A DNA stretch of 43,735 bases from Methanosarcinales archaeon (GTDB lineage Archaea > Halobacteriota > Methanosarcinia > Methanosarcinales > Methanogasteraceae), in NCBI GenBank assembly GCA_030625165.1, contig DAOURL010000001.1, positions 1 through 43,735 on the forward strand, read 5' to 3'. The notes below the pieces were generated by a model. That model did not search any database. It was not told where the DNA came from and was given only the letters and a program-made list of their open reading frames with translations. Each line of letters starts with the position of its first letter. The stretch's first letter is position 1. Shown one piece after another: positions 1 through 43,735 of this stretch. The position numbers and the translations under genes were made by a program.

Positions 1-78
1 ACGCCGATCAGCCCGTGGTGCAGCGAGTGTCCGATCAGCAGGCATTGCGGACGGGTTGGTGTTGCGAGGTCGAGGTAG
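1..78 (+). CDS. 3' end of an endonuclease III / HhH-GPD glycosylase-like gene (partial)
   Basis: Frame 1 reads TPISPWCSECPISRHCGRVGVARSR, then TAG at 76-78. The C-x2-C-x5-C spacing matches the tail of the Cx6Cx2Cx5C [4Fe-4S] loop that ends Nth/MutY-type enzymes. Only 25 codons are visible. Confidence 0.35.
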   Translation, partial: TPISPWCSECPISRHCGRVGVARSR

Positions 79-193
79 TGGTCGAACCGGACAACCCAAT
101 GATTCAAGTTTTTTCTTGCAAAAACTGATTGCCCCCGGATCTTTTATCCCCTCGCCGATGCCCGGCACATTTTCACAACACCTGATCGCTCTT

Positions 194-475
194 GGCTCTT
201 TGACAATTCGCGTTGCAAGCACCTTGTAGATGAATCATGCCTGTGTGGCATTAAGTGCTTAGGGATGGCTGCGCCGATGCTGCGCATTCACGAATAAACG
301 AATTTCACGAATGCTAAACCGGAATAAATTCGTCCATTCGTGAAATTCGTGATAAAAACTGCCAGAAATAGACTAAATCCATGATAACCCCCTTGAAACC
401 AAAGCAGGGTGAGCTCTGGTAAATATCCGATATGACTGGTCATTTTTGCACTGCAACGCGAGATACCAAAGACCC
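194..475. repeat. Copy 1 of an approx 285-bp direct repeat (CACGAAT-rich family)
   Basis: Aligns base by base with 2375-2665, with scattered substitutions and one 9-nt indel. Contains an internal inverted repeat: tcacgaataaacgaatttcacgaat (288-312) versus attcgtgaaattcgtga (336-352). Confidence 0.9.
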
Positions 476-627
476 TGAAAATCTATTAGTAGAATCACGA
501 ACGAGCCCCAAACAATGGCAGTGGATTATGCAAAGATTAGTGTAGCCGAGATCATGTCTCCATAGCGACCTATCAGCAGATGCCATCAGGCACGGAAATA
601 CTGATCATCGCAGGCAGGTTTGTCTGG

Positions 628-1887
628 TTATAGATGATCGACTTCTGCCTCCCCAGATTTGAAGATCGCATACTTCGTCAGAGGTGGTGCGATGAGTTCG
701 TTTAGGATGGTTGATGCCAGTACCGCATTCAACATTAAAACTCCAAAAGTAGGAAATCGTATGGATGCCAGAAGAACAAGACCCACGGTAACCCCTGCTT
801 TTGGTAATAGCGCAAAACCAAGATATTTTTTCACGTTATCTGGTGCATGCGAAATCGTGGCACCCACTCTCGTTCCTGTGTATTTACCCAGACATCTGGC
901 TAAAACGATTAATAGTGCCAGTATACTAGCAAATTTCATCACGCTTAAATCAAAGTGCAATCCTGCCAGTACAAAAAACATTACATAGACCACGTTCTCG
1001 ATCTCTTCGATTACAAGAAACATCTCCCTTCTCTTCACCTTATTTACTATAATAAAGCCTGCAACCATATTAGCCAAGATTGATGAAAGCCCCAGATAAG
1101 TACTAACGCCGGTACACAGCATGATCATCCCGAAAACCACGACCAATAGCAATTCACGAGTTCTCGCAAGTCTGCTCATGTACATCAGGACAATGGCAAA
1201 GACGATACCAATCGATATCGACTCAGCTATATGTAAGAAAGGAACGCCAAGCATCTGGTAAAAGGAGATACTTCCAGCATTATTCACCAGTGGCTGGGAT
1301 ATGCCTGAAGCGATAGCGAAGGCTATAACCGCAATTGCGTCATCAAGCCCAACCACCGCGAGTAGCGTTGTGGTGAAGGGACCTTTCGCCCGGCATTCAC
1401 TGATTATCGCCATCGTTGCTGCCGGAGCAGTTGCGCATGATACCGCACCTATGATAAAAGCCATGGGAAAATAAGTCTGCCAGAACGTTTCGCCTGGAAT
1501 GATTAAACTACCCATGCTTGCTAAAACCAGGGTAACCAGAAACCACGCCCCCAGACTTTGAAAAAGTGTTATCCCGGTGATGCTTTTCGCTAACCTTTGT
1601 AAGTCTTCCCGGTGAAGACTGCCACCGATCAGATATGCGATGACCCCCAGAGCAACGTCAGTAATTATATTCAGCTCGCCTACTGTTTCTCTCGGTATTA
1701 TGTTCAGAAGGGAAGGGCTCAACAAGACGCCGATGATGATATAGCCAGTAATCATAGGGAATTTGAGTTTTCCCAATGCTAACCCACCGAGAAAGCCGAT
1801 AACTATTATTATTCCGACTACCAATATCAGGTTCATCGCTTTTAGGACCTTTGTTTTATCTTTGAGTGGAAGTTTTTGTGAAAGCAC
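628..1887 (-). CDS. Cation:proton antiporter (CPA2/Kef-type Na+/H+ exchanger family)
   Basis: 419-aa polytopic membrane ORF with about 12 hydrophobic segments and a GLDDAIAVIAFA motif typical of the family. TAA stop. The alternative start MNLILV at 1836 would remove the overlap with the upstream CBS gene. Confidence 0.8.
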   Translation of the reverse strand: MLSQKLPLKDKTKVLKAMNLILVVGIIIVIGFLGGLALGKLKFPMITGYIIIGVLLSPSLLNIIPRETVGELNIITDVALGVIAYLIGGSLHREDLQRLAKSITGITLFQSLGAWFLVTLVLASMGSLIIPGETFWQTYFPMAFIIGAVSCATAPAATMAIISECRAKGPFTTTLLAVVGLDDAIAVIAFAIASGISQPLVNNAGSISFYQMLGVPFLHIAESISIGIVFAIVLMYMSRLARTRELLLVVVFGMIMLCTGVSTYLGLSSILANMVAGFIIVNKVKRREMFLVIEEIENVVYVMFFVLAGLHFDLSVMKFASILALLIVLARCLGKYTGTRVGATISHAPDNVKKYLGFALLPKAGVTVGLVLLASIRFPTFGVLMLNAVLASTILNELIAPPLTKYAIFKSGEAEVDHL

Positions 1888-2323
1888 AAAATTTTCCTAT
1901 CAATTGGTGTAGCGTTATCTCTCCTATTATTTCATCGTTTTTCACCACTGGAATTCTCCTTATTCTATGACGCACCATTTTATTAAGCGCGTCTTCCACA
2001 TCTTCATCTGGTTCGCATCTTACCGGATTTCCGGACATGATCTGCTCTGCTTTTTCAAAGGTTTCATAATGTAAAGATTTTTTATCTGGTAATCCGAAGT
2101 ATGAAACTTTTTTTGTTGGAGAAAAAATATTTAAAATATCGTGTTCTGTTATTATTCCTACCAACTTTCTGCTTTCCTTGCTTTCAACAACCCAGACATG
2201 ATCGTCTACAGTCAGGATGGATAAAACGCGATCTATGCTCGCATCTTTCTCTATCAGGGGCATATCCCATATCCCCTTATCCATGATATCCTTCGCAGGG
2301 ATCTCATAAAATTCTGGTATCAA
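1856..2323 (-). CDS. CBS-domain pair protein
   Basis: 155 aa containing two CBS-like units (VGIITEHDILN and IGEITLHQLI). Lies immediately upstream of the antiporter on the same strand. Confidence 0.75.
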   Translation of the reverse strand: MIPEFYEIPAKDIMDKGIWDMPLIEKDASIDRVLSILTVDDHVWVVESKESRKLVGIITEHDILNIFSPTKKVSYFGLPDKKSLHYETFEKAEQIMSGNPVRCEPDEDVEDALNKMVRHRIRRIPVVKNDEIIGEITLHQLIGKFCAFTKTSTQR

Positions 2324-2374
2324 CTTTTTCCCTCCTTCTTCTCCTCTTTTGTTCCAATGCTCTTGAATTTTTTG

Positions 2375-2665
2375 GGCTCTCTGGTAATTCGCGTTGCAAG
2401 TGTCTCGTAGATGAATTGTGCTGGTGTGATATTAAGTGCTTAGGGATGGCTGCGCCGATGCTGCGCATTCACGAATAAACGAATTTCACGAATGCTAAAC
2501 CGGAATAAATTTATGTCATTCGTCCATTCGTGAAATTCGTGATAAAAACTGCCAGAAATAGACTAAATTTATGATAAACCCCTCGAAACCAAAATAGGGT
2601 GAGCTCTGGTAAATAGCCGATATGACGGGTCATTTTTGCACTACAACGCGAGATACCAAAGACCC
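2375..2665. repeat. Copy 2 of the approx 285-bp direct repeat
   Basis: Same sequence as 194-475, in the same orientation. Carries an extra 9 nt at about 2512-2520. Lies 51 nt upstream of the CBS gene start on the minus strand and contains A/T-rich TATA-like runs in that orientation. Confidence 0.9.
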
Positions 2666-2693
2666 AATTTTTTCTCAGTGATCCATCCCCTTT

Positions 2694-2939
2694 TTATGGA
2701 CATGGCCAAAAACTTTTTGTTTTCTCGCCGATATCTTTTTGGCATAAGAAGTTTTCATCCCCCTGCATCCACATCACGAACAGGTGAGGTGTGATGAACG
2801 TCTCGATCACGGCTGCGACGAACAAGATTGGAAGAATCCATCTGAAATAGAAGGATATCGACCACTTAAGCGTGGATAGAATCTCTTCAGTGGATATCTT
2901 ACCGCTTATCCGGAGCAGCAGCAGCATTCCAATACGCAT
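2694..2939 (-). pseudogene. Possible C-terminal fragment of a DUF95/SpoIIM-like membrane protein
   Basis: The 81-aa ORF contains ILPILFVAAVIETFITP, which resembles the conserved C-terminal helix of that family. No N-terminal part is present, and it abuts the truncated antiporter head to head. Confidence 0.2.
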
Positions 2940-3735
2940 TCAGAGAGCAGCGCTCAAAAAGATCATCGGAAGTTCGATGATGCTCGCATCCGCCATCCTC
3001 GATGACCTGATCGGGACATTCATGCTCTCGGTGGTGATCTCCATAGCTTCCAATCAGCAGATGCCAGCAGGCATGGAGGTACTGGTTATAGCAGGTAAGA
3101 TGATCGGCTTCATAGCCATCATGGCAGTCCTCGGGCGTGTGGTCTTCCCGGTGCTGTTTACGTACATACACCGGATGCGCGTGAAGGAGTCGATCTTTGC
3201 GTTTGTGGTCATGATCGCGCTATTCTCTGCATACCTTGCCGAGGCATTCGGTCTACATGCGGTGATCGGGGCATTCATCGGCGGAGCCTGTCTGTCGAGT
3301 GTGCCGCTCGCAAAGATCGAGGATGTGCAGAGCAAGGTTTCCGGCATCGCTTACGGGATATTCATACCGATCTTCTTTGCGTTCATCGGGCTATCTGTCG
3401 ATCCGGCTGCGATACAGGCGGCAGGAATGTTCGCACTCCTCGTAATCGTGATGGCGCTCTCAGGAAAACTGATCGGAGGATTCATAGGATCGAGGATCGC
3501 GGGTTTCGACTCTTACGACAGTCTGATCTTCGGTGTCGGTGTGATGCCGAGGGCAGGCATCGAACTTGTGGTGATATCGGCTGGCAGGAGTATGGGCATC
3601 ATAGGGGATGAGATATTCTCTGCGATCGTTCTGATGGTTGCGGTCTCGGTTATCGTCTCTCCTGTGCTGCTTAAATTCGCAATCAAGATGAAGGAGACGC
3701 ACATCACCCCGGAACCCACAGCACGACAGGCGTGA
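2872..3735 (+). pseudogene. 5'-truncated paralog of the CPA2 cation:proton antiporter
   Basis: Family-like sequence starts only at MLASAILDDLIG (about 2975). That aligns with LAVVGLDDAIAV at roughly residue 175 of the intact 419-aa paralog, so about 170 N-terminal residues are missing. The first approx 35 codons of the ORF are unrelated. Confidence 0.6.
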
Positions 3736-4157
3736 TGAACGAGATCATGCAGCAGTGCGTACCGAGCGGAGGGGGCATGGATGTGTCTGGGTGGACACGC
3801 ACTACAATTAGAGTGATCCGGAGTTTCGGGATGAATTCGGCGAATCTCTCAAATTTGCGGTTAATGCTGTTGCAGAGGTCCTGCACACGCTCTACATCGA
3901 AGCACACCGAGAGCGGAGCGGCGGCATCAATGGAGATGGTCGGATTACAACGGTGGATGCAGTTATCGCACTCTACTTAAATTAGGGGTTTAGTGACTTC
4001 GGGAGACGGGCACGATGCTTTCTCATGTGTTGGGGGTCGGGTGTGAGTCTGATGATCGGAAGGGTTTTGTGAGGTGAAGCGGACATCGAATACAAGCCAT
4101 AGGTGGTGTATTTTTGAAAAAGAATAGTCGTAATGTTTGCATCCACAAAACACAAAC

Positions 4158-4170
4158 CTTTATATATATG
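4158..4170 (+). promoter_or_regulatory. Putative archaeal TATA box
   Basis: cctttatatatat lies about 90 nt upstream of the ATG at 4261. A ggagg ribosome-binding site sits 6-7 nt before that ATG. Confidence 0.3.
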
Positions 4171-4260
4171 GTTGCTTACTAACTAACTATTCAGCATATT
4201 CCTGTGATATATTCCTGCGAAAGGGATATAGGCACAGGAGATGAACATAGGAGGAATAAC

Positions 4261-4407
4261 ATGGCAGAACCGATTCGACTTGGCTTAGTTCTCGAAGGCG
4301 ATGACGCTCGTGAGTTCTGGGAGAATATGGAAAACCCGAGAGTCACAAAAGAACAAGTAGAATTCTTTAAAGATGCGATTAGACTATATAAAAAGCACCC
4401 ATTCTAA
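4261..4407 (+). CDS. Small protein (48 aa), putative antitoxin partner of the GNAT toxin
   Basis: The ATG at 4261 is preceded by aggagg. Sequence MAEPIRLGLVLEGDDAREFWENMENPRVTKEQVEFFKDAIRLYKKHPF. The stop lies 3 nt before the GNAT start. The longer ORF from 4204 has no RBS support. Confidence 0.5.
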   Translation: MAEPIRLGLVLEGDDAREFWENMENPRVTKEQVEFFKDAIRLYKKHPF

Positions 4408-4410
4408 TTT

Positions 4411-4983
4411 ATGCATCAGCGATTTCCACATGATGAGTTAAGGGTAATTCTATATGCACAACATCATTATATAAGTCGTGACATATCGCGGTTTGAATCA
4501 GACTCGCCTGAATTAAACGCTTTTCTAAAAGAAGATGCGCTTAAAAACCAAACGGAACTCGTTAGCAAAACATACCTTTGTTATCATTTCAATAAATTGA
4601 TTGGATACATAACTTTCGCCACTGATATTCTTAAAGCAGAAGAAATGCTAAAGGAAACACGTATCGAAGGTATTCCGTATAAAGAATATCCTGCAATAAA
4701 AATTGCTCGATTGGCGACAGATAGGAGGTATGAGAGGATGGGAGTTGGAACATTCTTATTGAAAGTCGCTGTAGGCAAGGCGTATGATATATCAGACAGA
4801 GTCGGATGCCGTTTCATAACGGTTGATTCAAAACAAAAATCGATAGGATTTTACAAAAAATCAGGTGGTTTTAAGTTGGTCACTGGGCATGAAAAAAAGA
4901 CCTATCCGACAATGTATCTTGACATAATACCAGTAATCAAAGAACTGAAACCAACATCTACAGAACTTGACGATTTTTCATAA
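4411..4983 (+). CDS. GNAT acetyltransferase, TacT/AtaT-like toxin family
   Basis: PAIKIARLATDRRYERMGVGTFLLKVAVGKAY...FITVDSKQKSIGFYKKSGGFKL matches the pattern P-A-x-x-L-x-R-L-A-V-D...Q/R-G-x-G-x-G...V-D-A...FY...GF of GNAT toxins. Confidence 0.65.
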   Translation: MHQRFPHDELRVILYAQHHYISRDISRFESDSPELNAFLKEDALKNQTELVSKTYLCYHFNKLIGYITFATDILKAEEMLKETRIEGIPYKEYPAIKIARLATDRRYERMGVGTFLLKVAVGKAYDISDRVGCRFITVDSKQKSIGFYKKSGGFKLVTGHEKKTYPTMYLDIIPVIKELKPTSTELDDFS

Positions 4984-5375
4984 CTCTGATTAACCCGCAC
5001 CCGTACAGAATCGTGAACAAAACATATATCTGCCACCAAATCTGCCAACGCCGCCACACTTTTGTCCGCGCTTGTCATGATCACATATACGCGACCCCCT
5101 TCATGATGCCCCGCAATTTAGAGGCGGTCCCACAATTCAAAATCACAACAAAAAGAAGCACGGACAGGATGTTATATCGAAAAACAAGCATCCGATTTCG
5201 CGAAATATCCAATTATGGGACAGACTCTTTATTGCGGGGTAGTTGACGTTCCCACCAACCGCCGTAGCCCCACAAACACACAGCCGCGGTAGACACTCGG
5301 GCATCCACCTCTGAAAAAACAAGAACCGGACGGCGACACCACCTGCCGCCGCCCGCGATACCGTAATTTTCGCGC

Positions 5376-5786
5376 CTATTCCGCCCGAAGCGGACTCGGT
5401 CCAAGCGCCCTGATCTGCTCGACAAACTCGGTGACAGTCTCCTTAAACTTCGGTCCTTCGCTTGCAGAGACCCATTCAAGATGCACCCTGCCCTCGAGTC
5501 CGAGAAGCTTCATCGCATCGACTACGTTTCCCATCCGCTCCTCGGTGTAGACATTGCCGTCGATGTAATGGCAGTCGCCGATGTGGCATCCTGTGACCAG
5601 AACACCGTCCGCACCGTCTTTTAATGCCTGCAGGATGAACGTGGGCTGTATCCTGCTTGAGCACATCACGCGTATGACCCGTGTGTTTGTCGGGTACTGT
5701 AGCCTGCCAACACCGGCAAGGTCTGCTCCTGCGTACGAACACCAGTTGCAGCAGAACATCACAATCTTTGGTTCGAATACAACCAT
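5376..5786 (-). CDS. mvhD: MvhD/FlpD-like [2Fe-2S] subunit
   Basis: Contains FCCNWCSYAGADLAG, RVMCSSR and VTGCHIGDCHY motifs. 136 aa. TAG stop at the same position where the paralogs end. Confidence 0.9.
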   Translation of the reverse strand: MVVFEPKIVMFCCNWCSYAGADLAGVGRLQYPTNTRVIRVMCSSRIQPTFILQALKDGADGVLVTGCHIGDCHYIDGNVYTEERMGNVVDAMKLLGLEGRVHLEWVSASEGPKFKETVTEFVEQIRALGPSPLRAE

Positions 5787-7466
5787 TTACGCCACCTCCT
5801 CAATGCTGCCATCAGTAAATGCAAATGCGTCGATCACGGCTGATATCTGTTTTGTTGTGAAGTGCCGTGATGTGATCGCACTTGTCGGACATTCGGCTGC
5901 ACAGGATCCGCAGCCCTTGCAGATCGCAGGATCGATTTCGCTCTTGCGGGTCATGTATGTGATCTCTTCGGTCACAATCTCGACCTCTTTGAGTTCAGGT
6001 GCGCCGTACGGATATACCTCAACACACCTGCCGCAGCCGATGCAGACGTCCTCGTCCACAACCGAGATGACACCGCTCGTCTCAAGCTGTTCCTTCGCAA
6101 GGATCGAACATGCGCGTGATGCGGCAGCCGATGCCTGTGAGATCGATTCGTCCACGAGCTTTGGTGCCTGAGCACTTCCTGCGAGGAATACGCCATCGGT
6201 TGCAAAGTCAACCGGTCGCAGCTTGATGTGCGCCTCGAGGAAGAACTTGTTGGAATCAACAGGCACCTTAAAGAGCATTGCAGTGTCCTCTGCGCCTTCC
6301 GGTGCAACAAGCGGCGCACTCAGGACGACTATGTCTGTTGCAATCTCGAACTTCGTGTCGTTTAAGAGTTTGTCCGTGATTGTCACGGTTCCATCCGCAA
6401 CGACCGGCTCGTCGTCTTCGGTGTAGCGCATGAATAGTACGCCGAGTTCACGTGCACGGGTGTAGAGTTCCTCCCAGACGCCGTACGTCCTGATGTCACG
6501 GTAGAGGACGTAGATATTCCGTTCGGGGTCCTCTTCTTTGAGCCGGATTGCGTTCTTCATCGCTGTTGTGCAGCAGACCCGTGAGCAGTACGGCATCTCG
6601 TCGTTTCTGCCGCCGGCACACTGGATCATCACAACATTCGCAGCATCAACGGTTCCTTCGTCGAGTTTTACCTCAAGCGCAGACTGCGTGATCACGTTAT
6701 CGCTTCCGTATCCGAAGTATCCCTCTGGTTCGAACTCGTTTGCGCCGGTTGCGATTATTGCGCTCCCGAACTCAATCTCTTCGCCGTTTGAGAGTTTCCC
6801 TTTGAAGCGACCCATCGCACCCTCGACCTCGTCAAGCGTTGTGCCTGTGTAGACTGTGAGATTCGGATTACTATTTACAGCCGCAATCATCGGGTCAAGA
6901 ATTTCGCTCGTCGTTCTTCCGTCCTGCAGCCGCGTAAACGTCCGGAGAAGACCGCCGAGTTCTGGCTCCCTCTCAATGAGGTATGTCGTAAAGCCCTTCT
7001 CAGCAATATCGAGTGCTGCGGTCATGCCTGCAACACCGCCGCCGATCACAACTCCTCCGTGATTGAAGTCAAGCTTCTGGGTATAGAGCGGGTCGAGAAG
7101 TGCAACCCGTGCAACGCTCATCCTGACGATGTCCTTTGCCTTCTCGGTAGCCAGTTCCGGCTCCTGCTGGTGCACCCACGAGCAGTGCTCCCTGATGTTT
7201 GCAAGCTCGAATAAGTACGGGTTCAATCCCGCATCCCTGCACGTGTCCTGGAAGAGTGGTTCGTGCGTTCTCGGGGTACACGAGGCTACAACGACCCTGT
7301 TTAAGTTGTGTTCCTTGATTACATCCTTTATGTTGTCGAGCGAGTCTGTTGAGCACGCATAAGTCTGCTCGTAGGCATGAACCACATGAGGCAGGGTATT
7401 TACGTACTCTACGACCGCGGGCACATCTACAACGGATGCGATGTTGATTCCGCAGTCGCAGACCAC
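5787..7466 (-). CDS. hdrA: HdrA-like, A'' architecture (N-terminal Cys domain, FAD domain without inserted ferredoxin, C-terminal 2x[4Fe-4S])
   Basis: Contains VVCDCGINI, ASCTPRTHEPLF, IREHCSWVH, VVIGGGVAGMTAA, QCAGGRN..YCSRVCC, CIGCGRCVEVYPYGA and CKGCGSCAAECPTSA. It lacks the TFPTxDCxxCIL motif and the inserted ferredoxin. No ATG is available: there is a GTG at 7466 and a TAA ten codons upstream of it. Confidence 0.85.
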   Translation of the reverse strand: MVCDCGINIASVVDVPAVVEYVNTLPHVVHAYEQTYACSTDSLDNIKDVIKEHNLNRVVVASCTPRTHEPLFQDTCRDAGLNPYLFELANIREHCSWVHQQEPELATEKAKDIVRMSVARVALLDPLYTQKLDFNHGGVVIGGGVAGMTAALDIAEKGFTTYLIEREPELGGLLRTFTRLQDGRTTSEILDPMIAAVNSNPNLTVYTGTTLDEVEGAMGRFKGKLSNGEEIEFGSAIIATGANEFEPEGYFGYGSDNVITQSALEVKLDEGTVDAANVVMIQCAGGRNDEMPYCSRVCCTTAMKNAIRLKEEDPERNIYVLYRDIRTYGVWEELYTRARELGVLFMRYTEDDEPVVADGTVTITDKLLNDTKFEIATDIVVLSAPLVAPEGAEDTAMLFKVPVDSNKFFLEAHIKLRPVDFATDGVFLAGSAQAPKLVDESISQASAAASRACSILAKEQLETSGVISVVDEDVCIGCGRCVEVYPYGAPELKEVEIVTEEITYMTRKSEIDPAICKGCGSCAAECPTSAITSRHFTTKQISAVIDAFAFTDGSIEEVA

Positions 7467-7860
7467 GACCCCGATTTGCGGCTCCTCTGCTGCTTATGGA
7501 AAGGCTCAATACATTTGCCCTTTCTTTGCCAAATGAAATGGGGTACGATCTATTGACCCATTCCAGTTAGGGTTATATCGTGACTTCATCCCCGCTACAA
7601 GTAGCGGGGTCTTCTGCCGCGGAGAGTATAAACCTGCGGTACTTGAGGTGCTTGTGTACTTAGAGTCCCACTCAAGTGCTTAACAGTACCGAGGAGGTTA
7701 AACATCTCAGGGATGGTTATCCGGAAGACTTGAAATGGTAAACGATGCAATGATCCTTTCCACATACTTTCATGGAGGAAACAGTTCCCATGAAAAGTGA
7801 CTTCATTGGAGCGATGGATGTTTTGAGGTGATTTCTTCCGATTCTTCTGGTGTGGGAGGT

Positions 7861-9432
7861 TTATGGTGTGGTCGTGTGTACCAGCACCGCATCAATGATA
7901 CCATCGACCTCTCGAATCTCTTCAAGCACCTGATGAGGGATATCCGAATCAACGCTCATAATCATGATCGCCGTGCCATCTGCGCAACTGACCTGCATCG
8001 CTGATATATTGATGTCATCCCTGCCAAGGATCGTGCAGCAGGGACCTATTACGTTTGGACGGTTCTGATGCCGTGAGACGATCATATATCTGGACGGAAA
8101 AATATCGACATCGCATCCATCGATTCCGATTATTCTCATGCGATCGTTTTCAAATACACTTGTTACAGATCTTACAACAGTACCTTTCAGACGTATGGTA
8201 ATCGATTGGGATCTTTCTGCAACAATCGCTTTACTCTCTTTAATTTTTATTTTTCGTTCCTTTGCAAGTTCCGGTGCATTCACATAGTTCACACCAGAGC
8301 CAAGCAATGTTGCAAGCACACCTTTCAGCGCTGCATGTGTGATCATCCTGATATCGGTGTCAAATAACCTGCCTGCATACTCGATCTCAATCACATCGAA
8401 ATCCTGAACGATCTGGGCGCACAGGCTGCCCGTGCTCTCTGCGACGCTCCGCATAGCGTCCATCACACCCGGTCTGACAGACGGCAGATTGATCGCATTC
8501 TGCACGATCTCACCATGCAGAGCAGCGAGCACCTGCCCGGCAATGGAAACAGATACCGCAGTCTGCGCTTCGATCGTGGATGCACCGAGATGCGGGGTTA
8601 CAATCACCGAATCCGATTCGAGCAGCGGACTGCCTGATGGGGGCTCGCATGCAAACACATCGAGTGCTGCGCCAGAGACGCGACCATCGTTGATCGCACG
8701 AATGAGAGCATCTTCATTGATGATGCCACCGCGTGCACAGTTGATGATACGAACACCGTTCTTCATGATTGCAAACTGGGGATCGCTGATCAGATTACGG
8801 GTGCCACTGGTCAGTGGTGTGTGTATCGTGATGTAATCAGAATTTTTCAGCACGCTATCAAGATTTTTAAGTTCAATTCCGAGTTCTTTTGCACGCTGAT
8901 CTGATATGAATGGATCATACGCAATTATATTCATCCCAAAGTGATGTGCACGCTTTGCAACCTCGATACCAATCCTTCCGAGTCCTATGATGCCGAGCGT
9001 TTTTTCCTTTACTTCATTTCCAATGAATCGCTCCGTATCCCATCGGTTCGCTTTCAATGATGCATCTGCCTGCGGTATATTTCTCGACAGCGCGAGCATC
9101 ATTGCAATGGTGTGTTCAGATGTTGAAACTATGTTCTCTTCAGGTGTGTTTGCCACAATGATGCCGCGTTTTGTTGCAGCTGGTACATCGATATGATCGA
9201 CGCCGACTCCAGCCATGCCAATGATTTTAAGGCGTTTTCCAGACTCTATAACATCTTCTGTCACCTTTGTATCGCTTCTGACAATCAGTCCATCGTAGTC
9301 ACCGATGATGTCCAGGAGTTCATTCTCTGTGAGATTCGTTCGTATATGGACCTCGTGCTCTGCTCGAAGAATTTCTATGCCCTGTTCCGCAATGAAATCG
9401 GTTATAAGAATTTTCATACATGATCCTCCCAT
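7861..9432 (-). CDS. serA: D-3-phosphoglycerate dehydrogenase (long form with ACT domain)
   Basis: MKILITD..., GIIGLGRIG NAD-binding site and a 2-hydroxyacid dehydrogenase core with the HLGAST catalytic His. About 520 aa with a C-terminal regulatory extension. The likely start is MKILI at 9417. Confidence 0.85.
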   Translation of the reverse strand: MGGSCMKILITDFIAEQGIEILRAEHEVHIRTNLTENELLDIIGDYDGLIVRSDTKVTEDVIESGKRLKIIGMAGVGVDHIDVPAATKRGIIVANTPEENIVSTSEHTIAMMLALSRNIPQADASLKANRWDTERFIGNEVKEKTLGIIGLGRIGIEVAKRAHHFGMNIIAYDPFISDQRAKELGIELKNLDSVLKNSDYITIHTPLTSGTRNLISDPQFAIMKNGVRIINCARGGIINEDALIRAINDGRVSGAALDVFACEPPSGSPLLESDSVIVTPHLGASTIEAQTAVSVSIAGQVLAALHGEIVQNAINLPSVRPGVMDAMRSVAESTGSLCAQIVQDFDVIEIEYAGRLFDTDIRMITHAALKGVLATLLGSGVNYVNAPELAKERKIKIKESKAIVAERSQSITIRLKGTVVRSVTSVFENDRMRIIGIDGCDVDIFPSRYMIVSRHQNRPNVIGPCCTILGRDDINISAMQVSCADGTAIMIMSVDSDIPHQVLEEIREVDGIIDAVLVHTTTP

Positions 9433-9643
9433 GCCTATGAATGTTTCTCTGATTTCATGATTTAAAGAACTGATGCATGAATGTTTCTCTCATCGGCAAA
9501 TTTATAACACAGAAAGTTTCAATGAAAGCGATAACTTTACTATACCATACCCTTATGTGTCATCAAATGCTGAAACGAACCATGTGCATCATGCACGATA
9601 TGTACATGGTGCAAACAGCACTGATCGTTACAGAGGTATCAAC

Positions 9644-10057
9644 ATGACAGATGAATTCGAACCAAATATACTGGCGTTCTGCTGTAACTGGTGTTCTTAT
9701 GCTGGTGCAGATCTTGCCGGAGTCAGCAGGTTCCAGTACCCACCGAACATCCGGATCATCCGGGTGATGTGTTCAGGACGGGTCGAGCCCGCGTTCATTC
9801 TTGAGGCATTGAAGGATGGTGCCGATGGCGTGCTGATCACAGGCTGCCATATCGGCGACTGTCATTATATCGATGGCAACAGGAACGCCGAGGTAAGGAT
9901 CAACAACACCATTGACGCACTCAAATATCTCGGACTGGATGGCAGATTACGTCTTGAATGGGTATCTGCGAGCGAAGGAGCACGGTTTGCAGAGGTCGTC
10001 AGCGAGTTCACAGAGGAGATCAGGAAACTTGGACCGAATCCGCTGAAAGAGACATGA
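9644..10057 (+). CDS. mvhD: MvhD/FlpD-like [2Fe-2S] subunit
   Basis: The ATG at 9644 gives MTDEFEPNILAFCCNWCSYAGADLAG...ITGCHIGDCHY, a 137-aa product like its paralogs. The 57 upstream codons of the tracked ORF are not family-like. Confidence 0.85.
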   Translation: MTDEFEPNILAFCCNWCSYAGADLAGVSRFQYPPNIRIIRVMCSGRVEPAFILEALKDGADGVLITGCHIGDCHYIDGNRNAEVRINNTIDALKYLGLDGRLRLEWVSASEGARFAEVVSEFTEEIRKLGPNPLKET

Positions 10058-10083
10058 TGTGTCAGTCTCGCGATTGACACTAC

Positions 10084-10110
10084 TTTTTTTATCGGTGGCA
10101 CGATTTTTTT
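10084..10110 (+). terminator. Two T7 tracts (possible archaeal oligo-T terminators or attenuators)
   Basis: ttttttt occurs at 10084-10090 and at 10104-10110, directly after the mvhD stop. Confidence 0.35.
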
Positions 10111-10214
10111 ACTAGTGGCGCGCCGCGACATCGGAAGGTTTATGGTGTGCAATATCTCATGTCACATGCGATACTTGAGCATTATAGCATAGAGTATCGA
10201 AGGAGGCTTTTACC

Positions 10215-10745
10215 ATGAGGACCCTGGAAGAGGCGCTGAAACTGGAGTACGATTCTGCGAACGCGAATGTTACTGTTTCTGGAGTACCGATAATCCTTAT
10301 AAGCAAGAATACCTTTGGGGTACTCCATAAGGAGTTGATATCTGTCCTTGGAAGAGGTGCAGAGGGCGTGCTGTACCACGCGGGATATGAGGGCGGCAGG
10401 AAAGGCTTTAAACATATAGCCCGGTGGTGGGATTTTGATGTTAAGGACCGGGAAGAGATCATCAGTGCTTATGCGCAGATGTTATCAAGGTTCGGATGGT
10501 TGAACCTTGAAGATGTCGAGGTGGATGACCAGAAGAATGAGGTCGTAATAACAGCTAAGAATTGCTTTGAGGCGCGCAAGTATGCTGGTCAGGCAGATAA
10601 ACCTGTTTGCCATTATATTAGGGGCTTTTTGTGCGGCTTTGTGGAGTCAGCCTTCAAGATGGAGAGCCTCAGGTGTGATGAGGTTAGCTGCCAGGGGAGG
10701 GGAGATGAGATCTGCAAGTTTGTCTTAAAACCGATGTTCTGGTGA
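10215..10745 (+). CDS. V4R (4-vinyl reductase) domain protein
   Basis: Contains GVLHKELISVLGRGAEGVLYHAGYEGGRKG and a C-terminal CHYIRGFLCGFVESAF...CDEVSCQGRGDEICKF, which is the typical V4R small-molecule-binding domain layout. RBS ggagg before the ATG. Confidence 0.7.
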   Translation: MRTLEEALKLEYDSANANVTVSGVPIILISKNTFGVLHKELISVLGRGAEGVLYHAGYEGGRKGFKHIARWWDFDVKDREEIISAYAQMLSRFGWLNLEDVEVDDQKNEVVITAKNCFEARKYAGQADKPVCHYIRGFLCGFVESAFKMESLRCDEVSCQGRGDEICKFVLKPMFW

Positions 10746-10749
10746 TCTT

Positions 10750-11328
10750 GTGCCGGTAATCAAAAGTATCATCCGGTTAAACGATCTGGATACGAACTTT
10801 GTAGATGAAGTGATCGAGACTGGAAGCGAGGTTTTTGGCGAGGAGATACCAAAAACGATCATGGCTTGTATGCAGTGCGGTCGGTGTAGTGGCAGCTGTC
10901 CATCCGGGAGGAGGACGGCTTTTCGGACGCGGAAGATATATCGGGAAGTGGTGCTCGGCTTTCGGGAAAAGGTGCTCTCAAGTGACGAACTCTGGTACTG
11001 TACCACCTGTTACACATGTCAGGAACGATGTCCGAGGGGTGTTAAGACGACCGAGATCATACGGATCCTCAGAAACATCGCAGCAAAAGAGGGGTACATG
11101 TCAAAGTCCCACAAGATGGCGGCAGGACATGTCTTCAGGACCGGGCACGCTGTTGCAATAAACGAGGAGATACAGAACGTTAGAGAGGAACTCGGTCTCA
11201 GCAGGCTCCCTCCAACGACCCATTCCCATCCGGAAGCCCTTGCAAAGTTACAGGATATCCTCAGAAAGACACATTTTGATGAACTGGTCGGTTTTGACTG
11301 GGAAACGATGGAATTAAAGGAGGTCTAA
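10750..11328 (+). CDS. hdrC: HdrC-like 2x[4Fe-4S] subunit
   Basis: CMQCGRCSGSCP and CTTCYTCQERCPRGV motifs. 192 aa, GTG start. Confidence 0.85.
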   Translation: MPVIKSIIRLNDLDTNFVDEVIETGSEVFGEEIPKTIMACMQCGRCSGSCPSGRRTAFRTRKIYREVVLGFREKVLSSDELWYCTTCYTCQERCPRGVKTTEIIRILRNIAAKEGYMSKSHKMAAGHVFRTGHAVAINEEIQNVREELGLSRLPPTTHSHPEALAKLQDILRKTHFDELVGFDWETMELKEV

Positions 11329-11333
11329 ATATT

Positions 11334-12230
11334 ATGGAAGAAAAGACTTATGCCTGTTTCCTGGGCTGTGTTATCCCGAACAGGTATCCCGGGATTGAGT
11401 TGTCAACTGTTAAGATGCTAAGAGAACTGGGCGTCGAGTCGGTTGATATGCCAGGTGCTGGCTGCTGTCCGGCTCCAGGAGTATTCGGGTCATTTGACTT
11501 AAAGACCTGGCTTGCTCTGGCAGCGAGAAACATCTGTATCGCAGAAGAGCTCGGGTGCGATATCATGACCATGTGCAATGGTTGCTATGGATCTCTTCAG
11601 GAGGCTGACCATCTGCTGAAAGGAGACCCGCTACTAAAAGATAAGGTAAATGAGATACTCGCGCCCGAGATGGAATACAAGGGCACGATCAACGTGAAGC
11701 ACCAGGTTGAGATATTCACTGATGATATTGGCATTGAGCGGATAAAAGAAGCCATAACAATGCCCCTTGATGGACTTCGGGTTGGAGTTCATTATGGGTG
11801 CCACTTCTTAAAGCCAAGCGCTGTGCGTGGTCACGGGAAGGCTGAGAGACCAGGGATGGTAGACGCTCTCGTTGAGGTCACCGGTGCAAAGAGCGTGGAG
11901 TACAAGGATAAGATGATGTGCTGCGGCTTTGGCGGAGGAGTCAGGACGAGGGACATCGAGGTTGCTCTTGATATCACGAAGGAGAAGATAACAAACATGT
12001 TGGATGCCGGGGTGGACTGTACTGTTAATCCCTGTGCATCCTGTCACCTGCAGTTTGACAGGGGACAGGTTGAGATCGAACATATCTTTGGAGACCGTTT
12101 CAATCTTCCGGTACTATACTATTCCCAGCTCCTGGGTCTTGCGATGGGGCACGATCCCAGGGAACTTGGCATGCACAAGCAGAACATACCAACTGACCCG
12201 GTACTTGACAAGGTGGAGGGATTGAAATGA
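11334..12230 (+). CDS. hdrB: HdrB-like subunit (two CCG domains)
   Basis: Contains GCCPAPG, CNGCYGSL, MCCGFGGG and PCASCHLQFD. 298 aa. Confidence 0.9.
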   Translation: MEEKTYACFLGCVIPNRYPGIELSTVKMLRELGVESVDMPGAGCCPAPGVFGSFDLKTWLALAARNICIAEELGCDIMTMCNGCYGSLQEADHLLKGDPLLKDKVNEILAPEMEYKGTINVKHQVEIFTDDIGIERIKEAITMPLDGLRVGVHYGCHFLKPSAVRGHGKAERPGMVDALVEVTGAKSVEYKDKMMCCGFGGGVRTRDIEVALDITKEKITNMLDAGVDCTVNPCASCHLQFDRGQVEIEHIFGDRFNLPVLYYSQLLGLAMGHDPRELGMHKQNIPTDPVLDKVEGLK

Positions 12231-14179
12231 ATATTGGAGTCTATGTCTGCCATTGCGGCACGAATATTGCAGGTGTGATCGATGTCGAGAAGGTGACAGA
12301 GTATGCCACTACCCTGGATGGCGTTGTTGTGGCAAGGAATTACAAGTATATGTGCTCTGATCCGGGCAAGGATCTTATCAGAAGCGATATAAAAGAGAAT
12401 AATCTGGATCGCGTGGTGGTTGCAGCCTGCTCTCCTACCATGCATGAGAAGACGTATCGGGATGTGATGGAAGAGATGGGCGGAAATCCGTTCCTCTTTG
12501 AGATGGCAAATATCAGAGAGCAGGACTCATGGGTTCACACGGATAAGGATATGGCAACCGAGAAGGCTTATGACCTGGTGCGGATGGCGGTTGCAAAGGT
12601 CAGGCGAAACGAGCCACTTGAGAGAATCGAGATCCCTGTAACCCAGCGTGCTCTTATTATCGGAGGCGGGGTTGCTGGTATGGAGGCGAGTCTCGACCTT
12701 GCAGAACAGGGCTACGAGGTTATTATGGTTGAGAAGGAGCAGAGCATCGGAGGTCACATGTCTCAGCTTACAAAGACCTTCCCGACACTGGACTGCCCGA
12801 TGTGCATCCTTGCACCGAAGATGGCGCTGCATGAGCATAAGAACATAACCATTTACTCCTTTTCAGAGATCGAAGAGGTCTCTGGCTATGTCGGCAACTT
12901 CGAGGTCTCGATAAGGAAAAAGGCAAAGTCGGTCATAGAAGACCTCTGCAACGGCTGTGGTCTCTGCCAGGAGAAGTGCCCCACAAAGGTTCTGAGCGTG
13001 TATGACGGGAAGCTTGGAACGAGGAAAGCCATCTACACCCTCTTTCCCCAGGCGGTTCCGAGAATTCCGGTTCTGGACAGAGAGAACTGCCTGATGTTCA
13101 CCAAGGGCACGTGCGGCGTATGCAAGAAGGTCTGCCCCACGGATGCTATCGATTATGATCAGCAGGATGAGATCATAACAGAAAAGGTCGGCGCTATAAT
13201 CGTTGCCACCGGTTATGCTGAGTACGACCCAACTCCAATCGAGGAGTACGGCTACGGCAGATACAAGAATGTCCTGACAGGTCTCCAGTTTGAGAGGCTC
13301 ACGAATGCATCAGGACCGACACTGGGCGTGCTCAAGAGACCATCTGATGGCGCCACGCCAAAGAGGTTCGCGTTCATCCAGTGCGTCGGCTCCAGAGATG
13401 TGAATACCCAGGAGTACTGCTCGAAGGTATGCTGTATGTATACTGTTAAGAATGCAAGGCTGCTCAGAGACGAGCATCCGGAGAGCGAGGTGTACATATT
13501 CTACACAGATGTTCGGTCTGCTGGTAAGGGCTACGAGGAGTTCTATAAGATATCCCAGGAGAAAGGCGTCAAATTCATAAGAGGAAGAGTGTCCGAGGTC
13601 GTTGGACTTCCTGATGATAACCTGCTTTTGAGGACAGAGGATACCCTGACCGGGGATGTGTACGAAGTAGAGGTTGACATGGCGATACTGGCGTGCGCGC
13701 TTCTGCCGGCAGAGGGTTCAGATAAGTTAAGAGACATACTGAAGATCTCTGAGGGGACAGATGGGTTCTTCATGGAGGCACATCCCAAGTTAAGACCTGT
13801 TGATACGCTGACCGATGGAATATACCTGGCAGGCTGCGCCCAAGGTCCAAGAGACATAGCAGATACAGTGGTTCATGCCAAGGGTGCTGCTTCTGGCGCG
13901 TCTGTCCTCATATCCCATACGAAGATGAGCCTTGACCCGATCTCGGCTTACAGCGACGAGAGCGTATGCAGGGGATGCGGGGAATGTAAGCTCGTCTGCC
14001 AGTTCGGCGCGATCGAGATCGAGCCTCTGAATGGCAGACTGATTGCTAAGGTAAACGAGGTACTATGCAAGGGGTGCGGTGCCTGTGTCGGTGCATGCTG
14101 CAATGGTGCCATGAGTATAAGACACTTCAAGGATGAGCAGATCAATTCAATGATCGAGGCAGCGATGGAGGTGGCATGA
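12227..14179 (+). CDS. hdrA: HdrA, canonical full architecture
   Basis: All domains are present: N-terminal VYVCHCGTNIAG; IIGGGVAGMEASLDLA; TFPTLDCPMCILAPK; inserted ferredoxin CNGCGLCQEKCP and CGVCKKVCPTDA; QCVGSRD..YCSKVCC; C-terminal CRGCGECKLVCQ and CKGCGACVGACC. ATGA overlap with hdrB. Confidence 0.95.
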   Translation: MNIGVYVCHCGTNIAGVIDVEKVTEYATTLDGVVVARNYKYMCSDPGKDLIRSDIKENNLDRVVVAACSPTMHEKTYRDVMEEMGGNPFLFEMANIREQDSWVHTDKDMATEKAYDLVRMAVAKVRRNEPLERIEIPVTQRALIIGGGVAGMEASLDLAEQGYEVIMVEKEQSIGGHMSQLTKTFPTLDCPMCILAPKMALHEHKNITIYSFSEIEEVSGYVGNFEVSIRKKAKSVIEDLCNGCGLCQEKCPTKVLSVYDGKLGTRKAIYTLFPQAVPRIPVLDRENCLMFTKGTCGVCKKVCPTDAIDYDQQDEIITEKVGAIIVATGYAEYDPTPIEEYGYGRYKNVLTGLQFERLTNASGPTLGVLKRPSDGATPKRFAFIQCVGSRDVNTQEYCSKVCCMYTVKNARLLRDEHPESEVYIFYTDVRSAGKGYEEFYKISQEKGVKFIRGRVSEVVGLPDDNLLLRTEDTLTGDVYEVEVDMAILACALLPAEGSDKLRDILKISEGTDGFFMEAHPKLRPVDTLTDGIYLAGCAQGPRDIADTVVHAKGAASGASVLISHTKMSLDPISAYSDESVCRGCGECKLVCQFGAIEIEPLNGRLIAKVNEVLCKGCGACVGACCNGAMSIRHFKDEQINSMIEAAMEVA

Positions 14180-14586
14180 TGGAGCCAAAGATCGTTGCTT
14201 TCTGCTGTAAGTGGTGTTCGTCTGCCGGAGCAGACCTTGCAGGCACATCGAGGATGAAGTATCCTCCAAATATCAGGATCATCAGGGTCATGTGTTCGGG
14301 AAGAATCGAACCCTCATATATTCTCCATGCTCTCGAGCTTGGCGCTGATGGTGTCATCATAACAGGCTGTCATCTCGGTGACTGCCATTACATCGCGGGA
14401 AACGAACAGGCAAAAAAGCGGGTTGAGATGACGACAGAACTTCTTGAGACGATGGGGATCGACCCGCGAAGACTCCGTCTGGAATGGATTTCAGCGTCAG
14501 AGGGTGCCAGATTTGCAAGCGTGATGACCGATTTCGTTGAGGAGATAAAAGAGCTTGGGCACAGTCCTCTGGGAGGTGTATCATGA
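14176..14586 (+). CDS. mvhD: MvhD/FlpD-like [2Fe-2S] subunit
   Basis: Contains FCCKWCSSAGADLAG, RVMCSGR and ITGCHLGDCHY. ATGA overlaps on both sides. Confidence 0.9.
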   Translation: MMEPKIVAFCCKWCSSAGADLAGTSRMKYPPNIRIIRVMCSGRIEPSYILHALELGADGVIITGCHLGDCHYIAGNEQAKKRVEMTTELLETMGIDPRRLRLEWISASEGARFASVMTDFVEEIKELGHSPLGGVS

Positions 14587-15740
14587 CGGCAGTAGACGAT
14601 CTTATGCGGGATGCCGGAGCCTATTACTGTATTGAATGCGGTAAGTGTACAACCGTCTGCCCGATTGCTAATGCCGACCCTGAGTTTGCTCCCAGATTGA
14701 TCGTGGTAAAGGCGATGGCTGGCATTGCGAATGTTGCACTGGAGCCGGACATCTGGAGATGCATGACCTGTGAGACCTGTAGCGAGATGTGCCCGTATAA
14801 TGTTCTCTACTCCGAGTTTATAAGGGGACTCAGGGCAGAGGCGGCCTCCATGGGAATCGTTTCTGTCTGCTCTCAGCACGATCTGATGCAGACCATGATG
14901 AGGATGATGGCGACTCCAGGGATAGAGCAGAATAGACTGGGCTGGGTCACTCCGGACTTGAAGATTGCTGATAAAGGAGAGGTCTTCTACTTCACAGGCT
15001 GTCTGCCCCAGATGAGTACCATCTTTAGGGATCAAGAGGATCTGAACCTGATCGGGATCGCTCAGAGTGCTGTTGCGATATTCAATCGCGCAGGTATCAC
15101 GCCTGTTGTGAGCAATCAGGAGGTCTGCTGCGGTCATGATCTGAACTGGACTGGCGATGAAGTGAACTTTGAGAAACTGATGAGGATAAACCTGGATTTG
15201 ATCAAGAAGAGCGGGGCTACGAAGGTTGTTTTCACCTGTGCCGAGTGCCTGAGAACATTTGAGATCGATTACCAGGATATAGCAGGCGATCTGGATTACG
15301 AGCTCCTGCACATCTCTGAGTTTGTCGATGACCTCGTGGCTGAGGGGAAGATCACCTTCGATGGTGTCGAGGAGAAGGTCACCTACCATGACCCATGCAG
15401 ACTTGGAAGGCACCTCGGCATATACGATGCTCCCAGGAATGTTATCGGAGCGATAGAGGGCATGGACTTGATCGAGATGGAGAGAACCAGGGAAAAATCA
15501 GCCTGCTGCGGAGTAAGCGCATGGCTTACCTGCGATAGCATTGCAAAGGAGATGCAGCTTGCGCGCATGGTGGAGGCTGTGGGAACCGGAAGCAAAAAAC
15601 TCATAACATCCTGTCCGAAGTGCCAGATTCATCTGAGGTGTGCGATCTCTGAGGAGATGCCGATTGAGAGGGAGAAGGCAGACATACCGATCGAGGACTT
15701 CACCATTCTGGTCGCAAATTCGATAAAAACAGGAGCGTGA
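14583..15740 (+). CDS. Soluble HdrD-like protein (fused HdrC/HdrB-type: 2x[4Fe-4S] plus two CCG domains)
   Basis: Contains CIECGKCTTVCP, CMTCETCSEMCP, CCGHD, CAECLRTF, CCGVS and CPKCQIHL. No transmembrane segments and no adjacent hdrE. Confidence 0.8.
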   Translation: MTAVDDLMRDAGAYYCIECGKCTTVCPIANADPEFAPRLIVVKAMAGIANVALEPDIWRCMTCETCSEMCPYNVLYSEFIRGLRAEAASMGIVSVCSQHDLMQTMMRMMATPGIEQNRLGWVTPDLKIADKGEVFYFTGCLPQMSTIFRDQEDLNLIGIAQSAVAIFNRAGITPVVSNQEVCCGHDLNWTGDEVNFEKLMRINLDLIKKSGATKVVFTCAECLRTFEIDYQDIAGDLDYELLHISEFVDDLVAEGKITFDGVEEKVTYHDPCRLGRHLGIYDAPRNVIGAIEGMDLIEMERTREKSACCGVSAWLTCDSIAKEMQLARMVEAVGTGSKKLITSCPKCQIHLRCAISEEMPIEREKADIPIEDFTILVANSIKTGA

Positions 15741-17038
15741 AAGTCATGGTAAATAAAGCACTGGTAATTGGCGGCGGGGTTGCTGGCATCCAGGCATCCC
15801 TTGATCTGGCAGACAGAGGCACCGAGGTATATGTTGTTGAGAAAGAACCAAGCATAGGCGGGAGAATGTCGCAACTTGACAAGACCTTCCCGACAAACGA
15901 CTGCTCGATATGCATCCTTGCCCCGAAGATGGCTGACTGCTTCGGGCATTCCAACATCAATGTCATGACCTACTCTGAGGTACAGGATGTAACCGGCAGC
16001 GCTGGAGATTTCACAGTAACCGTCCTCAAGAAAGCGAGGTATGTGGACGCTGAAAAATGTACCGGCTGCGGGGAATGCATGGAGAAGTGCCCGGTTAAGA
16101 AGATACCAAACAAGTTTGAGATGGGTCTTGGTTTCAGGAGGGCTATATACCTACCATTTTTGCAGGCAGTACCAAGGATAGCAACAATCGATGCTGAGAA
16201 CTGTCTGTACCTGACGAAAGGCAAATGCGGAAACTGCGCCAAGGTCTGCCAGAGAGAGGCGATTCTGTACGACCAGAAGGATGAGATAGTCGAGATCAAC
16301 GTGGGCGCAATAATCGTTGCGACAGGCTATGATGTCTGGGACCCGACTCCTGCGAGCGAGTACGGGTATGGCAGGTATCCCAATATCTATACTGCAATGG
16401 AATATGAGCGGCTCATCTGTGCTGCAGGTCCGACGCAGGGTCACATGGAACGGAGGTCGGATGGAAAAAGACCCAAAAAGATTGCATTCATCCAGTGTGT
16501 GGGTTCCAGAAATGTCCAGATGGGACGCCCCTATTGTTGTAGCGTCTGCTGCATGCACGCAACGAAAGAGGCGATCCTTGCAAGAGAGCACCATGACGAT
16601 ATCGAGAGTTTCATATTCTATAAAGCCCTCCGCACCTTTGGAAAGGGCTTCAATGAGTATATGGAGCGTGCCAAATCGGACTACGGCGTAGTTTACATAA
16701 ACTCGGATGCAACGGTACAGGAAAACCCTGAGAACCAGAACCCGATCGTTGTTTACGATCTCGATGGGCACATCGAGAAGAAGGAAGTGGATATCGTGGT
16801 ACTGGCAACATCCCTGATCCCGAGACCAGAGACGAGGGTACTGGCTGAAAAGATCGGCATAAGTGTGGACCAGTTCGGATTTCTGGAGTCCGTAGACAAG
16901 CTTCTGGCTCCTCTGGATACGAAGATTCCAGGGATATTCCTTGCTGGCTACTGCCACGAGCCCATGGACATACCAGAAGCGGTCGCTCAGGCGAGCGGTG
17001 CTGCTGCAAGGGCATCCGAAGTGATGGAGGTGGGATAG
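15737..17038 (+). CDS. hdrA: HdrA-like, A' architecture (FAD domain plus inserted ferredoxin only)
   Basis: Starts directly at ALVIGGGVAGIQASLDLA. Contains TFPTNDCSICILAPK, CTGCGECMEKCP, CGNCAKVCQREA and QCVGSRN..CCSVCC. It has no N-terminal CxCG domain and no C-terminal ferredoxin. Ends with TAG at 17036-17038. Confidence 0.85.
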   Translation: MKVMVNKALVIGGGVAGIQASLDLADRGTEVYVVEKEPSIGGRMSQLDKTFPTNDCSICILAPKMADCFGHSNINVMTYSEVQDVTGSAGDFTVTVLKKARYVDAEKCTGCGECMEKCPVKKIPNKFEMGLGFRRAIYLPFLQAVPRIATIDAENCLYLTKGKCGNCAKVCQREAILYDQKDEIVEINVGAIIVATGYDVWDPTPASEYGYGRYPNIYTAMEYERLICAAGPTQGHMERRSDGKRPKKIAFIQCVGSRNVQMGRPYCCSVCCMHATKEAILAREHHDDIESFIFYKALRTFGKGFNEYMERAKSDYGVVYINSDATVQENPENQNPIVVYDLDGHIEKKEVDIVVLATSLIPRPETRVLAEKIGISVDQFGFLESVDKLLAPLDTKIPGIFLAGYCHEPMDIPEAVAQASGAAARASEVMEVG

Positions 17039-18847
17039 ATGGAACAAACGGAACCGCGCATCGGAGTTTTTGTCTGTCACTGCGGCGTCAACATCGGAGG
17101 CTTTGTGGATGTGCCAGATGTGGTTCGGTACGTAAAGACACTGCCAAACGTGGTGCATGCGGATCGAAACCTCTATACCTGCGCTGATGATGGGCTTGCT
17201 GCTATCAGGGATGCCATAAAGGAGCGCGACCTGAATCGTGTGATCGTTGCTTCCTGTACTCCACGGACACACGCTCCACTATTCAAGAGAACATGTGAGG
17301 AGGCGGGTCTCAACAAGTACCTCTTCGAGTTTGTCAACATCAGAGAACACTGCTCATGGGTACACATGAAGGAGCCAGAGAAGGCAACAGAGAAGGCAAA
17401 GATGTTGATAGCGATGGGTGTGGCTAAAGCTGCTTTGCTTGAGCCACAGGAAGAAGAGAGAGTACCTGTGGAACCGAAAGCCCTTGTTCTGGGAGGTGGT
17501 GTTGCTGGTATGACTGCTGCCCTGAGCCTTGCAAACCAGGGATTTGAGACCTATCTTGTGGAAAAGGAAGACAAGTTAGGGGGCTTTGTCCGGAACCTCG
17601 ATACCCTGTATCAGACCGGAAAAGACGCTCTTGAGAGCATAACCCCCTTGATTGATAAGGTAACTGCAAATAAGAATATTCACATCCTCACCTCTTCAAC
17701 CCTCAAAGACGTGGAGGGTTACATCGGAAACTACGAGGTAACGATGGCGGGCAATGGTGGAGAGACCGTGGCGAAGGTTGGAGCCATCATCGTCGCTACC
17801 GGTGCAGAGGAGTACAAACCGGCAGGACTCTACGGATACGGCGAATACGAAAATGTCGTGACTCTAAAAGAGTTTGAGAGGATGGAGAAGGAGAAGACGC
17901 TTCCCGCAACAAAGAGCGTGGCATTTATCCAGTGCGCGGGCGCACGCGGGCAGGTACTCGAATACTGCTCGAGGATATGCTGTACAAACGCGATAAAGAG
18001 TGCGATGAAACTTGTGGGAACAGAGGCGCCCGAAACACTCCCGGAAGCCGGAAGAGTGGGCAGGAGGCGGAGGAGAAAAGCTGTGGCTTCCGCTCCACCA
18101 GAGGTAGAAGTCACCATCTTCAACAGGGGAATAACCACTTATGGGGTAGAGCACGAACTCATGTATAATAACGCAAGAGGGATGGGCATCAGGTTTGTTA
18201 AGTATACCCCGGAAAACCCACCAGAGGTCTCCAGGGAAGGGGACAGACTGGTAATATCCTACCACAATGAAACCCTGAAGACGGATCAGACGATGAGTCC
18301 GGACTTGATCGTTCTATCTACGCCCCTCGTCCAGATCCCTGAGGCAGAGGAGCTATCAAAGATGCTCAAGGTTCCTCTGGGAAGGGATAAGTTCTTCTTC
18401 GAAGCCCATGTTAAGTTGAGACCGCTCGATTTTGCAACAGACGGTATATATCTCTGCGGAACAGCCCACGCACCGGTCTTTATAGACGAGGCGATCTATC
18501 AGGCTTATGGTGCCGCGTCCAGAGCGTCCATACCACTTGCGAATGGCTACGTGCAGGCTGAGGCTATAACTGCTGTAGTGGATGAGGAGCGGTGTATCGG
18601 GTGCGGAAGCTGCGTCGATATATGCCCGTACCATGCCATCGAGCTCTCAGAAAAGGAGGTAATCCTCGAGGAGATAACCCTTGCAACAAGGAAATCCTCT
18701 GTCAATCCCGCCGTCTGCAAGGGCTGCGGTACCTGTGTTGTGACCTGCCCGGTTGGGGCTATCACACAGAGAAACTTTACAACCCCGCAGATAACGGCTG
18801 CGATCAAGGTGTTTGGCGGTGTTCCTGTGTCGCTGGGAGTATCATAA
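17039..18847 (+). CDS. hdrA: HdrA-like, A'' architecture (N-terminal Cys domain, FAD domain without inserted ferredoxin, C-terminal 2x[4Fe-4S])
   Basis: Contains IGVFVCHCGVNIGG, ASCTPRTHAPLF, IREHCSWVH, LVLGGGVAGMTAA, QCAGARG..YCSRICC, CIGCGSCVDICPYHA and CKGCGTCVVTCPVGA. Its ATG immediately follows the TAG of the upstream gene, in the same frame. Confidence 0.85.
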   Translation: MEQTEPRIGVFVCHCGVNIGGFVDVPDVVRYVKTLPNVVHADRNLYTCADDGLAAIRDAIKERDLNRVIVASCTPRTHAPLFKRTCEEAGLNKYLFEFVNIREHCSWVHMKEPEKATEKAKMLIAMGVAKAALLEPQEEERVPVEPKALVLGGGVAGMTAALSLANQGFETYLVEKEDKLGGFVRNLDTLYQTGKDALESITPLIDKVTANKNIHILTSSTLKDVEGYIGNYEVTMAGNGGETVAKVGAIIVATGAEEYKPAGLYGYGEYENVVTLKEFERMEKEKTLPATKSVAFIQCAGARGQVLEYCSRICCTNAIKSAMKLVGTEAPETLPEAGRVGRRRRRKAVASAPPEVEVTIFNRGITTYGVEHELMYNNARGMGIRFVKYTPENPPEVSREGDRLVISYHNETLKTDQTMSPDLIVLSTPLVQIPEAEELSKMLKVPLGRDKFFFEAHVKLRPLDFATDGIYLCGTAHAPVFIDEAIYQAYGAASRASIPLANGYVQAEAITAVVDEERCIGCGSCVDICPYHAIELSEKEVILEEITLATRKSSVNPAVCKGCGTCVVTCPVGAITQRNFTTPQITAAIKVFGGVPVSLGVS

Positions 18848-19159
18848 GGAGATCGATCTTTTCATCATGAAAAACGAGTGAAAACTGCCCTTCCGTAGCG
18901 GGTTGGCTGCCATCGGGTCGGAGATCGTTTTCGTTAGCGAGGAGCGAAGTAAAGGCGCTTCCAATAAACGAAATCTTTTAATAGTACCGTATCCGTTACA
19001 CTTCATAAGCGAACAGACAGGTGCTGATTATTCGTGTCTGACATACACAAACGTTGCATACGCAAACCAAACCAGAAGCGATCAGGTGTATTTAGCTATC
19101 CATCACTGCGTGTTGATTTCAGTATACTACTCACTTCAACATCACCAGGAGGTTATTAA

Positions 19160-19738
19160 ATGAACACAATAAAGGCAGCAGATTTCGATCCGAATTTCAA
19201 ATTCGAGATCGAGAAGGAACTTGGAGGAGAACATCTCACCAAATGTTTCAACTGCACCGGCTGTACGGTTGGCTGTCCGATCACTGAGATCGAGCCAACA
19301 TACAATCCGAGAAAAGCCATGAGAATGGCGATACTCGGGATGAAGAAGGAACTATTCGAGAGCGAGATCATGTGGCTCTGCGTCTCCTGTTATACCTGTT
19401 ATGACCAGTGTCCGCAGGACGTTCGGATCACCGATGTGTTAAACGCGATGAAGAACATCGCAGAGCGCGAGGAACGGATGGGGCATATCAAACTGGAGAG
19501 TGCAAAGCCAGCGTTCGACAAGGAGTTTGTGGACTCCATCAAGAGACATGGCGAGGTGTATGAAACAGGTGTTGTCATTGCCCAGATCGTGAAACATCAG
19601 GGTATCAAGCGATTGTTTGAATATACCTCGACAGGAATCTTCATGTTCAAAAAAGGAAAACTTTCGCTCATCCCAAAGAACATTAAGGGAATGAAACAGA
19701 TCAAGAATATATTCAGAGTTGTGAGGGGGGAAAAATGA
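19160..19738 (+). CDS. hdrC: HdrC-like 2x[4Fe-4S] subunit
   Basis: CFNCTGCTVGCP and CVSCYTCYDQCPQDV motifs. RBS aggagg before the ATG. Confidence 0.85.
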   Translation: MNTIKAADFDPNFKFEIEKELGGEHLTKCFNCTGCTVGCPITEIEPTYNPRKAMRMAILGMKKELFESEIMWLCVSCYTCYDQCPQDVRITDVLNAMKNIAEREERMGHIKLESAKPAFDKEFVDSIKRHGEVYETGVVIAQIVKHQGIKRLFEYTSTGIFMFKKGKLSLIPKNIKGMKQIKNIFRVVRGEK

Positions 19739-20604
19739 AGTTTTCATATTATCCAGGGTGTGTGATGCACGGAACCGCAGTTGAATTCGGGATGTCCACC
19801 CTGGCAACGTGCGGAACGCTCGGAATCGATATCGTCGAGATACCTGACTGGAACTGCTGCGGAGCGCTGGAGGTATACCCTGATATGTATCTCGAGCTTG
19901 CGTTATCTGCAAGAAATGCGGCTATTGCGGAAGAGACAGGTTTTCCGATGATGACTACCTGTGCGATCTGCTTCCATAATGTATCAAAGGCATATTTTGC
20001 TGTAAACGAGAGCGAAAAAGCAAAGGATATGATAAACGATGCGCTCGGGGATATGAAATACGAGGGAAAAGAGGCGATCAGGCATCTGCTCGATATCCTT
20101 GTATCCGATTATGGTCTTGAGAATATAACAGCAAAGGTCAAGAGATCGCTCGATGGACTAAAAGTAGCACCGTTCTACGGATGTTTGCTGGCAAGACCAA
20201 AGGAGATTGCACGGTTCGATGATCCTGAGAATCCGCAGTTTCTTGACAGACTGATCGATGCTCTCGGAGCTGAGTCGGTGCCATTCGAGCATAAGATGAA
20301 GTGCTGTGGAGGCTCGCTTTTGATGAGCAGGGAGGATCTTGCACATCACCTGTCAAGGGAGATTCTCGAGGAAGCGGTGAACGTCGGCGCAGACTGCCTT
20401 GTGATCACCTGCCCGATGTGCAATGTGCTTCTTGATCTCCAGCAGAAGGAGATCGAGAAACGATACGGCATCACGCTCAACATGCCTGTTCTCTATTTCA
20501 CGCAGTTGATCGGTCTTGCACTCGGACATAAGCCAAAGGAACTCGGACTGGACAAGAACATGGTATCGACTGCGAGCGTTACAAAAAAATTAGGAGTTGG
20601 TTAA
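19735..20604 (+). CDS. hdrB: HdrB-like subunit (two CCG domains)
   Basis: Contains NCCGALE, CAICFHN, KCCGGSL and CPMCNVLLD. ATGA overlap with hdrC. Confidence 0.85.
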   Translation: MKFSYYPGCVMHGTAVEFGMSTLATCGTLGIDIVEIPDWNCCGALEVYPDMYLELALSARNAAIAEETGFPMMTTCAICFHNVSKAYFAVNESEKAKDMINDALGDMKYEGKEAIRHLLDILVSDYGLENITAKVKRSLDGLKVAPFYGCLLARPKEIARFDDPENPQFLDRLIDALGAESVPFEHKMKCCGGSLLMSREDLAHHLSREILEEAVNVGADCLVITCPMCNVLLDLQQKEIEKRYGITLNMPVLYFTQLIGLALGHKPKELGLDKNMVSTASVTKKLGVG

Positions 20605-20605
20605 G

Positions 20606-23600
20606 ATGATCGGTGCAGTTGCAGTTATAGGAGGGGGGATTGCCGGAATACAGGCATCACTCGATCTCGCAGACAGCGGTTACAAGGTGTATGTAATCGA
20701 GAAGACCCCGAGTCTCGGCGGGATCATGGCACAGCTGGATAAGACCTTCCCGACACAGGATTGCTCGTTGTGCATTCTTTCGCCAAAACTGGTGGAGGCT
20801 GGCAGACATCCGAACATTGAACTTCTCACATACACCGAGGCACTCAAGGTAACAGGTTCTGCTGGCGACTTCAAGGTTACTGTTAAGAAGAAGGCGAGAT
20901 ACGTCGATCTGGATAAGTGCACAGGATGTGGATTGTGCGCTGAGAAATGTCCGAGCAAGGTACTATCCGAGTATGATGCAGGAATCGGCAAGAGAAAGGC
21001 GATCTACATCCCGTTTCCGCAGGCGATGCCGAGAGCGGCAACGATCGATGCCGAGCACTGTCTGTATCTGACGAAAGGGAAGTGCGGCGTCTGCAAGAAA
21101 GTCTGTGATGCAGGTGCGATCGATTACGAACAGAAGGATGAGATTGTCGATCTCAATGTCGGTGCTGTCATACTTGCATGTGGACTGGGTACGTTCGATC
21201 CATCGGTATTGACTCAGTACAAATCCGATCACCCAAACGTGGTCACTGCTCTCCAGATGGAGCGTCTGCTCAGTGCATCAGGACCGACTGGTGGTCATGT
21301 GGAACGCCCGAGCGATGGAAAGACCCCGAAGAAGATCGCTTACATCCAGTGCATCGGATCAAGGGATCAGCACAAGACCAACGAATACTGCTCCTCGGTC
21401 TGTTGCATGTATGCGGTCAAGCAATCGATTGTGGCGCTGGAACATGACCCCAATCTGGATATCACGATATTCAGCATCGATGTGCGCGCGGTCAGTAAGG
21501 GTTTCGAGGAACTGTATCAGAAAGCAAAGAATGAACTTGGCATCCGCTACATCATCTCAAGACCACCAGCAGTCTATGAAACAGATGGAGAATTATGGGT
21601 CAAGTATGAGGATGTGGAGGAGGGCGTGGTCAAGCGCATGGATCTTGACATGGTCATTCTTTCGGTCGGTCTCCAGATCACACCACCGGTCAGAGAACTA
21701 CTGGAATCATCCGGAATCGAACTCGATCGATTCGGGAATGTCGCAACCGCAGAAGAGTCTCCTGTTGAGACGAACATACCGGGCATATTTACGTGCGGCA
21801 CATTGCAGGATCCAAAGGACATTCCGACTTCGGTTGCACAGGCATCCGGAGCTGCTGCAATGGCACATGCCATGCTCACTCCCACGCGTGGAACGATGGT
21901 CACCGAGCTTACATATCCGGAAGAGAGGGATATCGGGGATACCCCAAGAGTTGGCGTCTTTGTGTGCCACTGCGGCATCAACATAGGAGGCGTGGTGGAT
22001 GTGCCAGCAGTCGCTGAATATGCAAAAACGCTTCCGAATGTTGTGTTTGCCGCCGATAACCTGTATATGTGTGCAAGCGATGCCCAGGAAATGCTAAAGG
22101 ATATGATCAGGGAGCATGACTTGAACCGGATTGTGGTTGCATCATGCACTCCAAGAACGCATGAACCGCTCTTCCAGACGACATGCAGGGAGGCAGGGTT
22201 AAATCCGTATCTCTTCGAACTCGCCAATATCAGGGAGCATTGCTCATGGGTTCACCAGAAGGAGCCTGAGCGCGCAACCGAGAAGGCAAAAAAGATCGTC
22301 AGGATGGCGGTTGCAAAAGCGAGTTTGTATGAACCGTTGTACAAGCAGGAGGTTCCGCTCATCCACAATGCAGTAGTCATTGGCGGCGGGGTTGCTGGCA
22401 TGTCCGCAGCAATCGAACTTGCTGAGATGGACTTCCCTGTAACCCTGATTGAGAGAGAAGCAGAACTTGGCGGACTGATGAGACGGGTCACAAAACTCCA
22501 TTACGGAAAGGATGCTGCTGATGTCGTTTCCGAACTTGATTCCAAGGTCAGGTCGCATTCAAACATAACGCTTCATACCCAGTCAAAACTTGCATCACTG
22601 GAAGGGTTCCTTGGAAACTTCAAGGGAACGATCGAAACGCCGGAAGGCGCTATTGAACATGAATTTGGGGTTGCGATCATCGCAACCGGTGGCATGGAAC
22701 TTGTGCCCGACGGATATTATGAGTACGGCAAACCAAACATCGTAACACAACTGGAACTTGAGGAGCGGTTGAAGAGCGGACTCGATGTCAAGAACGTGGT
22801 CATGATCCAGTGCGCTGGAGCCAGAAACGATGTCCGGAGATACTGTTCCAGAATCTGCTGCATCGAGGCTGTCAAGAATGCGATACGCATCAGACAGGAA
22901 AGCGATGCAAACGTATATGTTCTGTACAAGGATATGCGGACTTATGGACGATGGGAGGGCATGTACCAGTATGCAAGGGATCTCGGTGTTGTGTTCATAC
23001 GGAGACCTGATGACAAGGACCCGGTTGTTACGGATAACATGGTGCTCGTGCATGACATGCTACTCGGAAGGGATATCGAGATCGACACCGATCTCATCGT
23101 ACTGAGCGCGCCGCTCGTTGCGCCAGATGATGCAGAGGAGACTGCGATGATGTTCAAGGTTCCGCTCGATGCAAACAAGTTCTTCCTTGAGGCGCATGTG
23201 AAATTAAGACCGATTGATTTTGCTACCGAAGGAGTGTTTCTCTGCGGAAGCGCGCACGGTCCGAAGTTCATCGATGAAGCGATTGCTGATGGGGCTGCTG
23301 TGGCATCGAGAGCTGGCAGGATACTTGCAAGTCCGATGCTTGAGACCGAGGCGATCGCGATGGTGGTGGATGAAACAAAATGCATCGGATGCGGCAGGTG
23401 TGTCGAGGTATGTCCGTACGGTGCTCCAGCACTGCATGATGTCGAGGTTACCGTAGAAGAGGTCACGTACACGACAAAGAAGAGCGAGATCAACCCGGCA
23501 GCATGCAAGGGCTGCGGTACATGCGCAACAGGATGCCCGACAAGTGCGATTACTGCACAGCACTTCACGTTCGATTCCATAACTGCATCGATCAGGGCGT

Positions 23601-23719
23601 TTGGTGGCATCAGCGGTAATGGCGATGGGACTGGTGTTATTACTGCAACTAAGACTGCCAGCGATGTGACAGCTGAGGCTACTGAAACATCTGTTGAGGC
23701 GGCTTCGGAAGTGGCATAG
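20606..23719 (+). CDS. hdrA: Fused tandem HdrA (A' module, linker, A'' module), 1037 aa from the ATG
   Basis: The N-terminal half (to about 21880) is collinear with the 15737-17038 product (VIGGGIAGIQASLDLA, TFPTQDCSLCILSPK, CTGCGLCAEKCP, CGVCKKVCDAGA, QCIGSRD..CSSVCC). The C-terminal half (from about 21940) is collinear with the 17039-18847 and 5787-7466 products (VGVFVCHCGINIGG ... CIGCGRCVEVCPYGA, CKGCGTCATGCPTSA). The tracked TTG at 20597 is less likely than the ATG at 20606. TAG stop. Confidence 0.9.
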   Translation: MIGAVAVIGGGIAGIQASLDLADSGYKVYVIEKTPSLGGIMAQLDKTFPTQDCSLCILSPKLVEAGRHPNIELLTYTEALKVTGSAGDFKVTVKKKARYVDLDKCTGCGLCAEKCPSKVLSEYDAGIGKRKAIYIPFPQAMPRAATIDAEHCLYLTKGKCGVCKKVCDAGAIDYEQKDEIVDLNVGAVILACGLGTFDPSVLTQYKSDHPNVVTALQMERLLSASGPTGGHVERPSDGKTPKKIAYIQCIGSRDQHKTNEYCSSVCCMYAVKQSIVALEHDPNLDITIFSIDVRAVSKGFEELYQKAKNELGIRYIISRPPAVYETDGELWVKYEDVEEGVVKRMDLDMVILSVGLQITPPVRELLESSGIELDRFGNVATAEESPVETNIPGIFTCGTLQDPKDIPTSVAQASGAAAMAHAMLTPTRGTMVTELTYPEERDIGDTPRVGVFVCHCGINIGGVVDVPAVAEYAKTLPNVVFAADNLYMCASDAQEMLKDMIREHDLNRIVVASCTPRTHEPLFQTTCREAGLNPYLFELANIREHCSWVHQKEPERATEKAKKIVRMAVAKASLYEPLYKQEVPLIHNAVVIGGGVAGMSAAIELAEMDFPVTLIEREAELGGLMRRVTKLHYGKDAADVVSELDSKVRSHSNITLHTQSKLASLEGFLGNFKGTIETPEGAIEHEFGVAIIATGGMELVPDGYYEYGKPNIVTQLELEERLKSGLDVKNVVMIQCAGARNDVRRYCSRICCIEAVKNAIRIRQESDANVYVLYKDMRTYGRWEGMYQYARDLGVVFIRRPDDKDPVVTDNMVLVHDMLLGRDIEIDTDLIVLSAPLVAPDDAEETAMMFKVPLDANKFFLEAHVKLRPIDFATEGVFLCGSAHGPKFIDEAIADGAAVASRAGRILASPMLETEAIAMVVDETKCIGCGRCVEVCPYGAPALHDVEVTVEEVTYTTKKSEINPAACKGCGTCATGCPTSAITAQHFTFDSITASIRAFGGISGNGDGTGVITATKTASDVTAEATETSVEAASEVA

Positions 23720-23747
23720 GTAAATCGAGGTGATGAGACGGATCAAA

Positions 23748-23792
23748 GGGCTTGAATCTCCGGGAGGGAGGTTTGAGCCCACTGCTATTTTT
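23748..23792 (+). terminator. Hairpin plus T5 tract after the fused hdrA
   Basis: GGGCTTGAATCTCC (23748-23761) pairs over 14 positions with GGAGGTTTGAGCCC (23767-23780), counting three G-U pairs in the plus-strand RNA. A 5-nt loop separates them, and ttttt follows at 23788-23792. Confidence 0.5.
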
Positions 23793-23843
23793 ATCTTATT
23801 ATTTGAGAGATGCAGGCATCTGTCAGCGGCGATCTTCGGTACC

Positions 23844-24788
23844 TCATACGATCTTCTCAATCGTTCTGATGAACTCATCATTCCTGACATAGTTCATGTC
23901 GATACCAAGTTCCTGCGGCGTATATCCCATACCAAGCCCAAGTAGTTGCGAATAATGAATGATTGGCATAACACCCCGCCCTTGCGGGCGGTGGTGTCGA
24001 TGGGTCGCTCTTGGCGATCCATTATTGAAAATATCTCCGAACTTCTTTTCAATATCGATCTGACCAGCATCCATCTGTAGATGGCAGAACGGGCATGAAT
24101 CCACGATGCAGTCAGCGCCGGCATCCCGCGCATGTTCGAGTTTGGCTCTGGTAAAGAGGAGAGACGTATCAAGATCTACAGTCCGCACACCGCCGCCCGC
24201 GCCGCAACATGCATTCTTATCCTTGTACGGAACAGATGTTGCTCCTGTAGCCTCAACAAGTTCATCAAAGAATCTCGGGTTCTCGACACTGCCGAGATGC
24301 CGCTCCTTCGATGGTTTGATCAGATGACAGCCGTAATGCACAGCAACCTTGAGATCGACAGGATACCTGACCGATTCTTTAACCTTCCGGACGCCGATAT
24401 CATCATGCAGATACTCCATGATGTGACGCGCCCGTATCGTACCTTTAAACTCACGTCCGATCTCTGCAAGTGCTTTGTTAACCTCGTTTCGAAGTTCCGG
24501 ATTCTCTTTCAACCTATTGTTTGCATCCGCCAGTGATCCGAAGCAGCCATTGCATACCGTGAGAATATCCACACCCATCTCTTCTGATAACACAATGTTT
24601 CCGGACGCGATTGCAAGCTATATGAGTTCATCGAATGATCTGAAAACTCCAGGTGCCGGACAGCATGATGCTCTTTTGAGTTCCATCAGATGCACGCCGA
24701 GTTCCTCCATCACGAGCTTGGTGGCTTTCTCGATGCCAGGATATCGATTCGGCGCGATGCATCCGAGGAAGAATGATAGTTCGCTCAT
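23844..24788 (-). pseudogene. hdrB: Disrupted hdrB paralog (in-frame TAG and an 18-codon palindromic-element insertion)
   Basis: [20 protein letters not shown]...[16 protein letters not shown], then TAG at 24618-24620, then LAIASGNIVLSEEMGVDILTVCNGCFGSL...ACCGAGGG...CPFCHLQMD, all in one frame. The TAG aligns with Trp in the 11334-12230 paralog. An extra NGSPRATHRHHRPQGRGV sits between FGDIFN and MPIIHYSQLLGL. Confidence 0.7.
23959..24024 (-). repeat. Two-hairpin palindromic element, copy A (in-frame inside hdrB)
   Basis: Read on the minus strand: AATAATG GATCGCCAAGAGCGACC CATCGACACCA CCGCCCGCAAGGGCGG GGTGTTAT. Hairpins are GGATCGC/GCGACCC and CCGCCC/GGGCGG, with a closing stem ATAAT/GTTAT. 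Confidence 0.8.
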
Positions 24789-24850
24789 GATTGGTAATGC
24801 CCTGCCCTTGTGGGCAGTGGTATCGATGGATCGCTCTTGGCGATCCATTA
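24787..24850 (-). repeat. Two-hairpin palindromic element, copy B (immediately 5' of the hdrB start codon)
   Basis: Read on the minus strand: GGTAATG GATCGCCAAGAGCGATCC ATCGATACCA CTGCCCACAAGGGCAG G CATTACC, then aatc ATG. The layout is the same as copy A, and a compensatory C-G to U-A change occurs in the second hairpin. Confidence 0.8.
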
Positions 24851-25024
24851 CCAGAGATCGAGATGTTCAATGGTTCGTCCCACATTTCAGATTTGCCCTG
24901 GATATACTAGTCCGACTCGCGTTCTGCCATCGCGCGCTCTGGCGCATCCTGTGCAGTAAGCACAGAATCAGTTTTGACACCGGATTATCTGAATGTCATG
25001 CCAAGATCGCTGACCCTGATGATA

Positions 25025-26077
25025 TCATTCTTTGAGTTTGCGTGCCAGATACACGGCGAGGTCCACAACCTCAAACGGATAATCGCGCCCGTGCTCTGCG
25101 TCCTCTTCCTCCTTGAGGCAGTTTAAGTGCGCAAGACACTTCGGGCAGGACGTGATCAGCACATCCGCACCTGTCGCTTTCGCCTCGTCCATCCGCATGA
25201 CCCGGAGTGCTTTTGTGCAGTCGTTGCAGTTCATCATCGAACTGACGCCGCAGCAGAGCGCGTTCTCCCTGGTGTGCTGCATCTCGACGATGTTTGCGCC
25301 GGTCGCGGCAATCGCCTTTCGTGGGGCATCATACTCGCCTGTGTGGCGTCCGAGTCTGCACGCGTCGTGGATTGCAGCAGTCGCACTGCCGTTCGTGATC
25401 CCGAGATCAGCATCTGCGAGAACCTGACTGATGTGTTTCACCTCGCAATCGAGGTCGTAATCCATCAGAAACGTCCTGTAACACTCCGCACAACTCACAA
25501 CGAGGGTCTCAATTCCGCTCTCGTTGATAAGCTTTGTATTCTCCTCTTTGAGCTTATCGAACGTCTCCTGATTCCCCTGCCAGAGCTGATCATGCCCGCA
25601 GCATTTGAGCTGCATGATCTTTGGGCTGAGCCCTGCTTTCGAGAGGAGCTTTACAGAGGACGTCGCGATCTCTCCAAAATCCACATCCAAGTCAAAGAAC
25701 ATGTCGTGGAAGTCTACACATCCAGGGAAGTATCCGATTCCAGATGCGTCGCCGCCCTCAAGGAGGGTCGTTTTGCTGTTACCAAGCAGCGTCATTAAGT
25801 TTGCCAGTTCTGTAAAGACGCCTTTGTGTGCGATATCTCTGGGCTCCTTCCCGATTCTCTGATCGAGGAAGAAGTCCAGCAACCGCACACCCTGTGGACA
25901 AGTTGTGACGCACTGTCCACAGGTAAGACAATCCCAGACGTCTGTGTCTGTGTCGTAGATGTTTGAGTCGTAGATCGCACCTCTCGGTGAGAATGGTACA
26001 ACCCTACGCACAGGACAGATGGCAGTACAGGCGCCGCACTGGTAACACACTTGAGAATTGTTCGAATTATTGGTCAC
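25025..26077 (-). CDS. Soluble HdrD-like protein (2x[4Fe-4S] plus two CCG domains)
   Basis: Contains CYQCGACTAICP, CLTCGQCVTTCPQGV, CCGHD, CAECYRTF, CCGVS and CPKCLAHL. 350 aa, no transmembrane segments. Confidence 0.8.
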   Translation of the reverse strand: MTNNSNNSQVCYQCGACTAICPVRRVVPFSPRGAIYDSNIYDTDTDVWDCLTCGQCVTTCPQGVRLLDFFLDQRIGKEPRDIAHKGVFTELANLMTLLGNSKTTLLEGGDASGIGYFPGCVDFHDMFFDLDVDFGEIATSSVKLLSKAGLSPKIMQLKCCGHDQLWQGNQETFDKLKEENTKLINESGIETLVVSCAECYRTFLMDYDLDCEVKHISQVLADADLGITNGSATAAIHDACRLGRHTGEYDAPRKAIAATGANIVEMQHTRENALCCGVSSMMNCNDCTKALRVMRMDEAKATGADVLITSCPKCLAHLNCLKEEEDAEHGRDYPFEVVDLAVYLARKLKE

Positions 26078-26298
26078 CGATATTCACCTACTGATCCATT
26101 TGTTAAATCATAACGACCATGAAGTGTTATCCATTACTATCCGAGATGGTTCATGCGAAACAAGGATTTACTCATGGGTAGATATAGTGGATGGCAGGAG
26201 AATATTAAAAGGTTTCGGAATGTTGAGGACGTTTCAGATGTCAAGTCTCTCCGGTGCTGAGGATGATGTTGGGTATGGTGATGTTTCATCATATTTCA

Positions 26299-26335
26299 TC
26301 ACGAATTGCGCGAATTTAACGGACAATCGCGAATC
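26299..26335. repeat. Short member of the CACGAAT repeat family
   Basis: tcacgaattgcgcgaatttaacggacaatcgcgaat shares the cgcgaatttaac(c/g)g and tcacgaat modules with 38760-38794 and 34400-34436. Confidence 0.5.
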
Positions 26336-26476
26336 CGATAATCGATAGAAATGTCTTTGATTTTCAGATGGTGTCGCGATCTCGATCAAACACCCGGGCA
26401 ATCACGTCGGCGCACCTTAAATAAATTTTAACAGAGGCATAAATACATTTATCCCCCCTCTGCGCCATCACCGATC

Positions 26477-27118
26477 ATGAAGATCGCAGGAATCGATGAA
26501 GCAGGCAAAGGTCCGGTGATCGGACCGATGTGCGTTGCAGGCGTGCTCGTGGAGGAGGAGCGGATGCATCTGATCGATGGACTCGGTCTGAAAGACTCCA
26601 AGAAACTGACTCCAAAAAGACGCGAGTTTTTTGACGGAGAGATCAAGAAAATAGTCGACGGCTGGTTTGTACTGGAGGTGAGCGCACACCAGATCGACGA
26701 ACTGCGCACGGTCATGACGATGAACGAGATTATGGTCAAGGCATTTGCAAGAGTGCTTGAAAACTTAGAACCTGAACACGCATTCCTGGATGCTGCCGAT
26801 GTCAATGAGGCGCGGTTCGGAAGAAACGTGCAGGAGTCATGCAAGCACCATCTCACGGTCACTGCACGACACAAAGCCGATGCGACATACCCGATCGTTG
26901 CCGCAGCATCCATCATCGCAAAGGTGCAGAGGGATCACGCGGTCGAGACGCTTCGGGAGGAGGTCGGGGATTTCGGCAGCGGGTATCCGGCAGACCCAAA
27001 GACCATCCGGTTCATGCGGGAGTGGTTCCGTGAGCACAAGGGTTTTCCGGAGTGGGTGCGGCATTCGTGGAAGACTACAAGAAACGTGGTAGCGGCAGCA
27101 GCGCAGAGGACGCTGTGA
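26477..27118 (+). CDS. rnhB: Ribonuclease HII
   Basis: MKIAGIDEAGKGPVIGPMCVAGV, DSKKLTPKRRE and AASIIAKVQRD motifs. 213 aa. Confidence 0.9.
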   Translation: MKIAGIDEAGKGPVIGPMCVAGVLVEEERMHLIDGLGLKDSKKLTPKRREFFDGEIKKIVDGWFVLEVSAHQIDELRTVMTMNEIMVKAFARVLENLEPEHAFLDAADVNEARFGRNVQESCKHHLTVTARHKADATYPIVAAASIIAKVQRDHAVETLREEVGDFGSGYPADPKTIRFMREWFREHKGFPEWVRHSWKTTRNVVAAAAQRTL

Positions 27119-27303
27119 TCGAGACGCTCAATCGTTGCGCGGCACATTAGTATGGCAGTCGAGGTGGTGGCTCTTATGCCGGGCGTCGACATCATGGTGG
27201 GTGTCAGGTTCTTGGATGTTACAGTTGGCGTTGGATGGTCCATTTACGAAATAAACTCTTCCGGATTTGTCTCATGATCCATACTGTCCAATTCATAGCG
27301 GCT

Positions 27304-28022
27304 TTAAGTTTCGACCCAGACGTTGCATATCAGCGCTGCCTGTTCCAGCACGGTCTCTGTCGCCTTCTTCTGCTTGTCCGGAGGGGATACCCGTACTTCC
27401 GAAGTATTCGTTTGACAATCACTCTGAGCTTTGCCTGAACACTCTCTCGCAACGTCCAGTCAATCGTCAGATTGTTGCGAACCGTATCGACAAGCTCTCG
27501 TGCGATCGTTCGAAGCGTCTCATCACCCAGAACTGCAACCGCACTATCATTCACTTCGAGAGCATCATAAAAAGCAAGCTCCTCCTCACTCAGATTCAGT
27601 TTGTCCCCTCTACACCTTGCTTCGCGCATCTCTTTTGCCAGTTCTATCAGTTCCTCTATGATCTAGGCGGTCTCTATACTCTTATTCTGATATCGCTTGA
27701 TCGTCTTTTCCAGCATCTCCGCAAAAGACCTGCTCTCTACCAGATTCGTTCTTGATCTTATCTTTATCTCATCATTGAGGAGTTTCTTGAGGAGTTCGAG
27801 CGCAAGATTCTTATGTGGCATTCCTTTGACTTCTGCCAAAAATTCATCGGAAAGTATCGAGATGTCCGGCTGGGGAAGCCCTGCGGCAGCAAAGATGTCT
27901 ATAACTTTATCCGAGACGATGGCTTTTGATATAATCTGCCTGATCGCAGAATCCAGTTCTTCCGGTGGTCTGTCCGTTGATGCGGTAGTCTTGGCAATAC
28001 CTGCCCTTACAGCCTGAAAGAA
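27304..28022 (-). pseudogene. hsdR: Type I restriction enzyme HsdR, C-terminal remnant only
   Basis: FFQAVRAGIAK...ISILSDEFLAEVKGM...RYQNKSIETA, then an in-frame TAG (27663-27665) where the family has Gln, then [15 protein letters not shown]...[13 protein letters not shown]...[11 protein letters not shown] frameshift follows at the run at 27383-27386; the +1 frame gives [25 protein letters not shown] and a stop. The helicase and nuclease parts are absent. Confidence 0.75.
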
Positions 28023-28729
28023 CCCGAGATCATCTCGCCGCCGCTGGATCTGTACGGCTTGCCGTCCCGGTTCGGGAACTCGAAATCGACGAACCAGTGC
28101 TTGAAGATCGCCTGCCCGATGGCTTCGAGGGTGGCGTTCATCTGGCGGTTGAGCTCGATTTTGTCGTCGAGGGAGCCGAGGATGGAGGCGATGGCACGCT
28201 GTTCGGGGAGAGGTGGGTGAATGACTTCCACGTTGCTGAGAAGTTTTGTGTTCAGCGACGGCATTGTTGCCCCAACAGCAATTTGGCGGATATGCTCCTT
28301 GAATGCGGGGAGTCCAAAGAACCAAGATAGAAAACATGGATCCACGAGGGTTGGATTCGGTCTAACTCTTAAACAACGTCCTGAGAAAAGCCATCCATCT
28401 TCATCTTTTCTTACGAGTGCGCGTCGATCTACAGAGCCAACTCGGCTGAACACTATGTCACCCACACACAGAGTATAGCGAGTGAGTCGTTCGCGGTCTT
28501 CATCTGATACACGCGGTAAATTTCTGTGGAGTATGTGATTGTCCCCCAAATGTTCTACTGTAATAATTGGCGTTCCTATGACTTTATAATCTCTTTGGTG
28601 CAACTGACTACCAAATGGGCCAGTTTGAACGCCCCTGTCTTGAACGCAGATATTTTTCAGGATTGAAATACTCCAATCCTCGGGAATCTTCCAAATTTCA
28701 GTCTCTTTGAATTTTGTTTTTGGATCCAA
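28007..28729 (-). CDS. hsdS: Type I R-M specificity subunit, half-size (one target-recognition domain plus the central conserved region)
   Basis: KIPEDWSI...GPFGSQL...HPPLPEQRAIASILGSLDDKIELNRQMNATLEAIGQAIFKHWFVDFEFP. The sequence diverges after GGEM and stops 7 codons later, where a second TRD would normally follow. Confidence 0.75.
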   Translation of the reverse strand: MDPKTKFKETEIWKIPEDWSISILKNICVQDRGVQTGPFGSQLHQRDYKVIGTPIITVEHLGDNHILHRNLPRVSDEDRERLTRYTLCVGDIVFSRVGSVDRRALVRKDEDGWLFSGRCLRVRPNPTLVDPCFLSWFFGLPAFKEHIRQIAVGATMPSLNTKLLSNVEVIHPPLPEQRAIASILGSLDDKIELNRQMNATLEAIGQAIFKHWFVDFEFPNRDGKPYRSSGGEMISGSFRL

Positions 28730-28735
28730 AACTAA

Positions 28736-29422
28736 TCACCAAGATATATCATTATCAGCACTTTTAATTATTTTGACTTTTTGAACTGCTTTACTTGTTT
28801 TATATATGTAAAAATTATCATTTCGCTTATTCCAACAATTGAGGATGGGATGATCTTCAAAATTGGGACAACTCTCGAGAGAACCCCATTCAATCACATA
28901 ATTATCTTCAATCTTATATTTGAATAAATCCGCAAAAATTGGATTGTAACCGACTGTTATGATCAAAACAATTTTCAAGGTCTTTTTCGGAATTATTTTG
29001 GTGGTACTGCCTTCCGTTACTTCTTCAAAAAGAGCAAGATGTTTTTCTCTTATTGATTTGGTTCTTAATAGAATCTTCGTTGCTTCTTCTGGGTTTAGAT
29101 GATTTAAACAGCATTTTTCAACTTCTCTTGAACTATTATCAAAATTAAATCGATATTTTATTTCTAATGATTTTGCAATATTTTTCGATTCATTATTTAT
29201 TGCAATATACAGCTTACCAGATTCTAAAACGTCTGATCGATCGGTTACTTCTTTATTTCCTGAAATTATTTTTGTGGTAATTATTGGCTTTCTTGAATCT
29301 CTTAATTGGAGAAAAATGAAGATAACTAAAATTATGTTAACGATCGCAATTATGGTATTGGAATAATTTCCAAACGAGTTTAAGAGATTCATCACAACCG
29401 CTACAATGTTATCAAGAGACAT
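28736..29422 (-). CDS. Hypothetical protein with one N-terminal transmembrane helix (AT-rich cargo gene)
   Basis: 228-aa intact ORF. IIAIVNIILVIFIFLQL is a transmembrane segment, followed by a K/N/I-rich soluble part. No motif was recognised. Confidence 0.45.
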   Translation of the reverse strand: MSLDNIVAVVMNLLNSFGNYSNTIIAIVNIILVIFIFLQLRDSRKPIITTKIISGNKEVTDRSDVLESGKLYIAINNESKNIAKSLEIKYRFNFDNSSREVEKCCLNHLNPEEATKILLRTKSIREKHLALFEEVTEGSTTKIIPKKTLKIVLIITVGYNPIFADLFKYKIEDNYVIEWGSLESCPNFEDHPILNCWNKRNDNFYIYKTSKAVQKVKIIKSADNDISW

Positions 29423-29427
29423 CTACA

Positions 29428-29700
29428 TCATACCTCGGCCACCCATATTTCATCCCTTCTCTTCTGGCTTATCAATTTCTTCACTTCCCGGTTCAGCTCG
29501 TATTCGGCAATGTGCACACCAATCATCCAGTTCCGTAGCTTCAGACCGCTGTTAACCGCCGGGGTTGCCTTTTTTGCCAGCTCGCCATGGATTCTGGCAA
29601 TGGTCTGGACCAGAGCCTGAAAGTCATTGCACACTCCACGCCCCATACCCCGCTCTCCCGCATCATCGCCCGCTCCGGTCCGGCTCGCCTGCCCCTTCAT
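29428..29700 (-). pseudogene. N-terminal fragment of a DUF1016/YhcG-like PD-(D/E)XK nuclease
   Basis: ARIHGELAKKATPAVNSGLKLRNWMIGVHIAEYELN resembles the N-terminal helical module of the family (a...vN..l..lyW.iG..I.e.e). The nuclease core is absent. This stretch is GC-richer than its flanks. Confidence 0.4.
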
Positions 29701-30020
29701 TTGCCGACCACCGCCCAGTGCCCGCCCTTTGCCAGACCGATTCTTGTAATAATGTTGTTCTTTTTCAATTTCGCAATCTGCATCTCAATTGCCCGTGATG
29801 ATACGCCAAGCTTTTCTGCAATCTCTTTTGCACTGATCGATGGATTTTCTTTTACAAGCAGAATGATTTTCTCCGAAGTTTTCTCCGAAGTTTTCTCCGA
29901 AGTATCCTGCCCGACAACTGTTCCATCGTTCTTTATCCCGAAATCTGATGTGGATTTCTTTAGCTCCAGTATTTCATTTTCTTCAAAATCCACGTTTGAA
30001 TCCATATTTTGCTGCCTCAA
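29697..30020 (-). pseudogene. Collapsed AlbA_2/Schlafen-type protein with a C-terminal wHTH (internal deletion suspected)
   Basis: EENEILELKKS and KNDGTVVG resemble the start of the AlbA_2 domain. The C-terminus IILLVKENPSISAKEIAEKLGVSSRAIEMQIAKLKKNNIITRIG is a winged HTH. The two parts are joined by (TSEK)x3. Only 107 aa in total. Confidence 0.4.
29867..29902. repeat. 12-bp perfect tandem repeat x3 (ttttctccgaag)
   Basis: Read directly from the sequence. Encodes TSEKTSEKTSEK on the minus strand. Confidence 0.95.
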
Positions 30021-30039
30021 GATATTCTAATCTGTTCCA

Positions 30040-30423
30040 TCATCTCGCTTCTATATCATAATTTCGCTTCAGTTCGTCAAGAAATCCCTTTTCCAGATAG
30101 ATCATAATGAAATATTCCTTTGAATCAACGTCTATCCCTCTTATCCCTATTTCAAGCATATCTCTGACAACCAATTCATCATATAAAATACCAAATAAAT
30201 TCATATTTTTTCTAAATATAATCACGAAATAATCTTTCGCAGTCTCATCGATCAAATTCAATACCGTTTTAAAATCCTTATCCGATTCGATTCTGGCAAA
30301 ACTAACATCGGTGTCTAACATGGTTACTTCAGTAAGGACTCCATTGTTATCTGCCCAACTCATGATGTTTCTGATATTTGTCAGACTATCATCTTTTAGT
30401 TTATAAAATACATCTCGTCTCAT
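30040..30423 (-). CDS. Hypothetical protein (AT-rich cargo gene), 127 aa from MRRDVFYKL
   Basis: Intact ORF directly downstream of hsdM. The tracked start at 30549 would overlap hsdM by 68 nt, so the internal ATG at 30423 is preferred. No motif was recognised. Confidence 0.4.
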   Translation of the reverse strand: MRRDVFYKLKDDSLTNIRNIMSWADNNGVLTEVTMLDTDVSFARIESDKDFKTVLNLIDETAKDYFVIIFRKNMNLFGILYDELVVRDMLEIGIRGIDVDSKEYFIMIYLEKGFLDELKRNYDIEAR

Positions 30424-30481
30424 ATTATTTGCAACCGGTTTGTATTGTCTTTTCTCTCCCAATTTTAAATGGATTGTCAAA

Positions 30482-32041
30482 TCAAAGTTCGTACCCAAGC
30501 CCTGCGAGATTCTTCCGTATCTCGCCCTCAAGCCCATCCGAACTCTCAAACTGCCTGGAAAGTTCCGCAGTAAGCCGTTTCATCTTCTTATCAAATGGCT
30601 CGCCATCATCCTCAACCTCCTCTGCGCCCACGTACCACCCCGGAGTCAAGATATGTCCATGTTTCCGGATCTCATCAAGCTCACCCGTCCTGCAGAATCC
30701 TGGCACGTCTTCATAGTCTCCGTATCCCCCACCTTCCCCGCGCCATGTGTGATATGTGGACGCTATCCTCCCGACCTCCGCATCGGTAAGCTCCTTGTGC
30801 CTCCGGTCAACCATAACGCCCATCTTCCGGGCATCGATAAACAGAACTTCGCCACTCCTATCCCGGAACCTGTGGTTCTTCTTGTCCCGCGTAACAAACC
30901 AGAGGCACGCAGGGATCTGGGTGTTGTAGAACAACTGACCCGGCAGGGCAACCATACAGTCAACCAGATCAGCCTCGACAATCTTTTTCCGAATCTCTCC
31001 TTCTCCGCCAGTGTTAGAAGACATGGATCCGTTAGCCAGCACAAATCCGGTTATTCCTGTTGGCGATAAGTGGTAGATAAAATGCTCTACCCATGCAAAA
31101 TTGGCGTTTCCTGTAGGCGGGACTCCATATTTCCACCGTATATCGTCTCGCAGAAGTTCGCCTTTCCAATCGCTGTCATTAAAAGGCGGATTGGCAAGAA
31201 TGAAATCTGCTTTCAAATCTTTGTGTGCATCGTTTAAGAAACTGCCAACATTATTCCACTGTACATTCGCATCGATCCCGCGAATCGCAAGGTTCATCTT
31301 GCAGAGCCGCCACGTTGTCTGGTTTGATTCCTGCCCGTAGACCGAGATATCGCCAATTCTTCCGCCATGCGCCTTTACGAATTTCTCACTCTGAACAAAC
31401 ATGCCGCCTGAACCGCAGCAGGGGTCAAAGACCCTGCCCTTGTATGGCTCGATCATCTCGACAAGAACCTTAACAATCGATCGGGGGGTGTAGAACTGCC
31501 CGCCCTTCTTCCCTTCCGCATCTGCGAACTGTCCGAGGAAGTATTCATAAACCCGCCTCAGGATGTCCTTTGATCTACTCTCATAATCCCCAAGACCAAT
31601 CGTGCCGATGAGGTCGATCAGCTCCCCAAGCCTCTGTTTATCAAGGGCTGGTCTCGCATAATTTTTAGGTAGAACGCCTTTTAAGATGGGATTGTCCTTT
31701 TCGACTGCATCCATCGCATCATCGATCAGTTTGCCGATATCAGGTTGTTTCGCAGCGTTCTGGAGGTGATTCCATCGTGCCTCCTTTGGAACCCAGAAGA
31801 CATTCTCTGCCCGGTATTCGTCAGGGTCTTCCGGGTCGGCTCCGGCAGCAGAGTCTCTGATCAAAAAGACATGCTGTTCTTTAAAAGCGTCTGATATATA
31901 TTTAAGAAATATTAAACCGAGAACAACATGCTTGTATTCGGCAGCATCCATGTTGTTTCTCAGTTTATCTGCCGCCTGCCAGAGTTTCTCTTCAAAACCA
32001 AGATTTGCCCCGTTTGAACGCTTATCCTTAATTTTAACCAT
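30482..32041 (-). CDS. hsdM: Type I R-M DNA methyltransferase subunit
   Basis: N-terminal [32 protein letters not shown], the [14 protein letters not shown]-binding site and the catalytic ANPPFN motif. 519 aa. Confidence 0.9.
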
Positions 32042-32159
32042 CTTTACACCGTGGTACCGTACGTTTTAGTCTCTCGTGCTTGCACAAATATAGGTTGTGG
32101 TTGCTTCCGCGGACGATCCCACGATTACACAGTCTGCCTAAAAAGACGGCATATTCGGA

Positions 32160-33107
32160 TCACAGCGCATAGCCAACTGCACTCAAGCCCACATCCGCGA
32201 TCATCGCGGTAAAGATCACTGCCCGGTACCACGATGCCTGCAGGAACAACTGTCCACCCCTCTCTGGCAGAGGGTTTCGCATAAAATCCGCTGCCTGCAA
32301 AAGCATCCAGATTCCGGCAAAGATTGCTCCGATGAAGTAGATGCGTCCGAGACCCGCAGTATATCCGATGGCAAGCGAGAAGAGAACGCCGCAGACCCAA
32401 CACACCATCACAAACTTCGATGTCACTGGAACGCCGAAGGTCACAGGAAACGTCGGAGCACCACGGAGCCGGTCGCCCTCGACATCCCTTGCCACGCCAG
32501 ATAGCGTGAACCCCCAGTCCGTAACACAGATCATTGCGCCGAAGAATATTGCAGTAAGCGGCAGCAGCACACCATCGTCGGGCGCGTACGAGTGCACCAA
32601 GCCGAGATCCAGCACTCCGGCAGGATCGAATGCGAGCCACACCCCGATCGGCACGAGTCCGTACGCGAACCCGACCGGAAGAAAACTTAAGAAAGTGGCT
32701 CGTTTTGCGATGGCAGAGTATAAGCTGATCGCGAGGGTCGCGATGATGAGCGCCGCAAGGGATTCGGGATTTAAGTAAAGCGCAACCGCTGCCGCAACAA
32801 CGAAGAGAAGAAAAGCGTACAAAAGCCCCTGACACCGTGTGACACGCTCGGAAGCGAGAGGGCGGTCTGGCAGGTTGATCTTATCGATGTCGATGTCGCA
32901 GCAGTCATTGAAGACATACGTGCTGGTGATTGCGCAGTATCCGCCGATGACAGCCAGTACGAATGGGAAAAGAGGTGGGAGACCTCCTGTCAGCAGATAA
33001 GTGGCGAGAAGTGCGCTTGCTGCCGGAAGCGCAAGATCCATCGCAGCGATTTCGGGTCTGAGCAGTTTGATGTATGCACCGGTTCGTGATGCCATGCTCA
33101 CACTCAC
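32160..33107 (-). CDS. UbiA-family prenyltransferase (DGGGP-synthase-like)
   Basis: Polytopic membrane protein with FNDCCDIDIDKINLPDRPL (NDxxDxxxD). 315 aa. ATGA overlap with the upstream atpC-like gene. Confidence 0.75.
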   Translation of the reverse strand: MSVSMASRTGAYIKLLRPEIAAMDLALPAASALLATYLLTGGLPPLFPFVLAVIGGYCAITSTYVFNDCCDIDIDKINLPDRPLASERVTRCQGLLYAFLLFVVAAAVALYLNPESLAALIIATLAISLYSAIAKRATFLSFLPVGFAYGLVPIGVWLAFDPAGVLDLGLVHSYAPDDGVLLPLTAIFFGAMICVTDWGFTLSGVARDVEGDRLRGAPTFPVTFGVPVTSKFVMVCWVCGVLFSLAIGYTAGLGRIYFIGAIFAGIWMLLQAADFMRNPLPERGGQLFLQASWYRAVIFTAMIADVGLSAVGYAL

Positions 33108-34153
33108 AGCACCAGTCTGCTCCGGATCACCTCATCAGAGAGCCCTGCCTCCCTGCCGCGCACGATCATCCTGATGTTGTTGACCTCATTTTTCTTGGAG
33201 AGGATGTAATCCATGATCGGGACGATCGACAGCGGGTAGTAGTGCGAGGTTCGTGCAGCGTATTCGAGCCAGTACTTCTCAAGACCGATCTCAACGCCGA
33301 TCAACGAGTCCATATCCTCAGTCACTATGCTTGAGAGGTGCTCCTCCCAGTACGGATAATCCCGAAGCGATGTTGTGAATTCATTGAAAGGCAGTCCGGT
33401 CAGTTTGATAAGCGCAATCATGTTCAGCTTAAGCCCGCCCGGAATCAGCATATCGATGATCCGCTCCCGCTCAACCCCTGCCTTTGCAGACCGGAAGAGC
33501 GTCTTTAGATTCTTCATATCGACCTCTGTCCGGATCATCTCTGAAAATATCCGGTGGCTCTTCGTCTTTGGCTTGCGCACAGCTTCGATCTCGGTTAATT
33601 TTTCGTAGTAGAATTTGTCAAGCACATTCTCGAAGTGATCCAGTTCTTCTTCCGAATATCCCTCGAGCGGATAGTTATGCCTTAACATTTCAGTGATCTC
33701 TGGCACATCCTTCTGTACGATCGTCATCAGATCGTGATAGCCAAACTGCCCTGCTGAGACCACGGATTCGAGGATTTCCTCATCGGTCGCCCCATATTTC
33801 TTACCCCTGAGGATGGTCTTGATGTTCCAGACATCCCACCATCTGAGATACTCGGAGATCAGTTGGTGCGACTCTCCTGCCGATATGGTGAGCAGTTTTC
33901 GATATGTCAGCGCAAGATTCTGGTTCAGGGCATGTTCAATCAGATTGACGCCGTCGTATCTCTGCACAAGTTCGTCAACATCTGCCTTGTACTCGGAGTC
34001 CTCGATGAATCTTGTGATCTCTGCGACCTCCATCTTCATCAGTCTCGGATAAACCTCTTTCGGCAGCAGCTTGCTCTTCATCGCTCGCACTCTTGCGCAT
34101 AGGTACGCGTAACTTTTAGTGCCCTGTTTCCGTTTCCACGGTGTCTTCAGCAT
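33104..34153 (-). CDS. atpC: A/V-type ATP synthase subunit C (d-subunit homolog)
   Basis: YAYLCARVRAMKSKLLPKEVYPRLMKMEVAEITRFIEDSEYKADVDEL is the characteristic N-terminus. 349 aa, all-helical composition. Confidence 0.75.
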   Translation of the reverse strand: MLKTPWKRKQGTKSYAYLCARVRAMKSKLLPKEVYPRLMKMEVAEITRFIEDSEYKADVDELVQRYDGVNLIEHALNQNLALTYRKLLTISAGESHQLISEYLRWWDVWNIKTILRGKKYGATDEEILESVVSAGQFGYHDLMTIVQKDVPEITEMLRHNYPLEGYSEEELDHFENVLDKFYYEKLTEIEAVRKPKTKSHRIFSEMIRTEVDMKNLKTLFRSAKAGVERERIIDMLIPGGLKLNMIALIKLTGLPFNEFTTSLRDYPYWEEHLSSIVTEDMDSLIGVEIGLEKYWLEYAARTSHYYPLSIVPIMDYILSKKNEVNNIRMIVRGREAGLSDEVIRSRLVL

Positions 34154-34314
34154 ATATTCACCTGTGTGCCTACAAATGATTTCGGATCGATATATATCTT
34201 TCGATTTACCGGGGCTGCCCCGAGACGTTGCTGTTGTTGTTGCTGTCGGTACTTCGGTTAGTGCTCACCGAAAAATAAAGTAGCAAAAGTTTATGATGAC
34301 ATTCCACATCCCTG

Positions 34315-34436
34315 ACATTCGTGCGATTCGTTTATTCGTGCCATTCGTGACCCCTTGCCAATTTTATGCCTTTGGCGCTGCTCGCTACGCTCACAGTCAC
34401 GAATTACGCGTTTGGGCGAATGACACGAATTTTAAC
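34315..34436. repeat. CACGAAT repeat family member
   Basis: acattcgtgcgattcgtttattcgtgccattcgtga...ttttatgcctttggcgctgctcgctacgctcacagtcacgaatt...cacgaattttaac. The core is the reverse complement of 38710-38755. Confidence 0.8.
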
Positions 34437-34459
34437 ATATTATTTTCTGGCAAGTCCTG

Positions 34460-36451
34460 TCACGCAACCGCGGTTCCAGCCGGAACCTCGCGCTCTGGCA
34501 TGAGCAGGATTGCGCCGTCAGAGTCGCCTGCAAGGATCATGCCTCGTGATTCGACGCCGAATAACTTTGCTGGCTGCATGTTTGCAAGCACCACAACCTG
34601 CCTTCCAACCAGATCATCAGGGTTATGAGTCTCTGCGATTCCGGCAACGATCTGCCGATCCCGATTCTCGCCAAGATCGACGAGCAGTCTCAAAAGTTTC
34701 TTCGATTTCTTGATAGGTTCGGCGGAAACGATCGTGCCGATGCGGATGTCCAGTTCTGAGAACTCTTCGAAAGTGACGTGTTTCTTCTTTACTGCCTTGC
34801 TGACCCGTTCCTCGAGAATCTCTTCCATCTCCTGTATCGCTCTGTCCTCGATCTTTGCAAAGAGCATCGCTGGCTTTGGTATCGGCTGCCCGACCGCAAT
34901 CTCTACTGTCGCTTTATCATACGAAGCACCATCAAGCCCCGCGTCCATGCCGACCTGAGCCCATGCGGCAGATGCTGTCACCGGCATCACCGGCTCAAAG
35001 AGTACAGCAAGGGCTTTTACGATCTGGAGGCAGTTCCTGACAACCTTCCCTGCACCCGAAGCGTCCGTCTTTATCAGTTGCCACGGCTCGTTTGACTGGA
35101 AATAGACATTGCCAAACGCGGCAAGGTTCATCGCAGCATCGATGCCGCGTTTGAACTCGTATTCATTAAACGCTGCGATCACAGCATCCCTTGCATCCCC
35201 GATTTTCTCCATGACCTCCGGATCGATATCCCCTTCAGGAACCGTTCCAAAGTTCTTGTGCGCGAAGAGCAGTGTGCGGTAGACGAAATTGCCAAGCGTC
35301 CCAACGAGTTCGTTGTTCACCTTCTCCTGAAAAACCTTCCACGAGAAGTTCAGTTCCTTCGTGTGCGAGGTGTAGCTTGCAAGATAGTACCGCAGCAGGT
35401 CGGGATGGAATCCCTTGTCGAGATAATCGTCATTTACCCAGACAACGTACCCACGGCTCTTCGAGAACGTCTTATCCCCTATCTTGACCATTCCTGATGC
35501 GACAACCGCTCTTGGAAGCGTGTATCCTGCGCCTTTGAGGAGTGCGGGCCAGAAGATGCAGTGGTGGTAGATGATGTCTCCGCCGATGAAATGTATGATA
35601 TCGGTATCTCCGCCCGGGTTCATCCAGTATTTCTTCCAGTCAACCCCGTGCTCGTCTGCCCACTCCTCTGTAAACGAGATATAGCCGATCGGCGCGTCCA
35701 CCCAGACATAGACCACCAGATTCTCGTGATCAGGAAACGGGACACCCCATTCGAGATTTCTCGTGATGCACCAGTCATGCAGTTCCTTATTGACCCATCC
35801 CAAGGCATAATTCCTTGCATTCGATGTTCCGCCAAGTTTGTCAAGATAATCCGAAAGAAAACCTTTAAATTCTGATAATCTGAAAAAGAAGTGCTCCTGC
35901 ACCCGGTATTCTGCTCTGCTCCTGCATATCTTACATAGCGGCTCAAGAATCTCCCCGGGCTCAAGATGCTTGCCGCAACCCTGATCGCACTCATCGCCCC
36001 GCGCCACAGCGCCGCAGTCAGGACAGACACCTTCGACATACCTGTCAGGTAAAAATCGATCGCACGTCGGGCAGTATGCGAGTTCGATACTCTGCGAAAA
36101 GACATAACCATTCGCAATCAGCGTATTCACGATCTCGGTGGTGCGGTTGTGGTTCGTGTCGGATTCAGTGTTTCCGAATTTGTCGAATATGATATTTAGT
36201 GACTTGAAGGTCTCATCAAAATGATCGTGATACTTTTGTACAAGTTCTGCCGGCGTCACGCCGAGTTCCTCTGCATTGATTACGATCGGTGTGCCATGCG
36301 CATCGGATCCGCATACAAACGTCGTATCCTTCCCCTGTTTCCGAAGCGACCGCACGAACAGGTCGGCTGGGATATACGTCCTGAGATGCCCGATATGCGC
36401 GGGTCCGTTCGCATACGGCAGTCCGCATGTGACGAGTGTTCTTCTCTGCAT
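34460..36451 (-). CDS. metG: Methionyl-tRNA synthetase with a C-terminal tRNA-binding (Trbp111/EMAP-like) domain
   Basis: [12 protein letters not shown] (HIGH), zinc knuckles CPTCDRF and CPDCG, KFSKSRG (KMSKS) and C-terminal [28 protein letters not shown]. Confidence 0.95.
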
Positions 36452-36487
36452 CGAGTACTGGTTTTTGGATGTTGGGTGATATATTCC

Positions 36488-37525
36488 TTATGGTCGTGCC
36501 TTGACGCGGCGTGCAAGCGGCGCGCCATACGACACATCCTCAAGTTCCACCGCCTTCTGCCACAGATGCACGCAGTCGCACACAATCTCGGGATTCTCGA
36601 GATCGGAGATATCCTGCGAAAGCGAGAACCGGTTGATCGCGCCAGCGGCGGTACGATCGCATCTGCCGCAGTTGTGAGGTCCGTACCTCGAACCCGCGCC
36701 GACCGGATCGGACGTGATGATCAGGTCAGGATTCCCCCTCTTCGCGTCCCGAAGCACCGCTATCGCACTCCAGAGCCATGGCGGGCGGTACTCGCCGCGT
36801 CTTTGGAGTTTCGCAACAAACGTCCCTCTCTGGACGTTGCAGAGGTTGATCGAGACAGTCTCTGAATATCCTGACACATCGCGCACTGACCTGACCATGT
36901 CCCGGATCGCAGCGCCTTCGGACAGGAACGGCGGCTTTAGAAGCAGATATGCCTTGACAGTCGCATCATACTGGTGTGCGATCTCGCTTGCACGGATAAA
37001 ATCCTCAAACAAGAATCCTTTGTTGATGCAGGCATCTCTGATCTCATCGCTGCTCGTCTCGACCCCGATCGCAATCTCAAAGTCCTTCTGGATTCTCTCT
37101 TTGCAGAAAGCAACTGTCTTTTGTGTCACGAATTCGGGTCTCGTCTCGATTAGCACCTTTGAAACATCGGAATCGCTGTCAAGTTCCTCAAGAATCATTG
37201 ATCTCACTTCAAGCGGCACTTCGGATGCATCCAGAAAACTGCCTGATGTGAATATCTTCACCATGAACTTCCCATCCGGGCGGCGGGCAAGCGCATCACG
37301 GAACTGCGCGACCAAATCATCAGGCGACGGCGGCACGGTTGCGCTGTCGCTTGCAAAACCGCACATCGTGCATTCCTCCCCGCCCCGGCTCCGGTAGCAG
37401 CCATACGTCCGGAGGATCATGGTCAGCGATGGGATCACGCCATCCGGTAGCCGATCCGTCGAAGTCCATGCAGCAACCGGCTTATCCGGCGAATGTACTT
37501 TCTTTTTCATCTGGTATATGATCAA
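36488..37525 (-). CDS. Radical SAM protein, TIGR01210/RaSEA-like (archaeosine biosynthesis family)
   Basis: Contains GCYRSRGGEECTMCGF, a cluster motif of the type seen in this Elp3-related family, and a TIM-barrel-like core (ETRPEF, GVETSSDEI). The family assignment is from memory of the motif only. Confidence 0.5.
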   Translation of the reverse strand: MIIYQMKKKVHSPDKPVAAWTSTDRLPDGVIPSLTMILRTYGCYRSRGGEECTMCGFASDSATVPPSPDDLVAQFRDALARRPDGKFMVKIFTSGSFLDASEVPLEVRSMILEELDSDSDVSKVLIETRPEFVTQKTVAFCKERIQKDFEIAIGVETSSDEIRDACINKGFLFEDFIRASEIAHQYDATVKAYLLLKPPFLSEGAAIRDMVRSVRDVSGYSETVSINLCNVQRGTFVAKLQRRGEYRPPWLWSAIAVLRDAKRGNPDLIITSDPVGAGSRYGPHNCGRCDRTAAGAINRFSLSQDISDLENPEIVCDCVHLWQKAVELEDVSYGAPLARRVKARP

Positions 37526-37584
37526 TGATAAGGTATATATCCCTTGATCCTCCAGATGTTACAAAATCGAACATGATAACATAG

Positions 37585-38211
37585 GTGAATTGCTTGGATG
37601 AAGAAAATAATGGACAAAATGAGATAACGTACGAGCCGATTGTGCCGCTCGAGGAGTATCTTGCTGCTGGAATCCATATCGGTACCCAGCAGAAGACCGG
37701 GGACATGCACCGGTTCATCTACCGGGTTCGCACCGATGGGCTGTATGTGCTTGACGTGGAGACGACCGATAAGCGCATCCGCGCAGCGTCCCAACTGCTG
37801 ACGCGATACCCGCCACAGAAGATCCTTGTCATATCGGCGCGTCAGTATGGGCAGCGTCCTTCAGCCGTATTTGCAAAAATTGCCGGCGCGGTCGCAATCA
37901 CGGGCAGGTTCGTGCCTGGCACGCTGACCAACCCGCAGTATGCTCGCTATATCGAACCTGAGATCATTGTGGCGACCGATCCGACCGGCGATGCACAGGC
38001 AATCGCAGAGGCGGTCAGCATCGGCATCCCGGTGATCGGGTTGTGCGATACCAACAACTCGACAGCGAATGTGGATCTGGTGATCCCGACCAATAACAAA
38101 GGAAGAAAATCGCTTGCAATGATATACTGGCTTCTGACAAAGGAGATGTTCACTATAAACGGCAAAGCGAACTTCAATTATACCATAGAGGACTTTGAAT
38201 CCGAGTTATGA
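37585..38211 (+). CDS. rps2: 30S ribosomal protein uS2
   Basis: [44 protein letters not shown] and IIVATDP...[10 protein letters not shown]. The start is uncertain (GTG 37585 or TTG 37594; no in-frame ATG). Confidence 0.85.
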
Positions 38212-38680
38212 CAAAGGGATCTACACACTGATCCTGTGTTTGCGCGAAAGTGTCTCCCGGGAGGTGGGAAGACTTGGGATTTTACATCTTAAGTGTGGGT
38301 ATTATGCGTACACAGGATCAGCCCGCGGGTCGGGCGGCTTCAAACGGATCGACCGCCACCTGAATGTGCTATGCGGCAGGAATATGACCCGAAAGTGGCA
38401 CATCGATCACCTGCTGCCGATCACATCGTTCCGGTGCGCAGTGGCATCATCAACCGATCAGGATCTCGAATGCGCTGTCGCGAAGGGGATCGGTCTTGCA
38501 TGCGAACCAGTCCCGGGATTCGGCTGCACCGACTGCTCATGCGTATCACACCTGCATTTCGCTTCCGAGTACGAGGATCTGCTGGACACGGTCATGCAGG
38601 CACATCTCGATGCAGGACTCTCCCCCTCAAAACGAGTGGGATTGTCGCAGCAAGCTGTATCAGAAACTGGTACGGTATAG
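38195..38680 (+). CDS. GIY-YIG domain protein (DUF123-like)
   Basis: GIYTLILCL...[21 protein letters not shown]...RKWHIDHL matches the DUF123 GIY-YIG pattern. It has a TTG start that overlaps the rps2 end by 17 nt, and a TAG stop. Confidence 0.55.
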
Positions 38681-38693
38681 GAATCCAGGTGTA

Positions 38694-38794
38694 GTCGTTT
38701 ATTCGTGAAATTCGTGACTGTGAGCGTAGCGAGCAGCGCCGAAGGCATAAAATCACGAATGCCGACAAATACCGCGAATTCCGCGAATTTAACC
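38694..38794. repeat. CACGAAT repeat family member (inverted relative to 34315-34436)
   Basis: gtcgtttattcgtgaaattcgtgactgtgagcgtagcgagcagcgccgaaggcataaaatcacgaat...cgcgaatttaacc. It shares the 17-mer attcgtgaaattcgtga with copies 1 and 2. Confidence 0.85.
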
Positions 38795-38844
38795 GTTGCA
38801 AAGTCCATTAACTCCACTGAACAGTTCGAGTTGTACCGCTGCGA

Positions 38845-39828
38845 CTAATTCCGGCTCACCCCTTTAAGAATGCTGCTTGACTCCTCGACGCATCGGTTGA
38901 GTACTGCTCCGGAAGTTCCGACCACCTCCATCCCGGCAGCGCCAGCGTGTCCGCCACCAGAGCCTTGATACTCGAGACCGATGTCACGCATCAGTTCCCC
39001 GAGATTGATGCCGCATCTGATCGCATCCCGCTTTGCGCGTCCGCTCACCTTCGTTATCCCATCCCTCGCCGTTCCCACGAATGAGATGTCAGCACCGATG
39101 TTTGTAAGCGCAGTGGCAACGGCAGCCCCGAACGAATCCGACTCTGAGATGGCGAAGATCCAGTCATCGAGCTTCAGGATATTGGCACGGTTTGCTGATT
39201 CGAGTACAGTGGTACGCATCGAGATGTCCTGTGGCGTGCTCGCGAGCAGATCGAGAGCCTCGCTGTAACTGACCCCGCCTAAGTCTATGAGGTCGGCAAT
39301 CGCTCGAAACGAACCTGTTGTGGCATGTTTGAAATGTCCGGTATCTGTGATGATGCCGGTCATGAGCGCAAGCGCTGTGCGCTCCCTGATCGGAGCGTTC
39401 ATGCATTTCAGGACGTCGACGACGATCTCCGCAGTCGATCCGGCAAGCCTGTGCAGGTAGAAGCTTGCATCATCGATCAACTGGGATACCGAATGGTGGT
39501 CGATCACGCAGTAATCGCCGAGCACCAGATCGTTTAATTGCGACTGGGTCGATGTGTCCACAACCACCGTAAAATCGTAGTCGGACGGATCTGGCGCATA
39601 CACGACCTCGATCTCCAGTTGATCGACCAGCATGGAAGCTACCCTGCCGCAATAATCCGCAACACCCACCGTGCCGCCGAAAGACTCGGCAAGCGCGAAC
39701 GCACTCGATACCGCATCCGGGTCGGCATTGCGGTGACCGAGAAAGAGGACGTTTTGGTAGTTTAACATCTGGTCATAGAATGTTATTTCATCGATGTTCA
39801 TGATATGTGAGATGCGGTCAGAGTTCAA
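38845..39828 (-). CDS. DHH/DHHA1 phosphoesterase (NrnA-like)
   Basis: FLGHRNADPDAVSSAFAL, VIDHH and GGGHAGAAG motifs. 327 aa, TAG stop. Confidence 0.8.
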   Translation of the reverse strand: MNSDRISHIMNIDEITFYDQMLNYQNVLFLGHRNADPDAVSSAFALAESFGGTVGVADYCGRVASMLVDQLEIEVVYAPDPSDYDFTVVVDTSTQSQLNDLVLGDYCVIDHHSVSQLIDDASFYLHRLAGSTAEIVVDVLKCMNAPIRERTALALMTGIITDTGHFKHATTGSFRAIADLIDLGGVSYSEALDLLASTPQDISMRTTVLESANRANILKLDDWIFAISESDSFGAAVATALTNIGADISFVGTARDGITKVSGRAKRDAIRCGINLGELMRDIGLEYQGSGGGHAGAAGMEVVGTSGAVLNRCVEESSSILKGVSRN

Positions 39829-39951
39829 AAGTTTGATGTGGCTACCGGGGGTAAGTTTTGTGGGCAGGTGAGATTATTCCGGAACTTGAGTATAACTCCG
39901 CATCCCGCCCCCATCAAAAACTTAATGTGCCGCGTGCACCATCTCGGTTAT

Positions 39952-40605
39952 ATGAAGATAGCGATTCTTGGCGGGACCGGTGACATCGGCGAGGGGTTTG
40001 CGCTTAACTGGGCAGGAAACCACCACATCCGTATCGGCTCACGCAAAGCAGACAAGGCAGAGGCGGCAGCCGAAAGTTACAGAGATACGCTTGCAGGTCT
40101 TGGAATGGAAGGCAACATTCTGGGATTTGATAACCGGACCGCAGCCGAGGGCGCAGACGTGATCATACTCACAGTACCGCCCGAACATGTCTCAGGAGTG
40201 ATCGATACCGTGCGCCCGGTGCTCGATCGCCAGATCATCATCTCTCCGGTCGTTCCGATGACCAAATCCGAATATTTCGAGTACATTCCTCCGGAACAGG
40301 GGAGTGCGGCAGAGGCGATTCTGGAGATGCTGCCAGAGGGCACCTGCTTGGTTGCAGCATATCACACAATCGCGTCCAGTCGGCTGTGCAGTCTCGATCC
40401 CGCATTCAGGTGCGATGTGATGATCTGCGGCAATGACCGCCATTCAAAGGATGTCGTGATCAACCTCACCGATGAAATCGAGTGCCTGCGTCCGCTGGAT
40501 GCCGGTCCGCTCGCAGCAGCAAGGACGATCGAGTCGTTAACACCAATGCTGCTCAATCTCGCCATGCTAAATAACCTGAAAGATCCGAGCATCAAGATCC
40601 TGTAA
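39952..40605 (+). CDS. npdG: NADPH-dependent F420 reductase
   Basis: The ATG at 39952 gives MKIAILGGTGDIGEGFAL...IGSRKADKAEAAA, a Rossmann N-terminus typical of NpdG. The upstream 38 codons of the tracked ORF are not family-like. Confidence 0.7.
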   Translation: MKIAILGGTGDIGEGFALNWAGNHHIRIGSRKADKAEAAAESYRDTLAGLGMEGNILGFDNRTAAEGADVIILTVPPEHVSGVIDTVRPVLDRQIIISPVVPMTKSEYFEYIPPEQGSAAEAILEMLPEGTCLVAAYHTIASSRLCSLDPAFRCDVMICGNDRHSKDVVINLTDEIECLRPLDAGPLAAARTIESLTPMLLNLAMLNNLKDPSIKIL

Positions 40606-40612
40606 GATTACG

Positions 40613-41224
40613 ATGTCACTTGATTCCCTGCGCCCTCATGCACAAAGCATCCTAAAGCCGCTTGTTAGGGGCATGTCCCGCATGGCGATAACGCCTGATG
40701 CCCTGTCAGTCATCTCCCTTGTCTTTGCGATCTCTGCAGGAATGCTGTATGCGGTGTCGGGTGGCAGCACAACGCTCGTGCTTGCTGCCGCTGCGCTGGT
40801 GCTCTTAAACGGGGTTGCGGATGCGATGGACGGGGAACTTGCGAGAAGTTCGGGCACCGCGGGCAAGCGTGGCGACTTCCTGGATCATGTGATCGACCGG
40901 TATGCCGATGTCTCCATCATCTGCGGGATATTCTTCGGGGCGTATGTGGACTGGCGGATCGGAGTTGCTGCGGTCGTTGGCACGCTCCTTACAAGTTATC
41001 TTGGTGTGCAGGCGCAGGCAGTCGGGGTTGGCAGGTATTACGGCGGAATACTCGGGCGGGCTGACCGTCTTGTAATTATAATGCTTGCAAGCATCCTTTA
41101 CTTCCTGTATCCTCAGGATATCTATGGATTTTCATTTCTCGGGTGGTCAATAGTGTTGATAGCGATAGCAAGCAATTTAACAGCGATCCAGCGATTTGTG
41201 CATATCTGGAGGGCGCTTTCCTGA
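40613..41224 (+). CDS. CDP-alcohol phosphatidyltransferase (archaetidyl-inositol-phosphate/serine synthase type)
   Basis: DAMDGELARSSGTAGKRGDFLDHVIDRYAD matches the D-G-x2-A-R-x8-G-x3-D-x3-D signature. Membrane protein. Confidence 0.8.
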   Translation: MSLDSLRPHAQSILKPLVRGMSRMAITPDALSVISLVFAISAGMLYAVSGGSTTLVLAAAALVLLNGVADAMDGELARSSGTAGKRGDFLDHVIDRYADVSIICGIFFGAYVDWRIGVAAVVGTLLTSYLGVQAQAVGVGRYYGGILGRADRLVIIMLASILYFLYPQDIYGFSFLGWSIVLIAIASNLTAIQRFVHIWRALS

Positions 41225-41332
41225 TAGGTTCTATCGCGGTAATATTTCCTGATGTACGTACGTCTGCTGTGAATTTGGTATATCGATTTGCATAATGATG
41301 GTAAATAGTTTGTGATTTTGGTGCGATAAGAT

Positions 41333-41340
41333 TTTTATAG
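41333..41340 (+). promoter_or_regulatory. Putative TATA box for the protease gene
   Basis: tttttata lies about 60 nt upstream of the ATG at 41400. A ggaggt RBS sits at 41385-41390. Confidence 0.3.
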
Positions 41341-41399
41341 TATGTGGTAATGGTTTGATCTATGCAAATATTGCAATCGATAGATGGAGGTAGAACACT

Positions 41400-43502
41400 A
41401 TGAAGAAAATAATAGGAATCGTAATGGTACTGCTGATGCTGATGTCGGTGACAGTTGCATTGGCTGGCAACACAAAGGATACGCAGACCGGTGGCGAAAA
41501 GGTGAAAGTGATCATCGGTTATGTGGACAAGCCCAATCAGGCTGACGAGGACGTGATTCGAGGACATGGTGGAAAAACCAAGCATACATATCATATAATC
41601 GATGCGAAAGCGGTGGAAATACCGGAGCAGACTATCGATCGTATTAAGAGGAATCCAAGAGTTGCATACGTGGAAATGGATGCTGAGGTGCACACGCTTG
41701 AAGAAACGCTTCCTTGGGGCGTTGATCGCATAGATGCGGAGTTAGTATGGAATGGTACAGAGGATGGGTGTGATGTAACACCAACCAGAAATGCAGGTGC
41801 TGGCGCTAAGGTCGCGATCATTGACACTGGAATTGATGAAGATCACCCAGATCTACAAGACAACATCGCTGATGGAATAAACTATGTCGTAGGTTCACCA
41901 TTTGACGGTAAGTTTGATGACAATTGGGATGATGATAACGGACATGGAACTCATTGCGCTGGAATTGTAGCAGCAATAGACAATGGCATAGGCGTGATCG
42001 GAGTTGCACCTAACGCATCGTTGTATGCAGTCAAAGTGTTGAGCAGCAGCGGAAGAGGATGGACAAGTGATGTCATTGCGGGAATTGAGTGGACGATTGA
42101 CCCGGATGGAGACACTGGCACCAGCGACAGAATGGATGTTATCTCGATGAGCTTAGGAGGCGGTTATTCATCAGGCATGAAAGATGTGTGTGATGCGGCA
42201 TATGCTGCGGGAATTGTGCTCGTAGCAGCAGCTGGCAACGGTGGAGATGGAGATTCCACCACTGACGAATGCTCATATCCTGCTGCGTACGGTTCTGTTA
42301 TCGCGGTTGGCGCCACAAATTCAGAGGATGTGGCACCTTATTGGAGCAATTCAGGTCCATATTTGGAATTAGTAGCACCAGGAAAAGATATTTACTCCAC
42401 ATGGAACGATGGAGAATATCATACCATCGATGGAACATCGATGGCATGCCCGCATGTTGCAGGGACTGCCGCATTGGTGATAGCTTCCGACTCGTCGTCG
42501 TTAAATGTTGATGTGAGACTACGCCTACAAGAAACTGCTGAGGATCTCGGTGACACAGGATTCGACAAACAATATGGATATGGTCTTGTTGACGCAGATA
42601 ATGCAACCCAGCCAGGCGATGCCCCGCCTGTTGTAGACATTGTGAACCCAGCGGACGGTTCTACGGTTTCTGGTACAATAATCATCGAAGCAAACGCCAG
42701 TGACGATGTAAGTGTAACCAATGTTGACTTCTACATCAACGATACTTTACTTGCAACGGATGACACAGAACCTTACAATGCTTCGTGGAACACCACGACT
42801 GTAGCAGATGGTTCACATATCATAAAAGCAACAGCAACTGACACCATGGGGCAAACTGTCTCGGACACTATCACAGTGACTGTTGACAATGTTGACGAGC
42901 CGCCTACTGTGGAGATAACCAGTCCTGTTGATGGCGCTACTGTTTCTGGTACGATAACCATTGAAGCATCCGCAGGTGATGATAGAGAAGTAAGCAAGGT
43001 TGACTTCTACATCAACGATACTTTACTTGCCACAGATACAGTATCTCCTTACTTATACTATTGGGATACCATGACTGTTTCGGACGGTTCACATATCATA
43101 AAAGCAACTGCAACTGATACAGCAGAACAAACTGCATCAGACTCGATTGGAGTTACAGTCGATAACACGGCTAACTTTATGCACATCGGCAGTATTGTGA
43201 TGTCAACAGATAGTAAAACGCGAGGTCGAAACATATTTGTATGGGCAGTAGCAACGGTAACCATTCTCAATGAGTCTGGCAGTCCGGTTGAAGGTGCAAC
43301 CGTAGAAGGTTACTGGAGTGGATTGACCAGTGATTTTGATTCTGAAACTACTGATACAGAGGGACATGCAACATTGAACTCTGATTCGGTGAAGAATGCC
43401 GAAGGGACGTTCAACTTCACGGTGAGCAATGTCTCACTTACCGGATGGATCTACGACCAAGCAGCAAACGTGGAGACAAACAACAGCATAACCGCACCCT
43501 AA
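41400..43502 (+). CDS. Secreted subtilisin-like (S8) serine protease with propeptide, two tandem Ig-like repeats and a C-terminal domain
   Basis: Signal peptide MKKIIGIVMVLLMLMSVTVALA, an I9-like propeptide, and the catalytic triad in AIIDTGID, HGTHCAGI and GTSMACPHVAG. Two 90-aa repeats follow the catalytic domain. Confidence 0.9.
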   Translation: MKKIIGIVMVLLMLMSVTVALAGNTKDTQTGGEKVKVIIGYVDKPNQADEDVIRGHGGKTKHTYHIIDAKAVEIPEQTIDRIKRNPRVAYVEMDAEVHTLEETLPWGVDRIDAELVWNGTEDGCDVTPTRNAGAGAKVAIIDTGIDEDHPDLQDNIADGINYVVGSPFDGKFDDNWDDDNGHGTHCAGIVAAIDNGIGVIGVAPNASLYAVKVLSSSGRGWTSDVIAGIEWTIDPDGDTGTSDRMDVISMSLGGGYSSGMKDVCDAAYAAGIVLVAAAGNGGDGDSTTDECSYPAAYGSVIAVGATNSEDVAPYWSNSGPYLELVAPGKDIYSTWNDGEYHTIDGTSMACPHVAGTAALVIASDSSSLNVDVRLRLQETAEDLGDTGFDKQYGYGLVDADNATQPGDAPPVVDIVNPADGSTVSGTIIIEANASDDVSVTNVDFYINDTLLATDDTEPYNASWNTTTVADGSHIIKATATDTMGQTVSDTITVTVDNVDEPPTVEITSPVDGATVSGTITIEASAGDDREVSKVDFYINDTLLATDTVSPYLYYWDTMTVSDGSHIIKATATDTAEQTASDSIGVTVDNTANFMHIGSIVMSTDSKTRGRNIFVWAVATVTILNESGSPVEGATVEGYWSGLTSDFDSETTDTEGHATLNSDSVKNAEGTFNFTVSNVSLTGWIYDQAANVETNNSITAP
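42621..43166 (+). repeat. Tandem duplication of an approx 270-nt domain-coding unit inside the protease gene
   Basis: Units 42621-42890 and 42897-43166 share long identical runs (gttgacttctacatcaacgatactttacttgc; gacggttcacatatcataaaagcaac). Protein level: P.V.I..P.DG.TVSGTI.IEA.A.DD..V..VDFYINDTLLATD...PY...W.T.TV.DGSHIIKATATD. Confidence 0.9.
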
Positions 43503-43528
43503 GGAGGAGACCTCTCCTCCTCTCTTTT
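43503..43528. terminator. Bidirectional hairpin plus T tract between convergent genes
   Basis: ggaggaga cc tctcctcc forms a perfect 8-bp stem at 43503-43520, followed by tctctttt. Confidence 0.5.
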
Positions 43529-43682
43529 ATCCGGATTCCACCATCCTGCAGATATCTTCCTCCAGCCGCCTTCCCGCACCCTCTTCATACATATCCTCTA
43601 TCCTGCTTGTCCTGATTAACTCGTTTATGTCACAAAGTCGCTCTTTAAAGATCGTTTTCGCGTCATATCCGTTATCTCCCAT
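43527..43682 (-). CDS. Possible small protein (51 aa), possibly leaderless
   Basis: MGDNGYDAKTIFKERLCDINELIRTSRIEDMYEEGAGRRLEEDICRMVESG. A/T-rich TATA-like sequence (gatttatatgctcaatattatattat) lies about 10-35 nt upstream on the minus strand. It is below the ORF-track size cut-off and no homology was recognised. Confidence 0.25.
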   Translation of the reverse strand: MGDNGYDAKTIFKERLCDINELIRTSRIEDMYEEGAGRRLEEDICRMVESG

Positions 43683-43735
43683 GATCGCATAGATAATATA
43701 ATATTGAGCATATAAATCACTCTCCAGAAGGGAAT

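Follow-up and report, generated by a model that had tools for sequence, protein, structure and literature searches.

An Hdr gene cluster of an ANME-2c archaeon with asymmetric HdrA modules, no encoded electron-donor subunit and a position within a broken older Hdr operon

Introduction

Asymmetric HdrA architecture in ANME archaea, in the forms HdrA13/HdrA12 and HdrA3, has been described by Chadwick et al. 2022 (PMC9012536); in ANME-1, HdrA13/HdrA12 is found with HdrD4 and MvhD7/8, and in ANME-2/3 the fused HdrA3 is found with HdrB3C3D3 and MvhD2. In the same work, the HdrA of Moorella is a two-module fusion with complementary loss of Cys197 and of the N-terminal domain, which works with HdrBC and MvhD. 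The asymmetric architecture is resolved structurally in BamE of the class II benzoyl-CoA reductase, in a 2026 preprint (bioRxiv 10.64898/2026.04.10.717634). BamE is a fused HdrA dimer, the N-terminal TrxR of which binds the bifurcating FAD beside Cys59-Cys62; the second TrxR is structural, the MvhD-like BamF is an adaptor and the HdrD-like BamD is placed on cluster E4. Finally, HdrA2B2C2 of Methanosarcina acetivorans is a soluble, F420H2-dependent Hdr of the Methanosarcinales that has no hydrogenase and contains an HdrA-MvhD fusion (PMC6019823).

The DNA considered here (the window, 43,735 nt) comes from an ANME-2c archaeon related to Ca. Methanogaster. An earlier note interpreted its Hdr genes as encoding a soluble multi-branch bifurcating or confurcating assembly, and this interpretation is partly supported. 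The cluster is real and intact, and its modules are already on record for related archaea; its unusual features are the lack of an encoded electron-donor subunit and the location within a broken older Hdr operon.

Operon 1 and its conservation

The first group of genes is as follows.

9644-10057, plus strand: mvhD1, FlpD domain (E 6e-54), probably monocistronic
10215-10745, plus strand: V4R/XylR_N ligand-binding protein (Pfam V4R, XylR_N), first gene of operon 1
10750-11328, plus strand: hdrC1, TIGR03290 at 215 bits (cut-off 160), two CxxCxxCxxxC motifs
11334-12230, plus strand: hdrB1, TIGR03288 at 437.7 bits (cut-off 345), two complete CCG motifs
12227-14179, plus strand: hdrA1, canonical four-domain HdrA (E 2e-236 to 8rvu, 1.8e-232 to 5odc)
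14176-14586, plus strand: mvhD2, FlpD domain (E 2e-57)
14583-15740, plus strand: hdrD-like, HdrC-like ferredoxin domain and two CCG domains (Pfam), motifs all intact
15737-17038, plus strand: hdrA' (HdrA13 type), TrxR core, inserted ferredoxin domain and Cys194/197, without N- and C-terminal domains
17039-18847, plus strand: hdrA'' (HdrA12 type), N-terminal domain, TrxR core, C-terminal ferredoxin domain

Pfam scans and reading of the junctions bear out the content, order and junctions that had been noted for every named gene. There is a gap of 5 nt at 11334, ATGA overlaps occur at the joins at 12227, 14176 and 14583 and a GTGA overlap at 15737, and hdrA' and hdrA'' abut directly (TAG-ATG) at 17039; HdrBC and the HdrD-like module do, as proposed, belong to one tightly coupled gene string. 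The inclusion of mvhD1 in this operon does not hold: it is probably transcribed on its own, because the 157-nt spacer that separates it from the V4R gene contains a hairpin and two T7 runs. A terminator-like hairpin (10059-10080) and T-run lie directly 3' of mvhD1, the product of which is 81% identical to Methanoperedens MvhD. Since its ORF reaches back to 9473 and the FlpD domain begins only at residue 66, the ATG at 9644 is the likely start. The V4R protein resembles the sensor domains of MopR/CapR and has a weak similarity to the V4R domain of MsvR; its six cysteines all lie in the V4R half.

HdrB1 and HdrC1 exceed the NCBIfam cut-offs for CoB-CoM heterodisulfide reductase, whereas HdrB2, HdrC2 (below) and both HdrD-like proteins fall under the curated heterodisulfide-reductase cut-offs; the HdrD-like protein of operon 1 reaches no NCBIfam equivalog cut-off. 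HdrA1 retains every cluster-ligand cysteine, Cys194/197 included, and scores best against the NCBIfam HdrA2 model, yet below its cut-off (870 bits against 1100).

Six or more further samples or assemblies contain collinear contigs with 93-98% nucleotide identity, which speaks against an artefact of assembly. All ORFs of the supercluster, as the earlier note termed these Hdr genes, are intact and their cofactor motifs complete. For nine of the genes dN/dS is 0.04-0.16 in comparisons with two lineages (dS is saturated for the V4R gene and hdrC1, and mvhD1 was left out); purifying selection acts on every supercluster gene that was compared. Among the matches listed, Methanoperedenaceae also have the order hdrC-hdrB-hdrA-mvhD-hdrD-hdrA'-hdrA'', with V4R, as does a Chloroflexia genome, without it, and Thermoplasmata have a variant. 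In the Methanoperedenaceae locus (L092) the V4R gene likewise precedes hdrC; its product is 61% identical to that of the window, and the Hdr and MvhD proteins are 75-89% identical. The retention of this string supports a functional linkage. The mvhD-hdrD-hdrA'-hdrA'' module is widespread among the matches listed, in Thermoplasmata, sulfate reducers, Chloroflexi and Bathyarchaeia.

Asymmetric HdrA modules and operon 2

A 312-nt spacer separates operon 1 from operon 2, which is considered a separate unit because of this gap and because it does not adjoin operon 1 in Methanoperedenaceae.

18848-19159, plus strand: spacer, 312 nt, AT-rich TATA-like stretch
19160-19738, plus strand: hdrC2 (Pfam), TIGR03290 at 83.6 bits (below cut-off 160)
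19735-20604, plus strand: hdrB2, two CCG motifs, TIGR03288 at 219 bits (below cut-off 345)
20597-23719, plus strand: fused hdrA'A'', HdrA3-type paralogue, probable start ATG 20606
23748-23780, plus strand: terminator-like hairpin of 14 bp, then a T-run, closing operon 2

An ORF at 18903-19163 is unlikely to be a gene; Pfam gives no hit for it, and two related contigs (L001, L002) have no gene call at its position. HdrC2 is 51% identical to Methanoperedens HdrC3. The fused protein, for which an AlphaFold2 model has a pTM of 0.78, is 59-62% identical to the HdrA3 proteins of Methanogaster and Methanoperedens and is a paralogue of HdrA3, not an ortholog.

As first noted, there is a true asymmetric A'/A'' pair, and it has a fused paralogue. 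Comparison of domains and cysteines reveals exactly complementary losses in hdrA' and hdrA'' and in the halves of the fused gene: HdrA'' lacks Cys194/197 and the inserted ferredoxin domain (and carries a poly-Arg insertion), and its pattern, shared by the fused C-terminal half and by the stand-alone gene A0 (below), is opposite to that of the A'-type modules. HdrA' is closest to HdrA13 (it is 61% identical to a fragment of HdrA13 from ANME-1), HdrA'' to HdrA12 and the fused N-terminal half to HdrA3N. Among the matches listed, the tandem A'-A'' order is also found fused, in proteins of about 1000 residues from many taxa.

The broken HdrD3-C3-B3-A3-MvhD2 operon

Judged by homology to contig L007, which carries HdrA3, the flanking Hdr genes represent both halves of an operon known from ANME-2c, HdrD3-C3-B3-A3-MvhD2, now 16.4 kb apart.

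5376-5786, minus strand: mvhD3, ortholog of ANME-2c MvhD2 from the HdrA3 operon, FlpD domain (E 2.7e-52)
5787-7490, minus strand: A0, stand-alone hdrA''-type gene, the C-terminal half of HdrA3 (ORF from GTG 7466, homology to 7490)
7491-23850: intervening segment of 16.36 kb, serA and the supercluster (blastn/tblastn of L007 against the window)
23850-24788, minus strand: HdrB3 pseudogene (CCG fragment ORF 23844-24593), TAG at 24618-24620 for a Trp codon, in-frame 54-nt insertion
23969-24024: palindrome-containing 56-nt repeat inside the HdrB3 pseudogene (family D12, 88% identity)
25025-26077, minus strand: hdrD2, intact ortholog of ANME-2c HdrD3

The intervening segment stands in place of L007 positions 3323-4681 (the N-terminal half of HdrA3) and parts the halves of the old operon. 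Its right junction is spanned outright by contig L001; at the left junction, L001 has fragments of A0 and mvhD3, with deletions, adjoining the serA-flanking sequence. A second copy of the 56-nt repeat (24795-24850) occupies the site of the missing hdrC3. HdrD2 is 92% identical in amino-acid sequence to the HdrD3 of L007, with dN/dS of 0.08 and intact motifs; for mvhD3 the corresponding values are 87% (to L007 MvhD) and 0.09. A0 is 90% identical to residues 449-1015 of L007 HdrA3, has Tyr where Cys594 is expected and is preceded by stop codons just upstream of the linker. The hdrA''-type gene (5787-7466) and the abutting third mvhD had been overlooked, lying to the left of the stretch first described. 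The convergent third unit that had been proposed does contain an hdrD-like gene and a disrupted hdrB; it is the 5' remnant of this operon, not an independent module.

Comparison with described complexes

As in the ANME clusters of Chadwick et al. (PMC9012536), the complementary pattern involves Cys197, the N-terminal domain and the ferredoxin domain at the C terminus, HdrD-like and MvhD genes are present in the cluster and MvhAG is absent. The 13/12-type pair, tabulated there for ANME-1 only, is found here in ANME-2c and ANME-2d and, unlike those clusters, is joined to a canonical hdrCBA-mvhD set and a V4R gene; the FrhB5 and NfnB-type HdrA10/11 neighbours of their S10 header are lacking. With BamDEF of Geobacter metallireducens the cluster shares a fused or paired HdrA dimer, one bifurcating half of which has Cys-x2-Cys and an inserted ferredoxin domain, an MvhD-type adaptor and an HdrD-like output subunit. 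In contrast to that system, the window has an HdrBC-type module but no genes for BamBC (tungsten AOR) or BamGHI (HydABC-like); its MvhD is short (136 residues), without selenocysteine or a winged-helix extension, and its HdrD-like protein, unlike BamD, retains all cysteines of both non-cubane sites.

HdrA1, HdrB1, HdrC1 and MvhD2 are canonical and have complete ligands, as in the methanogen Mvh-, Fdh- and Elp-HdrABC complexes (PDB 5ODC, 7BKB, 8RVU); unlike these, they are accompanied by no MvhAG, FdhAB or ElpAB genes, and the predicted transcript on which they lie also encodes an HdrD-like protein and an asymmetric pair of HdrA proteins. The likeness to the MetFV-HdrABC-MvhD complexes of acetogens (Moorella, Sporomusa) is one of described architecture, and the window has no MetF or MetV. 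HdrA1 differs from HdrA2 of M. acetivorans in having no fused MvhD, and the window proteins are not orthologs of that system.

The missing electron-input module

Domain scans of candidate ORFs throughout the 43.7-kb window revealed nothing of the hydrogenase, Fdh, FrhB, NuoF or HdrE type, and within 10 kb there is no donor gene either here or in L092. Many related clusters among the matches listed have FrhB-like, FdhA-like, NiFe-hydrogenase or NfnB-like genes inside or adjoining them, including clusters of the same gene order (NiFe hydrogenase in L079, FdhA in L057 and L026, FrhB in L026 and other loci). The absence of a visible input module is therefore both real and distinctive. It does not mean a complex without a donor, since donors may be encoded elsewhere; ANME-2c genomes have FdhA1-FrhB3-MvhD1-HdrA2 at a separate locus.

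Alternative explanations

It could be supposed that the cluster arose by chimeric assembly or is a non-functional gene pile in decay. Paralogous repeats could mislead assemblers, the neighbouring HdrA3 operon has lost hdrC3 and the N-terminal half of HdrA3, its hdrB3 has a nonsense mutation and an insertion, and A0 and mvhD3 carry deletions in the L001 strain. Against this stand the collinear contigs from several independent samples, the intact ORFs and motifs, the low dN/dS values and the retention of the operon in another family, and we find the idea scarcely credible. A rather unlikely alternative, with more in its favour, is that mvhD-hdrD-hdrA'-hdrA'' came by lateral transfer from Thermoplasmata-like archaea and functions in general redox balancing, not methane oxidation, with another disulfide than CoM-S-S-CoB or a protein partner. 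HdrA' nests within a Thermoplasmata clade in the tree, the poly-Arg insertion of HdrA'' is common only to Thermoplasmata A'' proteins, and the nearest relatives of the HdrD-like protein beyond ANME-2c and Methanoperedenaceae, among the matches listed, are Thermoplasmata MvhD-HdrD fusions (55-61% identity). The absence of an equivalog assignment for this protein, and the fact that BamD does not bind heterodisulfide (bioRxiv 10.64898/2026.04.10.717634), would fit such a substrate, which may differ from CoM-S-S-CoB given that the module is also present in organisms that are not known to produce CoM/CoB. However, the predicted transcript also encodes HdrB1C1, with scores above the CoB-CoM reductase cut-offs, the HdrD-like protein, in contrast to BamD, has its two CCG motifs complete, and retention under purifying selection in two methanotroph families suggests a role tied to core metabolism.

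Operon 1 might instead encode a self-contained supercomplex, in which the HdrABC and A'A''-MvhD-HdrD cores would be electronically coupled as two bifurcation modules and HdrD-MvhD would be an input arm oxidizing a thiol couple, so that no hydrogenase, Fdh or FrhB would be needed. The recurrent gene order and the want of a nearby donor in both the window and L092 are consistent with this; MvhD-HdrD fusions in many homologs (those of mvhD2 in Thermoplasmata among them) place HdrD at the usual donor docking port, and two bifurcation modules coupled in one complex have a precedent in the class II benzoyl-CoA reductase (bioRxiv 10.64898/2026.04.10.717634). In that enzyme, however, BamD on cluster E4 serves as the high-potential output, not as an input, and donors are present in homologous clusters of this gene order. 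The best-known Hdr thiol couple, CoM-SH/CoB-SH, has an E0' of about -145 mV (PMC9012536) and would be a thermodynamically awkward bifurcation donor unless the acceptor were of higher potential, a problem that a lower-potential dithiol would avoid. We regard this scheme as quite improbable.

Proposed mechanism

On balance, and with modest confidence, we favour a mosaic of three HdrA-type cores for flavin-based bifurcation or confurcation, with the mid-potential partner supplied in trans. Operon 1, from V4R to hdrA'', would comprise a canonical HdrA1B1C1 unit and a BamDEF-like unit built on an obligate heterodimer of HdrA' and HdrA''. In favour of the pairing are the complementary losses, the fused forms in many taxa and the BamE structure. 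HdrA' would provide the Cys194/Cys197 pair and the likely bifurcating FAD, an assignment that cannot be made from sequence alone since the lysine after the CC motif is kept in both TrxR halves; its inserted ferredoxin domain would be the low-potential exit to ferredoxin, and it would also supply the cluster wiring to the HdrD-like subunit. Operon 2 (hdrC2-hdrB2-fused hdrA'A'') would have this asymmetric core in one polypeptide chain and an output of the HdrBC type. Both operons lie inside the disrupted ancestral operon, the intact HdrD3 and MvhD of which may by now work with the new fused HdrA. MvhD is normally the docking site of a mid-potential partner; none is encoded here, and it would most likely be supplied in trans. 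A candidate, assumed from other ANME-2c genomes, is the FdhA1/FrhB3 module (Elp-like, F420-linked) found elsewhere in them. With such a partner, the enzymes would interconvert ferredoxin, F420 or a carrier like it, and a couple of thiol and disulfide.

Gene content and transcription units

The window belongs to an ANME-2c methanotroph, as its MetRS, A-type ATPase subunit C and HdrD-like protein fall, by exact-sequence look-up, into protein clusters of "ANME-2 cluster archaeon / Candidatus Methanogaster". The genes and coordinates reported in the earlier note were all recovered by Pfam scans and by direct reading of the junctions, with ATGA/GTGA overlaps at 12227, 14176, 14583 and 15737 and a direct abutment of TAG and ATG at 17039. 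The units concerned are the following.

9644–10057: mvhD1, upstream of operon 1
10215–18847, forward strand: operon 1 (V4R-hdrC1-hdrB1-hdrA1-mvhD2-hdrD-like-hdrA'-hdrA'')
10215–10745, forward strand: V4R/XylR_N protein gene, heading operon 1; counterpart at 8059–8523 of a Methanoperedenaceae contig (L092)
19160–23719, forward strand: operon 2 (hdrC2-hdrB2-fused hdrA'A'')

Cofactor motifs are complete in all the HdrB, HdrC, HdrD-like and MvhD proteins of this supercluster (mvhD1 through operon 2). An assembly artefact is disfavoured because collinear contigs, 93–98% identical to the window, occur in at least six other samples; a 2.6-kb contig with hdrD2 that is identical to the window may be the same material and was left out of this independent support. 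Nine supercluster genes yielded a dN/dS, 0.04–0.16, in comparison with the sister species and/or Methanoperedenaceae; V4R and hdrC1 were omitted because dS was saturated, and mvhD1 was left out of the comparison. A scan of the whole window against Rfam gave no matches.

Transcription units were assigned solely from terminator-like hairpins. A 9-bp hairpin followed by T-runs (10059–10080) lies directly 3' of mvhD1 and separates it from V4R. The assignment of mvhD1 to the first operon therefore probably does not hold; operon 1 probably extends from V4R to hdrA'', with mvhD1 standing alone. A 14-bp hairpin with a T-run (23748–23780) lies 3' of the fused gene, and in the 312-nt spacer 5' of hdrC2 there is a TATA-like stretch, a strong terminator being absent. 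In Methanoperedenaceae, operon 2 is not next to operon 1. A sigma-70 promoter scan, which uses a model unsuited to archaea, found sites no more frequent than in shuffled sequence.

Only hdrB1 (437.7 bits against a cut-off of 345 for TIGR03288) and hdrC1 (215 bits against 160 for TIGR03290) pass the curated cut-offs for CoB-CoM heterodisulfide reductase, both models being NCBIfam equivalogs. hdrB2 (219 bits) and hdrC2 (83.6 bits) fall under the same cut-offs, their motifs nevertheless being intact, and the two HdrD-like proteins do not reach curated heterodisulfide-reductase cut-offs either; the top NCBIfam match of both is TfrB, far under its cut-off, with no HdrD-specific model among the matches. 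The V4R protein is similar to the ligand-sensing domains of MopR/CapR and weakly to the V4R domain of MsvR. All six of its cysteines are in the V4R half, and Pfam detects no DNA-binding domain in it. A literature search for V4R together with Hdr gave nothing relevant.

Elsewhere in the window, a type I restriction-modification locus (27663–32041, reverse strand) looks degraded: the HsdR-like protein is a 224-residue C-terminal fragment only, its reading frame overlapping that of hsdS, and hsdM (30482–32041) is intact. At 628–3735 a CBS-domain gene lies between two Na+/H+ exchanger genes, of which the second (2872–3735) covers profile positions 137–370 only and may be truncated or frameshifted.

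Canonical, split and fused forms of HdrA

Alignment of all the HdrA modules against the HdrA sequence of 5ODC confirms that the asymmetric A'/A'' pair and its fused paralogue, as described in the earlier note, are real. hdrA1 encodes a canonical HdrA (E 2e-236 against 8rvu), with N-terminal, TrxR, inserted-ferredoxin and C-terminal-ferredoxin domains and all cluster-ligand cysteines, including Cys197. hdrA' and the N-terminal half of the fused gene are without the N-terminal and C-terminal ferredoxin domains and keep Cys194/Cys197, all eight inserted-ferredoxin cysteines and the cluster of the TrxR domain. hdrA'', the C-terminal half of the fused gene and a further hdrA''-type gene, A0, have the N-terminal cluster cysteines and an intact C-terminal ferredoxin domain, and lack Cys194/197 and the inserted ferredoxin domain. 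Such complementary inserted and C-terminal ferredoxin domains characterize the asymmetric HdrA groups 12/13 and 3 of ANME; a heterodimer would therefore carry exactly one copy of each element. Judged by its sequence, the tandem hdrA'/hdrA'' represents the fused gene in split form, and we infer from the gene fusion and from the structure of BamE, the corresponding subunit of class II benzoyl-CoA reductase, that A' and A'' would form a physical heterodimer.

Fourteen HdrA groups have been described in ANME (Chadwick et al. 2022, PMC9012536). Among these, tandem (5/6, 12/13) and fused (3, 4) forms are complementary in Cys197 and the N-terminal domain, and ANME HdrA clusters have HdrD-like genes and no MvhAG (PMC9012536). 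In the published alignment HdrA13 is of A' type, HdrA12 is of A'' type and the N-half of HdrA3 is without the N-terminal domain (PMC9012536); A', A'' and the fused N-half are closest to HdrA13, HdrA12 and HdrA3N, respectively. It should be noted that the main text of PMC9012536 places the N-terminal FeS domain in the N-terminal half of fused HdrA3/4. For HdrA3 this is contradicted by the S8 alignment and tree of the same paper, in which 3N begins at the TrxR domain and has Cys197, as does the window protein. The ANME-2c loci tabulated there (table S10, PMC9012536) are HdrA1-B2-C2(+D2), FdhA1-FrhB3-MvhD1-HdrA2 and MvhD2-HdrA3-B3-C3-D3. Identification of the cluster with the ANME-2c HdrA1-HdrB2-HdrC2 + HdrD2 locus was rejected, as ANME HdrA1 differs in sequence and combines the N-terminal domain with Cys197.

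The known HdrA3 clusters compared were those of Methanogaster and Methanoperedens nitroreducens. Since the fused gene is only 59–62% identical to these (59% against Methanogaster), it is regarded as a paralogue of HdrA3, not as the ortholog of the tabulated ANME-2c HdrA3. For the fused protein, an AlphaFold2 model reached a pTM of 0.78, which is compatible with a defined packing of its two halves. A fold search with this model returned canonical HdrA chains only; no fused or tandem HdrA was found in the PDB copies searched.

A known HdrA3 operon split in two

On either side of the supercluster lie genes on the reverse strand, as follows.

5376–5786, reverse strand: mvhD3
5787–7490, reverse strand: A0, hdrA'' type
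23850–24788, reverse strand: disrupted hdrB (hdrB3*)
23969–24024 and 24795–24850: 56-nt repeat with an internal GC-rich palindrome, copies 88% identical
25025–26077, reverse strand: hdrD2, HdrD-like

The convergent genes to the right had been taken as a third unit of the cluster. They do not form a module of their own: hdrD2 and hdrB3* match HdrD3 (92% identical for hdrD2) and HdrB3 of the Methanogaster HdrA3 operon (locus L007). To the left, A0, overlooked in the earlier note (its reading frame is 5787–7466, reverse strand, with homology as far as 7490), begins exactly at the linker between the HdrA3 halves and is 90% identical to the C-half of Methanogaster HdrA3, and mvhD3 is 87% identical to MvhD2 of the L007 operon. 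Because the flanking genes match HdrD3, HdrB3, the HdrA3 C-half and MvhD2, the stretches 5376–7490 and 23850–26077 are, by sequence comparison, the two halves of the known ANME-2c HdrD3-C3-B3-A3-MvhD2 operon, split by 16.36 kb (7491–23850) that hold serA and the whole supercluster. The N-half of HdrA3 has been lost and hdrC3 is absent from the site. A simple inversion was rejected as the cause, since its reversal leaves the HdrA3 N-half still missing from the window.

In hdrB3*, TAG replaces a Trp codon and 54 nt have been inserted in frame. Pyrrolysine is an unlikely reading of this TAG, which is a single transition at a conserved Trp in an operon where hdrC3 is deleted and a repeat inserted. 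Copy 1 of the 56-nt repeat is the 18-residue in-frame insertion in hdrB3* and copy 2 lies at the former hdrC3 site; the repeat is possibly a small element, mobile or recombinogenic. A search of the window with a 33-nt core (at most three mismatches) found the first copy only, and more diverged copies may escape it. In L007, a Y1 (IS200/IS605-type) transposase and a partial second mvhD copy lie 3' of the HdrA3 locus (8832–9134 and 9430–9708), which suggests that the region is prone to rearrangement in other ANME-2c genomes too.

An independent JGI contig of a related strain (L001) spans the right junction outright; at its left junction, A0/mvhD3 fragments adjoin the serA-flanking sequence, with deletions in the remnant. 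This remnant (L001 1–340) is down to two short fragments, matching window 5498–5634 and 6094–6263, which suggests that it is still decaying in that strain; alternatively, it may be a contig-end artefact. The split is recent, because what follows the fused hdrA in the sister species is instead a radical-SAM gene. The dN/dS of the remnants (0.08–0.09 against Methanogaster) is as expected if disruption was recent or if some remnants are still used. It may be speculated that mvhD3 and hdrD2 now serve the new fused HdrA, which would fit the presence of mvhD genes and intact HdrA units with a C-terminal ferredoxin domain in equal number, three of each.

Distribution and origin of the module

A scan of species-representative genomes gave at least 80 loci for annotation. 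Restriction of the operon to one species cannot be maintained in view of an ortholog found outside the matches listed in that scan: the Methanoperedenaceae contig carries V4R-hdrC-hdrB-hdrA-mvhD-hdrD-A'-A'', at 61–89% amino-acid identity to the window, and upstream of it a second set, HdrA-MvhD/HdrD-A'-A''-MvhD. Among the matches listed, the module MvhD-HdrD-A'-A''-MvhD, often flanked by fused HdrAs of roughly 1000 residues, occurs in Thermoplasmata, Chloroflexi, Bathyarchaeia and another Methanosarcinales MAG; it is also present in Desulfobacteraceae and Syntrophobacterales, including the cultured Desulfoferrobacter suflitae. The order hdrC-hdrB-hdrA-mvhD-hdrD-A'-A'' recurs in a Chloroflexia chromosome, followed there by MvhD and MvhGA-like NiFe hydrogenase genes, and Thermoplasmata have a variant of it. 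In the sulfate reducers, MvhD is split by an in-frame stop into two segments of about 70 codons (L088, 9540–9995; likewise in L052, L056, L064, L075, L076, L080 and L085); the stop is probably selenocysteine, by analogy with BamF.

Outside ANME-2c and Methanoperedenaceae, the nearest relatives of the HdrD-like protein of operon 1 among the matches listed are from Thermoplasmata (55–61% identity), mostly as MvhD-HdrD fusions. In a neighbour-joining tree, A' and its orthologs from the sister species and Methanoperedenaceae form a group nested in the Thermoplasmata clade, apart from the sulfate-reducer clade and a second archaeal clade. HdrA'' (17039–18847) has at residues of about 322–350 an insertion with a poly-Arg core, GRRRRRK, found only in HdrA'', in Thermoplasmata A'' proteins and in the second Methanoperedenaceae copy; the forms of sulfate reducers and Chloroflexia and the fused forms are without it. 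The position of A' in the distance tree, together with this one shared indel, points to lateral exchange with Thermoplasmata.

The electron donor

The claim that an electron-input module is missing holds: hydrogenase, Fdh, FrhB, NuoF and HdrE domains are absent from the candidate ORFs scanned across the window, and alongside the three mvhD genes the 43.7 kb encode no MvhAG, FdhAB or ElpAB donor arm. The sole F420-linked gene is npdG (39838–40605, forward strand; NADPH-dependent F420 reductase, TIGR01915 230.8 bits against a cut-off of 149.8), which is 14 kb from the hdr genes and without known link to Hdr. Among the matches listed, homologous clusters are linked to FrhB-like genes in at least eight loci, to FdhA-like genes in at least two and to NiFe hydrogenase in at least two; NfnB/GltD-like genes are linked in at least four. 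Neither the window locus nor the Methanoperedenaceae locus has donor genes within 10 kb. Because many relatives have linked donors, the missing input module is a genuine feature that sets the methanotroph versions apart; it is no proof that a donor is nonexistent, because ANME-2c genomes hold an FdhA/FrhB-MvhD-HdrA2 locus elsewhere.

Comparison with known systems and proposed function

In class II benzoyl-CoA reductase, BamE is a fused HdrA dimer whose structure has been resolved; its N-terminal TrxR domain has the bifurcating FAD next to a Cys59-Cys62 pair, the second TrxR domain is structural, the MvhD-like BamF is an adaptor and the HdrD-like BamD is the high-potential output (2026 preprint, bioRxiv 10.64898/2026.04.10.717634). 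The window likewise has a fused HdrA dimer with MvhD-like and HdrD-like subunits, whereas the BamB tungsten AOR, BamC and the HydABC-like domains of BamGHI are absent. Unlike BamF, which is extended and contains selenocysteine, the window MvhD proteins have 136–137 residues and no in-frame stop, and unlike BamD, with its modified distal cluster, the HdrD-like proteins retain all CCG cysteines. The HdrE cytochrome b partner of membrane-bound HdrDE is absent from the window. The likeness to canonical soluble HdrABC lies in hdrA1, with its domains and ligands complete, and in hdrB1 and hdrC1, which exceed the NCBIfam cut-offs.

On the best-supported reading, the locus encodes three cores of HdrA type for electron bifurcation or confurcation, namely a canonical HdrABC-MvhD, a BamDEF-like A'A''-MvhD-HdrD and a fused-HdrA-HdrB2C2; the mid-potential partner of these cores would be encoded outside the window. 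The interpretation in the earlier note finds partial support: the asymmetric HdrA pair and its fused form are upheld, mvhD1 probably stands outside operon 1, and the third unit belongs to the old HdrA3 operon. A more ambitious scheme would join HdrABC and the Thermoplasmata-derived A'A''-MvhD-HdrD of ANME-2c and some Methanoperedenaceae into one donor-less supercomplex with two coupled bifurcation modules and HdrD-MvhD input, linking two thiol/disulfide sites and ferredoxin directly; we consider this improbable. If true, it would provide for soluble CoM-SH/CoB-SH oxidation in methanotrophs without hydrogenase, Fdh or F420 modules.

The locus bears on how CoM-SH/CoB-SH and reduced ferredoxin are re-oxidized in anaerobic methane oxidation by ANME, for which soluble Hdr variants are the leading candidates. 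What is new is that the asymmetric HdrA core, known from ANME-1, is now found in ANME-2c and ANME-2d, where it shares an operon with canonical HdrABC, and that it belongs to a module common to archaeal and bacterial anaerobes, the linked donor genes of the methanotroph versions having been specifically lost or never present. The split HdrA3 operon shows a replacement of Hdr gene sets under way within ANME-2c. Methanoperedenaceae have a closely related operon and are amenable to enrichment in bioreactors, so that biochemistry could address what the complex consists of and which partners it has.

Follow-up and report, generated by a model that had tools for sequence, protein, structure and literature searches.

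The stretch of methanosarcinal DNA analysed here (contig DAOURL010000001.1 of assembly GCA_030625165.1, 43,735 nt, hereafter the window) contains a small palindromic sequence twice, once inside an hdrB reading frame and once just ahead of it. The locus raises the question of what this sequence is: a miniature mobile element, a structured RNA or intron-like insert, or a piece of hdrB-region sequence that was locally duplicated. It further raises the question of whether the placement in frame within hdrB has any consequence for the cell.

Two copies at the hdrC-hdrB locus

Matches to a shared 30-nt core are present in the window at 23991-24020 and 24817-24846 only, both on the minus strand, where shuffled sequences lead one to expect 0.00. 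The two copies, A and B, point the same way, are separated by 826 nt and align across about 56 nt. The features are these.

Copy A, 23969..24024, minus strand: core 23971-24022, with TA at 24023-24024 and at 23969-23970; matched by pattern and by covariance model (76.6 bits).
Copy A hairpin 1, 24000..24022, minus strand: ATGGATCGC-CAAGA-GCGACCCAT, with a single A.C mismatch on the minus strand; drawn from the fold and helix-1 covariation.
Copy A hairpin 2, 23971..23997, minus strand: ACACC(A)CCGCCC-GCAA-GGGCGG-GGTGT.
Copy B, 24795..24850, minus strand: 56 nt including both TA; matched by pattern and by covariance model (78.6 bits).
Copy B hairpin 1, 24826..24848, minus strand: ATGGATCGC-CAAGA-GCGATCCAT; its first ATG starts an ORF in frame with hdrB.
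Copy B hairpin 2, 24797..24823, minus strand: ATACC(A)CTGCCC-ACAA-GGGCAG-GGCAT.
hdrB pseudogene, host of copy A, 23844..24788, minus strand: orthologue of ANME-2c hdrB, 75-77% amino acid identity.
In-frame TAG, 24618..24620, minus strand: a Trp codon (TWLA motif) in all orthologues; TAG also in the relative L025.
hdrC remnant, 24851..25020, minus strand: degraded 5' half with indels of 1, 2 and 14 nt and stops in all frames.

Much of what a preliminary description of the locus had read from the letters is borne out. The copies do share their hairpins: hairpin 1 reads GGATCGC-CAAGA-GCGAYCC in both, and hairpin 2 has CCGCCC/GGGCGG in copy A versus CTGCCC/GGGCAG in copy B, the paired C-G to T-A change claimed between them being real. 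In the foot of copy A hairpin 2, two base pairs moreover differ from the consensus ATGCC/GGCAT by double compensatory changes. Copy A constitutes a net gain of exactly 54 nt, that is, the proposed 18 codons (NGSPRATHRHHRPQGRGV), between F-N and M-P; in 11 ANME-2c orthologues these residues follow each other directly, and the two paralogues in the window read FN-LP and LN-MP at this position. Copy B indeed precedes the hdrB start codon (A at 24788), from which 6 nt separate it, and contains an ATG opening an in-frame ORF (24618..24848). Other details needed correction. The extent of 64-66 nt first assigned to the element includes 8-10 bases too many, for the CCAATCAT trailing both copies is native flank at both sites in element-free orthologues.

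The host of the window copies shows extensive decay. Relative to the 97%-identical L025, hdrB differs at 6/5/7 positions by codon position, in 12 nonsynonymous and 6 synonymous codons; the corresponding distribution relative to L026 is 33/27/115. By these patterns, hdrB evolves neutrally. In alignments to orthologous hdrC-hdrB loci, hdrC has lost its 3' half to a deletion of ~300 nt, whose junction is occupied by copy B. The in-frame TAG, the neutral substitution in hdrB and the frameshifted hdrC together imply that the host in the window is dead, and the operon is a pseudogene pair. The preliminary description had missed both the TAG and the degraded state of hdrC. Decoding of the TAG as pyrrolysine would be unlikely: Trp is conserved at this position, substitutions are neutral and hdrC has decayed. 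An in-frame insertion in hdrB and an alternative ATG, as put forward in the preliminary description, presuppose a working gene and in that sense do not hold here: the element in the window does nothing for the cell, and no working protein is altered by it. Copy A is a lineage-specific insertion at TA that came to lie in frame by accident, and the ~300-nt deletion in hdrC may have arisen from recombination between two copies or as an insertion-associated deletion. In a sister genome (L001), copy B exhibits three clustered changes towards the copy A state, which likely reflect gene conversion between the two copies as a secondary process.

Architecture and folding of the element

The unit is described as TA-[ATGG..hairpin 1..CCAT-CG-ATGCC(A)..hairpin 2..GGCAT]-TA, thus as two unlike hairpin modules, each on an ATG...CAT foot, with CG between them and TA at the outer edges. 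The element proper has 52 nt, which together with the TA on each side gives the 56 nt of both window copies; across the family, net insert sizes are 51, 54 or 57 nt, and a core of 51 nt also occurs. The family consensus is TAATGGATCGCCAAGAGCGATCCATCGATGCCACTGCCCGCAGGGCAGGGCATTA, with CATCGATG and CATTAATG as conserved junctions. Four of the six reading frames of the element are free of stops.

Each window copy folds far more stably than shuffles (z −4.2 to −4.9), and both strands fold equally well. In the family alignment, 94.9% of the paired cells are complementary, compared with 30-43% when the partners are slid, and double-sided changes are present in 8 of 20 stem pairs, a level matched by 0 of 500 shuffles. 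Both stems covary, helix 1 included. The scorable covariation favours lengthening of each hairpin by its ATG...CAT foot, and not the closing stem that had been proposed as a family feature: complementarity between the flanks is at chance level, and no extension of the terminal inverted repeat into these flanks is found. That repeat is confined to TAATG/CATTA, hence 3 nt past the TA (alignment A2) and 3-5 nt overall. A short 5-bp closing helix formed by TAATG/CATTA is physically possible; its bases were fixed by the search pattern. Terminal inverted repeats of ~15-30 bp, as in a classical MITE, are lacking from the element. Mismatches in the stems are G.T in 33 cases versus A.C in 24, and strand-specific selection, be it on RNA or on ssDNA, was rejected on this absence of a clear bias. 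The consensus contains neither a GTAG nor a CGTC tag on either strand.

Family distribution

A gapped-pattern search gave 54 copies at 25 independent, unrelated sites, to be read as matches to patterns that fixed TAATGG, CATCGAYRCCAC and GGYRTTA, in genomes that are all fragmented MAGs. The gapped pattern matched 24 genome loci and 25 metagenome loci; a search with the core and unconstrained flanks returned 7 loci. All named source records are ANME-2/Methanosarcinales, mainly Ca. Methanogaster (ANME-2c), represented by MAGs and metagenomes. Detectable copies per MAG are few (about 2-7), and A and B are the only full copies detected in the MAG of the window species. The covariance model, also when run with filters off, revealed no additional copy, whether elsewhere in the window or across unbiased ANME-2 loci amounting to 145 kb, and the viral contigs, plasmids and phages searched held none.

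The settings of the copies are diverse. Some are intergenic, one setting being beside a tRNA gene; others are antisense, within or between genes (L016, L013); several lie at gene starts or ends; tandem and chimeric arrays occur; and copies are found within three IS transposase genes, away from the gene ends. The family shows what is expected of a MITE in being small, non-coding and multi-copy at unrelated sites. An all-against-all BLASTP comparison of 1081 ORFs from the loci identified no relevant recurrent gene near independent copies. Among the matches listed from these fragmented MAGs, neither a recurrent transposase within up to 8 kb of the copies nor a RAYT (HUH Y1) gene in their flanks was seen, and no autonomous parent with matching ends was found in the copy flanks, covered up to 8 kb in the same fragmented MAGs. 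Literature searches for ANME-2 repeats or MITEs found nothing; the family has not been described before.

Insertion at TA

Comparison of filled and empty sites is informative about the mode of insertion. At hdrB, the 11 orthologues have the empty site TTTAA-TA-TGCCAATC, and the window has TTCAA-TA-[52 nt]-TA-TGCCAATC. An rve-type IS transposase provides the other pair: the empty allele, encoding an intact 418-aa protein, reads GAGACTA-TA-CCGCAGCGC and the filled one (L073) GAGACTA-TA-[51 nt]-TA-CCGCAGCGC, from which removing the element and one TA in silico gives back a 409-aa ORF. Two filled/empty pairs thus show the pattern expected of a MITE target-site duplication, with one TA when empty and TA on either side when filled. 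In PolD of UBA203, a second copy (+54 nt) is located at the terminal TA of the first. Beyond the TA, the target features a purine at −1 in 23 of the 25 sites and no longer motif. We infer that the TA on both sides would represent a 2-bp target-site duplication, although insertion of a 54-nt unit beside a pre-existing TA would give the same sequences. The copies in IS elements differ at 0-3 of 55 nt compared with a flank divergence of 6-10%, and these values are not clearly different.

In-frame copies in intact genes

Unlike the hdrB of the window, several host genes are intact. Hosts confirmed by Pfam are the PolD small subunit, a response-regulator/PAS/GAF protein, a DUF2240 protein and an Asn_synthase-like protein, the last with its copy in antisense. 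Net lengths at these hosts are 51, 54 or 57 nt, and the DUF2240 alleles differ by exactly 3 nt. With four of six frames free of stops, such variants survive within genes as short peptide insertions. The hosts differ in the frame and orientation used, as reflected in peptides such as NGSPRAIHR... and MPRPAGGGIDG...; the insert in PolD includes DNGNRHKRFSSMPR.

The in-frame copies in PolD are kept in at least six species. Their peptide drifts freely and was shortened by 42 nt in three lineages, and the hairpins of orthologous PolD copies decay (MFE −35 to −9 kcal/mol), as would be expected of relics and not of a selected RNA. For PolD, no clean empty site was found; the insertion goes back to the ancestor of the clade, and more distant relatives have linkers that cannot be aligned. 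A composite peptide search for translated copies among 5.8 billion proteins returned 7 tiny hypothetical ORFs only, an uninformative yield. In-frame insertion into functional ORFs, a trait of RPEs, is present in this family as shared behaviour, not as homology.

Discussion

Based on the 25 independent sites, the two filled/empty TA pairs and the in-frame copies in intact genes, copies A and B are understood, with a probability of roughly 0.75, as members of a very small (51-57 nt), non-autonomous family of mobile DNA specific to ANME-2c-type Methanosarcinales. The proposal of a miniature mobile palindromic element is upheld, and the family is MITE/REP/RPE-like, unusually small and new. Movement would depend on an enzyme supplied in trans by the host or an IS. 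Given covarying stems and a terminal inverted repeat of just 3-5 nt, this putative enzyme may recognise hairpin structure instead of long terminal inverted repeats. Our leading guess for it, to be taken as tentative, is a DDE transposase of the IS630/Tc1-mariner type that duplicates TA. A bolder view, doubtful at present, sees in the family an equivalent, the first from archaea, of the REP/BIME-RPE world of bacteria: a modular hairpin element recognised by shape rather than inverted repeats and handled by a TA-targeting enzyme (HUH or another non-classical transposase), its modules reshuffling at the CATCGATG and CATTAATG junctions. Essential proteins of ANME-2c, the PolD small subunit among them, would repeatedly have received short peptide linkers from it.

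Among the alternatives, a minimal element of the IS200/IS605 or REP/RAYT kind has the most to recommend it and is still considered unlikely. The hairpins would then be left and right ends, and an HUH tyrosine transposase would move the unit ATGG...CATTA as ssDNA and place it 3' of a TA that is not duplicated. The missing true terminal inverted repeat, the two conserved, covarying stem-loops with conserved feet and the BIME-like tandem and chimeric arrays all fit such a scheme, as formally do the filled/empty pairs if insertion takes place beside TA. However, IS200/IS605 ends are similar to each other and the target comprises 4-5 nt, whereas the two hairpins here are unlike and only the −1 purine is found beyond TA; moreover, no Y1 transposase or other recurrent gene was seen near the copies, and the G.T and A.C counts do not clearly favour one strand. 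The copy in PolD does find a parallel in REPs known within replication and repair genes (PMC3733652), but the conserved GTAG or CGTC tetranucleotide that tags one palindrome end of a REP (PMC3733652) is absent from the consensus.

The remaining explanations carry much less weight. That the insert is a functional RNA (a regulatory or stabilising hairpin pair) or a bulge-helix-bulge intron spliced from mRNA, as had been considered early on, is very improbable despite the strong folding (z about −4 to −5), the covarying stems and the several copies at gene starts or ends. A bulge-helix-bulge motif (3-nt bulge, 4-bp helix, 3-nt bulge), for which a check at the boundaries had been advised, is absent from both the short and the 156-nt folds, which consist of two plain hairpins with unpaired flanks and no exon-exon or exon-intron helix. 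Rfam 15 covariance models gave no match at E<=10 in 23000-26000 on both strands. Antisense copies, equal folding of both strands, absence of a G.U over A.C bias and hairpin decay in PolD point the same way, and net lengths in multiples of 3, needed only if the insert is translated, argue against an intron. Selection for the inserted peptide itself, for example as a His/Cys/Arg-rich loop adding function to host proteins, is scarcely credible: the retention in PolD and the richness of a 15-residue peptide in His and Cys would suit it, but frame and orientation vary by host, the PolD peptide drifts and shrinks, and the composite search gave nothing beyond tiny hypothetical ORFs. Equally hard to credit is an origin of the window copies in hdrB-region sequence that was locally duplicated or gene-converted; local duplication is what the preliminary description had named as an outcome speaking against it. 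Their proximity and shared orientation in one gene, their being the sole full copies detected in the MAG, the CCAATCAT after both and the conversion signs in L001 might suggest it, but a further 23 unrelated sites in other genomes carry the element, CCAATCAT belongs natively to both window sites, and the empty site reveals a clean insertion of 54 nt bounded by TA at each end. Local duplication was rejected as origin of the family on account of the 23 other sites and the native CCAATCAT.

The mobile family favoured here shares traits with several known systems. Correia/NEMIS (Neisseria), RUP (pneumococcus) and Nezha (cyanobacteria) are TA-duplicating MITEs linked to IS630-type transposases, with 100-160 bp, terminal inverted repeats of about 26 bp and one long hairpin; repeats of 15-30 bp are usual for MITEs and IS630-mobilised elements generally. 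The ANME-2 element resembles them in that it is non-autonomous, codes for little, lies between two TA, folds into stable hairpins and can be located in or near genes, but it has ends of 3-5 nt and two independent hairpins, and its IS630-like parent was not found. We know of no description of REPs as TA-duplicating. Like REP/BIME/REPIN sequences (RAYT), it is built of imperfect 20-30-nt hairpin units on conserved feet, with stems that vary in a compensatory manner; both kinds form tandem or mosaic arrays and occasionally lie inside replication genes. The ANME-2 element differs in being untagged, in having units that are direct, not inverted, in its low copy number and in the absence of a RAYT-like gene near the copies seen. 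Bulge-helix-bulge introns of archaea, found in tRNA, rRNA and a few mRNAs, are likewise short structured inserts in archaeal genes, but the element is without the motif, not limited to the sense strand and a multiple of 3 in genes.

RPEs are palindromic repeats that insert in frame into unrelated functional protein genes and are kept as peptide insertions (PMC10969869, PMC3733652); they are bacterial, about 100-150 bp long and carry a CGTC tag (PMC3733652). Both RPEs and the ANME-2 element are small, palindromic and in frame within apparently functional protein genes; the latter, however, is archaeal, 51-57 nt long, untagged, built from two distinct hairpins with TA flanks and without sequence relation to RPEs. 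MITEs described from archaea include the Sulfolobus SM elements, the MITEs/PATEs of Halobacterium and Haloquadratum, and those of Desulfurococcus (PMC10969869). They too are non-autonomous repeats of archaeal genomes presumed to be mobilised in trans, but none is reported from ANME-2. To our knowledge, they exceed the ANME-2 element in size, their ends are either clear terminal inverted repeats or derived from an IS, and they have not been noted in frame in essential genes.

Lastly, the family has importance in that the uncultured ANME-2c archaea have a key part in oxidising methane in the sea, while their mobile DNA is almost unstudied. It extends the known prokaryotic mobile repeats to a 51-nt core in which two independent hairpins replace terminal inverted repeats and which nevertheless appears to duplicate TA cleanly, and it brings RPE-like in-frame colonisation of protein genes to the archaea, even to a replicative polymerase subunit; the in-frame copies bear on the origin of protein loops. 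The element can serve as a marker of the Methanogaster clade, and it is a likely source of contig breaks, mis-annotated N-termini and odd inserts of 18-19 residues in ANME-2c proteomes. The copies in the window are chiefly of diagnostic value, flagging an hdrCB operon under loss. Several other hdr paralogues are present in the same genome.

The element and its distribution

Copies A and B, located in the hdrB region of the window, are members of a multi-site family of short, two-hairpin elements. The relevant features of the window are as follows.

23969-24024, minus strand: copy A
24795-24850, minus strand: copy B
23844..24788, minus strand: hdrB-like gene, containing two near-identical segments
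24618-24620, minus strand: in-frame TAG in hdrB, Trp in all orthologues; TAG also in the sister genome (97% identical)
~24851-25020, minus strand: 5' half of hdrC, frameshifted, the only part of the gene left in the window

The copies can be aligned over ~56 nt, and their 30-nt core GGATCGCCAAGAGCGATCCATCGATACCAC matches the window at 23991-24020 and 24817-24846 only, with 0.00 matches expected from shuffles. Either strand of each copy folds as two adjacent hairpins, at a stability well above that of shuffled controls (z of -4.2 to -4.9). This confirms the hairpin sequences given in the preliminary description, as well as the paired change (C-G/T-A) that it noted between the copies in hairpin 2; its element boundaries needed correcting. 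The flanks are unrelated except for a shared 8-mer, CCAATCAT, which orthologue comparison identifies as native sequence at both sites.

Searching public genomes for the core with unconstrained flanks gave seven loci, all seven in ANME-2/Methanosarcinales MAGs and each copy having TAAT upstream and YRTTA downstream. The gapped pattern TAATGG-N14-24-CATCGAYRCCAC-N12-20-GGYRTTA, for which we estimate ~1 chance match, returned 24 genomic loci, all in ANME-2-type MAGs (Ca. Methanogaster, UBA203, MAG275, others), together with 25 metagenome contigs; viral contigs yielded 0 copies with this pattern, and 0 copies of the element were found in plasmid and phage collections. When clustered by their flanks, the 54 copies fall into 25 independent sites, some of which (several) are common to different species; the element represents a family and not a local oddity. 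Detectable copies are few, ~2-7 per MAG, as counted in fragmented MAGs throughout and with junction sequences fixed in the search patterns. A covariance model trained on 25 copies found none in the window beyond A and B, even with filters off, and 0 copies in 145 kb of ANME-2 sequence selected for unrelated purposes.

Element anatomy

On the window minus strand, the consensus reads TA / ATGGATCGC-CAAGA-GCGATCCAT / CG / ATGCC(A)CTGCCC-GCA(A)-GGGCAG-GGCAT / TA. Hairpin 1 is highly variable among sites (GGATCGC/GCGATCC, GGACTCC/GGAGTCC, GGATTCC/GGAATCC, GGAAATCGC/GCGATTTTC, others) and hairpin 2 also has variants (CTGCCC, CCGCCC, CAGCC, CTGTCC, others), with stem pairing preserved in all of them. 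In a structural alignment of the copies (A2), 94.9% of cells are paired, compared to 30-43% with partners slid by 1-3 columns, and 8 of 20 pairs carry both-sided changes; the observed values were reached by 0 of 500 shuffles. The foot of hairpin 2 in copy A (ACACC/GGTGT, consensus ATGCC/GGCAT) differs by two double changes, which supports pairing in the extended hairpin. The bases of the closing stem proposed in the preliminary description are fixed by the search pattern, and complementarity of the flanks beyond TAATG/CATTA is no higher than chance. The hairpins covary in an element without long inverted repeats, its inverted-repeat termini measuring 3-5 nt only. Stem mismatches (G.T 33, A.C 24) do not clearly favour either strand. 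On each strand TAA closes frame 1, which leaves four of the six frames open.

Insertion sites and a proposed TA duplication

Eleven ANME-2c hdrB orthologues (75-77% amino acid identity) present the empty site, TTTAA-TA-TGCCAATC (F N M P I), against TTCAA-TA-[52 nt]-TA-TGCCAATC in the window; only the window lineage and MAG_107, a relative at 97% identity, have the insertion. At least four contigs have the element within the transposase gene of an rve-type IS, where taking it out together with one TA gives back a 409-aa ORF. Many intact homologues of 418 aa were found, and the DNA of one of them reads ...GAGACTA-TA-CCGCAGCGC... at the empty site, as compared to ...GAGACTA-TA-[51 nt]-TA-CCGCAGCGC... 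in the filled copy. This IS family is abundant in ANME-2c (L002, L005, L065, L073 and L074 compared with L164/L165; hundreds of homologues of the 418-aa transposase), and in the at least four contigs having the element at the same TA the transposase is frameshifted. In the UBA203 gene for the PolD small subunit, a second copy (+54 nt) is placed exactly at the terminal TA of the older one. The target context reveals just a weak purine/pyrimidine preference around TA. The insertions are lineage-specific, with a single TA at empty sites and TA on both sides of filled ones, as would be expected if 2 bp of the target (TA) were duplicated. A formal alternative is that a unit of 54 nt was inserted beside a pre-existing TA, with no duplication involved.

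Copies within and between genes

The following loci bear on the insertion in PolD.

L087 984-1100: UBA203 PolD small subunit, two tandem in-frame copies
L088, L091, L098: PolD 15-nt remnants in three lineages, including the window's species

The PolD copy lies in frame between the OB and phosphoesterase domains, leaves a 514-aa ORF intact and goes back to the ancestor of the Methanogaster clade. Of the 10 close relatives sampled, 7 keep it in frame (doubled in UBA203) and the other three have only the 15-nt remnant, after an in-frame 42-nt deletion; more distant ANME-2 lack it or do not align there. The state of its hairpins varies between intact and heavily eroded (MFE -35 to -9 kcal/mol), which is evidence against selection on structure after insertion. 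A weak covariance-model match (17.9 bits; L087 2119-2174, plus strand) downstream of PolD in UBA203 resembles a decayed extra copy (TAATGCGGTGTCGAC...CATCGACGCCTTCGGCATTA).

Further in-frame copies occur in a response-regulator/PAS/GAF protein and in DUF2240, the latter with two alleles differing by exactly 3 nt, and an antisense copy in an Asn-synthase-like protein. Three different transposase-like genes contain copies. Others lie between rrp42 and rpl37ae, upstream of aIF5A, immediately ahead of a start codon and in tandem beside a tRNA gene. Copies within intact ORFs all measure 51, 54 or 57 nt net; copies of the commonest form, 55 nt (net 53), are all intergenic or in transposase-like genes. 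The element is tolerated in genes where its length is a multiple of 3.

Tandem arrays in L003 (4917-5035, minus strand), L015 (2961-3076, plus strand), L006 and L011 directly adjoin an intron-like tRNA gene (no call by ARAGORN) on its 3' side. The arrays differ in composition between species and look as if hairpin modules had been swapped between them; recombination at the CATCGATGCCAC junction, which is conserved, accounts best for the differences.

The host operon

Relatives have the gene order HdrD-like gene, hdrC, hdrB. In the window, ~300 nt are missing exactly at copy B, comprising the hdrC 3' half and the hdrB ribosome-binding region to about position -9, which suggests an element-mediated deletion at this junction. 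The 18 differences between window and sister hdrB fall 6/5/7 by codon position (12 nonsynonymous, 6 synonymous codons), as compared to 33/27/115 between window hdrB and a functional orthologue; hdrB evolves neutrally relative to the sister genome and, carrying the TAG as well, is probably a pseudogene. Given the TAG, the neutral substitutions and the decayed hdrC, the in-frame insertion in hdrB and the alternative ATG highlighted in the preliminary description have no functional meaning here: with the host operon a pseudogene pair, the local functional story falls away, and an in-frame insertion, a 1-in-3 chance, does not require selection. Copy B of the sister MAG (L001 934-989, aligned to window 24795-24850) has three clustered substitutions in the hairpin 2 5' arm and loop; all three match the copy A state and break the stem of copy B itself, probably as a result of gene conversion between the copies, 826 nt apart.

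The cluster of heterodisulfide-reductase (hdr) paralogues is dense (window 10750-14179, 15737-18847, 19160-23719, 25025-26077), comprising two hdrC-hdrB-hdrA sets, an HdrD-like Fer4+CCG gene and additional hdrA copies, one of them encoding a double-length HdrA of 1040 aa. These paralogues may thus buffer the loss of the third hdrCB set.

Mechanism and relation to known elements

Based on its multi-site occurrence, the lineage-specific insertions and TA on both sides as against a single TA, the element is understood as mobile, in line with one half of the earlier interpretation. The other half, an intron or structured RNA, is not supported: the region has no Rfam match, the PolD hairpins are eroded, and a BHB intron is ruled out by folds consisting of hairpins only and by flank complementarity at chance. 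Mobilisation would proceed in trans through a hairpin-recognising enzyme, with staggered cleavage creating the TA duplication. Our leading guess for this enzyme is a TA-duplicating DDE transposase, IS630/Tc1-mariner-like; all-against-all BLASTP of the ORFs of copy-bearing loci revealed no gene recurring near the copies. Correia, RUP and Nezha MITEs duplicate TA and have 26-bp inverted repeats; the element shares the former with them but lacks the latter. The main rival is a HUH/RAYT-like single-strand mechanism. With its modular hairpins and its arrays the element does resemble REP/BIME units, but it is without their GTAG/CGTC tag (PMC3733652), and no RAYT gene was found in the flanks covered around its copies.

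Insertion in frame is a feature in common with Rickettsia palindromic elements (PMC10969869, PMC3733652), compared to which the element is three times smaller, archaeal and without the CGTC tag (PMC3733652). The archaeal MITEs listed in a recent review are only those of Sulfolobus, Halobacterium, Haloquadratum, Desulfurococcus and a few others (PMC10969869), and our literature searches returned no element of this sort for ANME-2. The family should be of moderate interest, mainly to researchers of mobile DNA and ANME genomics.

Other repeats in the window

A second, unrelated family consists of ATTCGTG/CACGAAT heptamers in direct and inverted orientation (287-353, 2477-2543, 34317-34430, 38695-38793). 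Its 24-nt motif TCGTYYATTCGTGMMATTCGTGAY occurs 4 times in the window (0 expected), and two copies have a 35-nt centre in common, mutually inverted; the family may represent either a further MITE-like element or an array to which a regulator binds. Additionally, two copies of a ~280-nt segment (194-475 and 2375-2665; 91-94% identity) lie beside two Na+/H+ exchanger paralogues, and 276-nt tandem units are located near the right end of the window (42624-43165).
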